The notes: generated by a model not told the origin, from the sequence alone. Shown: positions 1 to 61,199, counted from the stretch's first letter. The stretch is 61,199 bases of DNA from Clostridia bacterium (GCA_045577635.1 JAZNIS010000101.1:1-61199), one strand, 5' to 3'. Program-made: numbers and translations.

Positions 1-157
1 CCGCTTCGGCAAGGTCTTTGCGGTGAAAGCCGATGCTGCCTATTGGTTTGCCGTTCTCTTTGAGGCACACGGCAAAGGTGTCGGGCGCAGACAGCACCGT
101 GCGGATGATCTCTCGGCTGTTCTCCACGCTCGTGTGGGGCGGCCAACCTGCGGGGTT
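1..157 (-). other. Compositionally foreign GC-rich fragment; the minus-strand reading is an internal piece of a GNAT (RimJ/RimL-like) N-acetyltransferase
   Basis: Hand count gives 98 G+C in 1-160 (~61%) against 25 G+C in 161-260 (25%). Minus-strand translation of 157..2 is [51 protein letters not shown]. From memory this matches the conserved AGWPxHxSxExSREII ... GKxIGSIG segment of GNAT acetyltransferases. No start codon or N-terminal part of such a protein is present. Confidence 0.55.
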
Positions 158-3046
158 GTTTAATCTAACATCAATATTGTTAATATATTCGCTAAATTGT
201 AAAATTGTTTTAATTCCAAAAGTGTTAATTGCAAATGTGTGGTTGCTTGCTGTAAAGTTTGCAAAATTACCTAAACTTAATTCTCTAATTAATTTAGTTA
301 AATCAAGTTGGTTAACAATTTCGGTTAAATCTGTTTGATTGATGTTAACATTTAAAGTTTCTGTAATAAATTGAATAACATTGTTAAGTTCGTTTTTACC
401 TGCTTTAATGTTAAGGTCATCAACCGAAACAAAGAATTGTGAATTGTAGTAATTTATTTTTACTGTTGCACCATTAATGTTTGTTTGTAGCCATAATTGA
501 ATTTCTGGATTATATGCCACTTTAAAGTTAAAGTTTAAAGCATAGTTGTTAATAATTAAGTAAGCCGAACCTTCTAATTTATTTGCAGTAACGGTGTTAA
601 TAACACTTTCAGCAAATGGTAGTAGGTTAACAATGTTTTCGTAGTATGGTAATAAAACAATTTCTGGTTTGTTGTTTGTAAGTTCAATGTTTGCAACTAA
701 ATTATTATAAGTTAAGTTAATGCTATTTAATTTATAATTTTCAGTTGTTAAAATAGCTGTTACATCATTATAAGTAATTTCAAAATTATTGTTTGTTAGT
801 TTTAGGTTTAATCCTTCTAAACTGTTAGGTAATTCAAAATTGCTTAATGTTTTTGTTGTTTCATTAATAACTGTTGCAAAATCAACACCAAAGTTTGTTT
901 CAATAAACTTAATAACCTTATCTGTGTCGTTTAAGTTAAATTTTAAATTTAGTCCGTCAATTTCTAAATAAACGGTGTTGTTTAAAATTTTTATAATAAT
1001 GGTTTTTCCTAAAACAGTTGTTTTTAGTTCGCCACTTAAATCGTATGAGTTATTAATTGTTTCTAAACCAATAAAACCATTTAAGTTATAGTTGTTAAAG
1101 GTTAGTGTTGTGTTAAAGTAGAATTTTCCGTTTTTAACATAACCAATTAAATTAGTAACTGTTTGGTAAATTGTGTTAACCGAAACGAATTTATCTTGGT
1201 TAATGTTTAGTGTTAATGGTTCGTTGTTTGAATTTAGTGTTACAGCAAAATTAATTTGTTCTGTTTCAAATGTGAAACCATTAATTAAATCGTTATGTAA
1301 AATTGTTGTTTTAAATTTATTTAATATGGTTATGTTTAAACCATTTTCTGTTCTTGCAAATTCTGAAATTAATAAAGTTGTTTGGTTAAGTAATCCGTTA
1401 ATTGTTTGTGTAATTTCTTCCTTATTAATTTCTGGTTTGTTTGCTTCAAGTTTTTTAGTAACAAAATTTAATAAAGTTTCTAAATTTTCTTTTTCACAAA
1501 CAATGTTTATATCCATAAAGCTTAAATAAATGTTGTTGTTTTCAAGTTTTATGTTAATTTCTTCATTTAAAATTTCAGTTGTGAATTCGGCTGTTAAACC
1601 ATTATTAATGTAAATATTGTAGTTAATTGTTGTTGGTTTGTTGTTAACATCAAATTCAATTGTTCCGTAGTGATGATTTAGTTTAATTGTGTTAAGTAAA
1701 GCGGTAATTGTTGGTAAACTATTGTAAATATCAACATAATTTTCTTCTGGTTGAGTAAGTTTAATTTCAGTTATAGGTGCTACATTAAGTTTTGCAGTTG
1801 CACCAAAACCGTTAAACATAATGTTTTCAAATTCGTCGCCATTAAAGGTAAATGTTAATTCACACATATCTCTAATAACAATGTTATAAACACCATCTTT
1901 AAATTCAAATTTTTCTAAAATTCCTAAATCGGTGTTGTTTATATCAAGGTTTTCAATGGTTAAATCTTCGCTATCAATATCTAGTGTTTGAACACCTGTC
2001 ATTACAGGAAGCAACTTGTTAAGTGGTAAGTTAATTCCTAATTTTTCCATTAGAACTGCCAATTCGCCAATTCTAGTTAAATCTGCTTTTACAAAAATGT
2101 TTTCATATTCAACATATAAAACCGAATTAATTAAGGTTAAATTTAAAGGATTATTATTAATAACAGTGTTAAAGTTTACATTATAATTTTCTAAATCTAA
2201 AACTAAATTTCCGTTAAAATCTATATCGTTATAGTTAAATTGTAGGTTAACAGCTAATTTATTTTTGCTAATAAATTTACCTAAACCTTCAACCAAATTA
2301 AACACATGTGTTAAATCAATATGATTGTTTGTTGGTTCAAGCACTGTGCAATTTTCTGGGTAGGTTACATTTGCACTCACTTTAAAAGTGATGCCTTCCA
2401 AAGTTGTTTTTGGTAAAGAAATTTTCTTAATGTTATAGTTTAAATCGCAACCAACAGTTGCATTTCCCAAACCAGGAACATAAACCGAAAGGTTTGTACC
2501 TGTTTCTGTTTTTGTTTCAGTTATGTTATTTAGTAAACCCATCATGCTGTTCATGTCTAAATTAGCCATGTCTAATCCCATATCAGGAATTTCAACATTT
2601 AACATGGTTAGCATTTGACTAATGGTTTCCATTAAATTATTAGTTGTAATTTTATAGTAACCATTTAACATAGAAACATAAACTGTGTCATTTATGTATG
2701 TAAAATCAATATCTGTTAAAGTTTGGTTAATATCTACGGTTAAAGTTCCGTTAACTGCAACATTTTCAAATCCTTTACTTAAATCTACTGTAACATTTAA
2801 AAGTAGGTTAATAGGATTTTCATTAATCACCAAATTAACTGTGGCATCAACATTCATACCGTCTAGGGTTGTAATGTTATCTATGATGTAGGTTAGTGGT
2901 GAATCTGTTGTGGTTGAAGACATATTGCCACCAACCGAAACAGTTTTGTTTGTTGCTGCTGTTGGGTTTGAAATAAGAACCACCCCGAAGGCAGTTGAAA
3001 AGGTTATTAAAATGTAAGTCATAAAGTACATTAAAAATCTTTTCAT
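2..3046 (-). CDS. Large secreted or membrane-anchored repeat protein of unknown family. The 3' end is not reached: the ORF stays open to the window edge and reads in frame into the foreign GC-rich fragment
   Basis: Absent from the ORF track because it has no stop in the window. ATG on the minus strand at 3046-3044. I checked the frame by hand (codon low coordinate = 2 mod 3): no TTA/CTA/TCA in 2-200 or 2881-2940, and motif regions translated cleanly. The N-terminus [28 protein letters not shown] is a hydrophobic signal or anchor. AGGAG (minus) lies at 3062-3066. The four plus-strand track ORFs in 33-2891 all share one frame, as expected for antisense shadows. Confidence 0.7.
345..2690 (-). 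repeat. Five diverged tandem protein-level repeats (~180-195 aa each) inside the large minus-strand ORF
   Basis: The recurring motif is a hydrophobic-Tyr/Phe strand followed by a helix-like segment. Copies: [27 protein letters not shown] (2603-2689), [31 protein letters not shown] (2037-2128), [32 protein letters not shown] (1441-1540), [28 protein letters not shown] (895-985), [28 protein letters not shown] (350-450). Spacing is about 540-590 nt. Confidence 0.6.
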
Positions 3047-3073
3047 TTATGTATTTACTAACTCCTAAAAATT

Positions 3074-4036
3074 TTATCTGTGTTCTGGTAATGTTACAGG
3101 TTTGTTTATTTCAAATTTTAAACTTAAAGTTCCTGTGCATTTTGGTTTTAATCCTGCATAAACTACACGATAGTTTTCAACAGTTGAATATTCCACAAAA
3201 TTCCAATTTTCATCAATAACAAAAGTTAGTGTTATATCCGAAAAAGTTGGATAGTCGGAAAGGTCACCTGTGGTTTTAACTTCCTTAATATAGTTTAAAA
3301 CAGAAGAAATAGGGTCTAATTTAATAGTGAACTTATAGGTTTTAATTCCGTTAGTTGTTGTTTCGGTTATTTCCGAACTTTCTTTAACTGTTTTAGAAGA
3401 AATTATATAAGGAATAACCTTATTAGGAAGTCCACCCATTTTATCTAAACATTCTGCTGTGGTTATTTCACTTTTTGACCCTGTCCAATCTGCATGGGTT
3501 GGTGTAACATTGTTACCTTTAATGTTGTTTATTAATTTTGCATCTTTTTTCATAGTGAAACAATCAGCAACAGTAATCATTGAACTTTTACTAATTTTTT
3601 CTGCCATATAGGTTGTTCCGTCAAAGTGTTTAGCACTGTAAACGGTTTGCTTAACAACAGTATCAACTGCTCCTTCGCCATAAGCTGTGTAGGAATTTGC
3701 ATGTTCTAGGTTATATTCTGCAAGTGCAAAGTTTTCGTAAGTGGTAAGTGATTTTGGTGAAACCCCTTTGCTTTTTGCAATTGAAACCCAATTTGATTTT
3801 GTGTCATCGGTAATTTTATTTGTTTTGGTTGCCTTTTTAAAGGTGTCGTTAATATCGTCTAGCAAAGATTCTTGTGAAAGTCCAGAATAATCTACACCTG
3901 TGCTTAAAAAAGCATATGAATACCAACTTCCTAAAAATAAACCTGTTCCAATTCCAATAATTCCAACTAGAAAAAAGTTTAATATGTTTCGTTTTCGGCT
4001 AATTGCCTTTCTTTGTTTTTGTTGTTCTGTTGCCAT
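3074..4036 (-). CDS. Hypothetical membrane-anchored protein (basic N-terminus, one TM helix, extracytoplasmic domain)
   Basis: ORF of 320 aa. The N-terminus MATEQQKQRKAISRKRNILNFFLVGIIGIGTGLFLGSWY is a charged segment followed by a TM helix. Its start (4036) lies 1 nt after the upstream gene's stop (4038-4040), so the two are translationally coupled. I recognised no family. Confidence 0.7.
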   Translation of the reverse strand: MATEQQKQRKAISRKRNILNFFLVGIIGIGTGLFLGSWYSYAFLSTGVDYSGLSQESLLDDINDTFKKATKTNKITDDTKSNWVSIAKSKGVSPKSLTTYENFALAEYNLEHANSYTAYGEGAVDTVVKQTVYSAKHFDGTTYMAEKISKSSMITVADCFTMKKDAKLINNIKGNNVTPTHADWTGSKSEITTAECLDKMGGLPNKVIPYIISSKTVKESSEITETTTNGIKTYKFTIKLDPISSVLNYIKEVKTTGDLSDYPTFSDITLTFVIDENWNFVEYSTVENYRVVYAGLKPKCTGTLSLKFEINKPVTLPEHR

Positions 4037-4037
4037 A

Positions 4038-4772
4038 TTAATTTTCCTCGTTTTGGTCTTGTTTTTTAGTAAGTTTCCAAAGTAATCTTAATGGCAAACT
4101 TGTAATTCGGGCAATTTGACGAGCAGATGCTGAAGTTTTTTGAATTATTTCATCAAGTAATGTTTTTAATTTATTTTGTGGTAATGCAGTAAGTTCGTTA
4201 ATAGGCATAATTTCTTGTGTAATGTAATTAAGCAAATCAACATCTTTTATTTTTGTTTTAACAATTTTACTTTTTAAAGTTTCTGGGTTGTTTCGGTGAA
4301 TAACTGCAATTTCAAAATTTTCTTTTGAACCATAAAATTGTTTAGCACATTCTAAATTTAAATAAATATTTGAAAAATAATCGTTTACACTGTTAAATTC
4401 ATTATTAGATAGATTATGAACATCATAAACCATATCCCAAACATCTTTAACAGAGTGAGCAGGTAAACTAACAAATCTATCTTTAAAAACTTTGCCGTTT
4501 CGGTTATGAAACAAATTGTATTTGCTAACAAAACTAACAACAATTTTTCGCATTGTTGTATCTATTGCTGTGTCGCAATCATATAACACAAACGAAAGTA
4601 TTTCATCGGTTAAGTTGTAAGCTAAAAACTTGTAACTTAAAACTTCGTTATACTTTTTAACTGTTTCTAAAAACAATTGTTTGTCGTGGCTATTAAATTT
4701 TATATCTTGGTTAGCTTTTAGTAAAATTGTGTATGAATTAATTTCACTAATTTGTCTTGCTTTTCTAGCCAT
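4038..4772 (-). CDS. IS200/IS605-type Y1 (HUH) transposase-like protein with degenerate catalytic motifs and a C-terminal HTH; probably a domesticated regulator, not an active transposase
   Basis: MARKARQISEINSYTILLKA...FLETVKKYNEVLSYKFLAYNLTDEILSFVLYD...FKDRFVSLPAHSVKDVWDMVYDVHNLS aligns by eye to the COG1943/Y1_Tnp pattern (MPRxxR...GxYHhhxRG...Y.hhAYChMxNHhHLLh...FQxRFKS.h...Y...hhRYIHxNP). The HUH position reads LSF, not HxH. The C-terminal SARQIARITSLPLRLLWKL is HTH-like. RBS AAGGTAGG lies upstream. Confidence 0.6.
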   Translation of the reverse strand: MARKARQISEINSYTILLKANQDIKFNSHDKQLFLETVKKYNEVLSYKFLAYNLTDEILSFVLYDCDTAIDTTMRKIVVSFVSKYNLFHNRNGKVFKDRFVSLPAHSVKDVWDMVYDVHNLSNNEFNSVNDYFSNIYLNLECAKQFYGSKENFEIAVIHRNNPETLKSKIVKTKIKDVDLLNYITQEIMPINELTALPQNKLKTLLDEIIQKTSASARQIARITSLPLRLLWKLTKKQDQNEEN

Positions 4773-4801
4773 TTTACCTACCTTTAATTTTTAACATCAT
4801 A

Positions 4802-4830
4802 ATTATACATTCAAAAAAAACACAAGTCAA
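4802..4830 (-). promoter_or_regulatory. Near-consensus sigma-A promoter for the minus-strand operon (TTGACT-17 nt-TATAAT)
   Basis: On the minus strand TTGACT is the complement of 4825-4830, the spacer is exactly 17 nt (4808-4824), and TATAAT is the complement of 4802-4807. This lies about 30 nt upstream of the ATG at 4772. Confidence 0.65.
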
Positions 4831-4922
4831 TAAAAATTTTGAAGAAGTGTCCCCTTGCAACGGAAATTTTTATATAAATATAAAAATGTTAAAAAATATA
4901 ATTTTTTGCAATAATTTTTACA

Positions 4923-4951
4923 TTGACTAAATAGAAATAAAATAGTAAAAT
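4923..4951 (+). promoter_or_regulatory. Candidate sigma-A promoter (TTGACT-17 nt-TAAAAT) for the zinc-ribbon gene, divergent from the minus operon
   Basis: TTGACT at 4923-4928, 17-nt spacer, TAAAAT at 4946-4951. A-G-rich RBS AAAGGAAAAGG precedes the ATG at 4984. Confidence 0.5.
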
Positions 4952-4983
4952 TTTTATGTAATTATTAAAGGAAAAGGTTTTAT

Positions 4984-5286
4984 ATGAAAATTTTAAAGTG
5001 TCCTAGTTGTGGAGCAAATGTTAAAGAAAATAAATCGGTTTGCGAATATTGTGGCTGTGTTTTTGAAATAAATGATAATAAACAAAAAACAGTTAAACAA
5101 CCAGAAGTTGAACAACAAGTAAAACCTGAAATTTTTAATGAAACAACAAAACAAGAAATAGGTGATTTAACTTCCAACATTGAAAAGCTTAGTTGGGGAA
5201 TAATTTGTGTAATATTTATTATTTGCTGGCCGGTTGGTTTGTTTTTCACAATAATAAAACTTAATAAAGATGAAAATAAACAGTAG
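4984..5286 (+). CDS. Small zinc-ribbon protein with a C-terminal transmembrane helix
   Basis: CPSCGANVKENKSVCEYCGC is a CxxC...CxxC zinc-ribbon pattern at the N-terminus. The hydrophobic stretch WGIICVIFIICWPVGLFFTII lies near the C-terminus. Confidence 0.7.
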   Translation: MKILKCPSCGANVKENKSVCEYCGCVFEINDNKQKTVKQPEVEQQVKPEIFNETTKQEIGDLTSNIEKLSWGIICVIFIICWPVGLFFTIIKLNKDENKQ

Positions 5287-5377
5287 GTTAAAACCTATTG
5301 TTTTTTTTGTTGTGTTGCAAAGTTCTATTTTTTTTACTTGTCCCATAAACTATTAAAAATGTAAATGGGGGAAAAGT

Positions 5378-6853
5378 ATGAAGAAATTAGTGGCACTATT
5401 TTTTTGTGCTGTAACCATTCTTTGTGGGTGTGCCGATACAAAATTAAATGTTGAAAAACAAAGTAAACATTTAAACACTTACGAAATGGAATTAACTTTT
5501 AACGAAGATAAAACTTTGCTTGGCAAACAAAAGTTAGAATACACAAATAACACAGATACAAATTTAACTTATTTGGCTTTTCATTTATATCCAAAAGCTT
5601 TTGCTGAAGGTGCAACACATAAACCTGTTAGCGAACTTAATAAAGATAAAGCATACCCTAATGGTGTTGATTATGGAGATATAGATATTTTATCGGCAAC
5701 GGTAAAAAACGAAAAAACTGATTTTAGTTTTGATGGTGCAGATAACAACATTTTAAAGGTTGGATTAATTAATGAACTAGAACCAAAAGAAAAAACAATA
5801 GTTGAACTTGAATATAAGGTTTATGTTCCAAATATTAATCACAGGTTTGGTTATGGAAATTCAGCAATTAATCTTGCAAACTTTTATCCAATTGTTGCAG
5901 TTTTTGAAAATGGTGATTTTGTTTGTGATCCATATAGTTCAAACGGCGATCCTTTTTATTCGGAGTGTTCTAATTATAAAGTTAACTTAACAGTAAATAA
6001 AAAATATAAAGTTGCAAGTACAGGAGTTCAGGAAAAAGTTGATGAACAAGATGAAACAAAAACATATTATATAACAGCAAAAACTGTTAGGGATTTTGCT
6101 GTTGTGCTATCTGACAAATTTGAAGTTGCAACCGAAACAGTTGAAGATACAACAATAAATTATTATTACTATGATGACATTGATTACAAGTTGAATTTGC
6201 AGGTGGGTGTGGATGCTGTAAAAACTTTTAACAGATTGTTTGGAAAGTATCCTTACAAAACATTAAGTATAGTAAAAACAAACTTTGTTCATGGTGGAAT
6301 GGAATATCCAAATTTGGTTTATATTTCCGATGAAACAAAGGGGGCAGATTTTCAAAATGTTATAGTGCACGAAGTTGCACATCAGTGGTGGTATTCGGTT
6401 GTTGGTAGTAATGCTGTAAAGTATCCGTGGTTAGATGAAGGGTTAACCGAATATTCAACAGTGCTGTTTTACGAAGAGAATTTGGACTATGGAATTAATG
6501 CCGAGGAAATAATAAAAAACTCAAATAATAGTTATGTAACTTTTATTGATTTATATGAAGAAGTGTTGGGAAAAGTTGATACAACCATGACTAGAAGTTT
6601 GCATGAGTATTCAACAGAACCAGAATATGTTTATATGACTTATGTTAAAGGACTATTACTTTTTGACAATTTGTGTAAACTTGTTGGCAGAAACAAGTTT
6701 ATTGAATGTTTACAAAAATATTATTTAGATAATGCTTTTAAAAATGTTTCACCACAAACATTTATTAAAAATATGGAAAAAGTTTGCAATAGGGAACTTG
6801 AAAGTTATATTAACACTTGGTTAAACGGTAAGGTTGTAATTGTTAATATTTAA
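5378..6853 (+). CDS. M1-family (gluzincin) metallopeptidase lipoprotein
   Basis: Signal peptide with lipobox MKKLVALFFCAVTILCGC. GGMEYPN matches a GxMEN-type motif. HEVAH followed 19 residues later by E (WLDEGLTEY) gives HEXXH-X18-E. RBS GGGGGA lies upstream. Confidence 0.85.
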   Translation: MKKLVALFFCAVTILCGCADTKLNVEKQSKHLNTYEMELTFNEDKTLLGKQKLEYTNNTDTNLTYLAFHLYPKAFAEGATHKPVSELNKDKAYPNGVDYGDIDILSATVKNEKTDFSFDGADNNILKVGLINELEPKEKTIVELEYKVYVPNINHRFGYGNSAINLANFYPIVAVFENGDFVCDPYSSNGDPFYSECSNYKVNLTVNKKYKVASTGVQEKVDEQDETKTYYITAKTVRDFAVVLSDKFEVATETVEDTTINYYYYDDIDYKLNLQVGVDAVKTFNRLFGKYPYKTLSIVKTNFVHGGMEYPNLVYISDETKGADFQNVIVHEVAHQWWYSVVGSNAVKYPWLDEGLTEYSTVLFYEENLDYGINAEEIIKNSNNSYVTFIDLYEEVLGKVDTTMTRSLHEYSTEPEYVYMTYVKGLLLFDNLCKLVGRNKFIECLQKYYLDNAFKNVSPQTFIKNMEKVCNRELESYINTWLNGKVVIVNI

Positions 6854-6939
6854 TAAAAATTTTACTGTGTTTTTTAATGGTTAAGTTGCCATAATTTATT
6901 TGCTATGTTAAACTAATTTTGTTTTAAGGAAAACAATAA

Positions 6940-7734
6940 ATGGTTAAAGTTGTAACACTATCTAGTTCTAGCAAGGGCAATTCAGTTTTAATTGTTGGCG
7001 AAAAAACTAACCTATTAATTGATGCTGGAATTAATTTAAAAACCTTAATAGAAAAGTTAACTTTGCTTAAAGTTGAACCAAGTTCAATTACTGCAATTTT
7101 ATCAACTCACGAACACTCCGATCATTCAAAATCGGTGGGTGCTTTTATTCGCAAATTTGGTTCAATGTTGTATTGCCATGCCGATGGAAAAGCTGCCATG
7201 CTTGAAAAAATTGGCAATGTGGATGAAAGGAAAATTGTTTCATTTTTTGATAATGAATTTTCTATTGGTGAGTTTTTAATTAAAAGTTTTAAACTTCCAC
7301 ACGATTCATCTAGTTGTGTTGGTTTTAGGTTTACAGCTGATCAAAACAGCTTTGCCTATGCAACCGATTTGGGTTTTGCTAGTGAAGAAACTATTAGTAA
7401 TTTAAAAAATTGCAAACTTGTAATTTTAGAAAGTAATCATGATGAAAAAATGTTAATAAACAATGTTAATTATTCGCCACAACTTAAATCTCGTATTTTA
7501 AGTAGAAGGGGACATTTAAGCAACATGGCTAGTGCAAAAGTTGTTTGCACTCTGGCTGAAAACAATGTTAAACAAGTGGTGCTTGCACATTTAAGCCCAG
7601 AAAACAACACACCCGAACTTTGCTATAACACTGTGTGTGAATATTTGTTGGCAATGGGTATAACTCCTGGGGTTAATATAAAAATTGATGTTGCACCAAG
7701 TCAAACCTTAGGAACAGTTTTTGTGTTGAAATAG
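6940..7734 (+). CDS. MBL-fold metallo-hydrolase, WalJ/YycJ-like
   Basis: STHEHSDH matches the HxHxDH motif. At 264 aa it has the typical YycJ length, and it is followed by an HtrA-like protease as in the Firmicute yycJ-htrC arrangement. Confidence 0.8.
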   Translation: MVKVVTLSSSSKGNSVLIVGEKTNLLIDAGINLKTLIEKLTLLKVEPSSITAILSTHEHSDHSKSVGAFIRKFGSMLYCHADGKAAMLEKIGNVDERKIVSFFDNEFSIGEFLIKSFKLPHDSSSCVGFRFTADQNSFAYATDLGFASEETISNLKNCKLVILESNHDEKMLINNVNYSPQLKSRILSRRGHLSNMASAKVVCTLAENNVKQVVLAHLSPENNTPELCYNTVCEYLLAMGITPGVNIKIDVAPSQTLGTVFVLK

Positions 7735-7773
7735 AGTAGTAATAATTTATAAAAAATAAAACAACCTAATTAT

Positions 7774-8490
7774 ATGAAACAAAAAAATTTTATTTTGTTA
7801 ATTGGGTTGTTTTTTTCTTTAATATTTTTTTGTGGCTGTTCAAGTTCTAAACAGTATTTTTCTGTTACTGAAAGCAAAATGATTACCGTTAATAATGAAT
7901 CTGATTTTGCAAAAACTGTTTCACCTGCAATTGTTGGAATAACTAGCACAATTAAAACAACTACCAATATAGGAAGTGGTGTTTGTGTTAAAAGTGGTGG
8001 ATATATTATTACAAATTATCATGTAATTGCAAATGGTGGTGAAATTGTTTTATACCTGCATGGTGGTTTAACTTGTAAAGCTGTTGTAATTTATAAAAAT
8101 CCTGATTTAGATATTGCTGTTTTAAAAGCAAATTATCCCGTGCCATATTTAAACATGGTTAGTTCAAATAGTTTAATTGTTGGACAAACTGTTTATGCTG
8201 TTGGTACTCCACTTTCATTAAATTTTAATCAAACATTCACAAAAGGTATTGTAAGTGGATTAAATCGTACAGTTTCGGTGTCGTTAATTGATAGTGATGT
8301 TAATGTTATGAGCAATTTAATTCAACATGATGCTAGTATTAATTCTGGCAATTCAGGTGGACCACTGTTAAATGAGTTTGGTGAAGTTGTTGGTGTAAAC
8401 ACTTTAAAAATAAACAATGCCGAAGGGTTGGGTTTTGCAATTCCTTCTAGCAAATTTATTGAAATTTTTAATCAAATTTTTGCAGGGTGA
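7774..8490 (+). CDS. Trypsin-like (S1C/HtrA-type) serine protease lipoprotein without a PDZ domain
   Basis: Lipobox LIFFCGCSS. Catalytic-triad context: TNYHV (His), DLDIAVLK (Asp), GNSGGPLLN (Ser). At 238 aa there is no room for a PDZ domain. Confidence 0.8.
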   Translation: MKQKNFILLIGLFFSLIFFCGCSSSKQYFSVTESKMITVNNESDFAKTVSPAIVGITSTIKTTTNIGSGVCVKSGGYIITNYHVIANGGEIVLYLHGGLTCKAVVIYKNPDLDIAVLKANYPVPYLNMVSSNSLIVGQTVYAVGTPLSLNFNQTFTKGIVSGLNRTVSVSLIDSDVNVMSNLIQHDASINSGNSGGPLLNEFGEVVGVNTLKINNAEGLGFAIPSSKFIEIFNQIFAG

Positions 8491-8509
8491 AACCCTGCTT
8501 TTTGTTTTT
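8482..8509 (+). terminator. Rho-independent terminator
   Basis: Stem GCAGGG (8482-8487) pairs with CCCTGC (8493-8498). The loop TGAAA contains the TGA stop. The stem is followed by TTTTTGTTTT. Confidence 0.8.
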
Positions 8510-8568
8510 AAGCCGCATATTTATATTATATATATTTATTTTATTAATTAAATTTATTTTTATTTCGT

Positions 8569-8597
8569 TTTTAAACTTTAAACTATTATGCTATAAT
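8569..8597 (+). promoter_or_regulatory. Candidate extended -10 promoter for the CPBP/rlmH gene string
   Basis: TGCTATAAT (TGnTATAAT) at 8589-8597. The hexamer at the -35 position is weak: TTTTAA at 8569-8574, 17 nt upstream. Confidence 0.35.
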
Positions 8598-8653
8598 TTT
8601 AAATGACCAGCTATTATAATTAGCTAAAATTATTACAATTAAGGGTTTTTATA

Positions 8654-9772
8654 ATGAAAAAAAATGAATTAGAATTACAAAGCAAAAGAACTTGTTTTGA
8701 TTTAAAGGATAGTGGAATAAATTTCGTATTATCGTTAATTATTCCTTTTTTAGCATCTTTGGCACTTATTGTGTTGTTTATGTTTCTAGCGGCTTTTAGT
8801 GGCTATAATTATAATGATTTTTTAGAAACAGAATTTGTAAAAATTATTAACATGTTATTCACTCCAACGGTGTTTTTCTTTATTTACTTTATTTATTGCA
8901 GAAAAACAAAGGTTAATGTTTTTAAAGCTTCGGAAATTAATTTTAAATTTGAATGGCTAAAACTTTTAACAATTGTTGTTATGGCTGTTACAAGTGTATT
9001 TTTAATTTCACCAATTATTAGTTTGTTAAACTATGGTTTTTCTTTAATAAACTATGACCCAAGCAACGAATTACCATATGTTATGGATAATGCTTGGAGA
9101 TTAATTGCAGGAATTATTACAATGGCTGTGTTGCCAGCAATTTGTGAAGAGCTTTTATTTAGGGGATTAATTTTTAAAGGTTTACAAGAAAAATTTAATC
9201 CACATATTGCAATTGTTATTTCGGCTGCTATGTTTACACTGCTACATGGTAGTTTACAACAAACTGTTTATCAATTTATTTTAGGTATGATGCTTGGTTA
9301 TGCTATGTATTATGGAAAAAGCATAATTTATCCAATGTTATTGCACTTTGTTAACAATCTTGTGGTTGTTATTAGTTCTTTCTGTTACACATTAAGGGGT
9401 GTAGATGTTAATGTTGACCCCGTTTACAATTCTGCTTTGGATTATATTTTGCCGGTTTTATATTTTATTTTGGCAGCAGTAATTATTGTGGGTTTAATTT
9501 TTGTTTTAAGGTATTTAGAAAATAGAAATAAACAAAATGTTGTTGAAGAAGGGCTAGAAATTAAATTACCGGCCAACAATTTAGAAAATGAAATTAAAAA
9601 AGAAGAAAATGTGGAAACTACTGAAGGTGATAATAATATAATAGTAGAAGAGCCAAAAGTAGAAGAAACAAAAAATTTAACAAAATCGGATAAGATTTTT
9701 CTTTATGGGTCTTTGGGTTTGGGTTTGTTTTTATGGTTAACCAATACCATTATGCAATTTTTTGGAATTTAA
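8654..9772 (+). CDS. CPBP-family (CAAX-protease-like) intramembrane metalloprotease, paralog 1, with a charged C-terminal extension and an extra TM helix
   Basis: Polytopic membrane protein. Motifs PAICEELLFRG, FTLLHG and LLHFVNN correspond to the EExxxR / FxxxH / HxxxN CPBP signature. Confidence 0.85.
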   Translation: MKKNELELQSKRTCFDLKDSGINFVLSLIIPFLASLALIVLFMFLAAFSGYNYNDFLETEFVKIINMLFTPTVFFFIYFIYCRKTKVNVFKASEINFKFEWLKLLTIVVMAVTSVFLISPIISLLNYGFSLINYDPSNELPYVMDNAWRLIAGIITMAVLPAICEELLFRGLIFKGLQEKFNPHIAIVISAAMFTLLHGSLQQTVYQFILGMMLGYAMYYGKSIIYPMLLHFVNNLVVVISSFCYTLRGVDVNVDPVYNSALDYILPVLYFILAAVIIVGLIFVLRYLENRNKQNVVEEGLEIKLPANNLENEIKKEENVETTEGDNNIIVEEPKVEETKNLTKSDKIFLYGSLGLGLFLWLTNTIMQFFGI

Positions 9773-9788
9773 AAAATAAAAGGAAACT

Positions 9789-10931
9789 ATGAAAAAATCA
9801 AACATTTATAAAGTATATTTAATATATTTTATTAGCATGCTTCTATTCTGTTGTTTAAGAATAGCGGCATCTTTTGGTTTGTTTGAATTAATGCATCCCG
9901 ACATATCAAACATTGTTTACACTGTAATTATTCAGGTTGGATTAATGTTTGTTTTACCTTTTACAATTTATACATTAATGTTTCATAACAAAGATGGTTT
10001 TAGTGGAACTTTTAGAGATACTCATTTAAGTCATGGTATTTCGTTTAGAGTGGTTCTAATTTCGTTCGCACTTGGCATTTTGGCATTTTGCATTAATATT
10101 GCTGTTTCAACTTTGTTTAATGGAATTATTGCATTTTTTGGTTATTCACAACCGGTTACAGCTGTTGGTGAATCCGAAGGTTCTTTATTCCCAGATTGGG
10201 TAAACTTTTTAATTCAGTTAGGAACAGTTGCTGTTTTACCTGCTTTTTGTGAAGAATTTATACATCGTGGAATTTTATTTAGGGGAATTAGAACAATAGG
10301 TTATAAAAAAGCCATTATAATTAGTTCCTTGTTGTTTGGACTATTGCACTTTAACATTAATCAATTTTTCTATGCTTTTGTTTTAGGAATGTTAATGGCT
10401 TTAATTTGTGTTGTTTCAAAAAGTATTTATCCGGCAATTATTATTCACTTTACAAACAATGCTATAAGTGTATATTTAAGTTCGGCTGAGCAATATGGTT
10501 GGTTTGGTAAAAACTTTTATAATGTTTTAAATAACTTTTTACAAACAAGCACACCATTTTTAACTTTTATTTCGTGCTTTGTGTTTTTAACTTTGGTTGT
10601 TGTTTTAATTATTTTACTAATTGCCAGAATGTTTAAGTTGTCAACATTAAACAAGGTGCAAAAAGTAATAAATTCTATATATACCGAAAATGAAAAAGCA
10701 ACAACAAATTCTCCAATTGTTGTGGAAAAAAGCAAAATGCTTCAAGAAATGCTTGAAAGTAACACAACTTTAAACTTAAATTATGAAGAGATGAAAAGTC
10801 CAATTGATGTTGTGTTGCCTAAACAAAAAAACATATATAAGCCACAATTAGAAGATAATTTATTTTTAATTTCAGCAACAGTTTTAGGTGGATTAATAAC
10901 CTTTTTCACTTTTTTGTGGGGGTTGGTATGA
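9789..10931 (+). CDS. CPBP-family intramembrane metalloprotease, paralog 2
   Basis: PAFCEEFIHRG, FGLLHF and IIHFTNN motifs, with multiple TM helices. The stop overlaps the rlmH start (ATGA at 10928-10931). Confidence 0.85.
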   Translation: MKKSNIYKVYLIYFISMLLFCCLRIAASFGLFELMHPDISNIVYTVIIQVGLMFVLPFTIYTLMFHNKDGFSGTFRDTHLSHGISFRVVLISFALGILAFCINIAVSTLFNGIIAFFGYSQPVTAVGESEGSLFPDWVNFLIQLGTVAVLPAFCEEFIHRGILFRGIRTIGYKKAIIISSLLFGLLHFNINQFFYAFVLGMLMALICVVSKSIYPAIIIHFTNNAISVYLSSAEQYGWFGKNFYNVLNNFLQTSTPFLTFISCFVFLTLVVVLIILLIARMFKLSTLNKVQKVINSIYTENEKATTNSPIVVEKSKMLQEMLESNTTLNLNYEEMKSPIDVVLPKQKNIYKPQLEDNLFLISATVLGGLITFFTFLWGLV

Positions 10932-11401
10932 TATCGGTAAAAATTGCTTGTGTAGGAAATGTTAAGGAAAAGTATTTTAGAGATGCTTTGGAAGAGTATT
11001 ATAAACGACTTACTCGTTATGTAAATTTAAAAGTTGTTGAAGTTAAGGAAGAACCTGTGCCAAAAGGTGCAAGTTTAAATGAAATTGAAAAAATTAAAGA
11101 TTTAGAATGTGATAGGTTAATTAGTCAGTGTGAAGGATATGTTATTCTTTTAACACCAACAGGAAAATCTTTTTCTAGCCCAGAATTTGCTAAACATTTA
11201 AAGAAAATTGAAGAATCTTTTAGTAGTATAACCTTTGTTATTGGTGGTAGTTATGGTGTAAATCAAAAAATGATTTCAAAGGCAAATTTAAGTATTAAGT
11301 TTGGCGATTTCACCTTTCCACATCAACTGTTTAGAGTTATGCTTTCGGAACAAATTTACAGGGCTTATACTATAATTAATAATGTAACATATCATAAGTG
11401 A
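10928..11401 (+). CDS. rlmH: 23S rRNA (pseudouridine1915-N3)-methyltransferase RlmH
   Basis: MISVKIACVGNVKEKYFRDALEEYYKRL... and TFVIGGSYG are typical of SPOUT RlmH. I place the start at ATG 10928 (ATGA overlap with the upstream stop) rather than the track's GTG at 10916. Confidence 0.9.
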   Translation: MISVKIACVGNVKEKYFRDALEEYYKRLTRYVNLKVVEVKEEPVPKGASLNEIEKIKDLECDRLISQCEGYVILLTPTGKSFSSPEFAKHLKKIEESFSSITFVIGGSYGVNQKMISKANLSIKFGDFTFPHQLFRVMLSEQIYRAYTIINNVTYHK

Positions 11402-11406
11402 TTTAT

Positions 11407-11868
11407 ATGGAAAAACAAGATTTTATGCAACAAGCAATAGTTTTGGCAAATAAAGCAGCAAAAAATGGAGACATTCCGGTTGGTGCTTTAATTGTTTGTG
11501 ATGGTAAAGTTGTGGGCAAAGGATACAATAAAAAAGAAAAAAATAAAAATGCCTTGCTTCATGCTGAAATTGTTGCAATTAATAATGCTAGTAAAAAATT
11601 AAATGATTATCGGTTAGAAAATTGTGAAATGTATGTAACATTTGAACCTTGCTTAATGTGTGTTGGTGCAATTTTAAGTGCCAGAATTAAAAAAGTGTAT
11701 TTTGGTGCTTACGATAAAAGATTTGGTGCTAGTGAACTACTTATAAATAACAATTTTAATCATACAACACCTTTTGAAGGTGGAATTATGGAAGAAGATT
11801 GTTCGGCTTTATTAACGGATTTTTTTAAACAATTGCGAAAGAATAAGAAAAAAGTTGATAGTAATTAG
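11407..11868 (+). CDS. tadA: tRNA-specific adenosine deaminase TadA
   Basis: Deaminase zinc motifs HAEIVAI and PCLMCVGA, with length around 150 aa. The start is moved to ATG 11407 (MEKQDFMQQA...), in frame with the track ORF. Confidence 0.9.
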   Translation: MEKQDFMQQAIVLANKAAKNGDIPVGALIVCDGKVVGKGYNKKEKNKNALLHAEIVAINNASKKLNDYRLENCEMYVTFEPCLMCVGAILSARIKKVYFGAYDKRFGASELLINNNFNHTTPFEGGIMEEDCSALLTDFFKQLRKNKKKVDSN

Positions 11869-11870
11869 GG

Positions 11871-12731
11871 TTGGTGCTCAAATTGATTAAAACGGAAACA
11901 GTTTTACAAACAGATATTAACTTAAAAAAAGACATATCTGTTTTAATTTTTACAGATGATAATTATTTGGTGACACTGTTAGAAAAAACAATGCTTAATT
12001 GGGTTGAAAGTGCAGTTGAAGGTTATTCTGTAAAAGTGGTAAAATTTAATGAAAAACAAACAGAAATAAGCCAAATTAAAAAGAATTTAGCAAAAACGAA
12101 ATATATGCTTGTGTTATATTCTTTTAACCCTTTGTTAACAAATAAAAATTTGGCAGTTTGTTTAGATTATTTAATTTTAAAAGACGAAAATTTAATAAAA
12201 CTACCTTTTGGATATGTGTTTAAAACCGAATATTTTAAGAAGGTAAAGGAAATTAAAGAACCACTTTTGTTTAGTGGTGATAAAAGTGAATTTTTAAAAA
12301 TTAGCTCTGAAGCAGAAATTGGTTATGCAGCCGAAGTTTTGCAACGAAGAATAATTAATAATCACATTTTAAATGGTGTTAAGTTTTTAAATCCACAATC
12401 GGTGGTAGTTAATGCAAATGTTTTAATAGAACCTAATGTTACAATTTATTCGTTTAACACTTTAAGTGGTGAAACCCACATTAAAAAGGGTGCTATTTTA
12501 AAGGAAGGCAACACCATTATTAATTCTGAAATAGGGGCAAACACTGCTGTTGCTAATAGTATTATTACAGATAGTACTATTTCATCTAATTCGGTAATTT
12601 TCCCGTTTAACACAATTGAACAAAATTCTTTTATTGGGGCAAATTGTGTTATTAAAAGTTATAATAAAATTGTTAATGCTTGCATTAACGAGAATACCAC
12701 AGTTGAAAGTTTTAATGATATAGGATGTTAG
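11871..12731 (+). CDS. GlmU N-terminal-like protein: degenerate nucleotidyltransferase domain, linker helix and left-handed beta-helix repeats
   Basis: TTG start. LVLYSFNPLLTNKNL aligns to GlmU hhhxGDxPLh. EAEIGYAAEVLQRRIINNHILNGVKFLNPQSV aligns to the GlmU linker helix. Hexapeptide repeats follow. The N-terminal LxxGxGTRM signature is absent (VLIFTDDNYLV), and the GD of the metal site reads SF. Confidence 0.6.
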   Translation: MVLKLIKTETVLQTDINLKKDISVLIFTDDNYLVTLLEKTMLNWVESAVEGYSVKVVKFNEKQTEISQIKKNLAKTKYMLVLYSFNPLLTNKNLAVCLDYLILKDENLIKLPFGYVFKTEYFKKVKEIKEPLLFSGDKSEFLKISSEAEIGYAAEVLQRRIINNHILNGVKFLNPQSVVVNANVLIEPNVTIYSFNTLSGETHIKKGAILKEGNTIINSEIGANTAVANSIITDSTISSNSVIFPFNTIEQNSFIGANCVIKSYNKIVNACINENTTVESFNDIGC

Positions 12732-12748
12732 TTTTTTAGGAGTAAATT

Positions 12749-13342
12749 ATGCAAAAATCAGGCATATTTACTAATGAAGAATATTCTGTTATAATTAATA
12801 AAAATTCTAAAATTTTAAATTTTAACAAGTTGCAAAATTGCACAATTTATTCAGCAACAATAATGGGGAGCGATATAGCTAATTCGGTGGTTGCAACGGG
12901 TGCCATAGTTAAACACAGCTGTTTAAGTGGCACAATTATAAGAAGAAGTGCAACAGTTGGTCCTTTTAGTAATTTAAGGGAAGGGTCGGTTATAGGCGAA
13001 AATGTTAGAATTGGAAATTTTGTTGAAACTAAAAATAGTAATATAGGTGAAAAAACAAAAGTAGCACATTTAACCTATGTTGGCGATGCAACAATTGGTA
13101 AATCGGTAAATGTTGGTTGTGGAGTTGTGTTTTGCAATTATAATGGCAAAATAAAGCAAAAAACCTTTGTTTCCGATAATGTGTTTATTGGGTCAAATTC
13201 AAATTTAATTGCCCCACTTTGGATAGATAAAAACAGTTTTATTGCTGCTGGTAGCACAATAACTAATAATATTCCGTCAAACTGTTTAGCTATTGCAAGG
13301 TCAAGGCAAATAAACAAAGAAAATTACATAAATAATAATTAA
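12749..13342 (+). CDS. glmU: GlmU C-terminal acetyltransferase (LbH) domain encoded as a separate ORF
   Basis: GPFSNLREGSVIGENVRIGNFVETKNSNIGEKTKVAHLTYVGDATIGKSVNVGCGVVFCNYNGKIKQKTFVSDNVFIGSNSNLIAPL...AIARSRQINKENY aligns closely from memory to the B. subtilis and E. coli GlmU C-terminus (GPFAHIRP...GNFVE.K...SHLSYVGDA...NYDG.NK...ALAIARARQ). It has its own RBS (AGGAG at 12741-12745) and ATG. Confidence 0.8.
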   Translation: MQKSGIFTNEEYSVIINKNSKILNFNKLQNCTIYSATIMGSDIANSVVATGAIVKHSCLSGTIIRRSATVGPFSNLREGSVIGENVRIGNFVETKNSNIGEKTKVAHLTYVGDATIGKSVNVGCGVVFCNYNGKIKQKTFVSDNVFIGSNSNLIAPLWIDKNSFIAAGSTITNNIPSNCLAIARSRQINKENYINNN

Positions 13343-13353
13343 GGAGATAACAA

Positions 13354-13908
13354 ATGATAGCAATTGTAGGTTTAGGAAATATTGGTTCGCAATATGAAAA
13401 CACATATCACAATATGGGTTTTTCTGTTGTTGATAAGTTTGCAAATAAATTTGGTTTATCTTTTAACAAAACAAAGTTTTCCGGAACAATTGCCGAAGGT
13501 GTAATAAACGGCGAAAAAGTTGTTTTATTAAAGCCATCAACTTATATGAATTTAAGTGGGCAAAGTGTAAAGCAATTAGTAAAAATGTTTAAATTAGATT
13601 TAAAAAACCTATTGGTTGTTTATGATGATATTGATTTACCTGCTGGTGCTATTAGGGTTAGAAAAAGTGGAAGTGCAGGCACACATAATGGTATGAGAAA
13701 TATTGTTTTAGAACTAAATTCAACCGAATTTGCCCGTTTACGAATTGGTATTGGCAGAGATGATCGTATGAATTTAGCAGATTATGTTTTAAGCCATGTA
13801 AGCAAGGAAAACAAAGAAAAACTTGAACCTGCATTTGATGTTGCTGTTAATGTTATTGAACAATTTATAAACCTTAAAGGTGATGTTGAAAAAATTAGGG
13901 TTAACTAA
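13354..13908 (+). CDS. pth: Peptidyl-tRNA hydrolase
   Basis: IVGLGNIGSQYENTYHNMGF matches GLGNPGxxYxxTRHNxGF. 184 aa. RBS AAGGAGA. Lies upstream of mfd as in Firmicutes. Confidence 0.95.
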   Translation: MIAIVGLGNIGSQYENTYHNMGFSVVDKFANKFGLSFNKTKFSGTIAEGVINGEKVVLLKPSTYMNLSGQSVKQLVKMFKLDLKNLLVVYDDIDLPAGAIRVRKSGSAGTHNGMRNIVLELNSTEFARLRIGIGRDDRMNLADYVLSHVSKENKEKLEPAFDVAVNVIEQFINLKGDVEKIRVN

Positions 13909-16900
13909 TGTTAAAAAGTTTAATAAGTTCACAAGGAAACCTAAACAAACTTTTAAATGCGATAGATAATCATATTCCTGTTAGTGTTTTTGGTGTTGGG
14001 TTACCTGAAAAAATTTTAATATTAAATGAGTTTGAAGAACAAAAATTAATTGTTGCAGTAAGTGACGATGAGGCTGTTAACATTTATGAAACATTAATTT
14101 CGGAAGGAAAAACTGCTCATTTGCTTATAAATAATTTAGAAACAACCGTTTCTAAATTTTCTTCTGTTAGCCAAATTTCAGTTTTGGTTGCTTTGCAAAA
14201 CATTGTTAGTAATTTTGCAGAATATATTGTTGTTTCGCCAAAGGTTGTATTAAGCAAACTTCCAACAGTTAACTATATTAAAAATTTAATTTTATCGCTA
14301 AAAGTAGGCGAAAAATACAATTTAAAAGAGTTAACAAAACAACTTGTTTTAAGGGGATACAAAAAAACAGATGTTGTTTCGGAAGGGTTGGAATTTAGTG
14401 TTAAGGGTGATATTTTAACTCTTTATCCTATAAATTTAGAAAACCCTGTTAGAATTTCCTTTTTTGATGATGAAATAGAGTTTATTAAAGGGTTTAATCC
14501 AGAAACCCAACAAATAACTGAAAGTTTAGAAGAATTACAAGTTTATTCTATTAATTTTTTAGGCGATTTTAAGGGTGATATTTCCGAAAAAATTAAGTTT
14601 AAAAATAGGGAAGCTGAAGAAAAATATTTAGAAACAATAAACATTATTAAAGATGAAGTTTTAAATGGTGTTTTGCCTTGCTGGTTGCATCCTTATTTAG
14701 CAGATTTTAATAGTTCTATTTTTGAATTTTTTAATGATGAATTAATAGTTTTTGACAATCCAAAATTAATTTTAAATTCCTTAACCGAATTTTTAAAAGA
14801 GTTTAAAGAAACTGTTAAGCAGGAAATTGAAGATGGTTGTTTAACAGAAAAACATAAAAATTTTTATTTTGATATTTTAACCTTGTTTGAGTTTAAAAAT
14901 TGTAATGCTGGAATGGTTGCTTTTCAAAATTTAAACAATGCAAACAACATTTTTAAACCACATGCAGTGTTTAATATTTCAACCACTCCACAAATAAATT
15001 ATGGGTATAACAAATCAACAATTTATAACGATGTTTCTAGGTTAATTGTGCTTGGAAACACAGTGTTAATTTATGCTGAAAATAAAGAACTTGCCCTAAA
15101 AATGCAAGATATGTTTTTGCCAAAAGCAGTATCAACAAAAGTAATTACATCGCTAACACAGGTGCAAAAAAACACAGTAAATTTACTTACAAAACAAAGT
15201 GGGTTGTCGTGTGGGTTTAACGAAGAAAAGTTAGTTATTTTAGGTTTAAAATCATCAAATCGCAAAACTAAAAAATCGGCTATATCAAGCAGTTTTAACA
15301 CTTTTTTACCAGAAGTTGGTGATTATGTTGTTCATGTTAACTATGGTATTGGTAAATGTGTTGGAATTACCAAACTAACCGTTAATAATTCAACAAAAGA
15401 TTACATTGAAATTGAATATAAAAATAGTGATAAATTATTTTTGCCGGTTGAAAATATTGACACCATTTCAAAGTATGTTGGTGGCGATAAACCTAAAATT
15501 AACAAGCTTGGTTCAACCGAATTTTTAAAAACAAAACAAAAGGTTAAAGAAGGTATTAAAACCCTAACTTTTGACCTTAAAAAACTTTATGCTGAACGAA
15601 GCCAAATTAAAGGTATTAGTTTCCCTAAAGATGATGAGATTCAAGAAAGTTTTGAAAAAACTTGCAGTTTTAATTTAACTGCCGATCAAGATAAAGCAGT
15701 TATTGATGTTAAAACCGATATGGAAAGTGGAAAAGCTATGGACCGTTTAATTTGTGGTGATGTTGGCTTTGGGAAAACCGAAGTTGCTGTAAGGTCGGCT
15801 TTTAAAGCTGTTATGGCAGGTTATCAGGTAATGTTACTTTGTCCAACCACAATTTTAAGTGAACAACACTATAACACATTTATTTCCAGAATGAAAAATT
15901 TTGGTGTTAGATGTGAAGTTTTAAATAGGTTTAAAAACAAAAAACAGGTTGAAGAAATTTTATCGGGTTTAGTTTCAGGTGATGTTGATGTAATTATTGG
16001 TACACACCGATTATTAAGTGCCGATGTTAAAACAAAAAATTTAGGGCTTTTAATTTTAGATGAAGAACAACGATTTGGTGTTGAACACAAGGAAAAAATA
16101 AAAAGGTTAAAAACAAATATTGATGTTTTAACATTATCGGCAACACCTATTCCTAGAACAATGCATAGTGCATTAATAGGGGTTAAGGATATTAGTGTTA
16201 TTGAAACACCACCTTATGGTAGAGTTCCTGTTATAGCAACTGTTGCTGAACAAAGTGATAATTTAATTTCTAGTGCCGTTAGCCGAGAATTAAATCGTGA
16301 TGGACAAGTTTTAATTATTTATAACAGAGTTGAAACTATTTACGAATTTTGCGAGTATTTAAAAAGCATTATTGGTGATGATGTTGCAATAGATGTTGCA
16401 CATGGACAAATGGATGAAAAAAACCTAGAAACAGCCATTTTTAAACTTTATAATGGTGAAACACAGGTTTTGGTTAGCACAACTTTAATTGAAAACGGTG
16501 TAGATTTGCCAAGGGCAAACACCTTAATTGTTATTAATGCTGATATGCTTGGTTTAAGTCAACTTTATCAGTTAAAAGGTAGAATTGGCAGAAGTGACAA
16601 ACAAGGTTATGCAATTTTCTGTTACGATAAAGCAAAAGGGTTAAACGAAGATGCCTATAAAAGATTAGGTGCAATTGTTGAATATAGTGGTTTGGGTAAC
16701 GGATTTAAAATTGCTATGCGAGATTTGGAAATTAGGGGTGCTGGTAGTTTGTTTGGTGCTGAACAAAGTGGACATATTGAAAGTGTTGGTTATAGTATGT
16801 ATTTAACACTTTTAAACGAAGCAATTGCAGAAATTAAAGGGGAAGCAGTTAGTAAATTTTACGAAGTTAAAATTGATTGTTTCTTTGATGCAAATTTACC

Positions 16901-17297
16901 AAATTATTATGTTGAAAACAGCACAAATCGTATGGAAATTTATACGGAAATTGCAAAAATAAAAACAAATGAAGATATGGAACAAGCAGTTAAAAAATTA
17001 GAGTTTAATTTTGGCGAAGTTCCTAATGAAGTTATTAATTTAATGTTTGTTGCAAGGGTTAAAAATGCCTGTGCCGATTTGGATGTTAAAAGGGTAAGTA
17101 TTGGCTTAAAAAACACAACAATCACATTTAATTCGTCTAATAATAAACTTTTAGAAGGTTTAAGTAAGGTTATGCTTGAAAACCGTTTAAATTGTGTATT
17201 AAATTTAGAAACTTTGCCTATAATTACAATAAAAAACGATGCTAATTTGTTTATTACATTAGAAAATGTGCTTTTCGTTTTAAAATTATTAAAATAA
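13908..17297 (+). CDS. mfd: Transcription-repair coupling factor Mfd
   Basis: 1129 aa. Walker A GDVGFGKTEVA, DEEQRFG box, TLSATPIPRT and QLKGRIGRS helicase motifs. The start overlaps the pth stop by 1 nt (TAATG). Confidence 0.95.
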   Translation: MLKSLISSQGNLNKLLNAIDNHIPVSVFGVGLPEKILILNEFEEQKLIVAVSDDEAVNIYETLISEGKTAHLLINNLETTVSKFSSVSQISVLVALQNIVSNFAEYIVVSPKVVLSKLPTVNYIKNLILSLKVGEKYNLKELTKQLVLRGYKKTDVVSEGLEFSVKGDILTLYPINLENPVRISFFDDEIEFIKGFNPETQQITESLEELQVYSINFLGDFKGDISEKIKFKNREAEEKYLETINIIKDEVLNGVLPCWLHPYLADFNSSIFEFFNDELIVFDNPKLILNSLTEFLKEFKETVKQEIEDGCLTEKHKNFYFDILTLFEFKNCNAGMVAFQNLNNANNIFKPHAVFNISTTPQINYGYNKSTIYNDVSRLIVLGNTVLIYAENKELALKMQDMFLPKAVSTKVITSLTQVQKNTVNLLTKQSGLSCGFNEEKLVILGLKSSNRKTKKSAISSSFNTFLPEVGDYVVHVNYGIGKCVGITKLTVNNSTKDYIEIEYKNSDKLFLPVENIDTISKYVGGDKPKINKLGSTEFLKTKQKVKEGIKTLTFDLKKLYAERSQIKGISFPKDDEIQESFEKTCSFNLTADQDKAVIDVKTDMESGKAMDRLICGDVGFGKTEVAVRSAFKAVMAGYQVMLLCPTTILSEQHYNTFISRMKNFGVRCEVLNRFKNKKQVEEILSGLVSGDVDVIIGTHRLLSADVKTKNLGLLILDEEQRFGVEHKEKIKRLKTNIDVLTLSATPIPRTMHSALIGVKDISVIETPPYGRVPVIATVAEQSDNLISSAVSRELNRDGQVLIIYNRVETIYEFCEYLKSIIGDDVAIDVAHGQMDEKNLETAIFKLYNGETQVLVSTTLIENGVDLPRANTLIVINADMLGLSQLYQLKGRIGRSDKQGYAIFCYDKAKGLNEDAYKRLGAIVEYSGLGNGFKIAMRDLEIRGAGSLFGAEQSGHIESVGYSMYLTLLNEAIAEIKGEAVSKFYEVKIDCFFDANLPNYYVENSTNRMEIYTEIAKIKTNEDMEQAVKKLEFNFGEVPNEVINLMFVARVKNACADLDVKRVSIGLKNTTITFNSSNNKLLEGLSKVMLENRLNCVLNLETLPIITIKNDANLFITLENVLFVLKLLK

Positions 17298-17331
17298 AAG
17301 TAAAATTTTATTAAATAAAATATTTAGTTAG

Positions 17332-17360
17332 TTGCTTTTAAAATATAAATTTGTTACAAT
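17332..17360 (+). promoter_or_regulatory. Candidate sigma-A promoter with extended -10 (TTGCTT-17 nt-TGtTACAAT)
   Basis: TTGCTT at 17332-17337, 17-nt spacer, TG at 17352-17353, TACAAT at 17355-17360. It lies about 45 nt upstream of ATG 17405. Confidence 0.5.
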
Positions 17361-17404
17361 ATTACGACTTATTATTATGTGCAATAATGCTTAAATGGAG
17401 AGTT

Positions 17405-19072
17405 ATGAAAAAATTACTTACATCTATCTTCTCGCTAGTGTTTTGTTTGATTATGTTTGCGGGATGTAATTTAATAGAATTAAACAATAAAAAATATTAC
17501 CAACAAACTGTTGCTCAAGTTGTTTATAGTGATAAAAGTGAAAAAGCTTTTACTATGGAAGATTTGTTGCAAGCATATAACAATTATGGTTCACAAATGT
17601 TACAAAACAATCAAGAATTAACAGTTGAAGATGCTTTAAAACAAACAGCTGAATTAATGGTTCAAAGATATTTGTTAATTGAAGAAATTAAAAGCGAAAT
17701 TGGTGAATTAAGCACAGAAGAAAAAAATGTTTTAAAAAGAGAAACTTATTCTCACATAAACACAACATTATCATCTTATGAAGATGAAATTAGGGTTGAA
17801 TGGGAAAGAGATGTTAAAACCGAAGAAGAAACAAAAGAAGAAGAAAAAACTTCACTTCGTGCAGAATTTACAAAATATGAACCAACAGTTGAAAAAGAAG
17901 TTTACGAAGAAACAGTTGACGGTGTTACAAAAATTAAAACTCGCCTTGTAAAAGTTAAAGGTGAAACTGAAAAACAAGATGCAACCGATCCTGGTGAATT
18001 TAAACAATTAATTACAGATGAAGATATTAGTGCTGAAGCTTGGAAAAGATATATCAAAAATCTTCAAGAAAACAATGAAGATTTAGGAAAATCTTACACT
18101 GATGAAGAAGCTTTTGAAGCTGAAATTAATCGTATTTACTCAATTCTAGAACAAAATAAATACATTTCTAAATATCAAGAACATTTAACAGATGGTTTAG
18201 AAATTAATGCTAAACAAGTTGTAGATGTTTACAAAGAAAAAGTTAGAAGAGATTATGAATTATATTCTGGTAACGAAGCTGCTTATCATACAGCTATGGC
18301 AAATGATGCAACTTCTGTTTACTACCACCCAAACAGTGGAAATGAATATGTTTATGTAACACATATCTTATTTAAGTTTTCTGATGAACAAACAAAAGAA
18401 ATTGAACAATTAAAAAATCTTTATAAATCAAATTCTATTACAAAAGCCGTTTATGAAGAAAGATTAGAAGAATTGCAAGATATTGATAATTTAGTTGTTA
18501 CTTACGAAGAAAATGGTGTAACAAAAACAACAAATGCTAGACTTGCATATCAAGATATTTTAAATAATGTAAATAAATATGATAAAGATTATCAATTTGA
18601 ATTAAGAACAAAAGAATTTAACAAGTTTATTTATAAATATAACGATGACGAAGGTATTATGAATAAAGATTTTGCATATGTTGTAAATCTAGATACCGAA
18701 GTTACCGATCAAATGGTTAAACCTTTTGCTGATGAAGCAAGAAGATTGCAAAAAGAAGAAGGTGCTGGTGGAATTAGTGAACCTATTTTAACTGATTATG
18801 GTTATCACATCATTTTAAATTTAGGTCCTGTTAAAAACATTGTTGAATATGAAAACTTAGATAGTTTAACATGGGAAACATTATACAATGTTAAAACACA
18901 ACCTGCCATTGATAAAACAATTTTTCATGTTGAATACGATGCTTTACAAATTGATTATAATTCAGTTGTTTCAACAATTTTAAATAGCAAAATTGCTGAT
19001 ATCACTGCAAGAGTTGAAGTTATTAAATATTGGGAAGAAAGATATTTAACATTATTAAAAGAAAAGAACTAA
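17405..19072 (+). CDS. PrsA/SurA-like parvulin-type peptidyl-prolyl isomerase lipoprotein
   Basis: Start moved to ATG 17405 (RBS GGAGAG). MKKLLTSIFSLVFCLIMFAGC carries the lipobox. Parvulin signatures are VYVTHILFKF and TDYGYHIILNL. Its position after mfd is as in Clostridia. Confidence 0.8.
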   Translation: MKKLLTSIFSLVFCLIMFAGCNLIELNNKKYYQQTVAQVVYSDKSEKAFTMEDLLQAYNNYGSQMLQNNQELTVEDALKQTAELMVQRYLLIEEIKSEIGELSTEEKNVLKRETYSHINTTLSSYEDEIRVEWERDVKTEEETKEEEKTSLRAEFTKYEPTVEKEVYEETVDGVTKIKTRLVKVKGETEKQDATDPGEFKQLITDEDISAEAWKRYIKNLQENNEDLGKSYTDEEAFEAEINRIYSILEQNKYISKYQEHLTDGLEINAKQVVDVYKEKVRRDYELYSGNEAAYHTAMANDATSVYYHPNSGNEYVYVTHILFKFSDEQTKEIEQLKNLYKSNSITKAVYEERLEELQDIDNLVVTYEENGVTKTTNARLAYQDILNNVNKYDKDYQFELRTKEFNKFIYKYNDDEGIMNKDFAYVVNLDTEVTDQMVKPFADEARRLQKEEGAGGISEPILTDYGYHIILNLGPVKNIVEYENLDSLTWETLYNVKTQPAIDKTIFHVEYDALQIDYNSVVSTILNSKIADITARVEVIKYWEERYLTLLKEKN

Positions 19073-19080
19073 TAAAATAA

Positions 19081-19110
19081 AAAACAAGCTGAAATTTGGC
19101 TTGTTTTTTT
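19081..19110 (+). terminator. Rho-independent terminator
   Basis: AAAACAAGC (19081-19089) pairs with GCTTGTTTT (19099-19107) around a 9-nt loop, followed by a T-run. Confidence 0.6.
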
Positions 19111-19140
19111 GTTTTTGTTGTTATTAAACTAATTAATTGT

Positions 19141-19169
19141 TTGCTAAAACAAATTTAAAATGATATAAC
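19141..19169 (+). promoter_or_regulatory. Candidate sigma-A promoter (TTGCTA-17 nt-TGaTATAAC)
   Basis: TTGCTA at 19141-19146, 17-nt spacer ending in TGA, TATAAC at 19164-19169. RBS AAGGTGA precedes ATG 19232. Confidence 0.45.
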
Positions 19170-19231
19170 AAAGTTGGTAGTTTTTTTATATATAATATAA
19201 AAATTTAAATATAATTTTAAAAAGGTGAATA

Positions 19232-20629
19232 ATGCCATTAAAAAATAAAGACGAAAAATTTAATGAAAAAACCGTTGAATGTGGTAATGGCATTTTCTTT
19301 TTTGCTGATAAAAATTCAAAGAAAACTGCCGTTATAAACAAATCTATTGCTTCAAAACGATTAAAAAGTAATAAACCAATAAAATATTCAACGGTGTTTA
19401 AGGTGGATAAAGCAAACCTAAAAGTTACTGATGAAGATATTGAAATTGAAAACACTGAAGAAGAAATCACTTTATCTACTTTAACCGAAGCAAAAGAAAA
19501 AGTTGAAAGTCAAAAAACAAACCGAACAAAATGGTTTAATGTTGCTTTCTTTGTTGTAAATTTGGCTATTTTAGCTGCTGTGTTAGTTTATCAGGGTAGC
19601 ACTTTTGGTGTTGCATCGCTTGAAGTTTTTAAGGAAACAGCAAGGTTTAGCATATTATTTTACACTGTGCTTTTATTTGTGTTAATAATGCTTCTAGAAA
19701 CCCTTCGTACCCACATTTTACTATATAAAGCAACAAAAAGGTTTAGGCCATTTTTATGTTATAAAGCATCGGCAATTTGCAGATATTACGATAGTTTAAC
19801 TCCTTTTGCAACAGGTGGACAACCTTTTGAAATTTTCTATTTGCACAGTCGCGGTGTTCCGGCTGGTATTTCAACAAGTGTACCATTAACAAAAGCAATG
19901 TATAATAATATTGCATTTATAATTGTTTCTGTTGTTGTGTTAATTTCTAATTCAAAAATTTTTACAGGTGTTGAACAAAACCTTATTATAACTTGGGGTA
20001 TTATTAGTTTATGTATTTCCTGTGTTGTTTTAATGGTTTTAGTATTATTTGCTGTTAGTAAAAAAATAATGCCTAAAATTTTGATGTTCTTTATTAAAAT
20101 AGGATATAAGTTAAAACTTGTTAAAAATGAAAGAATTGTTTTTACAAAATGTATGAGAACAATTTTAGAGTTTCAAAGAAGTACAAAACATTATATTTTA
20201 AATATTGGGGTTACAATTGCATCAGTTTTATGTTCTGCTGTAATTATTATAGTTAAAGCTTTTATTCCTGTAATGTTGTATTGGGCATTTCACACAACTA
20301 TCACAGCTGAAATTGTTATTGATATTGTAAGTAAATTTATGTTAGTTGAATTAGCAACAAAATATATTCCTATTCCTGGTGGAAGTGGTGTGGCTGAAAT
20401 TTCTTTCTCTGCATTATTTTCAGTTTTATTTGAAGATGGAACATTATTCTGGGGAATGTTGTTCTGGCGAATAATGAACTATTTTGTTTATTTATTCCAA
20501 GGTTTAGTTGTTTTAGTTTATGATTTTGCTTATGGTAACAAAAAAAATAAAATCTCTTTAAAAAAATACAAAGAAAAAGAAAATGAAATTTTAAGAAGAA
20601 CAAAAAATTCTAGAATAAATAAAAAATAA
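19232..20629 (+). CDS. UPF0104 / LPG_synthase_TM-type flippase-like membrane protein with a ~100-aa charged N-terminal extension
   Basis: Polytopic membrane protein. TPFATGGQPFEIFYL matches the family motif (PGGxGGxPxxhhhL) as I recall it. Confidence 0.65.
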   Translation: MPLKNKDEKFNEKTVECGNGIFFFADKNSKKTAVINKSIASKRLKSNKPIKYSTVFKVDKANLKVTDEDIEIENTEEEITLSTLTEAKEKVESQKTNRTKWFNVAFFVVNLAILAAVLVYQGSTFGVASLEVFKETARFSILFYTVLLFVLIMLLETLRTHILLYKATKRFRPFLCYKASAICRYYDSLTPFATGGQPFEIFYLHSRGVPAGISTSVPLTKAMYNNIAFIIVSVVVLISNSKIFTGVEQNLIITWGIISLCISCVVLMVLVLFAVSKKIMPKILMFFIKIGYKLKLVKNERIVFTKCMRTILEFQRSTKHYILNIGVTIASVLCSAVIIIVKAFIPVMLYWAFHTTITAEIVIDIVSKFMLVELATKYIPIPGGSGVAEISFSALFSVLFEDGTLFWGMLFWRIMNYFVYLFQGLVVLVYDFAYGNKKNKISLKKYKEKENEILRRTKNSRINKK

Positions 20630-20650
20630 AAGCACCATTGGTGCTTTTTT
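20628..20650. terminator. Bidirectional rho-independent terminator between convergent genes
   Basis: Stem GCACC (20632-20636), loop ATT, stem GGTGC (20640-20644). It is flanked by an A-run on the left and a T-run on the right. Confidence 0.7.
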
Positions 20651-22071
20651 TATTGGTTAAACGACACGGTTCGGTTTGTGTGGTCGTAAACATCTTCGCA
20701 ATTAAATAAATGTTTATAATAATCACCAAAACTTCTTAATGTTTGACCATCAATAGGTTTTCTATCCATAAACAAAGTGTGAGTTTCGGTTGTTTTAAGT
20801 GGTAAATAACCAAAGAAATTTTTAGCACCCACTCCACAAAATAGTTCAAAACCCGAATTTTTTAATAGTTGATGTTTATAACTAATATCTCCGTTTGGGG
20901 TTGTTATTTCCCATTCTCCGTAAGGATAAACATATATGTTTGTTTTGCCAATAATTGGTTCAACTTCATTTTGCCAATTGTAAACTTCTTTTGCAAATTC
21001 CATATCGTTAATTTCTTTCATGTGATAGTGCCCGTAACTGTGGCAAGCAAAGGTCCAGCCAAGTTTTTTAAGTTTAGTAACAACTTGTTGGGCTTTTTTT
21101 ATTTCGTATCGGCTTGTGGCATTATTTTTTTGTGTTCTGTAACCTAAAATGCCATCATATCCTGTTAAGCAAATAATGCCCCTTGCTCCGTTAAAACTAA
21201 AATCAGGGTATGTTTTAATAAATTCTTCCATTATGGGTATAAATTCATTATCATAGCTTATTCTATCGGAAATTTGTCGTTTTGTTGTGTATGTTGCAAT
21301 ATTATTGTTTCTATCTAAAATAATTTTATCAACCATTCCACTGTTGCTTTTTTTAGAATCGTAATTGCAATCGTCAAAGGAAAATATTAAAGGTTTTTTA
21401 CCTTGTGGCAAATATAATGTTTTCTTTTTGCAAACACCGTTTATATTTTCATATATGCTGTTAATATCAATTAAAATATAGTTATTATTGTAAAGCGATA
21501 GTAAAATTTTTTTAAATTCGCTAGGAGTTAAGCAATCACGGTCATAATCGGCATTTAACGGGTTTTTAGGGTGTAAAGCAAGTTCGGGGAAGGCAAGTAA
21601 ACAATGGGTGAATAAATGCTCAATTTCACCTTTATATTCAACCAAATTTTTATTTTTTATTTGATTAGTGTTATATTTTATTAAATTAATTATATTTGCA
21701 TCGTCTTTATAGTATTTTAATTTGTTATTAAGCAGGTTTAAAGCAAAAGCATAATTTCCTTGCTCTGAATAGTTGTTGGCTTCGTTAATTAATATTGTTT
21801 TATATTCTTTTAATAATTCATTAAATTTGCTTTTGTAAAAAATAAACAAACAAACATCTAAATCTTCTGTTTGTTCTAAAAGATTTATGGCTGTTTTATA
21901 TTCTTTTTTTTCAATTAAATCAATAATTTTATTTAGGTTTATAGTTTGATTTGTTTGTTTATCAATCAAGGTTTTAGGCAAACAAAAAGTGCTTTCCACA
22001 GAAAAAACCAATGTTAATAAAAATAGCATCAAAATTATAAATATTTGTTTTATTTCTACCATCTTCTTCAT
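20650..22071 (-). CDS. Membrane-anchored polysaccharide deacetylase-like (NodB-fold) protein
   Basis: N-terminal TM helix IFIILMLFLLTLVF. SFDDCNYD resembles NodB motif 1 (TFDDG). HSYGHYH resembles the H(S/T)xxH metal motif. Confidence 0.55.
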   Translation of the reverse strand: MKKMVEIKQIFIILMLFLLTLVFSVESTFCLPKTLIDKQTNQTINLNKIIDLIEKKEYKTAINLLEQTEDLDVCLFIFYKSKFNELLKEYKTILINEANNYSEQGNYAFALNLLNNKLKYYKDDANIINLIKYNTNQIKNKNLVEYKGEIEHLFTHCLLAFPELALHPKNPLNADYDRDCLTPSEFKKILLSLYNNNYILIDINSIYENINGVCKKKTLYLPQGKKPLIFSFDDCNYDSKKSNSGMVDKIILDRNNNIATYTTKRQISDRISYDNEFIPIMEEFIKTYPDFSFNGARGIICLTGYDGILGYRTQKNNATSRYEIKKAQQVVTKLKKLGWTFACHSYGHYHMKEINDMEFAKEVYNWQNEVEPIIGKTNIYVYPYGEWEITTPNGDISYKHQLLKNSGFELFCGVGAKNFFGYLPLKTTETHTLFMDRKPIDGQTLRSFGDYYKHLFNCEDVYDHTNRTVSFNQ

Positions 22072-22216
22072 GTTATTAGTATGAATATTAAATTAAAAAA
22101 ATATTTGTTTTATAATTTAACATTAAAAAACAAAAGATCTCTTTTTAAAATAAAATTTTCTTTGTTATTAAGTGTTTGTTTTTCTTTGTTTGTTTTAAAC
22201 TGATTTAGGGTGAATT

Positions 22217-23347
22217 ATGAAGATTGTAAGAGATAGTTTGTTGGAAGGAGCAATTTTAAAAGCTGTTAGTAAATATAAACTATTTAAAATAGTTGTGTTA
22301 ATAAATGAATCTTGTGAAGAAAAATATAAAGATGTTATAGAAAGGTTAAATCAAGAAGTTAAAGATGTTGCTGTTGTAAAATTTCCAGATAATTTAAAGG
22401 AAGAAAATTTAGTTTCTGGATTAATTTTAAATTCTTTAACGGAAGATGTTGGTTGTATTGTTAATTTTTGCGATAGTTTTATTTTAAGGATTGCGATAAA
22501 CTGTTGTGATAACTTAAAAATACTTACCGTATTAACCGAACCAGATATAAATATGTTTCTATTAAAACCCAACTCTTTAATTATTGCTGACAATGTAATA
22601 CTTTCTTGTAATAAAAAAACTATTGCAAATTCGTATGGGAAATTGTGCTCATTAATGTTTTATTTAGTGGAGCAGGTGTTTAATTGTGTAGTGCTGGAAC
22701 AAAAAGAAAATAATAAAAATTTATTAAGGTTAGATGAGCTTATGCAAAAGTTAACTCTGATTCCTTCGGCTGTGTTAAAAAGCAATTTAGGTAAAATGAA
22801 ATTGCTTGATTTTTGTGTTGAAATTGGCACTGTTTTATCGTATGAAAAATTTGATAATTGTTATGTAAAAACACTATCTAAAACAATTGCAAAAGTTTGC
22901 AGTTGCAACTCTTTATTAGAAGGGGAACTTCTAATGCTTTCTAGTGTAATTTTTTTAAAAGAAATAGATGTGCTATTAACGGCAAATAACTTAATGTATG
23001 TTGGTTATAATTCTTATTGTCGCATTAAAAATTATAAGCAGATTTTTGCTAGTGCAAAGTTGGGTGATATTTATAATTCTTTTTGTGCTGATGGTGATGT
23101 TGATTTATATATCGGCAACTTCTTTAACATTAAAAATGAGTTGCTAATGGTATTTAATCAGTACAAAATGCAGTTTGAAAAAATGCTTAATTGTTTTAAC
23201 TTGATGTATTTTGATAGGGGATATAAGTTGGGTAAAAGCATTTCAAAACAAAATTTATTGTTGTCTGTAAATTTAGTTCCTGAAAACTATAAGGTTGCAA
23301 GTTATGCAACATTTATTAGGGCTGTTGGATTATTGAATAAATTATAA
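22217..23347 (+). CDS. Hypothetical cytoplasmic Cys-rich protein; faint resemblance to the Fe-ADH / glycerol-1-phosphate dehydrogenase fold with degenerate motifs
   Basis: 376-aa ORF with a good RBS (AGGGTGA) and no TM segment. VGCIVNFCDSFILRIAI sits where that fold has the GGGSxxD motif. The assignment is weak. Confidence 0.5.
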   Translation: MKIVRDSLLEGAILKAVSKYKLFKIVVLINESCEEKYKDVIERLNQEVKDVAVVKFPDNLKEENLVSGLILNSLTEDVGCIVNFCDSFILRIAINCCDNLKILTVLTEPDINMFLLKPNSLIIADNVILSCNKKTIANSYGKLCSLMFYLVEQVFNCVVLEQKENNKNLLRLDELMQKLTLIPSAVLKSNLGKMKLLDFCVEIGTVLSYEKFDNCYVKTLSKTIAKVCSCNSLLEGELLMLSSVIFLKEIDVLLTANNLMYVGYNSYCRIKNYKQIFASAKLGDIYNSFCADGDVDLYIGNFFNIKNELLMVFNQYKMQFEKMLNCFNLMYFDRGYKLGKSISKQNLLLSVNLVPENYKVASYATFIRAVGLLNKL

Positions 23348-23398
23348 GTTTAAAAAATAAAAAACAAGTTAATCATTAAAATATAAGCGGGGTTTTAT

Positions 23399-23851
23399 AT
23401 GAAAAGATTACTTGTTTTTATTTTGTTATTTATTTGTTTGTTTTTTATAAATTTAAATAATACAAGTTATTTGTGCGAAATATTTACAGAAAGTGATGAG
23501 TGTTGTTTAATAACTAGCAATAAAATTATAACGGCAAAACGGTCAGTAAAAAATGGTAATTGTTACATAAATTATTTTAAAAGTAAAACTGCTTGTTTGG
23601 AACTAAATAATGCTAAAACCGTGTATGGCGAAACGATGGTTTTTAATAATAAAAATTTAAAATTTATAACTGAAAAATTACAGTTAAACATTGTTAGTAA
23701 AGTAATTGGAAATAATGGGGTTGAAGTGTTGGGGTATTCAAAAAAACTAAATGATTTTGTTTTTGTAAATGGTAAAATTGTAAATGTTCAAATTGCAATA
23801 TTTAATAATAAAATTATTGTTGGACATCCATTAATTTTGCAAGGATTTTAA
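23399..23851 (+). CDS. Small secreted hypothetical protein (possibly YwmB/DUF1779-like)
   Basis: Signal-peptide-like N-terminus MKRLLVFILLFICLFFINL. The C-terminal NVQIAIFNNKIIVGHPLILQGF resembles the YwmB-family end pattern (NLQhA...hhhGTPhh..EY) from memory only. Confidence 0.5.
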   Translation: MKRLLVFILLFICLFFINLNNTSYLCEIFTESDECCLITSNKIITAKRSVKNGNCYINYFKSKTACLELNNAKTVYGETMVFNNKNLKFITEKLQLNIVSKVIGNNGVEVLGYSKKLNDFVFVNGKIVNVQIAIFNNKIIVGHPLILQGF

Positions 23852-23917
23852 AATTTTAGGTATAAATTTTAACGGGCTGTAAATCATTAAATAATATATT
23901 TTTTAATGGAGGAAAAT

Positions 23918-24499
23918 ATGAAGGAAAAATCAAATAAACAGGCAGTAATTAATTTTATTAAAAGGTATGGTTATATAATTTTATTATCGGCTATTATGGT
24001 AATAATTAGCACTATACTTATAGTTTCTGTCAAAAACACCAACAATAATGACAATACTGTGCAAGTAGATAATGATGCAATAACATTTTACAATCCACTT
24101 TTAACTTGTTCTGTGGCCAAAGATTATAATGATAAAAACCTTGTTTATAACACCACATTAAAACAATGGGAAGCTCACAAAGGAGTGTGTTTTACTGCAC
24201 CTGAAAATAGTGAAGTTTTTGCTGTTTTAGATGGTACTGTGGAAGATGTTTATTCTAACTATTTAAATGGTACAGTTGTGGTTATTAACCATGGTGGAAA
24301 TTTAAAAACTAGCTATGGTAGTTTAAAAGAAGATGTGGCTGTTAAAGTTGGTGATGTTGTTTCAAAAGGTGATGTTATTGGAAGGGTTGGTGTAACAGGA
24401 AATAGCGAATTAAATTTAGGTAATCATTTGCATTTTGAAGTAATTGAAAATTCTGTTAAGGTTGATCCTATGTCTTATTTAAATATGGGGAACAAATAA
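23918..24499 (+). CDS. Membrane-anchored LytM/M23-domain protein, SpoIIQ-like
   Basis: GGAGG at 23908-23912 favours ATG 23918 over the track start at 23906. It has one N-terminal TM helix. M23-domain segments are HKGVCF (HxxxD position, D replaced by C), SYGSL (YxHL position, H replaced by S, as in B. subtilis SpoIIQ YQSL) and GNHLHFEV (HxH retained). It lies next to spoIIID, as spoIIQ does in Bacillus and Clostridia. Confidence 0.6.
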   Translation: MKEKSNKQAVINFIKRYGYIILLSAIMVIISTILIVSVKNTNNNDNTVQVDNDAITFYNPLLTCSVAKDYNDKNLVYNTTLKQWEAHKGVCFTAPENSEVFAVLDGTVEDVYSNYLNGTVVVINHGGNLKTSYGSLKEDVAVKVGDVVSKGDVIGRVGVTGNSELNLGNHLHFEVIENSVKVDPMSYLNMGNK

Positions 24500-24548
24500 G
24501 ATAAAATTGTAAGTTTTTTTTAGTAAAATAAAAATAGGAGATTTTCGC

Positions 24549-24577
24549 TTTACAAAAAAATCAAAAATTTTTATACT
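24549..24577 (+). promoter_or_regulatory. Candidate sigma-A promoter for acpP (TTTACA-17 nt-TATACT)
   Basis: TTTACA at 24549-24554, 17-nt spacer, TATACT at 24572-24577. RBS GGAGGAG at 24596-24602. Confidence 0.5.
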
Positions 24578-24606
24578 AATATCAGCAACTATTTTGGAGG
24601 AGTCAA

Positions 24607-24843
24607 ATGTCAACTTTAGATAAAATTAAAAGTTTACTTTCTGGTCAACTAGGAATTAAAGAAGATAGAATTCAACTTAAATCAAGAATTTTAGAAGATT
24701 TAGGTGCTGACTCATTAGATTTGGTTGAATTGCTTATGACTTTGGAAGATGAATTTAATGTAACCGTTAGTGATGACGAAGCAATTAAATTAAAAACAGT
24801 TGAAGATATTGTTAAAATTATTGAAGCAACTCAAAGCAAATAA
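24607..24843 (+). CDS. acpP: Acyl carrier protein
   Basis: 78 aa. DLGADSLDLVELLMTLEDEF contains the phosphopantetheine-attachment DSL motif. Strong RBS. Confidence 0.9.
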   Translation: MSTLDKIKSLLSGQLGIKEDRIQLKSRILEDLGADSLDLVELLMTLEDEFNVTVSDDEAIKLKTVEDIVKIIEATQSK

Positions 24844-24873
24844 TCTAATGCTTAAAAGTTCTATATAAAAAGT

Positions 24874-24902
24874 GTCAACCAATTTTTGGTTGGCTTTTTT
24901 TA
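24874..24902 (+). terminator. Rho-independent terminator after acpP
   Basis: Stem 24874-24882 (GTCAACCAA) pairs with 24886-24894 (TTGGTTGGC, one G-U pair), loop TTT, then a T-run at 24895-24901. Confidence 0.7.
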
Positions 24903-24911
24903 TTTTAATTT

Positions 24912-24942
24912 GTAATATTGTGTAAAAATTTGTCATACACAT
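24912..24942 (+). promoter_or_regulatory. Sigma-E-like (mother-cell) promoter upstream of spoIIID
   Basis: GTAATATT at 24912-24919, 14-nt spacer, CATACACAT at 24934-24942. As I recall it, the Bacillus sigma-E consensus is kmATATT-14-CATACAhT, and spoIIID is sigma-E dependent in B. subtilis. Confidence 0.5.
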
Positions 24943-24965
24943 TTTAAAAGTGTTTTGGAGTGTGT

Positions 24966-25223
24966 ATGGATTTTGATAGACCAATAAAATTAGCAGAATA
25001 TATTGTTGAACAAAATTCCACAATAAGAAAAACTGCCGCAATTTTTAATTTAAGTAAAAGTACTGTTCATTTAGATGTTTCAAAAAGGTTAAAAGATATT
25101 AATTTTAGTTTGTATAAACGGGTGCAAATTGTGTTAAACAACAACTTTAAACAAAAGAGTTTTAGGGGTGGTTTGGCAACTAAAAATAAGTACTTGTTGT
25201 TAAAAAATAAAAGACCAAATTAA
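24966..25223 (+). CDS. spoIIID: Sporulation transcriptional regulator SpoIIID
   Basis: IKLAEYIVEQNSTIRKTAAIFNLSKSTVHLDVSKRL...RGGLATKNKY matches B. subtilis SpoIIID (IGKYIVETKKTVRVIAKEFGVSKSTVHKDLTERL...RGGEATKLKY). The start is moved to ATG 24966, with GGAG at 24957-24960. Confidence 0.85.
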   Translation: MDFDRPIKLAEYIVEQNSTIRKTAAIFNLSKSTVHLDVSKRLKDINFSLYKRVQIVLNNNFKQKSFRGGLATKNKYLLLKNKRPN

Positions 25224-25236
25224 ATGGTCTTTTTTA
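25209..25236 (+). terminator. Rho-independent terminator after spoIIID
   Basis: AGACCA (25212-25217) pairs with TGGTCT (25225-25230). The loop AATTAAA contains the stop codon. T-run at 25231-25235. Confidence 0.7.
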
Positions 25237-25278
25237 TTTGTTTTTTTAAAAATAATTTTATAAAAGTAGTTTAGATGT

Positions 25279-25307
25279 TTGACTTAAATTTATTCTTTAA
25301 ATATAAT
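25279..25307 (+). promoter_or_regulatory. Consensus sigma-A promoter of giant gene 1 (TTGACT-17 nt-TATAAT)
   Basis: TTGACT at 25279-25284, exactly 17-nt spacer (25285-25301), TATAAT at 25302-25307. This leaves a leader of about 115 nt before ATG 25430. Confidence 0.7.
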
Positions 25308-25429
25308 TGTTTTAGGAGTGTAATATTTATATATATAATATATAAAATATTTTGCAATTTCTTGCTAATACTAAAAGCAAATTAATTGCTGCTTCCTACT
25401 TTAATTCAAATGAACTATGGAGAATTACG

Positions 25430-28400
25430 ATGGTTAAAAAATTAAGTGCGATATTACTTGCCTTATTTGGTTCAATATTTATTATGTTTGGGTGTGGAGA
25501 CCCGTATAAGGATTTAAAACTCACGGTTTCAGCTAGTGAGATAATTCTATACTTGAATGAAGTTAATTCTGAGGTTACCGAACCTGAAACTCCAACCGAA
25601 CCAGAACCAGGTTCTGCACAAGGAGTTACTGATGAAGAAATTGCTGCAACCTATCCATCGGAAGCATCGTTTACTGTAAAACTATCAGGGGTAGGAAAAG
25701 GTATTAGCGATAGTGTGAATCTTGTTCAATATGCTTATAACGGAGTTGAAAGCATTGTTAACATTGAACATATTGAAGGTTCTGCTGGAAGCGATGACGG
25801 TTCAAGATATAAAATTACAGCTGCAAAACCAGGTAACGGAATTTTAATTGTTACATCTGCCGAAGGTGGTAGAAGGGAAGAAATTAAAATTTCTGTTAAA
25901 ATTCCTGTAAAAAACATTGTGTTTAACGACAAAGCAAAAGCTGTTAGATATTTAGGAAATATTAATCTTTACAATTTCTTGGTTTACAATCCTGCTAAAA
26001 ATGACCAAAATGATATGACATTCTACATTGATGATTCAACAGGTGTTGATATTGTAACAAATGGTACAGGGATTATTGAAACCAGTTATGCAAAAATTGA
26101 AAATGGTATTTTAACATCAAAAGAATCAGAGTTTTATCCTGTTGATGTTGATGGTACTAGATATGTTAAAGTTTATGGTGTTTCAAACTATAACTCAAAA
26201 ATAGTTACTCAAACAATTTATTTGCCTGTTATTGAAGTTATTGATGAAAGTTCCATTGTTGTTACAGCTAATATGGAAAATGGACCATTAGATGTAGCAA
26301 AAATTAATAATAATTATGAAATTATTTTAGGACATAATTATCCAGACAATCCATTTATTTATGCTCGTGAAGTTATTATTAAATTAAACGAAGAATACAC
26401 TGTTGACCAAAAGTATGTAATTAAAACAAATTATTCATCAGTGGTTACACGGTCTAGTGTTTTCCAACTAGATGGAGATAGTGTTTCTTCTGAAGAAAGC
26501 AGATATTCTTATGCAGGTGTTAAGGAAGGTTATCCTTTTAAAAAATTCACCTTCTCACAAATTAACACAGGTGCTGATTATTTAGAAGTTTATATTGACC
26601 GTAGGGGTTACGAAGGTTTATTTACAATTACTTTAAGGTTTAAAATTACTGTTAAAGATTTTGCAACAACCTTATCTGCAACCGATGAAGAAGGTAAAAA
26701 TATAATTGATAAAGGCATAACAATTTATAATGCTTATGGTGGATCAAGTTTAGGTTCTTCCATTGTAGTTGGTTTAAGTCCAAACCCAACAAACGATTAC
26801 CGTATTGGATTATCGTTGGCAGATGTTCCAGCATCTGTTGGTAGCGGATTAACAGGTGTTAAAATGACACTTATTAGTGGTAATGAAGTTTATAGTGGAC
26901 AAACTGTTGATAATAACACAACACTTTATTTAAAACATGTTTATGAGCACACACAAATTACCGAAATTTTATCATCTGGAATTAGTCCAATTTTATACAT
27001 TACATACACATTTACATTATCTCCAACAAATTCTAGTGAAGGGTATGAAGGTTATATGCTTGTTGCAGGAATTCCTTTGAATTTTGAAGCGGGTGTAACA
27101 GATATTACCGTTCCAACAGGTGGAGAAAGTATTAAAATTAATGCTGTTACAGGTATGGCAGTTGGTGCTGAAGGTGGTGCCGGTGGTGGTGCCGAACCAG
27201 AACCAGCAGCAGTTTTAAAAGGAACCAAAAATTCATACACTAATGGTTTATATGAAGAAGAACCTGGTGCTGAACCGGGTGGCGAGCCAGGTGGAGAACC
27301 TGGTGAACCAGAAGAGCCAGAAGAACCTACCGAACCAGAAGAACCAGCATACGAAATTGTTTTAGTAACAATTGAAGATCAGCCAGCTGATTTGGCAAAA
27401 TTAATTAAAAGTGTAAAAGCAATTAGTGTAAACGGAGAACCTACCGATTACAACTTAATTGATGGAAGTTACGAAAATCCTTATTTTGACATTGTATTTA
27501 AACAAGGTTTAATTATTGACCAATATAATCGTTTGGTAATTGAACCTAAATTACAAGAAGAACAAGGAACAATTACAATTGAAGTAAAAACAAACAACCA
27601 CATAACAAAAACAATTATTGTTGAAGTGTTTGTTCCAATAATTTACACAACTGCATCAGCAGAAGGTGTAAATGTTGAAATATATAACGAAAATTCAGTT
27701 GGTTCATTTATTTATGACACAGAAAAAACTGATTATCGTGTAGTTCAAAACGAAGGTTTAACAGTTGTTGCTGAAAGCGAGTTAACCGAAGAAGAAAAAC
27801 TTGCAAATCCTGTTAAATACACAACCTTAAACAAATTAACATTATCTGTTAATAGCACAATTGGATTTAATGTTTATAACTATATTCTTTTAAACGATAT
27901 GGCAGGAAATCCACAAATTACTAGGGTTAATTATAACTCTAATGTTACAATTTCATCTTATCGTCCATACTACACAGTTGAAAATAAAATTATTGACGGA
28001 ATTAAAATTCCTTTCATCACAACAGGTAAATTAAAAACCGAAGAAACCCCACTTGAACTTGAAATTAAAATTGTGGGTTACGATAATGAAGGTGTTGAAG
28101 TTTCCCTTGTTAAAGTTATTGAATTAACAATTATTGAACCTGTTACAACGGTTAGAATTACTCCGGTTTCTGAAACTGTTTACACTTCAAATTCCTTAGG
28201 TGCTTTAAAAATTGATGGTAGCAAATTGCAATATCAATTAACAGTTTATCCAGCAAATGCAAGTAGTTATGATGGAACAGTTATTAAATATTCTTACCGT
28301 AACGATATTCTATACACATTAACAAGTGATAGGTCAGGCATTAGTTATTATATTCGTGTTGAACATTTCATAAATTTAAATCAAACAACAGGCGAACTTC

Positions 28401-31400
28401 AAGCTGTTGTTAACACAGCAAGTATAACTGATGTTTTACAAGCTTACAGAACTGATTCGTTAAAAACAATTGACCAAGACGAAATTATTAAAGCTATTTT
28501 TGAAAACAATGTTGTTGTAACAATTTATGGTACTTTAAAACAATATAACAAACCAGAACTTTCAGATAGCACAACAGTTACATTAAGAAATGCTATTAAA
28601 GTAGATAAGATTATTCCTAGTGTAGATAAAAACGGTGTTTATTTTGATTTAAGAAAAATTGATGCTGACTATGAAGGTTATGAAATTTCGTTTAATGCTC
28701 TTCCTTACGAAGCTCACAATAAAACATTAATTGTTTCTATTGCAAACGAAAGTGTTGTAACAATTGTTTCTGGTATTGATAAAAATAACCGTATTACCGA
28801 TGGTAAAATTGTTATTAAACCAGGACATAGTGCGGGCAGAACTTATATTAGAATTGCAGCCGAAGATAGTTACGAATTAAATCAAAATGGAGCTCCTGTT
28901 CCAGGAAGTTATTTAGATATTTCTATTAGGGTAGCTGATGGAACAAAGGAATTTCCTTTTGAAATTAAAAATGCCGAAGAATTTATGGAAATCGGTGAAG
29001 ATATTGCCGCAGGTTATGATTCTTATTACTATGTTCTAACTCAAACATTCTCAATTTCTGCTTATGAATTTGCTCCATTTAATAGATTCCATGGTGGATT
29101 AAGTGGTGTGTTTAGTTATGAAATGGCAGGTATTATTTATGAACAACAAAACACATTATATGGTTTAACATTCAACAAAGAAGTTGAGCCAGAAGATGGA
29201 AATATTTATTCTTATGCTTTATTTAAAGAGTTATCTGCAACAGCTGAAATTGAAGGTTTAATTTTAACTGATGTAAATTACGAATTAAAAATTTCAAATC
29301 CAGATTTTGAAGAAGAAATTAATGTTGGTGGTATTGCTGGAGTAAACTTTGGCCGAATTAAAAACAGTTCGGTTAGTGGAGTGTTTAATATTTCAGCTGA
29401 TGTTAAAAACATTAATATTGGTGGTATCGTTGGTAAAAATTTAGCTGAATTCTTTATGGATTTTATTGATACCGATGAAATTATAATTTACTCAGCAGGT
29501 GTAATTACCGATGATGGTAAACAAGAATCTAACTTTACAAATAACACTGAAAATGCAAATGTTCAAATTAACTTTGTAGGTTCAAGTGCTGTTACTGATG
29601 CTACCGTTAACATTGGTGGTGTAGTTGGTAGTGTTGAAACTTATGCTGCTGCATTTGCACCAGGCGATGGTTATGAAGTTGGTTCAAACTATGCTTATCC
29701 TGAATTCCCAATTGAAGGTGGTGTTTCAGTATATCATTTGTATGATTTTATTGAAGAACTAAATCCTACAATTTCAAATTTAGTTGTTGCATCTAGTATT
29801 GTAAGTATTGATGAAACAGCAAGTTTATATAAAGCAAACATTGGTGGTGTTGCAGGTTATGCTCACTCAACAGTGTTTGATAACATTGTTTCAACATCTG
29901 TGTTAAGGGGACACTCTAACATTGGTGGAATTATTGGTAGGGCAGAACACTCTGTAATTACTAATTCTGCTGTTGAATTTGGAAACCAAGGTCAAGTTGG
30001 CGAAAAATCAATTGCTATTAGTGGTTACACAAATGTTGGTGGTTTTGTTGGACATGGAACAAATGTAAACATTATGTTTAGTTATGCTAGAGCATACTTT
30101 AACAACCGTCCGGTAGATAATGTTAATTATTTTGGAAATATTGCTCTTGTTGAAAATGCAACCGTAACAACAAAAAATGTTGGTGGATTTATTGGTTACC
30201 TTGATTCTGAAGAAGTAAGTTCTCAATGGTTCACATTAGGTATCCCAGGTTATTCATTAGATACTTTAATTTCTCCAACAGAAGACATTATGGATTTTGT
30301 TTATAATCTATCTGCAAATGCAATTGTAAAATCTTACTTTAATGCAGATATTAATGTTGGTTACACACCATTAAGTGGAACTGTTAATGTTGGTGGATTT
30401 GTTGGTGCTATATCTTCAACAGGTCAAGTATCAGGTGTAGATCCTGTTCACATTACAAACTCTTATGTTTATGGAAACATCTGCCAAGCAGAACCAACAG
30501 TGTATGAGTTTGTTAATAAAGCTGAAATTGATCCAGCTGACTTTACAAATATTGGTACTTTCACAACATTTGTAGTTGGTGACTTACCAGAATTACAAGA
30601 AAATTATTATAACTTTAATTTAACATCTGTTTTAGAAAGTGGAAATAAATTAATTGAAATCACAATAAATTATACAAACGAAATTATTTCCGAAGGTGAA
30701 GGAGTTGATGCTATTCAGTATCAAATTCAAAATTACAGAATTAAAGTTCACCCTAATAAAGGAAAATTAATTGGTAATCAAGAATATCAACTTTCTAGTG
30801 CAGTTGTTGATGTTATAGATACAATTATAGATGGTGTTGAAACAACAACAATTCAAACTTCAACATCAATTTTACAAGCAAAACTTCCTGTGGATGTAAA
30901 ACTTGAAAATGTTTACTTTGCCATTGGCGAAGAAAAAGGAATAATTGAAACTGCACAAAACACAACATTTATTGATGTTTGTGACATTGTAAGTAATGAA
31001 ACTATTATTCAAAACACTTCTGCATTAAGAAATGAAAAGAACAACACAATAACTTATGGTTACAAAGATTTAAATAACATTAACTCTTATGCAAATTTTG
31101 GAAATGTTATTGAAGCAAGTTTAGATAATGTTGAATTTTATCCAAACAAAGTATGGGTAAAATGTGACGAACTAAACAGTGGATATCCTGTATTATTTGC
31201 AAGAAAACATGATAATGGCGAAATTTTATTTAAAGTTTTACCAACCGAAATTAGAATTAATGTTGCTGATAATTCTTTACTAGATTTTACAAATTTAAGT
31301 TATGTTCAAGATGGCGAAAACATCGTGTTATTCTATAACAAATTAATTAGTGGTAGAAGTTACAATTATGTTAACTACTACAAACTAGTAACTGCTGGCG

Positions 31401-34400
31401 AACCTGATTTAACAACCGAACCTGTTACAGCTTTGGAAGTTAATTTAGATATTGTTGACCTATATTCTAAATATGGAATTGTTGCAAACTATGATAAAAA
31501 CATGGTTATAACAAGTTCAAACCCTAACATTGTTAGTGTTCAAGGTGGAAACCTAATTAAAACAAACGGTGTGGGAAGGGTAACATTAACAGTTGCAAGC
31601 AGATTAGATGTTTCTATTTACGATACAATTGAAATTTTAGTTGTTGAAGGTTTAAGTGATTTTGCTTTATATAAAACAAAGAATTTAACAATTAACAGAA
31701 ATAAATTAGTTACTATTAACAAAGCCGACATTGTTGATGAATCTTCTCCATCAGCTTACTCAGGTGCAATTACTCAAGTTATTGATAAAACATCTAACTA
31801 TGCCTTAGATACAGTTAACGAAGATGGTTTAACATTAACCGATTGCAACGGTGTTTATGCTAGAAACACAAATCTTGGTGTTATGATGGAAGTTTCAAGT
31901 GTAGGTAATGGTGAAGCAACCTTAAATGGTGCAAGCATAGAAAAAGGCACAACATATTTATTTAGGTCTATTTCAGATTTCTCATTTAGGGGAACATATA
32001 AAGGATTATTGTATATAACAGTTACACCATTTATAGTTACAAACGATGCTAATTTTGGTACAACTTTAAGTCAAACAACATCAAAACCTATGTCAATTGA
32101 TAACTGTATTTTAATTAATCAATTATCAAAAACATATAAGTTTAATGTAGTGCCAAAAGCAGAAAGCATTGAAGTTATTGATAAATCAAAAGCAAATTTA
32201 GACCCAACAAAACATGTTGATGTAACAATTTCAACCATCACAAGTGATTTTGTTAAGAGTGGTGAAAGTTATAGTGTAAACGAAACAATTAATGCAACAA
32301 TTACCGACTTAACAACAGGTAAAAATGTTGGTGCATTTGTGTTAGATATGGCTACACAAGGCACAAATACAAGTTTTGTTACAGTTGAACTTTTAGAAGA
32401 ATATGTTCTTCCAACAAGCGATGTTTTAAAAATTGAATACATTAAAAAACTTCGTTTAAGATTTGATGCTGAAAAATATAAAAATCGCACAAGTGGTGTA
32501 ACCTTTAACTTAAAAGATATTCGTTATAGGTTTGATTTCTATCCAACATCAAACACAAACATTGTTGCAGTGTTTAATTTAGATGTTGTTCCTAGATTAA
32601 CAACTAACATTGAAACAGCATACTATCCAAACTCTGAAATTTCATCTACCGGTGGTTTCTATCCACAAGAAAGTGAATCGGAATATATTGTTCCATCTCG
32701 TGCTGGTTTATTAAAAATTGAATTACAACCTGATTTTAACAATACTGAATATGTTGAAGTTACTGTTGATGATGAAATGAAAAAATATGTAAGCTTCACA
32801 CAACAACTTGCAATTATGGCTAGTGATGAAAACAGTTATGTTACAGGTTATCGTACAACTTTAAAACAAGCAGAAAGTTTACCAAACTTCTCTGGGGTTA
32901 GATTAAGAAATGAAAGTGTTATGGTAAATGGTACAAGCATTTACTACACAGGTAATTATTATCTTCAAGTGTTCTTATCAGAAAAAGCTCCAATTAATTC
33001 AAAGGTAAGTTTCACAATTACAGGTTATAGAACAGGTGATGGTGAAGCAATAATAACAAAATCAACAATTTTAACCTTAACAGTTCAACCACTTCCAAGC
33101 ATTACCTTAACATATAAAGGTGCACAAGAAGGTTTAATTGCAAAAGGAACAGTTGCTGAACTTGAAGTTGTTGCAAGTAACTTTGAAGGCGAAATTCAAT
33201 TAGTTTCTTCTTGCCTATCTGGTGATGTTCAAAACATTTCACAACCTATTTATGATTCTGAAAAAGATAAATGGTATGTTGAAATTGGTATTAATGCCGA
33301 AGCAGGTGATACTGCAATTATTAGAGCAACAGCATCAAGATATTTAAATGGTGTGTTAGAAGAAAGAACAAGTACTGTTAAATTGTTTATTGTTGAATAT
33401 ATAATTGAAGGTGCAAGATTAGAAGGTTCAACCTATGTTAATGGTGGATATCAATTTGAAGTGTTAAACGGAACACAAACACCATTAAATGTGGTATTTG
33501 ATGTAACAAAAGGCGAAGGTAATGAAGCCGTTGATTCGTTGTTAACCAACTTACAACAATTAGCAAGTGGTAAAACAAAACCTCTTGGTGTTGATAGTTA
33601 TATTAACAATTGGTGGCAAGTAGAAAATGGAGTTTTCACAAATGCCCTATATTCAAATGCTTTATATGGAAATTACCGATTTGTTGATACAAACAAAGCC
33701 GATTTAACCAAGAGCCATTTCTTTGCTCTTGAAAGTATTGTTGTAAGCAGAAATAACATTATTGGTTATCGTATGCAATATTTCTATAATGAAATTGGTG
33801 TTCCAACTTTATTTATAGGTGATAGTTACGGAAATCAAGTTTACGAATTAGAATTCACATTTACATTCGTAATTAAAGATAACTCTACTTACGACCATCC
33901 AAACCCAATTAAAAATGTAACCGAATTTATGGCATTAGGTGGTTTAACCGTTAAAGGTGAACAAACCGAAATGGGTGCTGTAACAGAAGGACATTACATT
34001 TTAATTGTAGATTTGGTATTAGATGATTATTATCCATTTGCTGCACAATTTGATACATTAGATGGTAATGGTCATGTTATTAAAATTAACAGTATTAACA
34101 CCGAAAAATATAAACAAGGTGGAACTGTTAATGTGGGATTATTTGAAACTGTAAGTGAAAAAACAGTGTTAAAGAATATTACTATTGATATTTCTCCAAT
34201 GCTTGTTACAACACAAATGGCAAACAATGCATTAAACGGTATTGAAGGTTCAACTTCTTATATTGATTTATCAGGAATTGAAAGCTTTAACTTTGGTTTT
34301 GTTACAGCAGAAAATAATGGCTCTATTACAAATGCAAAAGTAATTAACTCAAAACCTACTGTTATGTTAGATAATGCTCCAAAACATGTGTTAATTAATA

Positions 34401-37400
34401 GCACAATTGGATATTTAAATGAAGGTTTAGTTGATGCAAATATTGGTGGTATTGCTGCTATAAACAACGGAACAATTTCAAATTCTTATGTTGGTTTAAA
34501 TGCTGCAAACTATACTAATGGTGTTTCAAGCACAGAATATCGTAGTAATTCCGATGCAGGATTTACCGAATTCCAAACCTATCCATTTAACATTACTGCT
34601 GGTAAGAGTGTTGCTGCACTTGTTAACACAAACACAGGCATTGTTGCAAACAACTATGTTTTAGGTGTGGGTGTTATTAACACAGCAACAATTATGGAAG
34701 GTGCAAAAACTGCTGGATTTGTTGTAAGCAACACTTCAACAGGTATAATATTTAATGGTATGGTTGAAGGTTTAGAAACCAACAACTATCGTGCAAGTGA
34801 AACAGTTTATATTGAAGGCAAAGGATATATTGGTGGCTTTATTTATACAAATGCTGGTAAAATTTCTAATGCTTATTCAAATATTTACATCACCACAAAC
34901 AGTGGTGGCTCTGGTGGATTTGTTTATATTAATGAAACCGGTGGACAAATTATTAATGCTTATTCAACTGTTTCTAGTGCAAATCAAAGTTTAGCACATG
35001 GTCAGTTTACAGGTATTAATGATAAAGATGAATATAATAATAATGGTGAATTAACATCTTGTTATTATTTAGTACTAGAAGGTGAAGTTGAAAATGCTAA
35101 TGAACCTGCAACAGGAATTTTAGGTAAGAAAATTGTTGGCGATGGGGCAGTTGATCCTGATGAGGAAGAAAATAACGACAACCCATTTAGAGATACAGGT
35201 TCATTTAACGGATTTAACTTTGCATCTGGTAATGATACAAACAATATTTGGCAAATTAGCCAAACAAGTTTGCATTTAGGACCAAGATTGATTTCTGCTA
35301 GTGGTATGAAAACATTCTCACACAGAGTTCTAATGCACACAACTGTTGATGAAAACACTCAAGAAACAGTTTATAACTATATGTACGATTCAGATTGTTT
35401 CTATGGATCTAACTTAAACCCATTACTTGTAAATACTGCTGATGAATTTGTTAGATTTATTATTAACAACTCTAAATCAATTACATTAGATGGTAAAACA
35501 ATTACAGTGTTTGGTATTACAACTCAAACTAACACTGCAACAAATATGCCATATTATGTTCGTTTAATTAACGATTTAGATTTTAGTTCTATTACATTAA
35601 ACAATTATTATGTTGATTCTAAACTACTTAGTGAAGTTACATTTGCTGGTGTGTTAGATGGTAATGGAATGGAAATGAAAGGTGTTCGTTTAGTTGACCA
35701 AAATCAATCAAGCGATCACGAAAACTATGGATTATTCTATCAAGTTGGTTTAAAACCAGAACAAGTAGCCGATCCTAACTTTGGCTCAAACAACACAGTT
35801 ACATCTGCAATTATGAATGTTAACATGACAATTAAAGGTGTTGATGCTGGTAGAGCTTATAAAGTTGGTACAATTGCTGGTTCTGTTTACGATTCTGCAC
35901 TTATTAACATTACCATTAATGGTGATAATGTTGCAGGTAATGGCGAAAACAAAAATGCCTTTGTAAGGGGCCGTAATGTTGTTGGTGGTATTGCCGGTTT
36001 AATTAAAAACTCACAAGATAAATTAATTACAAACATTACTATTAACAATGTTAGTGCAACAGCTGCTTATAGTAGTGCAAACATTACTGATGTAACCATG
36101 GTGGATTCTTATGGTAAACCATATAACACTGCTGGTGGATATATCAATTTCAGTTCTTACTTTAAAGGTGGGGCACTTGCAACTTTATCTTATGCTGGTG
36201 CAGTTGCTGGTATTGTTGATAATAACAACCGTAGAGCAGAAGATTATGGTGCAAATATTAAAACATCTTTAAATGGTTCAGAATCTATTAGATTAGATGG
36301 AAACACGGTTAAATATCCTTCTGGTGAAGGTACAGAAAGTACAGCTGCCGGAGAATCAATAACTGCTGTTGAAGAAATCAACATTCACCGTACAAAACCT
36401 GCTAACAACATTGTTTCAAAAATTATTGTTCAAAATGGTGGTTATATTTCTGCTGAACATGCTGGTGGAATTTTTGGTTATGTTGGTGAACATACACATG
36501 TTAAAAACAGCAAGTATTTATTAGGTGAAATTAAAACAAAGAGTTCAAATGCAACAGTGTTTAGGCAAGAAATTGTTGGTCAAAACTATGCAGGTGCATT
36601 AGTTGGTGAAAACTATGGTATGCTTGAACAAGTTTCTGTTGAATATGTTTCAGATTACTTTGACGATGTTGAAGCTGCATTTGGAACAGGTGCAACAGTT
36701 AACGGTGAAGTTAAAGAACTGTTTGGTAATAGCCCGGTAGTTGCTATTGGTGGTATTGCAGGATTTAGTGCAGGAAGTATTATTTTAGATAGTTACTGTA
36801 ATGCCGATGTTGTAAACCCTAAGGCAAAAATTGCAGGTGGTTTAGTTGGTTTAACAGCTGGTTCAAACTATTTCAGCCATGTAATTGTAACAGGAAATGT
36901 GTATGCAAGTTATCGTGTTGGTGGTTTAATTGGTGTTTATGATTCACTTTATGTACATGACTTCAATAAAAACCTACAAGAACCTGCTAACCAAGATTAC
37001 AATGGTAATGGAACAAAAGGTGAAGCTTCTGTTTATAAACCAGGTAGATTACTTCTAGATTACACATTTGCATTAAACGAATGGTCTGGTGATATTGAAA
37101 CATTACTATATGAAAATTTAAAACTATACTATTTAAATACAACAACTGGTTCGGATTATTATTCTTTTGAAACTAGATTCCCAGAAGTTGGTAACCAATT
37201 AATGAAAAACGAAACTTCGTTAAAATACAACACAGCTTATGCTGGTTCGCTAATTGGTTTTGTTAACACAGGAACAACTGCTGCTAATTATACAACAACT
37301 CCTTATGATGATTTCCATTCGGTTAGCACAATTAACAATGTTGTTTCAAAAGCAAGAAGAACACAAGTTGTTAATAATGGTGGTGGAAGCACATACTTAT

Positions 37401-40400
37401 TTAGTACTGTAATTTCAACAACATTAAATAATGCAAAAATTACTACAAACGAAAAAATTCACGGATATATGACAGGTACAAACTCTGTTGTTGCTGATAA
37501 CGAAGATTATATTCAAACAGTTTCAGGTGCAACAGGTGAAGCTGGCATAGGTGATAAACTAGATTTTGTTAACGGCATAGGTAATCAGTTTAAAATTGAT
37601 GTTGTGTTAGGAACAACAAAATCTAATGCTACAATGTTTAATATGTTTATTTGGGATACTTTAACTATGAGTTCAAGCGATAGTGCTAGTTTAGCAAAAG
37701 CTGGTAGCCAAGTTTGGAGATTAGGTGAAAAATTCCCAGAATACATTATTGGTATTTATTCTAACTATAACAAAATGGCTTCGGCAGAAGACATTTACAA
37801 TAGTATTATTAAATCTAATGATACAAGAAACCAATTCTACTTATTAGAAAATGGAACTTATACAATAGGTGAAGATATTGTAGGTAAAGGTTCATTCTCA
37901 AATGTGTTCCGAAATGTGTTTGAAGGAACAATTATTGGTGTTGTTTCAGAAGGAAAAAATCCAAGAATTGTATTAGAAGTTAGACCAGGTGATAAATTAA
38001 CAACATTCTTCAATGAATTAAATACTGCATCAATTATGAATGTGGACTTTGAAATTGTTTATAAAACAACCCCTGGAAACACTCAAAAACTTGAACTTTC
38101 AAATATTGATGGTTTAACAACTCAAACCAAATATAATGGTTTCTTTGCTAAATATGTAAACAGTTCAGTTTTAAGTAATGTAAACTTCTACTTTAACATT
38201 AAAACCGATACCGACATTATATATGACTCTGATGGCGGTGTAGGGTACGAAGCAGTTGGTTTAATGGTTGGTTACCTAAAAGATAGTACAATGCAAGGTG
38301 TAAATGTACTAGTTAATAAAATGGTTGCTGCCGATGAACCAGATATGAAAACAACTCTTGCTCTTAAAAAGTATAATCACACAACAAACACATCAACTCA
38401 AACAGTAAGTTTTGGTGGATTAGTTGGTTATGCTTCAAAAAGCACATTAAATAAAGTTGGTATTTATTCTTATAACAACACAATTATTTCTGTTTATAGC
38501 AACGATTCAACAATTAACTTTGGTAATATTGTTGCAAATGCAAATAATGTGGATTTATCAGATATTAACCTAGAAAATGGAAACATTTTAGGTGATACAG
38601 CTTTAATTAAAACAACAAATAACAACATTTATGAAGTTGCCTATACAAAATCTGCTGGAAGTGTAAACTATGGTGGATTGGTTGGATATGCAACAAATTC
38701 AGCAATTTCAACATCTTACTTTATGGGTGATATTGCATATGGTCAAAGTTACACATTACACACCAAATTAAACTTTGGTGGAGTGTTGGGTTATGGTTCA
38801 AACACTGCAATTGAACACACAAATGTTAACGAATTTATGCAATTAACAAGTAGTGATGGAATTAAGAGATCCTTAATTCAAAAAGCAATTTGGAATGCTG
38901 CACTTGCAAAAGATGTTTATGTAAATCACGAATTTAAAATTAAAAATGGTGATTCAACCAAAACAACAACTTCATTAACAACTAATGTTGGTGCAATTTT
39001 AGGTTATGGTGTTAACTTATCTATTAAGGGTAGTTCAACAACCGGCTTAAATGTATCTTCTAACACAGACATTGTTGTAGAAGGTCCTTCAACAGTGCTT
39101 TCAGTTGGTGGTGTTATTGGTTACATTAAAAACAACGAAACTGTTGTGGTTGCAAAAGTTGCAAACACAGGTAAAGTAAAAGTTACAACAACTACTGCGG
39201 CTACATCAACAGCTGTTACAGTTGGTGGTATGGTTGGTAGAGCAATTGGTGGAACTTATACAATGCTTTATAACTTGGGTGATGTTACAGTTAAAACTGA
39301 AAATACCTATTCAGTGGGTGCAATTTTAGGTGTTTCTGAAACAAATTCAAGTCAATCAGTATTAAAATTAAGTAAGTTTGTTAACTATGCTGATGTTTAC
39401 TATGATGGCGAAAGTGTTCCTAAGGCATCAAGCAATAGATTTATTGGTGGTGTTGCAGGTTCTATCGTTAACTCTGGTTCACAATTTGAAGGTGGTTACA
39501 CACTTGCTAGGGTTTATTGGATGAAAAATGGTTCAACCAGAGATGAAAACAGCCAATTCCCAATTAACAACAAAGATAACGGTGGGGTAAATGGTATAGG
39601 ATTTGTTGGTTCAATTTCTGAATCTACATTTAACAGAGTATTCTTTGTTTATGATTTCTTACCATACTCAACTTATTCAAATTCAAGTGCTCAAACATTT
39701 GGAGCAAAAACAATAGTTACAACTTCAACATCAACAACCGATAGGATTTTTGGTGGTATTGAATATGTTGAATTAGTACAAGTATTAAATAAACATTTAG
39801 GTGGATATTTTGATACCGACACTTCTGCAACAGAATTTGTAACAGAAAAAACAGGTGGAACAACAGAAGTTACAAAACTTAACTTGCCACATTCATTTAA
39901 AAACAGCACAAACATTGAAGCAAGTATGTTCTCTGCCTTAGAATTAATTAAACAAACTAACGATATAACTTATCCAAACAGTGCAAGAAAATTAAATCCT
40001 AAAAAGATTACAACAGCAGCTGAAACTCACGAAATTTCGGCTGATGGTTACTACATTATGTCAGCAAGTGCAGTAAATGGAAAAACTGTAAAATTAGAAA
40101 GTGGTACTTCATTTAAAGGTTTATTAACCTGTAAACGAAGTGAAACAGATTATCCTGTAATTATGTTAACAGGCATAACTAATAACTATGGTTGCATTTC
40201 TAACTTTGCTGTAAGATATGTAAACAATGTAACATATGTAAACGAAAAAGGTGTTTTACTTCAAAACAACTATGGTAACATTTCAAACTGTGTAACCTAC
40301 GGATTTATTGATGTTTCTTCATTAACACTAACAAAAGATGTTGCAACCTTTGTTTATAACAACCACGGCAACATTCTTCAAAGTGGTAGTGCAGTATTGT

Positions 40401-43258
40401 TTGTTGTAGAATCGTTAAGTTTAACTGACAACTCAAAAGGTAATAATTTCAGTGGTTTCGTAAATGAAAATACTGGCTTTATTAAGGATTGTTATTCAAC
40501 AACTTCTATTATTGATGACACTGTTGGTGGCACTGCTACATTTAGTAATTCAAAGGGTGGCATAACCGGTAAAGTTGCTGGCTTTGTAATTAAAAATAGT
40601 GGTGTAATTGAAACTTCATATTATGCAGGTACATTAGGACTAACTAAAATTTCTTCAAATGTATTTGCTAATGAAAACACATCAAGTGGAATTTTAAGAA
40701 ATTGTTATTACGATATTGAAGCAACCCCTGTAACATCGGGTGGTACAAACATTAATGGTAGCGATTTAGTAAATGCAACCGATAGTACTTCTGTAAGATT
40801 TTTAAGAACAGCCGATATTTTACTTGAAGATGGTACTGCGGGAGTTAGACAGTTCTATAACACTGCATTAAAAACAGCTAATATACCTTCTGCATTTAAA
40901 GTTACTTATTCAGATAATGATGCTGGTGTAATGTTTGGATATTCAGGAATTAAAGGTGGTATTCAATTACCAACAATGTTCTACATAACAACAAGCACAT
41001 CAGAAAACATTACTGCTTCATCCTATGCAGAAACAGTTTCTCACTCAATTAATAGTGATGGTGCATTTAAATCACTATCAACAACTACAAGTAATAAAAT
41101 GGCATATGGTGTTTTCCATATTGGTCAATTTAACAATTTAGGTACTTACCAAAAAGCAAATAAAGATTTCTTTATGATGACAAACTTAAACTTTGCAAAT
41201 GTTAACCATTCTGCAGGTAATCATGGTCAACTAGATAATATGATTAGCTTAAAGAAACATTTCTATGGTTTTGGTCATAAAATTGAAAACTTAAAAATTT
41301 CTTCTGGTAATGACTATATTGGTCTATTTGCAAAAGTAGAATCAACCGGTAAAGTTGAAAATTTAGTAATTAGTTCAACAACAGTTACTTCTTCATCAAC
41401 AAAAACAACTAGTGCAGCTGGTACAGTTGCTGGTGTTAATGATGGCGGTACCATTAACAAGATAACAATTAACACAACCACTTTAACTGGTTCAAGTGCT
41501 GGTCAAATTGGTGGTGCTGTTGGTAAAAATACAGGTGCTATTACATTTGTTAATGTTAATACTCCAACAATTACAGGTAAATTTAACCTTGGTGGTATTG
41601 TTGGTTCTGCAACAAATGGTTCAATTAAATTCTGTGAAATTGATAAGGTTACAGTAACGGGTACTGAAAACAATCTTGGTGGTGCTGTTGGCTCATCAAT
41701 TCCAGGTTCTGGTAGTGTGGTAAGCATTATCGGTGTAAAAGTTAAAGGTGATTCTAAAATCACAAATAGCAAAACAGTTGATTTAACATCAATTCGTTCA
41801 GGAATTTCTAATTCTTGGACAGAAAACATTTCTAATAAAGTTACAGCTTATAACGGAGAATCAAACTCACTTAACACAGGTGGTTTAGTTGGTCAAATGG
41901 CTAAAAACACAACTTTGGCAGCATCTAAAGTTGAAAAAGTAACTGTTAAAGCTGAAACAACTGCTGGTGGTTTGGTTGGTAGAAACGATTCTGGTGCAAC
42001 CATAACCTATAAAGATGGTAGTTATTTATATACAATTAGTTCGTTCACTGCGACCGATGCTTCAAAAATTGTTGTTGAAGGTAAATCTAACCTAGGTGGT
42101 TTGGTAGGGTTAAATAAAGGTACAATTACTGGTGCATCAGGAAAAACATCTGTTTATGCAAAAGTTGGTACTTCAAGAACATCTGATATGTATGACTCTG
42201 CTATTGGTGGTGTTGCCGGTTCTAACTGGAGTGGCTCAATTTCTAATATTGCAGTTACATCTTCAACACTTTATGGTTCAAGGTTGGTGGGTGGTATTGT
42301 TGGTTATGTTTCTGGTGGTACTGTAACACATAACACATTCAATTCTTCAACTATTAACTATCAAAGTGAATATGATATGGATGAAGATATTGGTTATATG
42401 GGTGAAAGCCTTAAATTAGGTATCGGTTCAAGTGGTGCTTCATGGTCTAACAATAACTTTAATAGCTACTTTGGTTTAGGTGGAAAAAGTGGAACATCAA
42501 TATTTGATGGTTTGTCAGGTAGTGCAGATTTCGTTATTGAATATGGTGGAATTGAAACTAAACTTGGTTCAAACACAAGTATTAGAGGTAAACAAGCATT
42601 TAGCTTCTATGTTGCTTTCATTTTAGGAGCAAATGTGGGTGGAACTCATAGTGATACAAACACTTCAACATCTTCATCAATTAAAGGTATTTATGATACA
42701 TATCACAACTATGTTGTTGATATGACAGACCATAAAGATGCTGGTCAAAACCACTCTAGATTAAATAGATGGATTGATAAATATAAGAGAACTTTTGATA
42801 TTCCATCAACATCTACTCAATTTAATATTGGTAATAGTTCATATAAAAAGTACACATCAACATTTAATGATTATAATGGTGATACATATATGTATGGTTA
42901 TTATCTTGATAGCGAAACTGCAAAAGCAGCTAAAGCAGGTCAAGACACATTAAAATACTTATATGAAACAACTTATCAAACAATTTGGAATTCATATTAT
43001 AATTATTATATTAACAACTACTACAACACATCTGCGGCAACAGATTATGCAAACACAAATGCAAACAAAACACCATGTAAAAAATTAAAAGATGCATCAT
43101 ATCCGGGCATGACATGGAGTAGTTCTGTATATGTTGAAAGAGTAAAATCTCTTGGTGAAAAAACCTATTATGGTAAAGACGAATGGTTTGCAGAATTGCC
43201 TTGGGGAATGTGGAAAAATGTAGGATTTGAAGATATGAATCATGGTGGAAATAACTAA
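25430..43258 (+). CDS. Giant (5,942 aa) lipoprotein-anchored surface protein: Ig-like (Big_2-like) domains plus about six beta-helix modules rich in GLUG-type GG[ILV][VA]G turns; adhesin-like, function unknown
   Basis: One uninterrupted ORF in the supplied track. I move the start to ATG 25430 (GGAGA at 25419-25423). MVKKLSAILLALFGSIFIMFGC has its lipobox Cys codon at 25493-25495. A Big_2-like segment ITSSNPNIVSVQGGNLIKTNGVGRVTLTVAS lies at ~31510-31600. There are dozens of turns such as NVGGIAGVNFGRIKNSSVSG, NIGGVAGYAHSTVFDN, NIGGIIGRAEHSVITNS and NLGGIVGSATNGSIKF. Module-entry motifs include LDGNGHVIKI (34058-) and LDGNGMEMKG (35654-). I saw no LPXTG or other C-terminal anchor. Confidence 0.9.
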   Translation: MVKKLSAILLALFGSIFIMFGCGDPYKDLKLTVSASEIILYLNEVNSEVTEPETPTEPEPGSAQGVTDEEIAATYPSEASFTVKLSGVGKGISDSVNLVQYAYNGVESIVNIEHIEGSAGSDDGSRYKITAAKPGNGILIVTSAEGGRREEIKISVKIPVKNIVFNDKAKAVRYLGNINLYNFLVYNPAKNDQNDMTFYIDDSTGVDIVTNGTGIIETSYAKIENGILTSKESEFYPVDVDGTRYVKVYGVSNYNSKIVTQTIYLPVIEVIDESSIVVTANMENGPLDVAKINNNYEIILGHNYPDNPFIYAREVIIKLNEEYTVDQKYVIKTNYSSVVTRSSVFQLDGDSVSSEESRYSYAGVKEGYPFKKFTFSQINTGADYLEVYIDRRGYEGLFTITLRFKITVKDFATTLSATDEEGKNIIDKGITIYNAYGGSSLGSSIVVGLSPNPTNDYRIGLSLADVPASVGSGLTGVKMTLISGNEVYSGQTVDNNTTLYLKHVYEHTQITEILSSGISPILYITYTFTLSPTNSSEGYEGYMLVAGIPLNFEAGVTDITVPTGGESIKINAVTGMAVGAEGGAGGGAEPEPAAVLKGTKNSYTNGLYEEEPGAEPGGEPGGEPGEPEEPEEPTEPEEPAYEIVLVTIEDQPADLAKLIKSVKAISVNGEPTDYNLIDGSYENPYFDIVFKQGLIIDQYNRLVIEPKLQEEQGTITIEVKTNNHITKTIIVEVFVPIIYTTASAEGVNVEIYNENSVGSFIYDTEKTDYRVVQNEGLTVVAESELTEEEKLANPVKYTTLNKLTLSVNSTIGFNVYNYILLNDMAGNPQITRVNYNSNVTISSYRPYYTVENKIIDGIKIPFITTGKLKTEETPLELEIKIVGYDNEGVEVSLVKVIELTIIEPVTTVRITPVSETVYTSNSLGALKIDGSKLQYQLTVYPANASSYDGTVIKYSYRNDILYTLTSDRSGISYYIRVEHFINLNQTTGELQAVVNTASITDVLQAYRTDSLKTIDQDEIIKAIFENNVVVTIYGTLKQYNKPELSDSTTVTLRNAIKVDKIIPSVDKNGVYFDLRKIDADYEGYEISFNALPYEAHNKTLIVSIANESVVTIVSGIDKNNRITDGKIVIKPGHSAGRTYIRIAAEDSYELNQNGAPVPGSYLDISIRVADGTKEFPFEIKNAEEFMEIGEDIAAGYDSYYYVLTQTFSISAYEFAPFNRFHGGLSGVFSYEMAGIIYEQQNTLYGLTFNKEVEPEDGNIYSYALFKELSATAEIEGLILTDVNYELKISNPDFEEEINVGGIAGVNFGRIKNSSVSGVFNISADVKNINIGGIVGKNLAEFFMDFIDTDEIIIYSAGVITDDGKQESNFTNNTENANVQINFVGSSAVTDATVNIGGVVGSVETYAAAFAPGDGYEVGSNYAYPEFPIEGGVSVYHLYDFIEELNPTISNLVVASSIVSIDETASLYKANIGGVAGYAHSTVFDNIVSTSVLRGHSNIGGIIGRAEHSVITNSAVEFGNQGQVGEKSIAISGYTNVGGFVGHGTNVNIMFSYARAYFNNRPVDNVNYFGNIALVENATVTTKNVGGFIGYLDSEEVSSQWFTLGIPGYSLDTLISPTEDIMDFVYNLSANAIVKSYFNADINVGYTPLSGTVNVGGFVGAISSTGQVSGVDPVHITNSYVYGNICQAEPTVYEFVNKAEIDPADFTNIGTFTTFVVGDLPELQENYYNFNLTSVLESGNKLIEITINYTNEIISEGEGVDAIQYQIQNYRIKVHPNKGKLIGNQEYQLSSAVVDVIDTIIDGVETTTIQTSTSILQAKLPVDVKLENVYFAIGEEKGIIETAQNTTFIDVCDIVSNETIIQNTSALRNEKNNTITYGYKDLNNINSYANFGNVIEASLDNVEFYPNKVWVKCDELNSGYPVLFARKHDNGEILFKVLPTEIRINVADNSLLDFTNLSYVQDGENIVLFYNKLISGRSYNYVNYYKLVTAGEPDLTTEPVTALEVNLDIVDLYSKYGIVANYDKNMVITSSNPNIVSVQGGNLIKTNGVGRVTLTVASRLDVSIYDTIEILVVEGLSDFALYKTKNLTINRNKLVTINKADIVDESSPSAYSGAITQVIDKTSNYALDTVNEDGLTLTDCNGVYARNTNLGVMMEVSSVGNGEATLNGASIEKGTTYLFRSISDFSFRGTYKGLLYITVTPFIVTNDANFGTTLSQTTSKPMSIDNCILINQLSKTYKFNVVPKAESIEVIDKSKANLDPTKHVDVTISTITSDFVKSGESYSVNETINATITDLTTGKNVGAFVLDMATQGTNTSFVTVELLEEYVLPTSDVLKIEYIKKLRLRFDAEKYKNRTSGVTFNLKDIRYRFDFYPTSNTNIVAVFNLDVVPRLTTNIETAYYPNSEISSTGGFYPQESESEYIVPSRAGLLKIELQPDFNNTEYVEVTVDDEMKKYVSFTQQLAIMASDENSYVTGYRTTLKQAESLPNFSGVRLRNESVMVNGTSIYYTGNYYLQVFLSEKAPINSKVSFTITGYRTGDGEAIITKSTILTLTVQPLPSITLTYKGAQEGLIAKGTVAELEVVASNFEGEIQLVSSCLSGDVQNISQPIYDSEKDKWYVEIGINAEAGDTAIIRATASRYLNGVLEERTSTVKLFIVEYIIEGARLEGSTYVNGGYQFEVLNGTQTPLNVVFDVTKGEGNEAVDSLLTNLQQLASGKTKPLGVDSYINNWWQVENGVFTNALYSNALYGNYRFVDTNKADLTKSHFFALESIVVSRNNIIGYRMQYFYNEIGVPTLFIGDSYGNQVYELEFTFTFVIKDNSTYDHPNPIKNVTEFMALGGLTVKGEQTEMGAVTEGHYILIVDLVLDDYYPFAAQFDTLDGNGHVIKINSINTEKYKQGGTVNVGLFETVSEKTVLKNITIDISPMLVTTQMANNALNGIEGSTSYIDLSGIESFNFGFVTAENNGSITNAKVINSKPTVMLDNAPKHVLINSTIGYLNEGLVDANIGGIAAINNGTISNSYVGLNAANYTNGVSSTEYRSNSDAGFTEFQTYPFNITAGKSVAALVNTNTGIVANNYVLGVGVINTATIMEGAKTAGFVVSNTSTGIIFNGMVEGLETNNYRASETVYIEGKGYIGGFIYTNAGKISNAYSNIYITTNSGGSGGFVYINETGGQIINAYSTVSSANQSLAHGQFTGINDKDEYNNNGELTSCYYLVLEGEVENANEPATGILGKKIVGDGAVDPDEEENNDNPFRDTGSFNGFNFASGNDTNNIWQISQTSLHLGPRLISASGMKTFSHRVLMHTTVDENTQETVYNYMYDSDCFYGSNLNPLLVNTADEFVRFIINNSKSITLDGKTITVFGITTQTNTATNMPYYVRLINDLDFSSITLNNYYVDSKLLSEVTFAGVLDGNGMEMKGVRLVDQNQSSDHENYGLFYQVGLKPEQVADPNFGSNNTVTSAIMNVNMTIKGVDAGRAYKVGTIAGSVYDSALINITINGDNVAGNGENKNAFVRGRNVVGGIAGLIKNSQDKLITNITINNVSATAAYSSANITDVTMVDSYGKPYNTAGGYINFSSYFKGGALATLSYAGAVAGIVDNNNRRAEDYGANIKTSLNGSESIRLDGNTVKYPSGEGTESTAAGESITAVEEINIHRTKPANNIVSKIIVQNGGYISAEHAGGIFGYVGEHTHVKNSKYLLGEIKTKSSNATVFRQEIVGQNYAGALVGENYGMLEQVSVEYVSDYFDDVEAAFGTGATVNGEVKELFGNSPVVAIGGIAGFSAGSIILDSYCNADVVNPKAKIAGGLVGLTAGSNYFSHVIVTGNVYASYRVGGLIGVYDSLYVHDFNKNLQEPANQDYNGNGTKGEASVYKPGRLLLDYTFALNEWSGDIETLLYENLKLYYLNTTTGSDYYSFETRFPEVGNQLMKNETSLKYNTAYAGSLIGFVNTGTTAANYTTTPYDDFHSVSTINNVVSKARRTQVVNNGGGSTYLFSTVISTTLNNAKITTNEKIHGYMTGTNSVVADNEDYIQTVSGATGEAGIGDKLDFVNGIGNQFKIDVVLGTTKSNATMFNMFIWDTLTMSSSDSASLAKAGSQVWRLGEKFPEYIIGIYSNYNKMASAEDIYNSIIKSNDTRNQFYLLENGTYTIGEDIVGKGSFSNVFRNVFEGTIIGVVSEGKNPRIVLEVRPGDKLTTFFNELNTASIMNVDFEIVYKTTPGNTQKLELSNIDGLTTQTKYNGFFAKYVNSSVLSNVNFYFNIKTDTDIIYDSDGGVGYEAVGLMVGYLKDSTMQGVNVLVNKMVAADEPDMKTTLALKKYNHTTNTSTQTVSFGGLVGYASKSTLNKVGIYSYNNTIISVYSNDSTINFGNIVANANNVDLSDINLENGNILGDTALIKTTNNNIYEVAYTKSAGSVNYGGLVGYATNSAISTSYFMGDIAYGQSYTLHTKLNFGGVLGYGSNTAIEHTNVNEFMQLTSSDGIKRSLIQKAIWNAALAKDVYVNHEFKIKNGDSTKTTTSLTTNVGAILGYGVNLSIKGSSTTGLNVSSNTDIVVEGPSTVLSVGGVIGYIKNNETVVVAKVANTGKVKVTTTTAATSTAVTVGGMVGRAIGGTYTMLYNLGDVTVKTENTYSVGAILGVSETNSSQSVLKLSKFVNYADVYYDGESVPKASSNRFIGGVAGSIVNSGSQFEGGYTLARVYWMKNGSTRDENSQFPINNKDNGGVNGIGFVGSISESTFNRVFFVYDFLPYSTYSNSSAQTFGAKTIVTTSTSTTDRIFGGIEYVELVQVLNKHLGGYFDTDTSATEFVTEKTGGTTEVTKLNLPHSFKNSTNIEASMFSALELIKQTNDITYPNSARKLNPKKITTAAETHEISADGYYIMSASAVNGKTVKLESGTSFKGLLTCKRSETDYPVIMLTGITNNYGCISNFAVRYVNNVTYVNEKGVLLQNNYGNISNCVTYGFIDVSSLTLTKDVATFVYNNHGNILQSGSAVLFVVESLSLTDNSKGNNFSGFVNENTGFIKDCYSTTSIIDDTVGGTATFSNSKGGITGKVAGFVIKNSGVIETSYYAGTLGLTKISSNVFANENTSSGILRNCYYDIEATPVTSGGTNINGSDLVNATDSTSVRFLRTADILLEDGTAGVRQFYNTALKTANIPSAFKVTYSDNDAGVMFGYSGIKGGIQLPTMFYITTSTSENITASSYAETVSHSINSDGAFKSLSTTTSNKMAYGVFHIGQFNNLGTYQKANKDFFMMTNLNFANVNHSAGNHGQLDNMISLKKHFYGFGHKIENLKISSGNDYIGLFAKVESTGKVENLVISSTTVTSSSTKTTSAAGTVAGVNDGGTINKITINTTTLTGSSAGQIGGAVGKNTGAITFVNVNTPTITGKFNLGGIVGSATNGSIKFCEIDKVTVTGTENNLGGAVGSSIPGSGSVVSIIGVKVKGDSKITNSKTVDLTSIRSGISNSWTENISNKVTAYNGESNSLNTGGLVGQMAKNTTLAASKVEKVTVKAETTAGGLVGRNDSGATITYKDGSYLYTISSFTATDASKIVVEGKSNLGGLVGLNKGTITGASGKTSVYAKVGTSRTSDMYDSAIGGVAGSNWSGSISNIAVTSSTLYGSRLVGGIVGYVSGGTVTHNTFNSSTINYQSEYDMDEDIGYMGESLKLGIGSSGASWSNNNFNSYFGLGGKSGTSIFDGLSGSADFVIEYGGIETKLGSNTSIRGKQAFSFYVAFILGANVGGTHSDTNTSTSSSIKGIYDTYHNYVVDMTDHKDAGQNHSRLNRWIDKYKRTFDIPSTSTQFNIGNSSYKKYTSTFNDYNGDTYMYGYYLDSETAKAAKAGQDTLKYLYETTYQTIWNSYYNYYINNYYNTSAATDYANTNANKTPCKKLKDASYPGMTWSSSVYVERVKSLGEKTYYGKDEWFAELPWGMWKNVGFEDMNHGGNN
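27161..27349 (+). other. Low-complexity Gly/Ala then Pro/Glu linker coding segment inside giant gene 1 (local GC-rich island)
   Basis: Encodes VGAEGGAGGGAEPEPAAVLKGTKNSYTNGLYEEEPGAEPGGEPGGEPGEPEEPEEPTEPEEPA. The DNA is visibly richer in G+C than its flanks. Confidence 0.8.
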
Positions 43259-43274
43259 AAATTATTGCCAAAAT

Positions 43275-43312
43275 AAAAAACAATGCAAAGTAAAATTTGC
43301 ATTGTTTTTTTT
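43275..43312 (+). terminator. Strong rho-independent terminator after giant gene 1
   Basis: AAAAACAATGCAAA (43276-43289) pairs with TTTGCATTGTTTTT (43296-43309) around the loop GTAAAA, followed by a T-run. Confidence 0.85.
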
Positions 43313-43444
43313 GTTTACTTTAATAAAAAAATAATAAAATTTTTGATTAAAAACGGATAAATTTTTAGTTAAAATTTCATAGTTTTTTTAGGTTAAAATT
43401 TGCCCTTATTTAACCCATAAATTTTAGTAAGTTATGCTATTTGT

Positions 43445-43473
43445 TTGACTAATAGTATAAATATATTTATACT
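43445..43473 (+). promoter_or_regulatory. Near-consensus sigma-A promoter of giant gene 2 (TTGACT-17 nt-TATACT)
   Basis: TTGACT at 43445-43450, 17-nt spacer, TATACT at 43468-43473. RBS GAGGAAG at 43563-43569. ATG at 43576. Confidence 0.65.
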
Positions 43474-43474
43474 A
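43453..43474. promoter_or_regulatory. Perfect 22-bp palindrome over the spacer and -10 element of the giant gene 2 promoter; candidate operator
   Basis: TAGTATAAATATATTTATACTA equals its own reverse complement. I checked this base by base; the next flanking pair (43452/43475) breaks the symmetry. Confidence 0.5.
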
Positions 43475-43575
43475 CAAGTAGGCCTAAATATATTATTAAT
43501 ATAAAATATATATAAGAAGTAATATTTTTATAGGATTTTCAAAAACTAATATTGAATTTTTTGAGGAAGAAATTT

Positions 43576-46500
43576 ATGATCAACTTACGAAAAAAATTAA
43601 TCGCAATTTGCTTAATGCTTTTTAGTACTGTAATGTTAATTTACGGGTGCGATAAAAACGAATATAAAAATTTAACATTAGAAGTTTCTAGTTCGGAAAT
43701 TGAAATTATTTTAAACGAAGATTCTCCGGAAAGTAACTTGTTTCCAATAACTGCAAAGGTTTCAGGAATGCCTAAGGGGTATAACGGTGCAGTTTCTTTT
43801 AGTGTACCTGTTAACAACGGAGTTATTGAAGCAGTTAAAGCAAATCCAGATGTAAATGGTGACGGCGAAAGTATTGGTATTTTTGAAGCTAAAAAACAAG
43901 GTGGTCCTGTAATTATTACAGTAACCACACTTGAAGGTAATCTATCAAAAAATATTACAGTTACTGTTGTAAAACCTGTTTCTGAAATTATTTTTAACAC
44001 TTTAAATATTCCAGTTGTAAAAGGTGTTAAAACTGATATTTCTAAATTTTACACCATTAAACCTGATGGAACATTGCAAGATGATGTTAATTTAGAGCTT
44101 GTTCCACTTAATGGTGGCGAAAGTGAAATTATTAAAGTAGAAACCGACGGTAAATATTTAACAGTTCCTACTGATGTTAATTTAACTGAATTCCAACTTC
44201 GTGTTCGTTCAGCAATTGATAGTGAAATTATTACATCTTCTTTGGCAACAGTTAAAGTTATTAATGTTTTACCAACAGATTTAATTACTTTAATTCATGA
44301 TAATAACACTCCAACAATTGACGAAGACGATTTAGCTTTACCTAAAAATGCAAAAGGTGAATATGAATTAGTTTTAGCAACAAACACAGGAAATCTTTTC
44401 TCAAAAACTTTATTCTTTGATTTTAATGCTGACCCTAACGAAAATAATAATTACATAGTTAGTGTTAAAGGCAGAACAAACAGTGGTTCAATTATTGATG
44501 AGGATGGACTAGAAAACCGTTTTGTTGAAATTGATAACCATGTAAGCATTAGAAATGGTTTTGAAATTAAAGCAAGGGGTAATGGTAACACAAAAATAAC
44601 TTTTGTTATTGACCGTGCTGATTTCCCAGGATACTTTACACAAACCATAACATTAAATGTTTCTGTACAAGCATATCCAACAAAAATTGAAGTAAACAAT
44701 TCTGTAAACGAAACAAAATTAGATGTTCTTAAACTTTTTGTTAACTATGATGTTGAAACATTTGGAACACCATTTAGAGTTGTTGTAAGTAATGAAACAG
44801 GTCCAATGCTTGACCAAAAAGTTATTGCAAACTTAACAAGTGGTGAAGAAAATATTTCTTTATATGATGCTAACAAAACTCTTATTGAGTGGGGAAGTGA
44901 AATATTTGCTGGTGCAAAATATTATTTAAAACATAATTTCACTGAAAATCCAACCGAATCAATTTCTTTAACTTTGGTTAGCACAACTTATAATAAAATT
45001 TTCTTAAATTTACCTATCACAGTTGAAACACAACCAATTAATTTAACAACAACTTCTCCGGAAGTTTTCCTAGATATTACAAAACCAGAAGTAAAAACAG
45101 CATTAGTTATTAATGGTTTAACAGGAACAATTAATTACAGTCGTGATTTAGAAATTGTTGAATTAAGTAATTGTGATATTATTAATTACGAAGCAAGTGC
45201 AACACAAATTACCGTATGGCCAAAATCAGATATTATTGGTGTTTGTTCTTTAAAAGTTGTAGCAAACAACGGTAGTTCAGTAAGCTTTATTATTACTTTA
45301 TACGAACAATTAATTACAGGCGAAACAAGTGTTTCTATTGCAGGTGAAGTTATTGCGGCAAAAGAAGCAGTTGGTGGAACATATCCTGAAGTTAATATTA
45401 AAAACGGATTAAATATTCCAATTTACTTTACAATTAATGGTAGAAATTACACATCTTTAGATGAAACAGGTTTAATTTACCATTCATCTTCTTCAAACAG
45501 TCAAGTTGTTCAATCAACAGAAATGAATTATTCATTACAAACCAAAAATATGTCAGGTTCTGCACACATTGAACTTCAAATTATTGGTTTTGATGAATAT
45601 GGTGAACAAGTTAAAGCTGTTTACTTTGAAATTTTAATTAATGTTTCTGTTCCTTTAACAACATTAACATCTGATTCTCCACAAGAAATAATTTATGATA
45701 TAAACTCATTAAGTTCAAGCCAAATTTCTGAATATGGTATTTACACAATTGAACTATCAAGTTCACCATTTAATGCAAATTTTGGTATAAATGATTTAAC
45801 TTGGAGTTGTGAATATAATGGTGGTCAATTAAGAGCTCAAAAAACAGTTAGGGAAGATAGAAACACAATTGACTATACATTTAGAACTTCTAACTATGAT
45901 GTTATTACTTTAACAACAACAAAAACAAACTTTAAAGTTGCTGAAGTAAAATGTCAAATTGCTAGTTCAACAACTTCTGTAATAACATTTAATATTGTTG
46001 CAAAAGTTGATCAACAATTCAAAAATGAAAATGGTTTAATTATTTCAGATCCAAAATCAGCAAAAGTTAGATTTATTGTTTATAAAGCTGAAAAAGTAAG
46101 TGATTTTGTATTTGAAAATGTTGCAAGTAAAGGAACAAAAGCCAACCCTATATATCAACTAACTTATGATGAAAGGGATTTGGAATTTAATGGTTCTATT
46201 TATACAAACGAAGCTAATTGCATTAAAACAGTATATTTTAATGTGTATCCTGTAACTGCTTTAAACAAAGATTTAGGTGTTTTATCAAGTAGTGGTGTTG
46301 TTAGTGCAACAGTTAATAATGTATTAAAATCAATTACAATTACACTACTTTCAAAACCTGCTAGTACAGATGTTATTAAACTTACTGTTTATCCGTTAGA
46401 TGATGTTAACGGCACTGATATTGGTAAACACAAAATTATCCAAATCAGGGTTTTAGATGGCAGAAGCGAAAGAACAGCTTTTGAAATTAAAAATGAAACC

Positions 46501-49500
46501 GATTTATTAAAAGTTAACTCATCATTAAGTTCTTATTATGTTTTAGCAAGTGATGTTGCTATTAGTAATGAGTGGGTTCCTATTGGAAAAACATTAACAT
46601 CGGTTCAACAATTCTCTGGTAATTTCTCTGGTAAATATGTTGTATATGATGAAAATGATGTTGTTGTTACAACTTCTTACTATTCAATTTCAGGATTAAA
46701 CATTAATAATAACGATTATGATTATTATGGGTTGTTTGCTTATTTGGGTGAAAATTCAAAAGTAAGCGATTTAAGTATTAACAACTTCTCTATTAGAGCA
46801 ACAATTTCACATGATAGAAATGTGTTTGTTGGTGCACTTGCTGGTTATGCCGAAGGTGAAATTAACAATGTAAGTGTTAACGATCAAAGTGGTGTTCAAG
46901 CATTTAATGGTTTATATTACGAAAATGCAACAGTTGGTGAAACAACTTCTGGTATTTATATTACTGCTGAAACAAACACTAATATTCATGCAAACTACTT
47001 TGTTGGTGGTTTAGTTGGTTTCTTAAACAACTCTGCATTACATTTAGCAACAACAGCTGTTGCAGATAGTGCAGGACATAAAGTTTTTGAAGGTTTAAAA
47101 ACACTTTATAAAGTTTCAGGAAGTGATTACGATTACTACAATAAACAAGTTGTTAACTCAAAAGCAATTGTTCAAATGAATGTTTATGTTAAAACAAATA
47201 ATGCAAGTTTTGTTGGTGGTTTAGTAGGATTTAACAACCGTGCAGTTATTACAGCTGATAAACAAACAGGAATTGTGTTTGGTAGCAACAGTGCACAAGT
47301 TGTTACAGCAATTAATGCAAACTTATCTCCACAAGAAACAGCATTTAACAATTATTCATCTTTTGGTGGTGTAGTTGGTTTTAACAATGGTGTAGTTGAA
47401 AATATTATTGCAAAAGCAAGTATTTTTGGTGTTTACGAAAATAGCACCGATTATTACAATATTAAAAATGTTGGTGGTGTGGTTGGTTATAATATTGGTT
47501 TAGTTCAAGGTAACAAATCATTCCCACTATTACAAGGTTACATTAATGTTGGTGGTGTGGTTGGTAAATCTGCAACAGCAATAGTAACATTAAAAGTTAA
47601 CGGAAACGATAAAGAATTTAAAAATGGTAAAATGGCTGTTGGCGATGGCTTATTTACAATGGTTGATTCTGTTGAATATAACAAATATTTCCGTATTCAT
47701 ATTGAAGAATTTGAAACACAATCATTGTCTGGTGAAGATTTCCTAGATTTAATGGAAGATTATTTAGGGGATTTATCAAAAGCAGAAACAGTTTATAACA
47801 ACTATTATGCTGGTCGTGAAGGCGATTACTATTATGTAATTAAAATATCTGATCATGATATTTTTGATACAGATCCAAAAATTAGTTATTCTTATTCTTA
47901 CAACACAAGATATGTTGGAATTGCTAGTGAAGATAGCTATGATTATTTAGTTTTAGAAGAAATTGCTGTAATTTTAGGTAAATATAAATCAAACCACATT
48001 GAAAATAACAGTGTTGAATTCTTACAATTAGATGATAAAGTTAAAATTTACAACTCTGCAATTGTAGGTTTTGATAATATTGGTGGTTTAGTTGGTGAAT
48101 ATGTAGGTTTAAGTGCTCCTCTTAATGTGATTGAAGTTGGTTCAGATAAGGCAACAGCCGGACAAGTAACCTTTACTGCAATTGCATATAACACTGTTCA
48201 CAACTATTCATTAAAACCTGTTGAACAAAAATCCGGAACCGTTGGTGGTAACGGATTCTATGGAAACATTTTACTTTCAAATGCACACTATTTTAGAGTT
48301 GATAAATTAAACCGTAACTATGCTGGTGGTTTAGTTGGTAAAATGTCTAACGGTTCAATTTTCTCTAACCAAGTATTTGCATCTATTCAAGGCGAACTTG
48401 CTGGATTAGGTGGTTTAGTTGGTAAAGTTGAAGGAACCACAAACATTTCAAATTGTAGTTTCGTTGGTGCAATTATTAACCGTGATAGTGCAGCAACTGC
48501 CGAAGTTAAACCTGCAACAGGTGGTTTAGTTGGTGATTCATTAAAAGCAACAACATTATTTGCTCACTCTGGTTATGCTAGTGCAACCGATGAAGAAGCT
48601 TATAAATATTCAAGTAGTTGTGTTTGGTATTATTCAGTTAACCCTAAAAACCAAATTTCTTGGGTTGCTGGTGACCACAACAATATTGCTTCATGTTACT
48701 TTAAAGCAAAAGATATAAATGGTAACTACATTAAAACATATGAAGATACAACCGATCCTGAATATGAATATAAAAAATCTATGGGTTACATTGGTGATAG
48801 CCGTGTAGAACTTGATTACACATATTATCATAGCGATGGAACTAAAAAAGAATTTGTTGTTGATGGCTTTACATACACAACAAAAAAAGTTTGGGTAGAT
48901 ACACTTTCAGCAAATGAAAAAAGCTGTCCAGATTGTAATCCTTCATTTGTATTTGATGAAGACGAAATTGACGAAACAAAATTAACAGAATTTATTGATG
49001 ACAACAAAGCATATCGTTTTGTTGGTGAAGATTTAAATGGTGATGGTTTAGTTGATGCTCACACAGGTGTTGATTATTCAAATAAAACACTAGAACAATT
49101 TAAAACAGCATATTTAAATCAAACATCTTGGTATGTAAACGAATTAATTAACGATGGTTTACCTGTAATTTTAAGTTCAAACAAACTTACTCCAACAGGT
49201 ACAGATTCATATAAAATTAGTTTACTTGCTAATTTCCCACCAACCGATATTGTTTTAGAAAATAAAGAAAACAAAATTGATACATTCATCAAAAATTTAC
49301 CAGATGATTTAAGTTCGGTTGTTTATTACTATGGTTTAGATAGTTCAAACTATAAAACCGGAACCGATACATTAAACTTTACATCTACAAATTCTGCTGA
49401 TAAAATTTCAACATCAACAGCAGAATTAAATGCTCAACTTTTAAAACAAAACTCTTATTCATTAGATGAAATTTTAACTTTATCAAGTATTCCAACATTT

Positions 49501-52500
49501 ATTGATGGTAATAGTTTTAAAATTAAATCTTCAAATAGTTCAGTTTTAAGTGTTGAATTTGATAATTCAGGAAATGTTAAATTTGTTGCTAAATCTGCTG
49601 GTTATGCACTATTAACAATCACATCTGAATACAATGTGTCATTATCTAAAACAGTTGCAGTAAATGTAGCAAATGCTAGTGACGAATTAAAATTGGGTTA
49701 TTTTGAATCAGGACAACAAAAATATGTTCAAGATAATCAAGTGTTAGTAATAAATAAAAGCACAGAAGAAAAACAAATTACATTACCTGTAAGTTCAAAT
49801 TTAAGTGCTAATCAAATTTTCAATGGTAATTCATTCCCAGAAGTTACTGAAAGCTTTAAATTAATTTCAAACCGTAACAGTGGTGTTAGATATTATTTTG
49901 CTGGATTAACAACATCGGGTGGTGGAACACCATGTCCAACAATTTACTATGCTACAAACGATATTGAAGGTTTAATAAATAGCATTCAATTAAAAATTAA
50001 CAATTTAAAATTTGGTTACGAATATATTGGTCAAATTGCAGGTGCAACTCCAACAAATTATTACACTGTTTATATTGATGTACCTTATGGCACAACAGCT
50101 AACTTTGTTGGAATTGAAGAAACTCTTAACGATATAACATTAATTTCAGTGCCTTATCTTGTAACAACATCTGCTAAGGGTGAAACAAACAAAATTTTAC
50201 TTGCTAATTTAGGCGATTATGATGATGGTGTTTTACTAACAGAAGGTGAATTAAGAGGTGTGGCAGTTCCTGCTGAAAACACTGTTGTATTAAATCAAAA
50301 CAGATTTGATGTGGCTAGTTATGACTACACACAATATACAGCTGATTATATTTCTAATTTAGAAAGTTTAATCACAATGTTTAAGGTTAGAGTTACAAAA
50401 GCAACTTGGAACCTTACAAAAGATAAAGATGCTATTGCAAACGATGTTAAAACCGAATCTTCATTTAACATCACAATTGAAACAGATAAAGACGATGAAG
50501 AACTTTATTTGGCATACTTCCACAGTTTTGGTTCTGAAAGTGTAGAAAGAAAAATTTCATATACTAATTTATTTGCAAACCTTGGTGGTGAAGTTAATGT
50601 AGGAAACATTACATTACAAGGAAATAATAAAACCATAACAAGTGTGGGAAATAAAAATTATGTTAACTATAACTTCACTGTTTTAGTTAAAGATGAAAAC
50701 AAGAATAATGTTCAAGATGTTGTTTCAACCACATTTAAATTCTTTGTTGTAAAATCAGATGCTGTGTTGGAAACAGATGCAAACGGATTTATTAACAATG
50801 CAATTTCAAGTGTTGTGGAATCTAATATGTTACTATCTTTACCTGTAACACTTACTCCACAAACAATCACTGAAATTGATTTAAAACATTATCCTAACAG
50901 CGAAAGCAAAGTTATAATTGATGCTATGGGTAATAAAATTACCGAAATCAACTTAAACGAAATTGCTTACGAAAACATTATTCCTGGTAATGTTGGTGTG
51001 TTAAAAGCATATATTTCACCATATTATGCTAGTTACGATGAATTACACATTATTTCAAGTGTTTCAACAGGTTCGGTTGTTCTATTTGAACAATTAATGG
51101 CAAGAACAACTGAAACAGCTGCTGGTTTAATTTATAATGGTTCTTACGAAACATTAATTGTATCTAATAACAAAGTAGAAAATGGTATTAAGTTAGTTAA
51201 AGTTTCAAATATCAATCAAGATAGAGAACAAAATTATGATGGTAACATTTACATTAGAACAATGTTAAACAGCTTTAAATCAGAAGCAGATAAGTTCACT
51301 CTAACTATTAGAGCATATAAAAATGGTGTATTAGTTAAAGAAAAACCTATTGTGTTAGATGTTCAAACACCACCATCATTAAACTTATCAGTTAATGGTG
51401 CTGATTCTGCTCCTATTGCAAGAGGTACAGAAGTTAAATTTGATGCACAACTTACTGATATTAATGGAAACATTGATTTTAGTGGTAGTTATATGTACCG
51501 CATAAATTCAAATGGTATTGAAGTTAAAGTTGGTTCAATTAATGCTGACTTTATGGTTAAAAACAATTCAGGTGTTTACTCTGTTTCTGTTAATAACGAT
51601 GTTGCAAGTGACCGTTACATTAAAGTAGTGGGTACTGTAACAAAACAAATTAATGGCGAAACAATTACACATTCTGATTATATTACTTTACATGTTACTG
51701 ATTTTGTAATTGAAGAAATTTCAGTTGAAAGTGTTACAAATGGTAACTTTGTAGGAATGTTTAACCAACCATATTCTTTAATTGTTAGAATTAGCAAGGC
51801 AACATATAATCCTGCAAATACAGACACAGTTAAAGAAAAAATTAAAAAGTTAGAAGCTGATTTCTCAAGATATTCAGAAACAGATTCAATTTTACAAACA
51901 TGGAAACTTGTAAAAACATTACAGGGTGTAGGAAGTGCTACTCGTTATGCTTCATTAAAAGTTGGCTTTAACGGAAACGATAGTTTCGTTATTGGAACTA
52001 GGGTTGAAGAAGCTTTGGGTAATATTCCTGTTTATACCTTACAAAACACAAAATTTGGTAGTGGTGATATTTTAGCTGCTGTGGTTCAATTTGTTTACAC
52101 CGATCAAGGAATTATTCCTGTGTTAAATGATGCAGACAGAGTAACTTATTCAAGTAGCGAATATTTCTACGAAAAATCGTTTGAATTTGGTTTTGGATTC
52201 TATCGTATTAGAGATGAAGAAAGACCAGACCCAATTGAAACTGCCGAACAATTTAAACAAATGGCAGATGGTGTTGACTATATTTTAGTTAGCGACATTG
52301 TGTTAGAAGATTGGGAACCTTTCCGTGAAGATTTAAAAATTAACAGTTTAGATGGTAACGGATATGTAATTACAATTAAGAGCTTTAGTTTACCAACATA
52401 CACTGAAGGTCAAGCATTACTTGATTCAGCAAATATTGGTATATTTAGTAAAATTCATGCTGGCACAACAATTAAAAACTTAACAATTGAAGTTCCTTCT

Positions 52501-55500
52501 CAACAAAAATCAAATCAAATTGAATTAGCAACATATGATAATACAGCTGTTGACTTATATGTTGATGCTAGGGCTTATAAATCTGTTAACTTTGGTGTTT
52601 TAGCAGCAGAAAACTCTGGTTTAATTACAAACTGTCAAATTATTAATGATGCTGGTGCTTTAAGGGAAGAAAGAGAATTAACAATTGCTAGACAATATTT
52701 CTTAACCGATCCAAGATATATGGATTATAAAACATATGATGGAGGCGGAAACCTAGTATTTAATGAAGAACAATTCATTTTAGATAATTGGGATGTATTC
52801 CGTAAAGGTCAAGTTCAAAGATATGATGCGGCAGGCAAATTATATGGTGAAGTAACAGGTAGCGATACCGATAGACACTTATCTGTTGTTAGGGTTGAAA
52901 CAACAACAACAGTTGAAACACAAATTCACTATATGTCTGGTTTAGTTGCACAAAATGTTCTTGATGGTGAAACATCAGAAGTTGGTTATATAACAAATTC
53001 AAGTGTTGAAAACATTACAATTAATGGTGTTGGATATGTTTCAGGATTTGTTGCAAACAATGCTGGTAAAATTAGTTCATCTTACTTTAAAGGTGCAAAC
53101 ATTATTAACCGTGTTGCAGAAAACTATGCTGAAGCTGCTACTGCCGGATTTGTTGTTAAAAACAGTGGTGAAAAAGCTTCAATTCAATATAGTTACATTC
53201 AAGGCCGTTTAGGTGAAGGCGATAAATATGCAAACCCTAAAACAGGTGGTGGATTAACTAATGGCGATAAAACAGGATTAACTGCTGACAATAAAGCAGG
53301 TTTTGCTGGATATAACTATGCAAATAACGGTGGTAATGCATCAATTAGTAGTTTAAGAGCATTAAATGCACTTATCACAACAAAAACAAATGCTGCTGGA
53401 TTTGTTTATTCTAACGAATCAATAATTTCAAACAGCTATTCAAATATTATTGTAAACAGCTCAATGGGTACTAGTGGTTTCGTATTTACTAATGCTAAAA
53501 AAGGAACAATTTCATCTTGTTACTCATTAAGTAGTGTTAAAACAAACAGTTGGGATGCAAGCCCATTCACAGGTAGGGCAGCAACTCACGAATATAACAA
53601 CGAAAACCCAGATGGAATCGTTGATTGTCACTACCTAAAATTAGGTTCTGACGAAAACAGTTCTGCATTAGAAGTTGAATATGCAGAAGATTATTTGGAA
53701 GGAGACGAACCAGCAACTTCTTTAGGTTCTTCTCAATTTGGTGAATATAACACCTTCCAAAGTTATGCATTCAATACTGACTTTGAATTAAGTACAGCTG
53801 ATAAAGTTACTCGTGCAGTTTGGTTTATTCCTAACGATGCATCTTCTGATTTATATGAAGAACACTTCAAAAACACATTCTATGTAAGAAGTCGTCCTGA
53901 ATTAGTTGCTGCAAACTTAAGAACAATTTCTGTTAGAGTTTGGGTAGGAAGCGAAACTTCAAACGAAAACTCTTATACATATGTTTCAACAGTAATTGGT
54001 CAAGGAATTCATAACCCATTACTAGTTAAAACAGCCGAAGATTTCAACCGTTACTTAAATTATGAATCAACTATTGATGATAACGAAAGAAACTTTGCAA
54101 TTAGATTTATTTCAGACATTACATTTAACAAAACTGACTTAACAGCTCAAACCTATAATATGGATTATTATGGTGACCTTGATGGTAATGGTATGGATAT
54201 TAATCAACTTCGTTTAGTATCTGACACTGATTTTGAAAATGTTGAAACAGGTCAACCAATTACCGATTTAGGATTGTTTGGTAGAATTATCACTAAGGAT
54301 TTAGGAGATGAAAACTATCAAAGAGGTGTTGTAAGAAACATTAATATTGCTGTTTCTGAAGTTGCAGGTAGCAAAGTTATGAATGTTGGTGCACTTGCCG
54401 GTTCTATTGAAAATGCTGATGTATTTAATGTTAACATTTCTGGTGATGTAGTAATTCAAGGTAAAAACCTAGTTGGTGGACTTGCCGGAATTATTAAAGG
54501 TGATAGTGAAATTGTAAATATTACAAGTTCATTAAGTGCCAGAGCAGCATTCTTTAAAGAAACAAACCGTTTCAGCACAAATTTCCCAACCGAACTTCCT
54601 GCTGTTTATGGAACATTTAACTTGTATTATAGCGAACTTCAAGGTGATGAAGTTTCTAACTCTGACGAAGTAAGTTATGCTGGTGGTATTGCTGGTGTAT
54701 TTGATGTTAAAGAAAGAAGCGAAGAAGAAGGAATGAACCCATTAAGTTTATTCAATGCCAAAGCTCGTAGTTTACAAGTTACAGGTGATGTAACAATTAT
54801 CGGTGAAGTTGTTGGTGGTATTTTTGGATTAAACGGTCAAGAAGCAACAACAAGTGACTTATCGTTTATTGTTAAAGAAAACACAAATCCAAAACTTCGT
54901 GGTAGCCGTATTGTTGGTGGATTAGTTGGTGAAAACCGTGGTGAAATTGAAAGAAGTTATATTGCTCACGAATCAACTTTACAAGAAAAAATTGATCAAT
55001 CTTACAAAACAGGTATTGCTGGTGGAACTTACACAAATAGCAATTTAAATTACAATGATTTATATTCAAGTAATGCACACTACACAGGTGGTTTAGTAGG
55101 ATTTAATAATGATGGTAAAATTACCAATGCTTACTCAAAACTTAATGTTATAAATATGAACAGTATGTTTGCTGGTGGATTTGTAGGATTAAGTATTGGT
55201 GGCGAATATAATTTCTGTTACACTGTTGGTTCAGTTTCTGCATTTAGTTCAGCTGGTGGATTTATTGGTGCACAAGCACAATATCCATTCAACATTACCA
55301 AAACAGGTAGTGGCGAAAATGAAGTAATCACTTATTCTGCTAACACCAGATTTGCTAGATATATTTATTTTGAACCAAATTCAGAAAATGGAAAATCTAT
55401 TGGTAGTGGCTCTACAAAATTAGTTGGTGTAGTTGCTGCAAACTTATGGAGACCAGAAGATTTAGTTACTAACCGTACAACATTATATAGTGCCGAAGAT

Positions 55501-58500
55501 TTAAAAATTGGTACAATGATTGGTGTTGCTGTTATGGCAGATAACGGCTCTGGTAAATATCAATTAAGCGATATTATTGATATTGGTGATTTAACCGAAA
55601 GAAAGAAAAACGAAACAATCTTCTTTATGCAACCAGAAATTGTAAGCTTAAGACATAATGCAGTTTACAATTCAAATGATTTCTATAAATTAATGCCAGA
55701 AATTGGTGCATTTGAAGATAAACTTGGCTTTATTTATAATCAAAAGAATTTAACTCGTGATTACAGATTCTCAACTTCAGTAGATTCTGCAACCGATGGT
55801 GACACTTACAACGAAGCAGCAGATTCTTCTGTTATACAAGTTACAAGACCACAAGGTTTATCTGGTTATGCAGCAGAGCCAAAGAAAAATGAAGATAATG
55901 AATATATCGTAAATGGTGTTGCAGGTACCGGTGCAGGTTATACTTCTGCAACAGCAGATAAAAACTATTATCGTTATAGCCGTATGCAAAACATTGGTTC
56001 GGCTAGATCATTAAAAGAAATTATTACAACTCTTGATATCATTGAAACTGATGCTGCTGGAATGGGTGACCACTCATCTGATGACCTAGAAGGCAAAAAA
56101 GATTCTTATGATGATATTATTAACACTCCAATATTTAACACTTGGAATGTAAACCGTTGGACAGGTGTTAGAAAGGAAACTGCTGATGATCAAAACACAG
56201 TGTTCCCTTATTTGGAAGCAAAACCAGAAAAAACAAAAATTTTAGTATATCAAAAATCTGACCTTGAATTAATGTCTGTTTATGTTAATGCAGAATTCGT
56301 ATTAATGAACGATATTGATTTACAAGCTGATGGTCCAAGCAGTTGGGCTCCGGTAGGAACAAAAGCAATTCCATTTAAAGGATTGTTACATTCCAATGAT
56401 CGTCCAGCAACTCCTGGTGCAAATTGGCCTTATACTATTTACAATTTAAGTGTAACTAGTGCAGGTGCAGCTTATGCCGGATTAGTTGGTTATGCAGCCG
56501 AAGCAGAATTTAAAGATTTCAATTTATCAACAGCAAGTGTTGTTGTTGATGGTTCGGAAGATACTCCATTATTTGTGGGTTCTTTAGTTGGTTATGCATC
56601 TAGTGGTACAGTATTTGAAAATATTAAAATTTTAACCGATAATGCTAAATACAAAACACCAGATGGTGCAGCTTATGGTGCTAAATTAACAACAAGCACA
56701 GCAGCTTCTGTTGGTGGATTAGTTGGATTTAGTGATATGGGAACAATTAATAATGTTGATTTAAAAGATGTTGAAATTAACATTACAGGTATTGGTGACC
56801 TATCTAGGGTAGAATCTGAAAGACCAAAAACATTAGGTTTTGGTGGTGTTGCAGGTTACTTAACTAGTGCAGAGCCAGCAACTCCTATGGTTGCAGGTGC
56901 ATCTGTAGAAGGCACAATCAATCTAAAATCAGGAGCTACAGCAATTCTACTTCCAGACGATGCTAGATGTGGTGGTAGCACAGGATTCTCATTTGATGTT
57001 GGTGGTGTAATTGGAAGAAGCAACGATGCTGATTCTTCTCAAGCAAGAGTTCTAAATATAAGTAGTAAAGTAAAAATCACAGCAAACCTAAATGCTGGTG
57101 GAACAACAAATATTAGTTCTATTAACATTGGTGGTGCAATTGGTAAAGCACAAAACACATTGTTTACTGAAAATGAAGTTATTGATGATGAAACAACTGT
57201 TGTTACAAACATTTACAGAAACTTTGTTGAAGGTTCTGGCTCAACCGATATTGATGTAGATTTAACAAACTTTGCAAAAACTGCAGATTCTAGAACATCA
57301 ACATTTAATGTTGGTGGTGCAGTTGGTTCTGTTTATGCTAGAGATGCTGAACTTACAGCAACATATGTAACAGAATCGTTATCTCAAATTTCTGTTGGTA
57401 AAACAACAGCAGTTAAAATGACTGTTGATATTACAAATTCAACATACTTAAATTCAAATGTTGGTGGTGTTGCAGGTTACACTGAAAATGCCACAGTAAA
57501 ACACCTATATTCAAATGTGGACATTAATGTTACAGATGGTTCAGCAGGTGGTGCAACTTATGGTTCAACAATTATTGCCGGTGGTATAATTGGTAAGGTT
57601 GTTAACGGACAAAATATGTCAAACATGCATTCAGTAGGTATGGTATATGTTCATAGTTCATTAACCGGAACAATAAACAATAATGTTTATGCAGGTGGTG
57701 CTTTTGGTGATGTTTACTTAGGTGAAGTTGCCACAGTTCTACAAACAATTAATAAAGGTGTATCACAAGCAACTGTTTCTGTTGATATGGCTTCTTCCGA
57801 TAACGATGGAACAGTAATTGCAGGTGGCTTTATTGGTAGAATTTTTGGTGGTAAAGTAACTCAAAGTGCAAGTGTTGGAAAAGTTTTAATTCTAAACGGA
57901 AAACAAAACAAAACAAATTATGCTGGTGGTTTTGTAGGATTTATTAATATGCAAAACCCACAAATTGAAATTCCTGCTATTGCTGGTGGAGCAGTTGCTT
58001 CTACTCCAAATTTACTAGCTTTTGAAAATAACTATAGTTCAGCTGATTTACAATTAACTTCAATTTTTGAATCTGAATTAGATTCTTATGCAGGATTGTT
58101 TATTGGTAACATTTATTATGGTTATGAAGAAGGATTTAAACATTTAACATTAAAAAATAACTATACAATTGGTAAGTATATTTACACAGGAAATAATGCA
58201 GCAAATTATTATGATTCATTATATATTGAACGAAATAATAAAGGTGGATTCCTTGGTGGATATACCTATTATGCTGGTTCTGGTGTAAATTCAACCAATG
58301 TTGAAAGAGCTTCAAACCTTGTGTATGTAAACAATTTCTATAATAGCGATTTTGTTCCTTACACAAATGGTCACTTAAAAGGTTTATCAACAGAAGTTAT
58401 GTTATATAATGCAAATGCAACATTTGCAGAATTTAAAGATGTTAAAACAACTAGCGAAGCTGGTGCTGAAGTTTCAGTTTGGACAGTTGCTAATAACAAC

Positions 58501-61197
58501 TATCCACGACTTGTTTGGATTGAAAACAGTAGTAATGCAATTAATGCAACAACAGGTGCAGTTGATAATGCTAAATTAGAAGATTCAGTAGCTGGACATT
58601 CAATTTTCAGTGTTCAAACTGAAGGTTCAAAAACTCGTCCATCAACAACTGTTGATGCTTCACTTGCAAAACAAACATATATTGCAACTACAAGTTCACA
58701 AATTGGCAACTTAAATGGTAAAACATTAACTAACAAAACAGTATATGTTAAAGGTAATCAAGCATTCTCTGGAACAATTACGGAAGTTGATGCTTTAAGT
58801 GCAATTATTGGTTTATATGTTACATCAGGAAGTTCAACCGTAATTACAACAAATAATGGTTATTTAGCTAATAGTTCAGTTGTTAAAAATGTAGTTGGAA
58901 CTAATAATGGTGTAATTTATAGATTAACTTTTGCTGGAACAAATTTGGCAAGCACTCTTGTTACAACCAATAATGGTGGAATTGATACAATGGTCGCAGA
59001 AGATACAAGTTCTAGCCAAAGTGCAGTTTCATTAATTGGAACTAATAATGGTGTAGTTTATCGTAGTATTATTAAAAATACAAAAGTAACTTTTGCATCT
59101 ACATTAGGAAAAATTAAATCTTCTTACTATTTAAGCACAGTTGATTCTAAAACTGTTGCAAACTACTTTAACCAAATGGGTAGTGATTATAGTTATGAAA
59201 TAAATGGCACAGGTGTAAATTTTGACCTTGCTAACATGGATGGAAACATTTTAAGTGGTGACGGTTTTGATTTTGCTAACGATTGGATTGTTGTTGAACC
59301 AAAATCAACCGCAAGTGCAGTTGATAAATTAACATTAAACTATGGTGCTCCAATTTTAAGATATGAATTGGCTACAGCTAATTCAACAAGGGGTGGCTAT
59401 AACTTTGATGAAGGTATTCGCAGTGCTATGTACTGGACAAGTACCGGAACAACATTTAACAATTTATTAGTTAAATATGCAAATCAAACAGTTATTAAAT
59501 TAAACAATGAAACTCAATTTGCAGAAATTGCACAAGCAACTTCTGTTGGTGAAGTTGTTACAGGATATCCTGTTTCAGAATTAGAAACAACACCTGCAAT
59601 TTCATCAGTATATAACAACGAAAGTGCAATTACTGATGCAAGCACTCTTGTATCAGGAACAACTTATAATTACAAAGAAGTTGAAACAACAGAATATGTT
59701 TACGGTGTAAAAACTGTTAATAAACGAAAATTGTTAAACTTCCAAGCTTCTGATATTTACTTAATGAAAGACATGGATTTAGGTGGACAATTATGGACAC
59801 CAATTGGATTTGGCTTTGATAATTTACAAGTAAATGTTGGTGATGTAATTACAAGTTTAAATTCAAGTAGTCATAATGTATTTATGGGTACATTCAATGG
59901 TTCAGGTTATATTATTTCAAATGTAACAACTATTGAATCAAATAAAAATGTTGGTTTATTTGGAACTGCTTATGTAAATGCTGGTGCCGATATTCCTTCA
60001 TTTGCAAACATTGTAATTAGAAACAGTAACTTTATTAGTGTTTCTAAAAATGGTGGTTTCTCACTAGCAGGTGCATTAGTTGGTAGAGTTATTTTAGGAA
60101 AAGATAATTCTACACAATATGTATTAAGCAAAGTGGGTACCGAACATGCAAATGTATTTGCAACAAACCGTGCAAGTGGTTTAGTTGGTGATTATTTAAG
60201 TTTATCTTCAGCAGATTCTGTTGGAACAACAAACTTAACAAGATTTATTAAAGCTAAAATGAATTATGCTTATGTAAATTCAAATGTTATTGTTTCAAAA
60301 GGAACAGGTAATGTTGCTGCTGGTTTTGTAAACTACGGTAATAATAATATTTATCAACCTTCTCATGCATTAGTTGCACATACAATCAACACAGGTTTAG
60401 AACAATTATACTTCTCTGGTGAAATTGGTGATTACAGATTAAATTCAGATAATGATTATAAATTTGTAAATCAACACACCGATTTATCAACAGGTTATGA
60501 TGGTGATAATGCCGTTGAAGTTTCATCATTATATGGTATGGTTAAAAATGTTCTAGCTAGTAATGATACAATTGCAAAACAAAGTGTATATGCTCTTGAT
60601 TTTATGGATGCTGTTGTAATGAACACATCTGGTAATGTAAACGATGAGTATATGACTAATGAATCATTCCCTAACTTTGATTGGGGTAGTGTATGGACCA
60701 GATTAACTGGAACAAACGACAACTATCCTGTATTAATTAGTAAAGTTGGATATTGGGTAGAAACAATTAAAGAACCAGGATTTACTCAACCAAGTTATAA
60801 TGGTTCTACAAAAACTTATTCTGTTTCTACTCCACAACAATTAGCATGGATTGCAAACAAAGTTAATACTGATACATCATCTTCAGTAATGAGTGGTCAA
60901 ACAGTTCAATTAACAGCTAATATTAATTTGTCTGGCAGAGTTTGGTCATCAATTGGTTACAACTCTGGTTCAGGATATCATGCATTTGCTGGTAAGTTTG
61001 ACTTTAACGGAAAAACAATTTCTGGAATGACAGTTTCTGGTGCATATATTAACAAGTCAGATTATGCTGGTGATGTTGATATTGAAGAAGAATTTGTTGA
61101 TGTTGTTTGCTTAACATCAAAAACAGTTGGTTTATTTGGTGCAACCGAAGGAGCAGAAATTACTTCTAGCACAGGTGTAGGTAAAATTAATGGATTG
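43576..61197 (+). CDS. Second giant lipoprotein-anchored GLUG/beta-helix + Ig-like surface protein, paralog of gene 1; 5' complete, 3' end beyond the window (more than 5,874 aa)
   Basis: Not in the ORF track because it has no stop in the window. ATG at 43576. MINLRKKLIAICLMLFSTVMLIYGC carries the lipobox. I read codon by codon from 43576 to about 46500 with no stop and spot-checked 53761-53820 and 61141-61197 in the same frame. The N-terminus aligns to gene 1: YKNLTLEVSSSEIEIILNE vs YKDLKLTVSASEIILYLNE, and GGPVIITVTTLEGNLSKNITVTVVKPVSEIIFN vs GNGILIVTSAEGGRREEIKISVKIPVKNIVFN. GLUG-type turns include FVGGLVGFLNNSAL, NVGGVVGYNIGLVQGN and YAGGLVGKMSNGSIF. A Big_2-like segment SSNSSVLSVEFDNSGNVKFVAKSAGYALLTITS lies at ~49530-49630. 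Confidence 0.9.
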   Translation, partial: MINLRKKLIAICLMLFSTVMLIYGCDKNEYKNLTLEVSSSEIEIILNEDSPESNLFPITAKVSGMPKGYNGAVSFSVPVNNGVIEAVKANPDVNGDGESIGIFEAKKQGGPVIITVTTLEGNLSKNITVTVVKPVSEIIFNTLNIPVVKGVKTDISKFYTIKPDGTLQDDVNLELVPLNGGESEIIKVETDGKYLTVPTDVNLTEFQLRVRSAIDSEIITSSLATVKVINVLPTDLITLIHDNNTPTIDEDDLALPKNAKGEYELVLATNTGNLFSKTLFFDFNADPNENNNYIVSVKGRTNSGSIIDEDGLENRFVEIDNHVSIRNGFEIKARGNGNTKITFVIDRADFPGYFTQTITLNVSVQAYPTKIEVNNSVNETKLDVLKLFVNYDVETFGTPFRVVVSNETGPMLDQKVIANLTSGEENISLYDANKTLIEWGSEIFAGAKYYLKHNFTENPTESISLTLVSTTYNKIFLNLPITVETQPINLTTTSPEVFLDITKPEVKTALVINGLTGTINYSRDLEIVELSNCDIINYEASATQITVWPKSDIIGVCSLKVVANNGSSVSFIITLYEQLITGETSVSIAGEVIAAKEAVGGTYPEVNIKNGLNIPIYFTINGRNYTSLDETGLIYHSSSSNSQVVQSTEMNYSLQTKNMSGSAHIELQIIGFDEYGEQVKAVYFEILINVSVPLTTLTSDSPQEIIYDINSLSSSQISEYGIYTIELSSSPFNANFGINDLTWSCEYNGGQLRAQKTVREDRNTIDYTFRTSNYDVITLTTTKTNFKVAEVKCQIASSTTSVITFNIVAKVDQQFKNENGLIISDPKSAKVRFIVYKAEKVSDFVFENVASKGTKANPIYQLTYDERDLEFNGSIYTNEANCIKTVYFNVYPVTALNKDLGVLSSSGVVSATVNNVLKSITITLLSKPASTDVIKLTVYPLDDVNGTDIGKHKIIQIRVLDGRSERTAFEIKNETDLLKVNSSLSSYYVLASDVAISNEWVPIGKTLTSVQQFSGNFSGKYVVYDENDVVVTTSYYSISGLNINNNDYDYYGLFAYLGENSKVSDLSINNFSIRATISHDRNVFVGALAGYAEGEINNVSVNDQSGVQAFNGLYYENATVGETTSGIYITAETNTNIHANYFVGGLVGFLNNSALHLATTAVADSAGHKVFEGLKTLYKVSGSDYDYYNKQVVNSKAIVQMNVYVKTNNASFVGGLVGFNNRAVITADKQTGIVFGSNSAQVVTAINANLSPQETAFNNYSSFGGVVGFNNGVVENIIAKASIFGVYENSTDYYNIKNVGGVVGYNIGLVQGNKSFPLLQGYINVGGVVGKSATAIVTLKVNGNDKEFKNGKMAVGDGLFTMVDSVEYNKYFRIHIEEFETQSLSGEDFLDLMEDYLGDLSKAETVYNNYYAGREGDYYYVIKISDHDIFDTDPKISYSYSYNTRYVGIASEDSYDYLVLEEIAVILGKYKSNHIENNSVEFLQLDDKVKIYNSAIVGFDNIGGLVGEYVGLSAPLNVIEVGSDKATAGQVTFTAIAYNTVHNYSLKPVEQKSGTVGGNGFYGNILLSNAHYFRVDKLNRNYAGGLVGKMSNGSIFSNQVFASIQGELAGLGGLVGKVEGTTNISNCSFVGAIINRDSAATAEVKPATGGLVGDSLKATTLFAHSGYASATDEEAYKYSSSCVWYYSVNPKNQISWVAGDHNNIASCYFKAKDINGNYIKTYEDTTDPEYEYKKSMGYIGDSRVELDYTYYHSDGTKKEFVVDGFTYTTKKVWVDTLSANEKSCPDCNPSFVFDEDEIDETKLTEFIDDNKAYRFVGEDLNGDGLVDAHTGVDYSNKTLEQFKTAYLNQTSWYVNELINDGLPVILSSNKLTPTGTDSYKISLLANFPPTDIVLENKENKIDTFIKNLPDDLSSVVYYYGLDSSNYKTGTDTLNFTSTNSADKISTSTAELNAQLLKQNSYSLDEILTLSSIPTFIDGNSFKIKSSNSSVLSVEFDNSGNVKFVAKSAGYALLTITSEYNVSLSKTVAVNVANASDELKLGYFESGQQKYVQDNQVLVINKSTEEKQITLPVSSNLSANQIFNGNSFPEVTESFKLISNRNSGVRYYFAGLTTSGGGTPCPTIYYATNDIEGLINSIQLKINNLKFGYEYIGQIAGATPTNYYTVYIDVPYGTTANFVGIEETLNDITLISVPYLVTTSAKGETNKILLANLGDYDDGVLLTEGELRGVAVPAENTVVLNQNRFDVASYDYTQYTADYISNLESLITMFKVRVTKATWNLTKDKDAIANDVKTESSFNITIETDKDDEELYLAYFHSFGSESVERKISYTNLFANLGGEVNVGNITLQGNNKTITSVGNKNYVNYNFTVLVKDENKNNVQDVVSTTFKFFVVKSDAVLETDANGFINNAISSVVESNMLLSLPVTLTPQTITEIDLKHYPNSESKVIIDAMGNKITEINLNEIAYENIIPGNVGVLKAYISPYYASYDELHIISSVSTGSVVLFEQLMARTTETAAGLIYNGSYETLIVSNNKVENGIKLVKVSNINQDREQNYDGNIYIRTMLNSFKSEADKFTLTIRAYKNGVLVKEKPIVLDVQTPPSLNLSVNGADSAPIARGTEVKFDAQLTDINGNIDFSGSYMYRINSNGIEVKVGSINADFMVKNNSGVYSVSVNNDVASDRYIKVVGTVTKQINGETITHSDYITLHVTDFVIEEISVESVTNGNFVGMFNQPYSLIVRISKATYNPANTDTVKEKIKKLEADFSRYSETDSILQTWKLVKTLQGVGSATRYASLKVGFNGNDSFVIGTRVEEALGNIPVYTLQNTKFGSGDILAAVVQFVYTDQGIIPVLNDADRVTYSSSEYFYEKSFEFGFGFYRIRDEERPDPIETAEQFKQMADGVDYILVSDIVLEDWEPFREDLKINSLDGNGYVITIKSFSLPTYTEGQALLDSANIGIFSKIHAGTTIKNLTIEVPSQQKSNQIELATYDNTAVDLYVDARAYKSVNFGVLAAENSGLITNCQIINDAGALREERELTIARQYFLTDPRYMDYKTYDGGGNLVFNEEQFILDNWDVFRKGQVQRYDAAGKLYGEVTGSDTDRHLSVVRVETTTTVETQIHYMSGLVAQNVLDGETSEVGYITNSSVENITINGVGYVSGFVANNAGKISSSYFKGANIINRVAENYAEAATAGFVVKNSGEKASIQYSYIQGRLGEGDKYANPKTGGGLTNGDKTGLTADNKAGFAGYNYANNGGNASISSLRALNALITTKTNAAGFVYSNESIISNSYSNIIVNSSMGTSGFVFTNAKKGTISSCYSLSSVKTNSWDASPFTGRAATHEYNNENPDGIVDCHYLKLGSDENSSALEVEYAEDYLEGDEPATSLGSSQFGEYNTFQSYAFNTDFELSTADKVTRAVWFIPNDASSDLYEEHFKNTFYVRSRPELVAANLRTISVRVWVGSETSNENSYTYVSTVIGQGIHNPLLVKTAEDFNRYLNYESTIDDNERNFAIRFISDITFNKTDLTAQTYNMDYYGDLDGNGMDINQLRLVSDTDFENVETGQPITDLGLFGRIITKDLGDENYQRGVVRNINIAVSEVAGSKVMNVGALAGSIENADVFNVNISGDVVIQGKNLVGGLAGIIKGDSEIVNITSSLSARAAFFKETNRFSTNFPTELPAVYGTFNLYYSELQGDEVSNSDEVSYAGGIAGVFDVKERSEEEGMNPLSLFNAKARSLQVTGDVTIIGEVVGGIFGLNGQEATTSDLSFIVKENTNPKLRGSRIVGGLVGENRGEIERSYIAHESTLQEKIDQSYKTGIAGGTYTNSNLNYNDLYSSNAHYTGGLVGFNNDGKITNAYSKLNVINMNSMFAGGFVGLSIGGEYNFCYTVGSVSAFSSAGGFIGAQAQYPFNITKTGSGENEVITYSANTRFARYIYFEPNSENGKSIGSGSTKLVGVVAANLWRPEDLVTNRTTLYSAEDLKIGTMIGVAVMADNGSGKYQLSDIIDIGDLTERKKNETIFFMQPEIVSLRHNAVYNSNDFYKLMPEIGAFEDKLGFIYNQKNLTRDYRFSTSVDSATDGDTYNEAADSSVIQVTRPQGLSGYAAEPKKNEDNEYIVNGVAGTGAGYTSATADKNYYRYSRMQNIGSARSLKEIITTLDIIETDAAGMGDHSSDDLEGKKDSYDDIINTPIFNTWNVNRWTGVRKETADDQNTVFPYLEAKPEKTKILVYQKSDLELMSVYVNAEFVLMNDIDLQADGPSSWAPVGTKAIPFKGLLHSNDRPATPGANWPYTIYNLSVTSAGAAYAGLVGYAAEAEFKDFNLSTASVVVDGSEDTPLFVGSLVGYASSGTVFENIKILTDNAKYKTPDGAAYGAKLTTSTAASVGGLVGFSDMGTINNVDLKDVEINITGIGDLSRVESERPKTLGFGGVAGYLTSAEPATPMVAGASVEGTINLKSGATAILLPDDARCGGSTGFSFDVGGVIGRSNDADSSQARVLNISSKVKITANLNAGGTTNISSINIGGAIGKAQNTLFTENEVIDDETTVVTNIYRNFVEGSGSTDIDVDLTNFAKTADSRTSTFNVGGAVGSVYARDAELTATYVTESLSQISVGKTTAVKMTVDITNSTYLNSNVGGVAGYTENATVKHLYSNVDINVTDGSAGGATYGSTIIAGGIIGKVVNGQNMSNMHSVGMVYVHSSLTGTINNNVYAGGAFGDVYLGEVATVLQTINKGVSQATVSVDMASSDNDGTVIAGGFIGRIFGGKVTQSASVGKVLILNGKQNKTNYAGGFVGFINMQNPQIEIPAIAGGAVASTPNLLAFENNYSSADLQLTSIFESELDSYAGLFIGNIYYGYEEGFKHLTLKNNYTIGKYIYTGNNAANYYDSLYIERNNKGGFLGGYTYYAGSGVNSTNVERASNLVYVNNFYNSDFVPYTNGHLKGLSTEVMLYNANATFAEFKDVKTTSEAGAEVSVWTVANNNYPRLVWIENSSNAINATTGAVDNAKLEDSVAGHSIFSVQTEGSKTRPSTTVDASLAKQTYIATTSSQIGNLNGKTLTNKTVYVKGNQAFSGTITEVDALSAIIGLYVTSGSSTVITTNNGYLANSSVVKNVVGTNNGVIYRLTFAGTNLASTLVTTNNGGIDTMVAEDTSSSQSAVSLIGTNNGVVYRSIIKNTKVTFASTLGKIKSSYYLSTVDSKTVANYFNQMGSDYSYEINGTGVNFDLANMDGNILSGDGFDFANDWIVVEPKSTASAVDKLTLNYGAPILRYELATANSTRGGYNFDEGIRSAMYWTSTGTTFNNLLVKYANQTVIKLNNETQFAEIAQATSVGEVVTGYPVSELETTPAISSVYNNESAITDASTLVSGTTYNYKEVETTEYVYGVKTVNKRKLLNFQASDIYLMKDMDLGGQLWTPIGFGFDNLQVNVGDVITSLNSSSHNVFMGTFNGSGYIISNVTTIESNKNVGLFGTAYVNAGADIPSFANIVIRNSNFISVSKNGGFSLAGALVGRVILGKDNSTQYVLSKVGTEHANVFATNRASGLVGDYLSLSSADSVGTTNLTRFIKAKMNYAYVNSNVIVSKGTGNVAAGFVNYGNNNIYQPSHALVAHTINTGLEQLYFSGEIGDYRLNSDNDYKFVNQHTDLSTGYDGDNAVEVSSLYGMVKNVLASNDTIAKQSVYALDFMDAVVMNTSGNVNDEYMTNESFPNFDWGSVWTRLTGTNDNYPVLISKVGYWVETIKEPGFTQPSYNGSTKTYSVSTPQQLAWIANKVNTDTSSSVMSGQTVQLTANINLSGRVWSSIGYNSGSGYHAFAGKFDFNGKTISGMTVSGAYINKSDYAGDVDIEEEFVDVVCLTSKTVGLFGATEGAEITSSTGVGKINGL

Positions 61198-61199
61198 GC

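Follow-up and report, generated by a model that had tools for sequence, protein, structure and literature searches.

The analysed stretch of DNA (hereafter the window; GCA_045577635.1 JAZNIS010000101.1, 61,199 nt, Clostridia bacterium) has a GC content of 29-35%. Two giant genes arranged head-to-tail, together with the promoter region of the first, occupy positions 25279-61199, i.e. 58.7% of the window. These genes and the features mapped below between 25279 and 61199 lie on the + strand. Gene 1 (25430..43258) is contained in an open frame that spans 25352..43258; its ATG at 25430 is located 7 nt past a GGAG sequence, and the sole stop codon is the terminal one. Translation of this ORF gives 5,942 residues, in agreement with the initial annotation, and the mature protein is calculated at ~641 kDa with a pI of 4.8. 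Gene 2 (43576..61199) starts with the ATG at 43576 and is cut by the window end; its frame contains zero stops over those first 5,874 codons. At 29-35% GC, frames of 17.8 kb exclude a chance origin.

Each gene is preceded by its own near-consensus promoter, and a strong terminator lies between the two, as had been noted from the sequence at the outset. Both promoters are of the sigma-70 type. The gene 1 promoter, TTGACT-17-TATAAT (25279..25307), matches 11 of the 12 consensus positions, and the gene 2 promoter, TTGACT-17-TATACT (43445..43473), matches 10 of the 12. In alignments with three to four other species, the hexamers of both promoters were invariant while the neighbouring DNA had diverged; for gene 1 this was seen in L001 and L005, and for gene 2 the hexamers were invariant in four species. 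The 5′ leader of gene 1 (25308..25429), delineated from the sequence and the alignments, carries a conserved TA-rich element and the GGAG ribosome-binding site (25419-25422). The two promoters have a common layout, with a TA-rich element early in the leader, which indicates that the promoter was duplicated along with the gene. The 318-bp spacer between the genes contains only the gene 2 promoter and the intrinsic terminator of gene 1 (43275..43320). The latter consists of a 15-bp stem and a T-tract (43275-43310), with a folding energy of -16 kcal/mol (z = -4.2 versus shuffled sequences). Three relatives (L001, L014 and L019) have hairpins of unlike sequence at the same position. A spore-specific structure was considered as the product of the locus and rejected, because each promoter matches the sigma-70-type consensus; no sporulation-sigma consensus was noticed in the sequence.

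The 3′ end of gene 2 is supplied by a public homologue, P0001, which is 98.8% identical to the gene 2 product across all 5,874 residues, without gaps, and extends to 7,469 residues. We therefore estimate the full-length gene 2 protein at ~7,469 residues (~803 kDa, pI 4.8). The four members of the P0001 cluster, derived from separate assemblies, are 7,468-7,469 residues long. Thus, the initial description of two genes of ~6,000 codons holds for gene 1, and gene 2 is considerably longer.

Large ORFs in a metagenome-type assembly call for caution, and in one relative (L006) gene 1 is split into two pieces of 4,615 and 672 residues. Nevertheless, we regard it as effectively excluded that the giant ORFs are artefacts or pseudogenes created by repeat collapse or chimerism. 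No internal repeats were detected at the BLAST level in either protein, both frames are intact, and the lengths concur between independent assemblies. In the P0004 cluster, six of the eight members have 5,907-5,915 residues, the other two being fragments of 2,573 and 3,289 residues. Over window positions 22197-29337, a stretch that takes in 3.9 kb at the start of gene 1, the independent ENA contig L027 shows 98.5% nucleotide identity. Among the 1,302 gene 1 codons compared between these two strains, there are 31 synonymous and 12 non-synonymous differences, which indicates purifying selection. Moreover, orthologues are present in at least 19 MAG species.

The genes upstream of the pair encode Pth, Mfd, a PrsA-like PPIase, a flippase-like membrane protein, a polysaccharide deacetylase, an M23 (SpoIIQ-like) peptidase, an acyl carrier protein (ACP) and SpoIIID. 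In a more distant relative, rpoB and rpoC are located downstream of the second giant gene. The locus is part of the core chromosome of a spore-forming Firmicute and not an island; a mobile island was rejected on account of this pth-mfd...spoIIID...rpoBC setting. Near the pair, the window lacks genes dedicated to secretion, as the initial annotation had also stated, and likewise sortase and processing genes; the neighbours are housekeeping and sporulation genes. No tRNA or Rfam features were found in the window. In exact look-ups, the ACP protein was matched, and the M23 and SpoIIID proteins gave no match. The housekeeping and sporulation neighbourhood offers no hint to the function of the pair.

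Relatives of the two proteins are few. When 1.84 billion representative proteins were searched exhaustively with HMMER, only 157 were recovered, of which 57 scored below E 1e-30, and many of the 157 are 5,000-7,800 residues long. None of the members of clusters P0001, P0004, P0002 and P0011 carries a name. Scanning a single genome for each species gave 24 loci in 19 assemblies, all of them MAGs of uncultured Clostridia, Christensenellales or ‘Eubacteriales’; those with a stated source come from the animal gut (goat colon, roe deer caecum, Hadza gut). A metagenome scan with a three-sequence alignment gave two loci, and one with the P0001 C-terminus alone gave none. In the MAG loci, a first gene of 4,617-5,965 codons precedes a second gene whose frame continues without a stop past 7,300-7,500 codons, and each starts with a lipobox. 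The polysaccharide deacetylase, a small ORF and the M23 peptidase recur upstream. Both genes recur in the same order and behind the same upstream neighbours in at least 19 MAGs, and in these searches the family is confined to Clostridia MAGs of the animal gut.

The initial annotation described the two genes as a tandem pair of paralogs. This is correct, but the two are distant relatives: the proteins share 24-26% identity, in colinear blocks at about residues 1-575, 874-1322, 2377-2975, 3127-3837 and 4322-4456. In a neighbour-joining tree of the conserved core, the first genes all group apart from the second genes. We conclude that the duplication is older than the clade and that positional orthology has been kept since.

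The N-termini, MVKKLSAILLALFGSIFIMFG↓C in gene 1 and MINLRKKLIAICLMLFSTVMLIYG↓C in gene 2, are consistent with the lipoprotein signal peptides proposed earlier. We used a PROSITE PS51257-type rule, in which a positively charged N-region and a hydrophobic core are followed by [LIVMFWSTAG]2-[LIVMFYSTAGCQ]-[AGS]-C, with the cysteine at position 15-35. According to this rule, the gene 1 signal peptide (25430..25495) has the lipobox MFG↓C with Cys22, which is conserved in orthologues, and that of gene 2 (43576..43650) has IYG↓C with Cys25. The same pattern is present in 42 of the 49 family members longer than 3,000 residues, and the remainder are mostly near-misses or truncated. Hydrophobic segments are confined to the signal peptide, and no C-terminal membrane or hydrophobic segment was found. 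The LPXTG motif is absent from the gene 1 protein and from the window part of the gene 2 protein. Neither of these, nor the P0001 C-terminus, has an SLH, CWB2 or choline-binding Pfam domain. The HEXXH motif is missing from both proteins, and the Peptidase_M26 family has no match in gene 1 or gene 2. Motif and Pfam searches thus concur with the lack of catalytic and anchor motifs noted before. The window contains no lgt or lsp gene.

Profile searches recognised little of either protein. The only Pfam family that recurs over nine gene 1 orthologues is Glug (PF07581, gathering cut-off 20.5 bits), which was found in the N-terminal third of four of the nine. Glug scored 30.2 bits in gene 1, above the cut-off, and 17.3 bits in gene 2, below it. 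At the level of the motif, both proteins qualify. The GG[ILV][VA]G turn occurs 16 times in each, versus about 0.15 occurrences expected (0.14 for gene 2), an enrichment of ~100-fold, and the motifs form four clusters in each protein. The GLUG-type turns of the initial annotation are therefore present in both proteins, with a significant Pfam match in gene 1 only. The other Pfam matches in the nine orthologues were three single-member ones with E values of 0.002-0.009. The initial annotation had also expected matches to Big_2 (PF02368) and to beta-helix families, and the Pfam searches gave none. Big_2 had no match at E ≤ 0.01 in either protein or any orthologue, and none in the N-terminal regions even at E ≤ 5. 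Pectate-lyase-type and other beta-helix HMMs had none in either protein or the nine orthologues, and the pectate-lyase type had none in the lenient N-terminal search at E ≤ 5. With profiles of each third of the gene 1 family, the PDB sequences gave no match at E ≤ 1. More than 95% of the sequence of the pair has no Pfam or PDB relative.

Two AlphaFold2 models, calculated with alignments of 22-26 family members, covered residues 2377-3400 (model 1; pLDDT 77, pTM 0.64) and 1150-1950 (model 2) of gene 1. Model 1 begins with four predicted Ig-like beta-sandwich domains at residues 2388-2821 (32591..33892; mean pLDDT 77). Foldseek matched the model to titin I65-I70, DSCAM, nectin, Kit, cadherins, the Sap S-layer assembly domain and phage Hoc, with E values from 1e-9 to 1e-5. 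The Ig-like domains of the initial annotation are thus supported as a predicted fold in this region only, and not by the Big_2 HMM. When the N-terminal region and residues 1690-2385 were compared with the four modelled domains using hhalign, the probability stayed below 4%. The Ig-like array is followed by beta-helix module 2 (residues 2825-3236; 33902..35137), the most conserved core of the family, which starts at an LDGNGH cap with an invariant LDGNG and contains invariant alignment columns. A small alpha/beta connector (residues 3281-3381; 35270..35572) was modelled next to it, and the connector HMM also matches gene 2.

Model 2 shows residues 1169-1689 (28934..30496) as GLUG beta-helix module 1, a right-handed beta-helix composed entirely of short strands, with pLDDT mostly 85-95; the Pfam Glug match of 30.2 bits falls in this module. 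The prediction agrees with the beta-helix modules carrying GLUG turns that had been proposed from the sequence. Residues 1690-1950 were left without a modelled fold.

HMMs derived from the two modelled helices were used to map further modules, and those detected fall on the GLUG clusters. In gene 1, the module 1 HMM and the clusters point to GLUG beta-helix module 3 at residues 3425-3833 (35702..36928), module(s) 4 at residues 4276-4801 (38255..39832) and module 6 at residues 5245-5634 (41162..42331). The module 2 HMM (domain E 1.4e-5) indicates a probable module 5 of the NxGxIxN type at residues 4916-5095 (40175..40714). In gene 2, the gene 1 module 1 HMM predicts GLUG beta-helix module(s) at residues 964-1661 (46465..48558; E 3.7e-16), a region with a GLUG cluster and the 17.3-bit Glug score. 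Additional modules probably occur at residues 3555-3853 and 4294-4867 (54238..58176), again from HMM matches and GLUG clusters. BLAST, phmmer and HMM comparisons suggest that residues 2428-3364 of gene 2 (50857..53667) are homologous to the Ig-like array and beta-helix 2 of gene 1, and the HMM of the modelled helix also matches gene 2 residues 2886-3364. A composition scan located a Pro/Glu-rich low-complexity linker near the N-terminus of gene 1 (residues 601-657; 27230..27400).

The closest structural relatives of module 1 in Foldseek were BACOVA_03286 (PDB 3N6Z) and the IgA1 metalloproteases of S. pneumoniae and G. haemolysans (6XJA, 6XJB, 7UVL, 7UVK), with probabilities of 0.94-1.0. The matched region of the proteases is, as we take it, their non-catalytic N-terminal domain. 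Unlike the IgA1 proteases, the pair has no M26 peptidase domain, no HEXXH and no sequence match in the PDB at E ≤ 1. The pair also differs from the proteases in having five or more copies of the helix within a single chain of 6,000-7,500 residues. The streptococcal IgA1 proteases are LPXTG-anchored. In the viral library, the Foldseek matches were uncharacterised right-handed beta-helices.

The right-handed beta-helix is common to GH28, polysaccharide lyase and tailspike enzymes, which do appear lower in the Foldseek lists. One could therefore read the two proteins as surface-tethered, multi-enzyme glycan depolymerases, in which some of the helices are catalytic in the manner of pectate lyases, GH28 enzymes or tailspikes. 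We consider this improbable. For module 1, tailspikes, GH28 enzymes and lyases were matched with probabilities of 0.33 or less and TM <0.27, far behind the IgA1-protease and BACOVA_03286 chains. Furthermore, none of the nine gene 1 orthologues has a Pfam glycosidase, lyase or CBM family, and the PDB profile searches mentioned above also argue against such an activity.

The two proteins end differently. At the C-terminus of gene 1, residues 5641-5942 (42350..43255) form a Tyr/Asn/Trp-rich domain that has no Pfam match and is kept only in close orthologues. The C-terminal 1,595 residues of P0001, which correspond to the part of gene 2 beyond the window, contain at least four Flg_new repeats (PF09479, the Listeria-Bacteroides repeat) with 146 bits, versus a cut-off of 27 bits; the Flg_new part makes up less than 10% of the full-length gene 2 protein. 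In giant filamentous beta-helix proteins, C-terminal toxins are often present. This background, and the conservation of the last ~300 residues of gene 1 in close relatives only, would fit fibres that deliver a variable C-terminal effector upon contact, similar to polymorphic toxins. Such a role is very improbable, as no toxin domain and no secretion or processing genes were found, the 318-bp spacer leaves gene 1 without a small immunity ORF, and gene 2 ends in Flg_new repeats, followed in a relative by rpoB.

Taken together, we favour the interpretation that the pair encodes anciently duplicated, lipid-anchored surface fibres of uncultured spore-forming gut Clostridia, with an adhesin-like and non-enzymatic role; we put the probability of this reading at roughly 0.55. 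The adhesive part of it follows the usual reading of Flg_new and GLUG proteins of gut microbes and of the giant proteins of gut Clostridia. Proteins with Flg_new and GLUG repeats are described as adhesin-like and as enriched in gut-associated microbes (PMC9723798; West-Roberts et al. 2023), and some combine both (PMC9723798). The occurrence of the beta-helix fold in many glycan-degrading enzymes counts against the adhesin reading.

The same architecture could also serve as a structural envelope layer, i.e. a dense brush, coat or spacer that substitutes for an S-layer and has no specific ligand. We find this reading clearly less probable than the adhesin-like one, although several observations speak for it. 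The core genome retains the two genes in one order throughout the clade, the duplication is ancient, the two promoters are strong and near consensus, and both proteins are acidic and modular. In addition, the window shows no S-layer protein of the SLH or CWB2 type, and one of the structural matches of the Ig-like array is the Sap S-layer assembly domain. The Sap match, however, is one of many generic matches to this array, with TM of about 0.1-0.2. No lattice-forming or wall-binding domain was found, and Flg_new repeats, as present at the C-terminus, typically act as binding modules.

According to the adhesin-like interpretation, each gene would be transcribed separately from its sigma-70-type (sigma-A-like) promoter. 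The protein would be exported by Sec, the lipobox cysteine would be lipidated by Lgt, and the signal peptide would be cut by signal peptidase II, so that the N-terminus would tether the protein to the outer face of the cytoplasmic membrane. The N-terminal ~1,150 residues, including the Pro/Glu-rich linker as a putative wall-spanning spacer, may form a stalk across the cell wall. In the remainder, arrays of Ig-like beta-sandwiches would alternate with at least five or six GLUG right-handed beta-helix modules. The resulting fibre would probably be semi-rigid and acidic and, as estimated from typical domain dimensions, may exceed 100 nm. Candidate distal binding modules are the Flg_new (beta-grasp) repeats in gene 2 and the Tyr/Asn/Trp-rich domain in gene 1. 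Such fibres might let the cell attach to mucus or glycans of the host, to food particles or to other microbes, with no enzymatic activity of their own. The route proposed in the initial annotation (Sec/lipoprotein export and N-terminal lipid tethering of a fibre) is supported by the lipoboxes, the predicted folds and the lack of catalytic motifs and of any other anchor.

A bolder version, which we rate as rather unlikely, holds that the paralogs form an obligate pair and co-assemble into a clade-defining, lipid-anchored fibrillar organelle, whose GLUG helices, with the fold seen in the IgA1-protease chains, engage secretory IgA or mucin of the host. If true, this organelle would be the main surface structure of the clade and a new type of host-interface apparatus. 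Apart from this, ~40 kb of coding sequence kept since before the gut clade diverged suggests importance for life in animal guts. The family is also a defined target for structural and binding work on host-microbe or microbe-microbe attachment.

The locus represents a new, unnamed and Pfam-dark family of giant Gram-positive adhesin-like surface proteins. The kind of system has precedents in the Giant1-5 proteins of Apilactobacillus kunkeei and the giant Listeria-Bacteroides repeat proteins of gut Clostridia. Giant adhesin-like proteins as such, including tandem sets in small Firmicute genomes, have been known before. Giant1-5 are extracellular proteins of 3,000-8,000 residues encoded by consecutive head-to-tail genes (Tamarit 2015, PMC4494060; PMC12863079, 2026). 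Judged by gene arrangement and architecture, they are the closest described analogue of the pair; they are treated here as analogues and not as relatives, and a sequence relationship is not expected. Both occur in a small, low-GC, animal-gut Firmicute, and in both the duplication preceded the divergence of the strains or species. Recognisable domains are nearly absent from both, and both contain beta-solenoid modules and have a proposed adhesin role. The Giants differ in having an ordinary signal peptide, a single SRRP-like beta-solenoid at the N-terminus, a long alpha-helical rod and, at the C-terminus, an SH3b-like wall-binding domain. The pair, in contrast, has an N-terminal lipobox, all-beta modelled parts, several GLUG-type helices and an Flg_new tip, and no SH3b match was found in its family by Pfam.

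Proteins of 10,000-30,000 residues with Listeria-Bacteroides repeats were described in gut Clostridia by West-Roberts et al. 2023. Flg_new adhesin-like gut proteins resemble gene 2 in the Flg_new repeats, which gene 2 has at its C-terminus, the gut-restricted distribution and, in gut Clostridia, the giant size, whereas the conserved core, with the Ig-like array and the LDGNG-capped helix, is specific to the family of the pair.

Other giants include a 7,651-residue Ig-repeat adhesin of Mobiluncus mulieris and the staphylococcal Ebh/Embp proteins (PMC9302970, PMC10619420). Like the pair, these surface proteins are single chains of 0.6-1 MDa with many small domains and are presumed to be long-reach adhesins. 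They consist of dozens of near-identical repeats, unlike the pair, which has no repeats at the BLAST level. Ebh/Embp and the Mobiluncus adhesin have a C-terminal membrane or LPXTG anchor. The predicted anchor of the pair is, in contrast, an N-terminal lipid, which would extend the known anchoring modes of megadalton-scale Gram-positive proteins.

The two giant lipoprotein genes share a TA-rich element located just downstream of the -10 hexamer, at window 25308-25360 ahead of gene 1 and at 43474-43530 ahead of gene 2. The element, ATATATTAT...TATATATA, is preceded by a TAAG/TAGG motif in both cases. It was also present at equivalent sites in several species (L001, L005, L014 and L019, loci with orthologous giant genes in related gut Clostridia MAGs). 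The TA-rich stretch may serve both giant genes as a shared operator or leader element through which the pair is co-regulated.

Both coding regions also differ from their surroundings in base composition, with a GC fraction of 0.30-0.355 in the giant genes (window 26001-60000) and 0.24-0.30 in the flanking genes (1-26000). The encoded proteins contain 8.6-9.5% Gly, and the raised GC may reflect this Gly-rich composition. The N-terminal 1,305 residues of the gene 1 product (window 25430-29337) differed in length by 3 aa from those on L027, an independent contig from another strain of the same species. In the roe deer caecum MAG (L006, 3131-19003), the gene 1 orthologue was divided into two ORFs of 4,615 and 672 aa by a stop or frameshift at ~ 16981; the split marks a pseudogene or else is an error of assembly.

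Residues 1690-1950 of gene 1 (window 30497-31279), which follow the first predicted GLUG β-helix module, were left unmodelled, as the AlphaFold2 pLDDT was below 40 despite an alignment of 22 sequences. This stretch had no Pfam match, and hhalign detected no similarity between it and the Ig-like domains of the same protein; disorder, misalignment or a new fold could each account for the lack of a model. A word-indexed protein search returned no match for two conserved stretches of the giant family, 600-1,460 aa in length, used as queries. Members of the family are nevertheless present in that collection, one of them with 98.8% identity, and the null result is not taken as absence. It seems that the Gly/Asn/Ser/Thr-rich giant sequences swamp the 8,000 candidates to which the index is limited.

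Among the neighbouring genes are two tandem paralogues (window 8654-10931) whose products, 372 and 380 aa long, belong to the CPBP family of intramembrane glutamic proteases. A 573-aa PrsA-like foldase with a PPIC-type rotamase domain is encoded downstream of mfd (17351-19072) and may aid the folding of secreted proteins. The region directly upstream of gene 1 (23906-25223) carries genes for a small M23 peptidase, an orphan acyl carrier protein and SpoIIID. The peptidase has an N-terminal membrane segment and a weak SpoIIQ-like match, and its gene order relative to the giant genes is syntenic in relatives.
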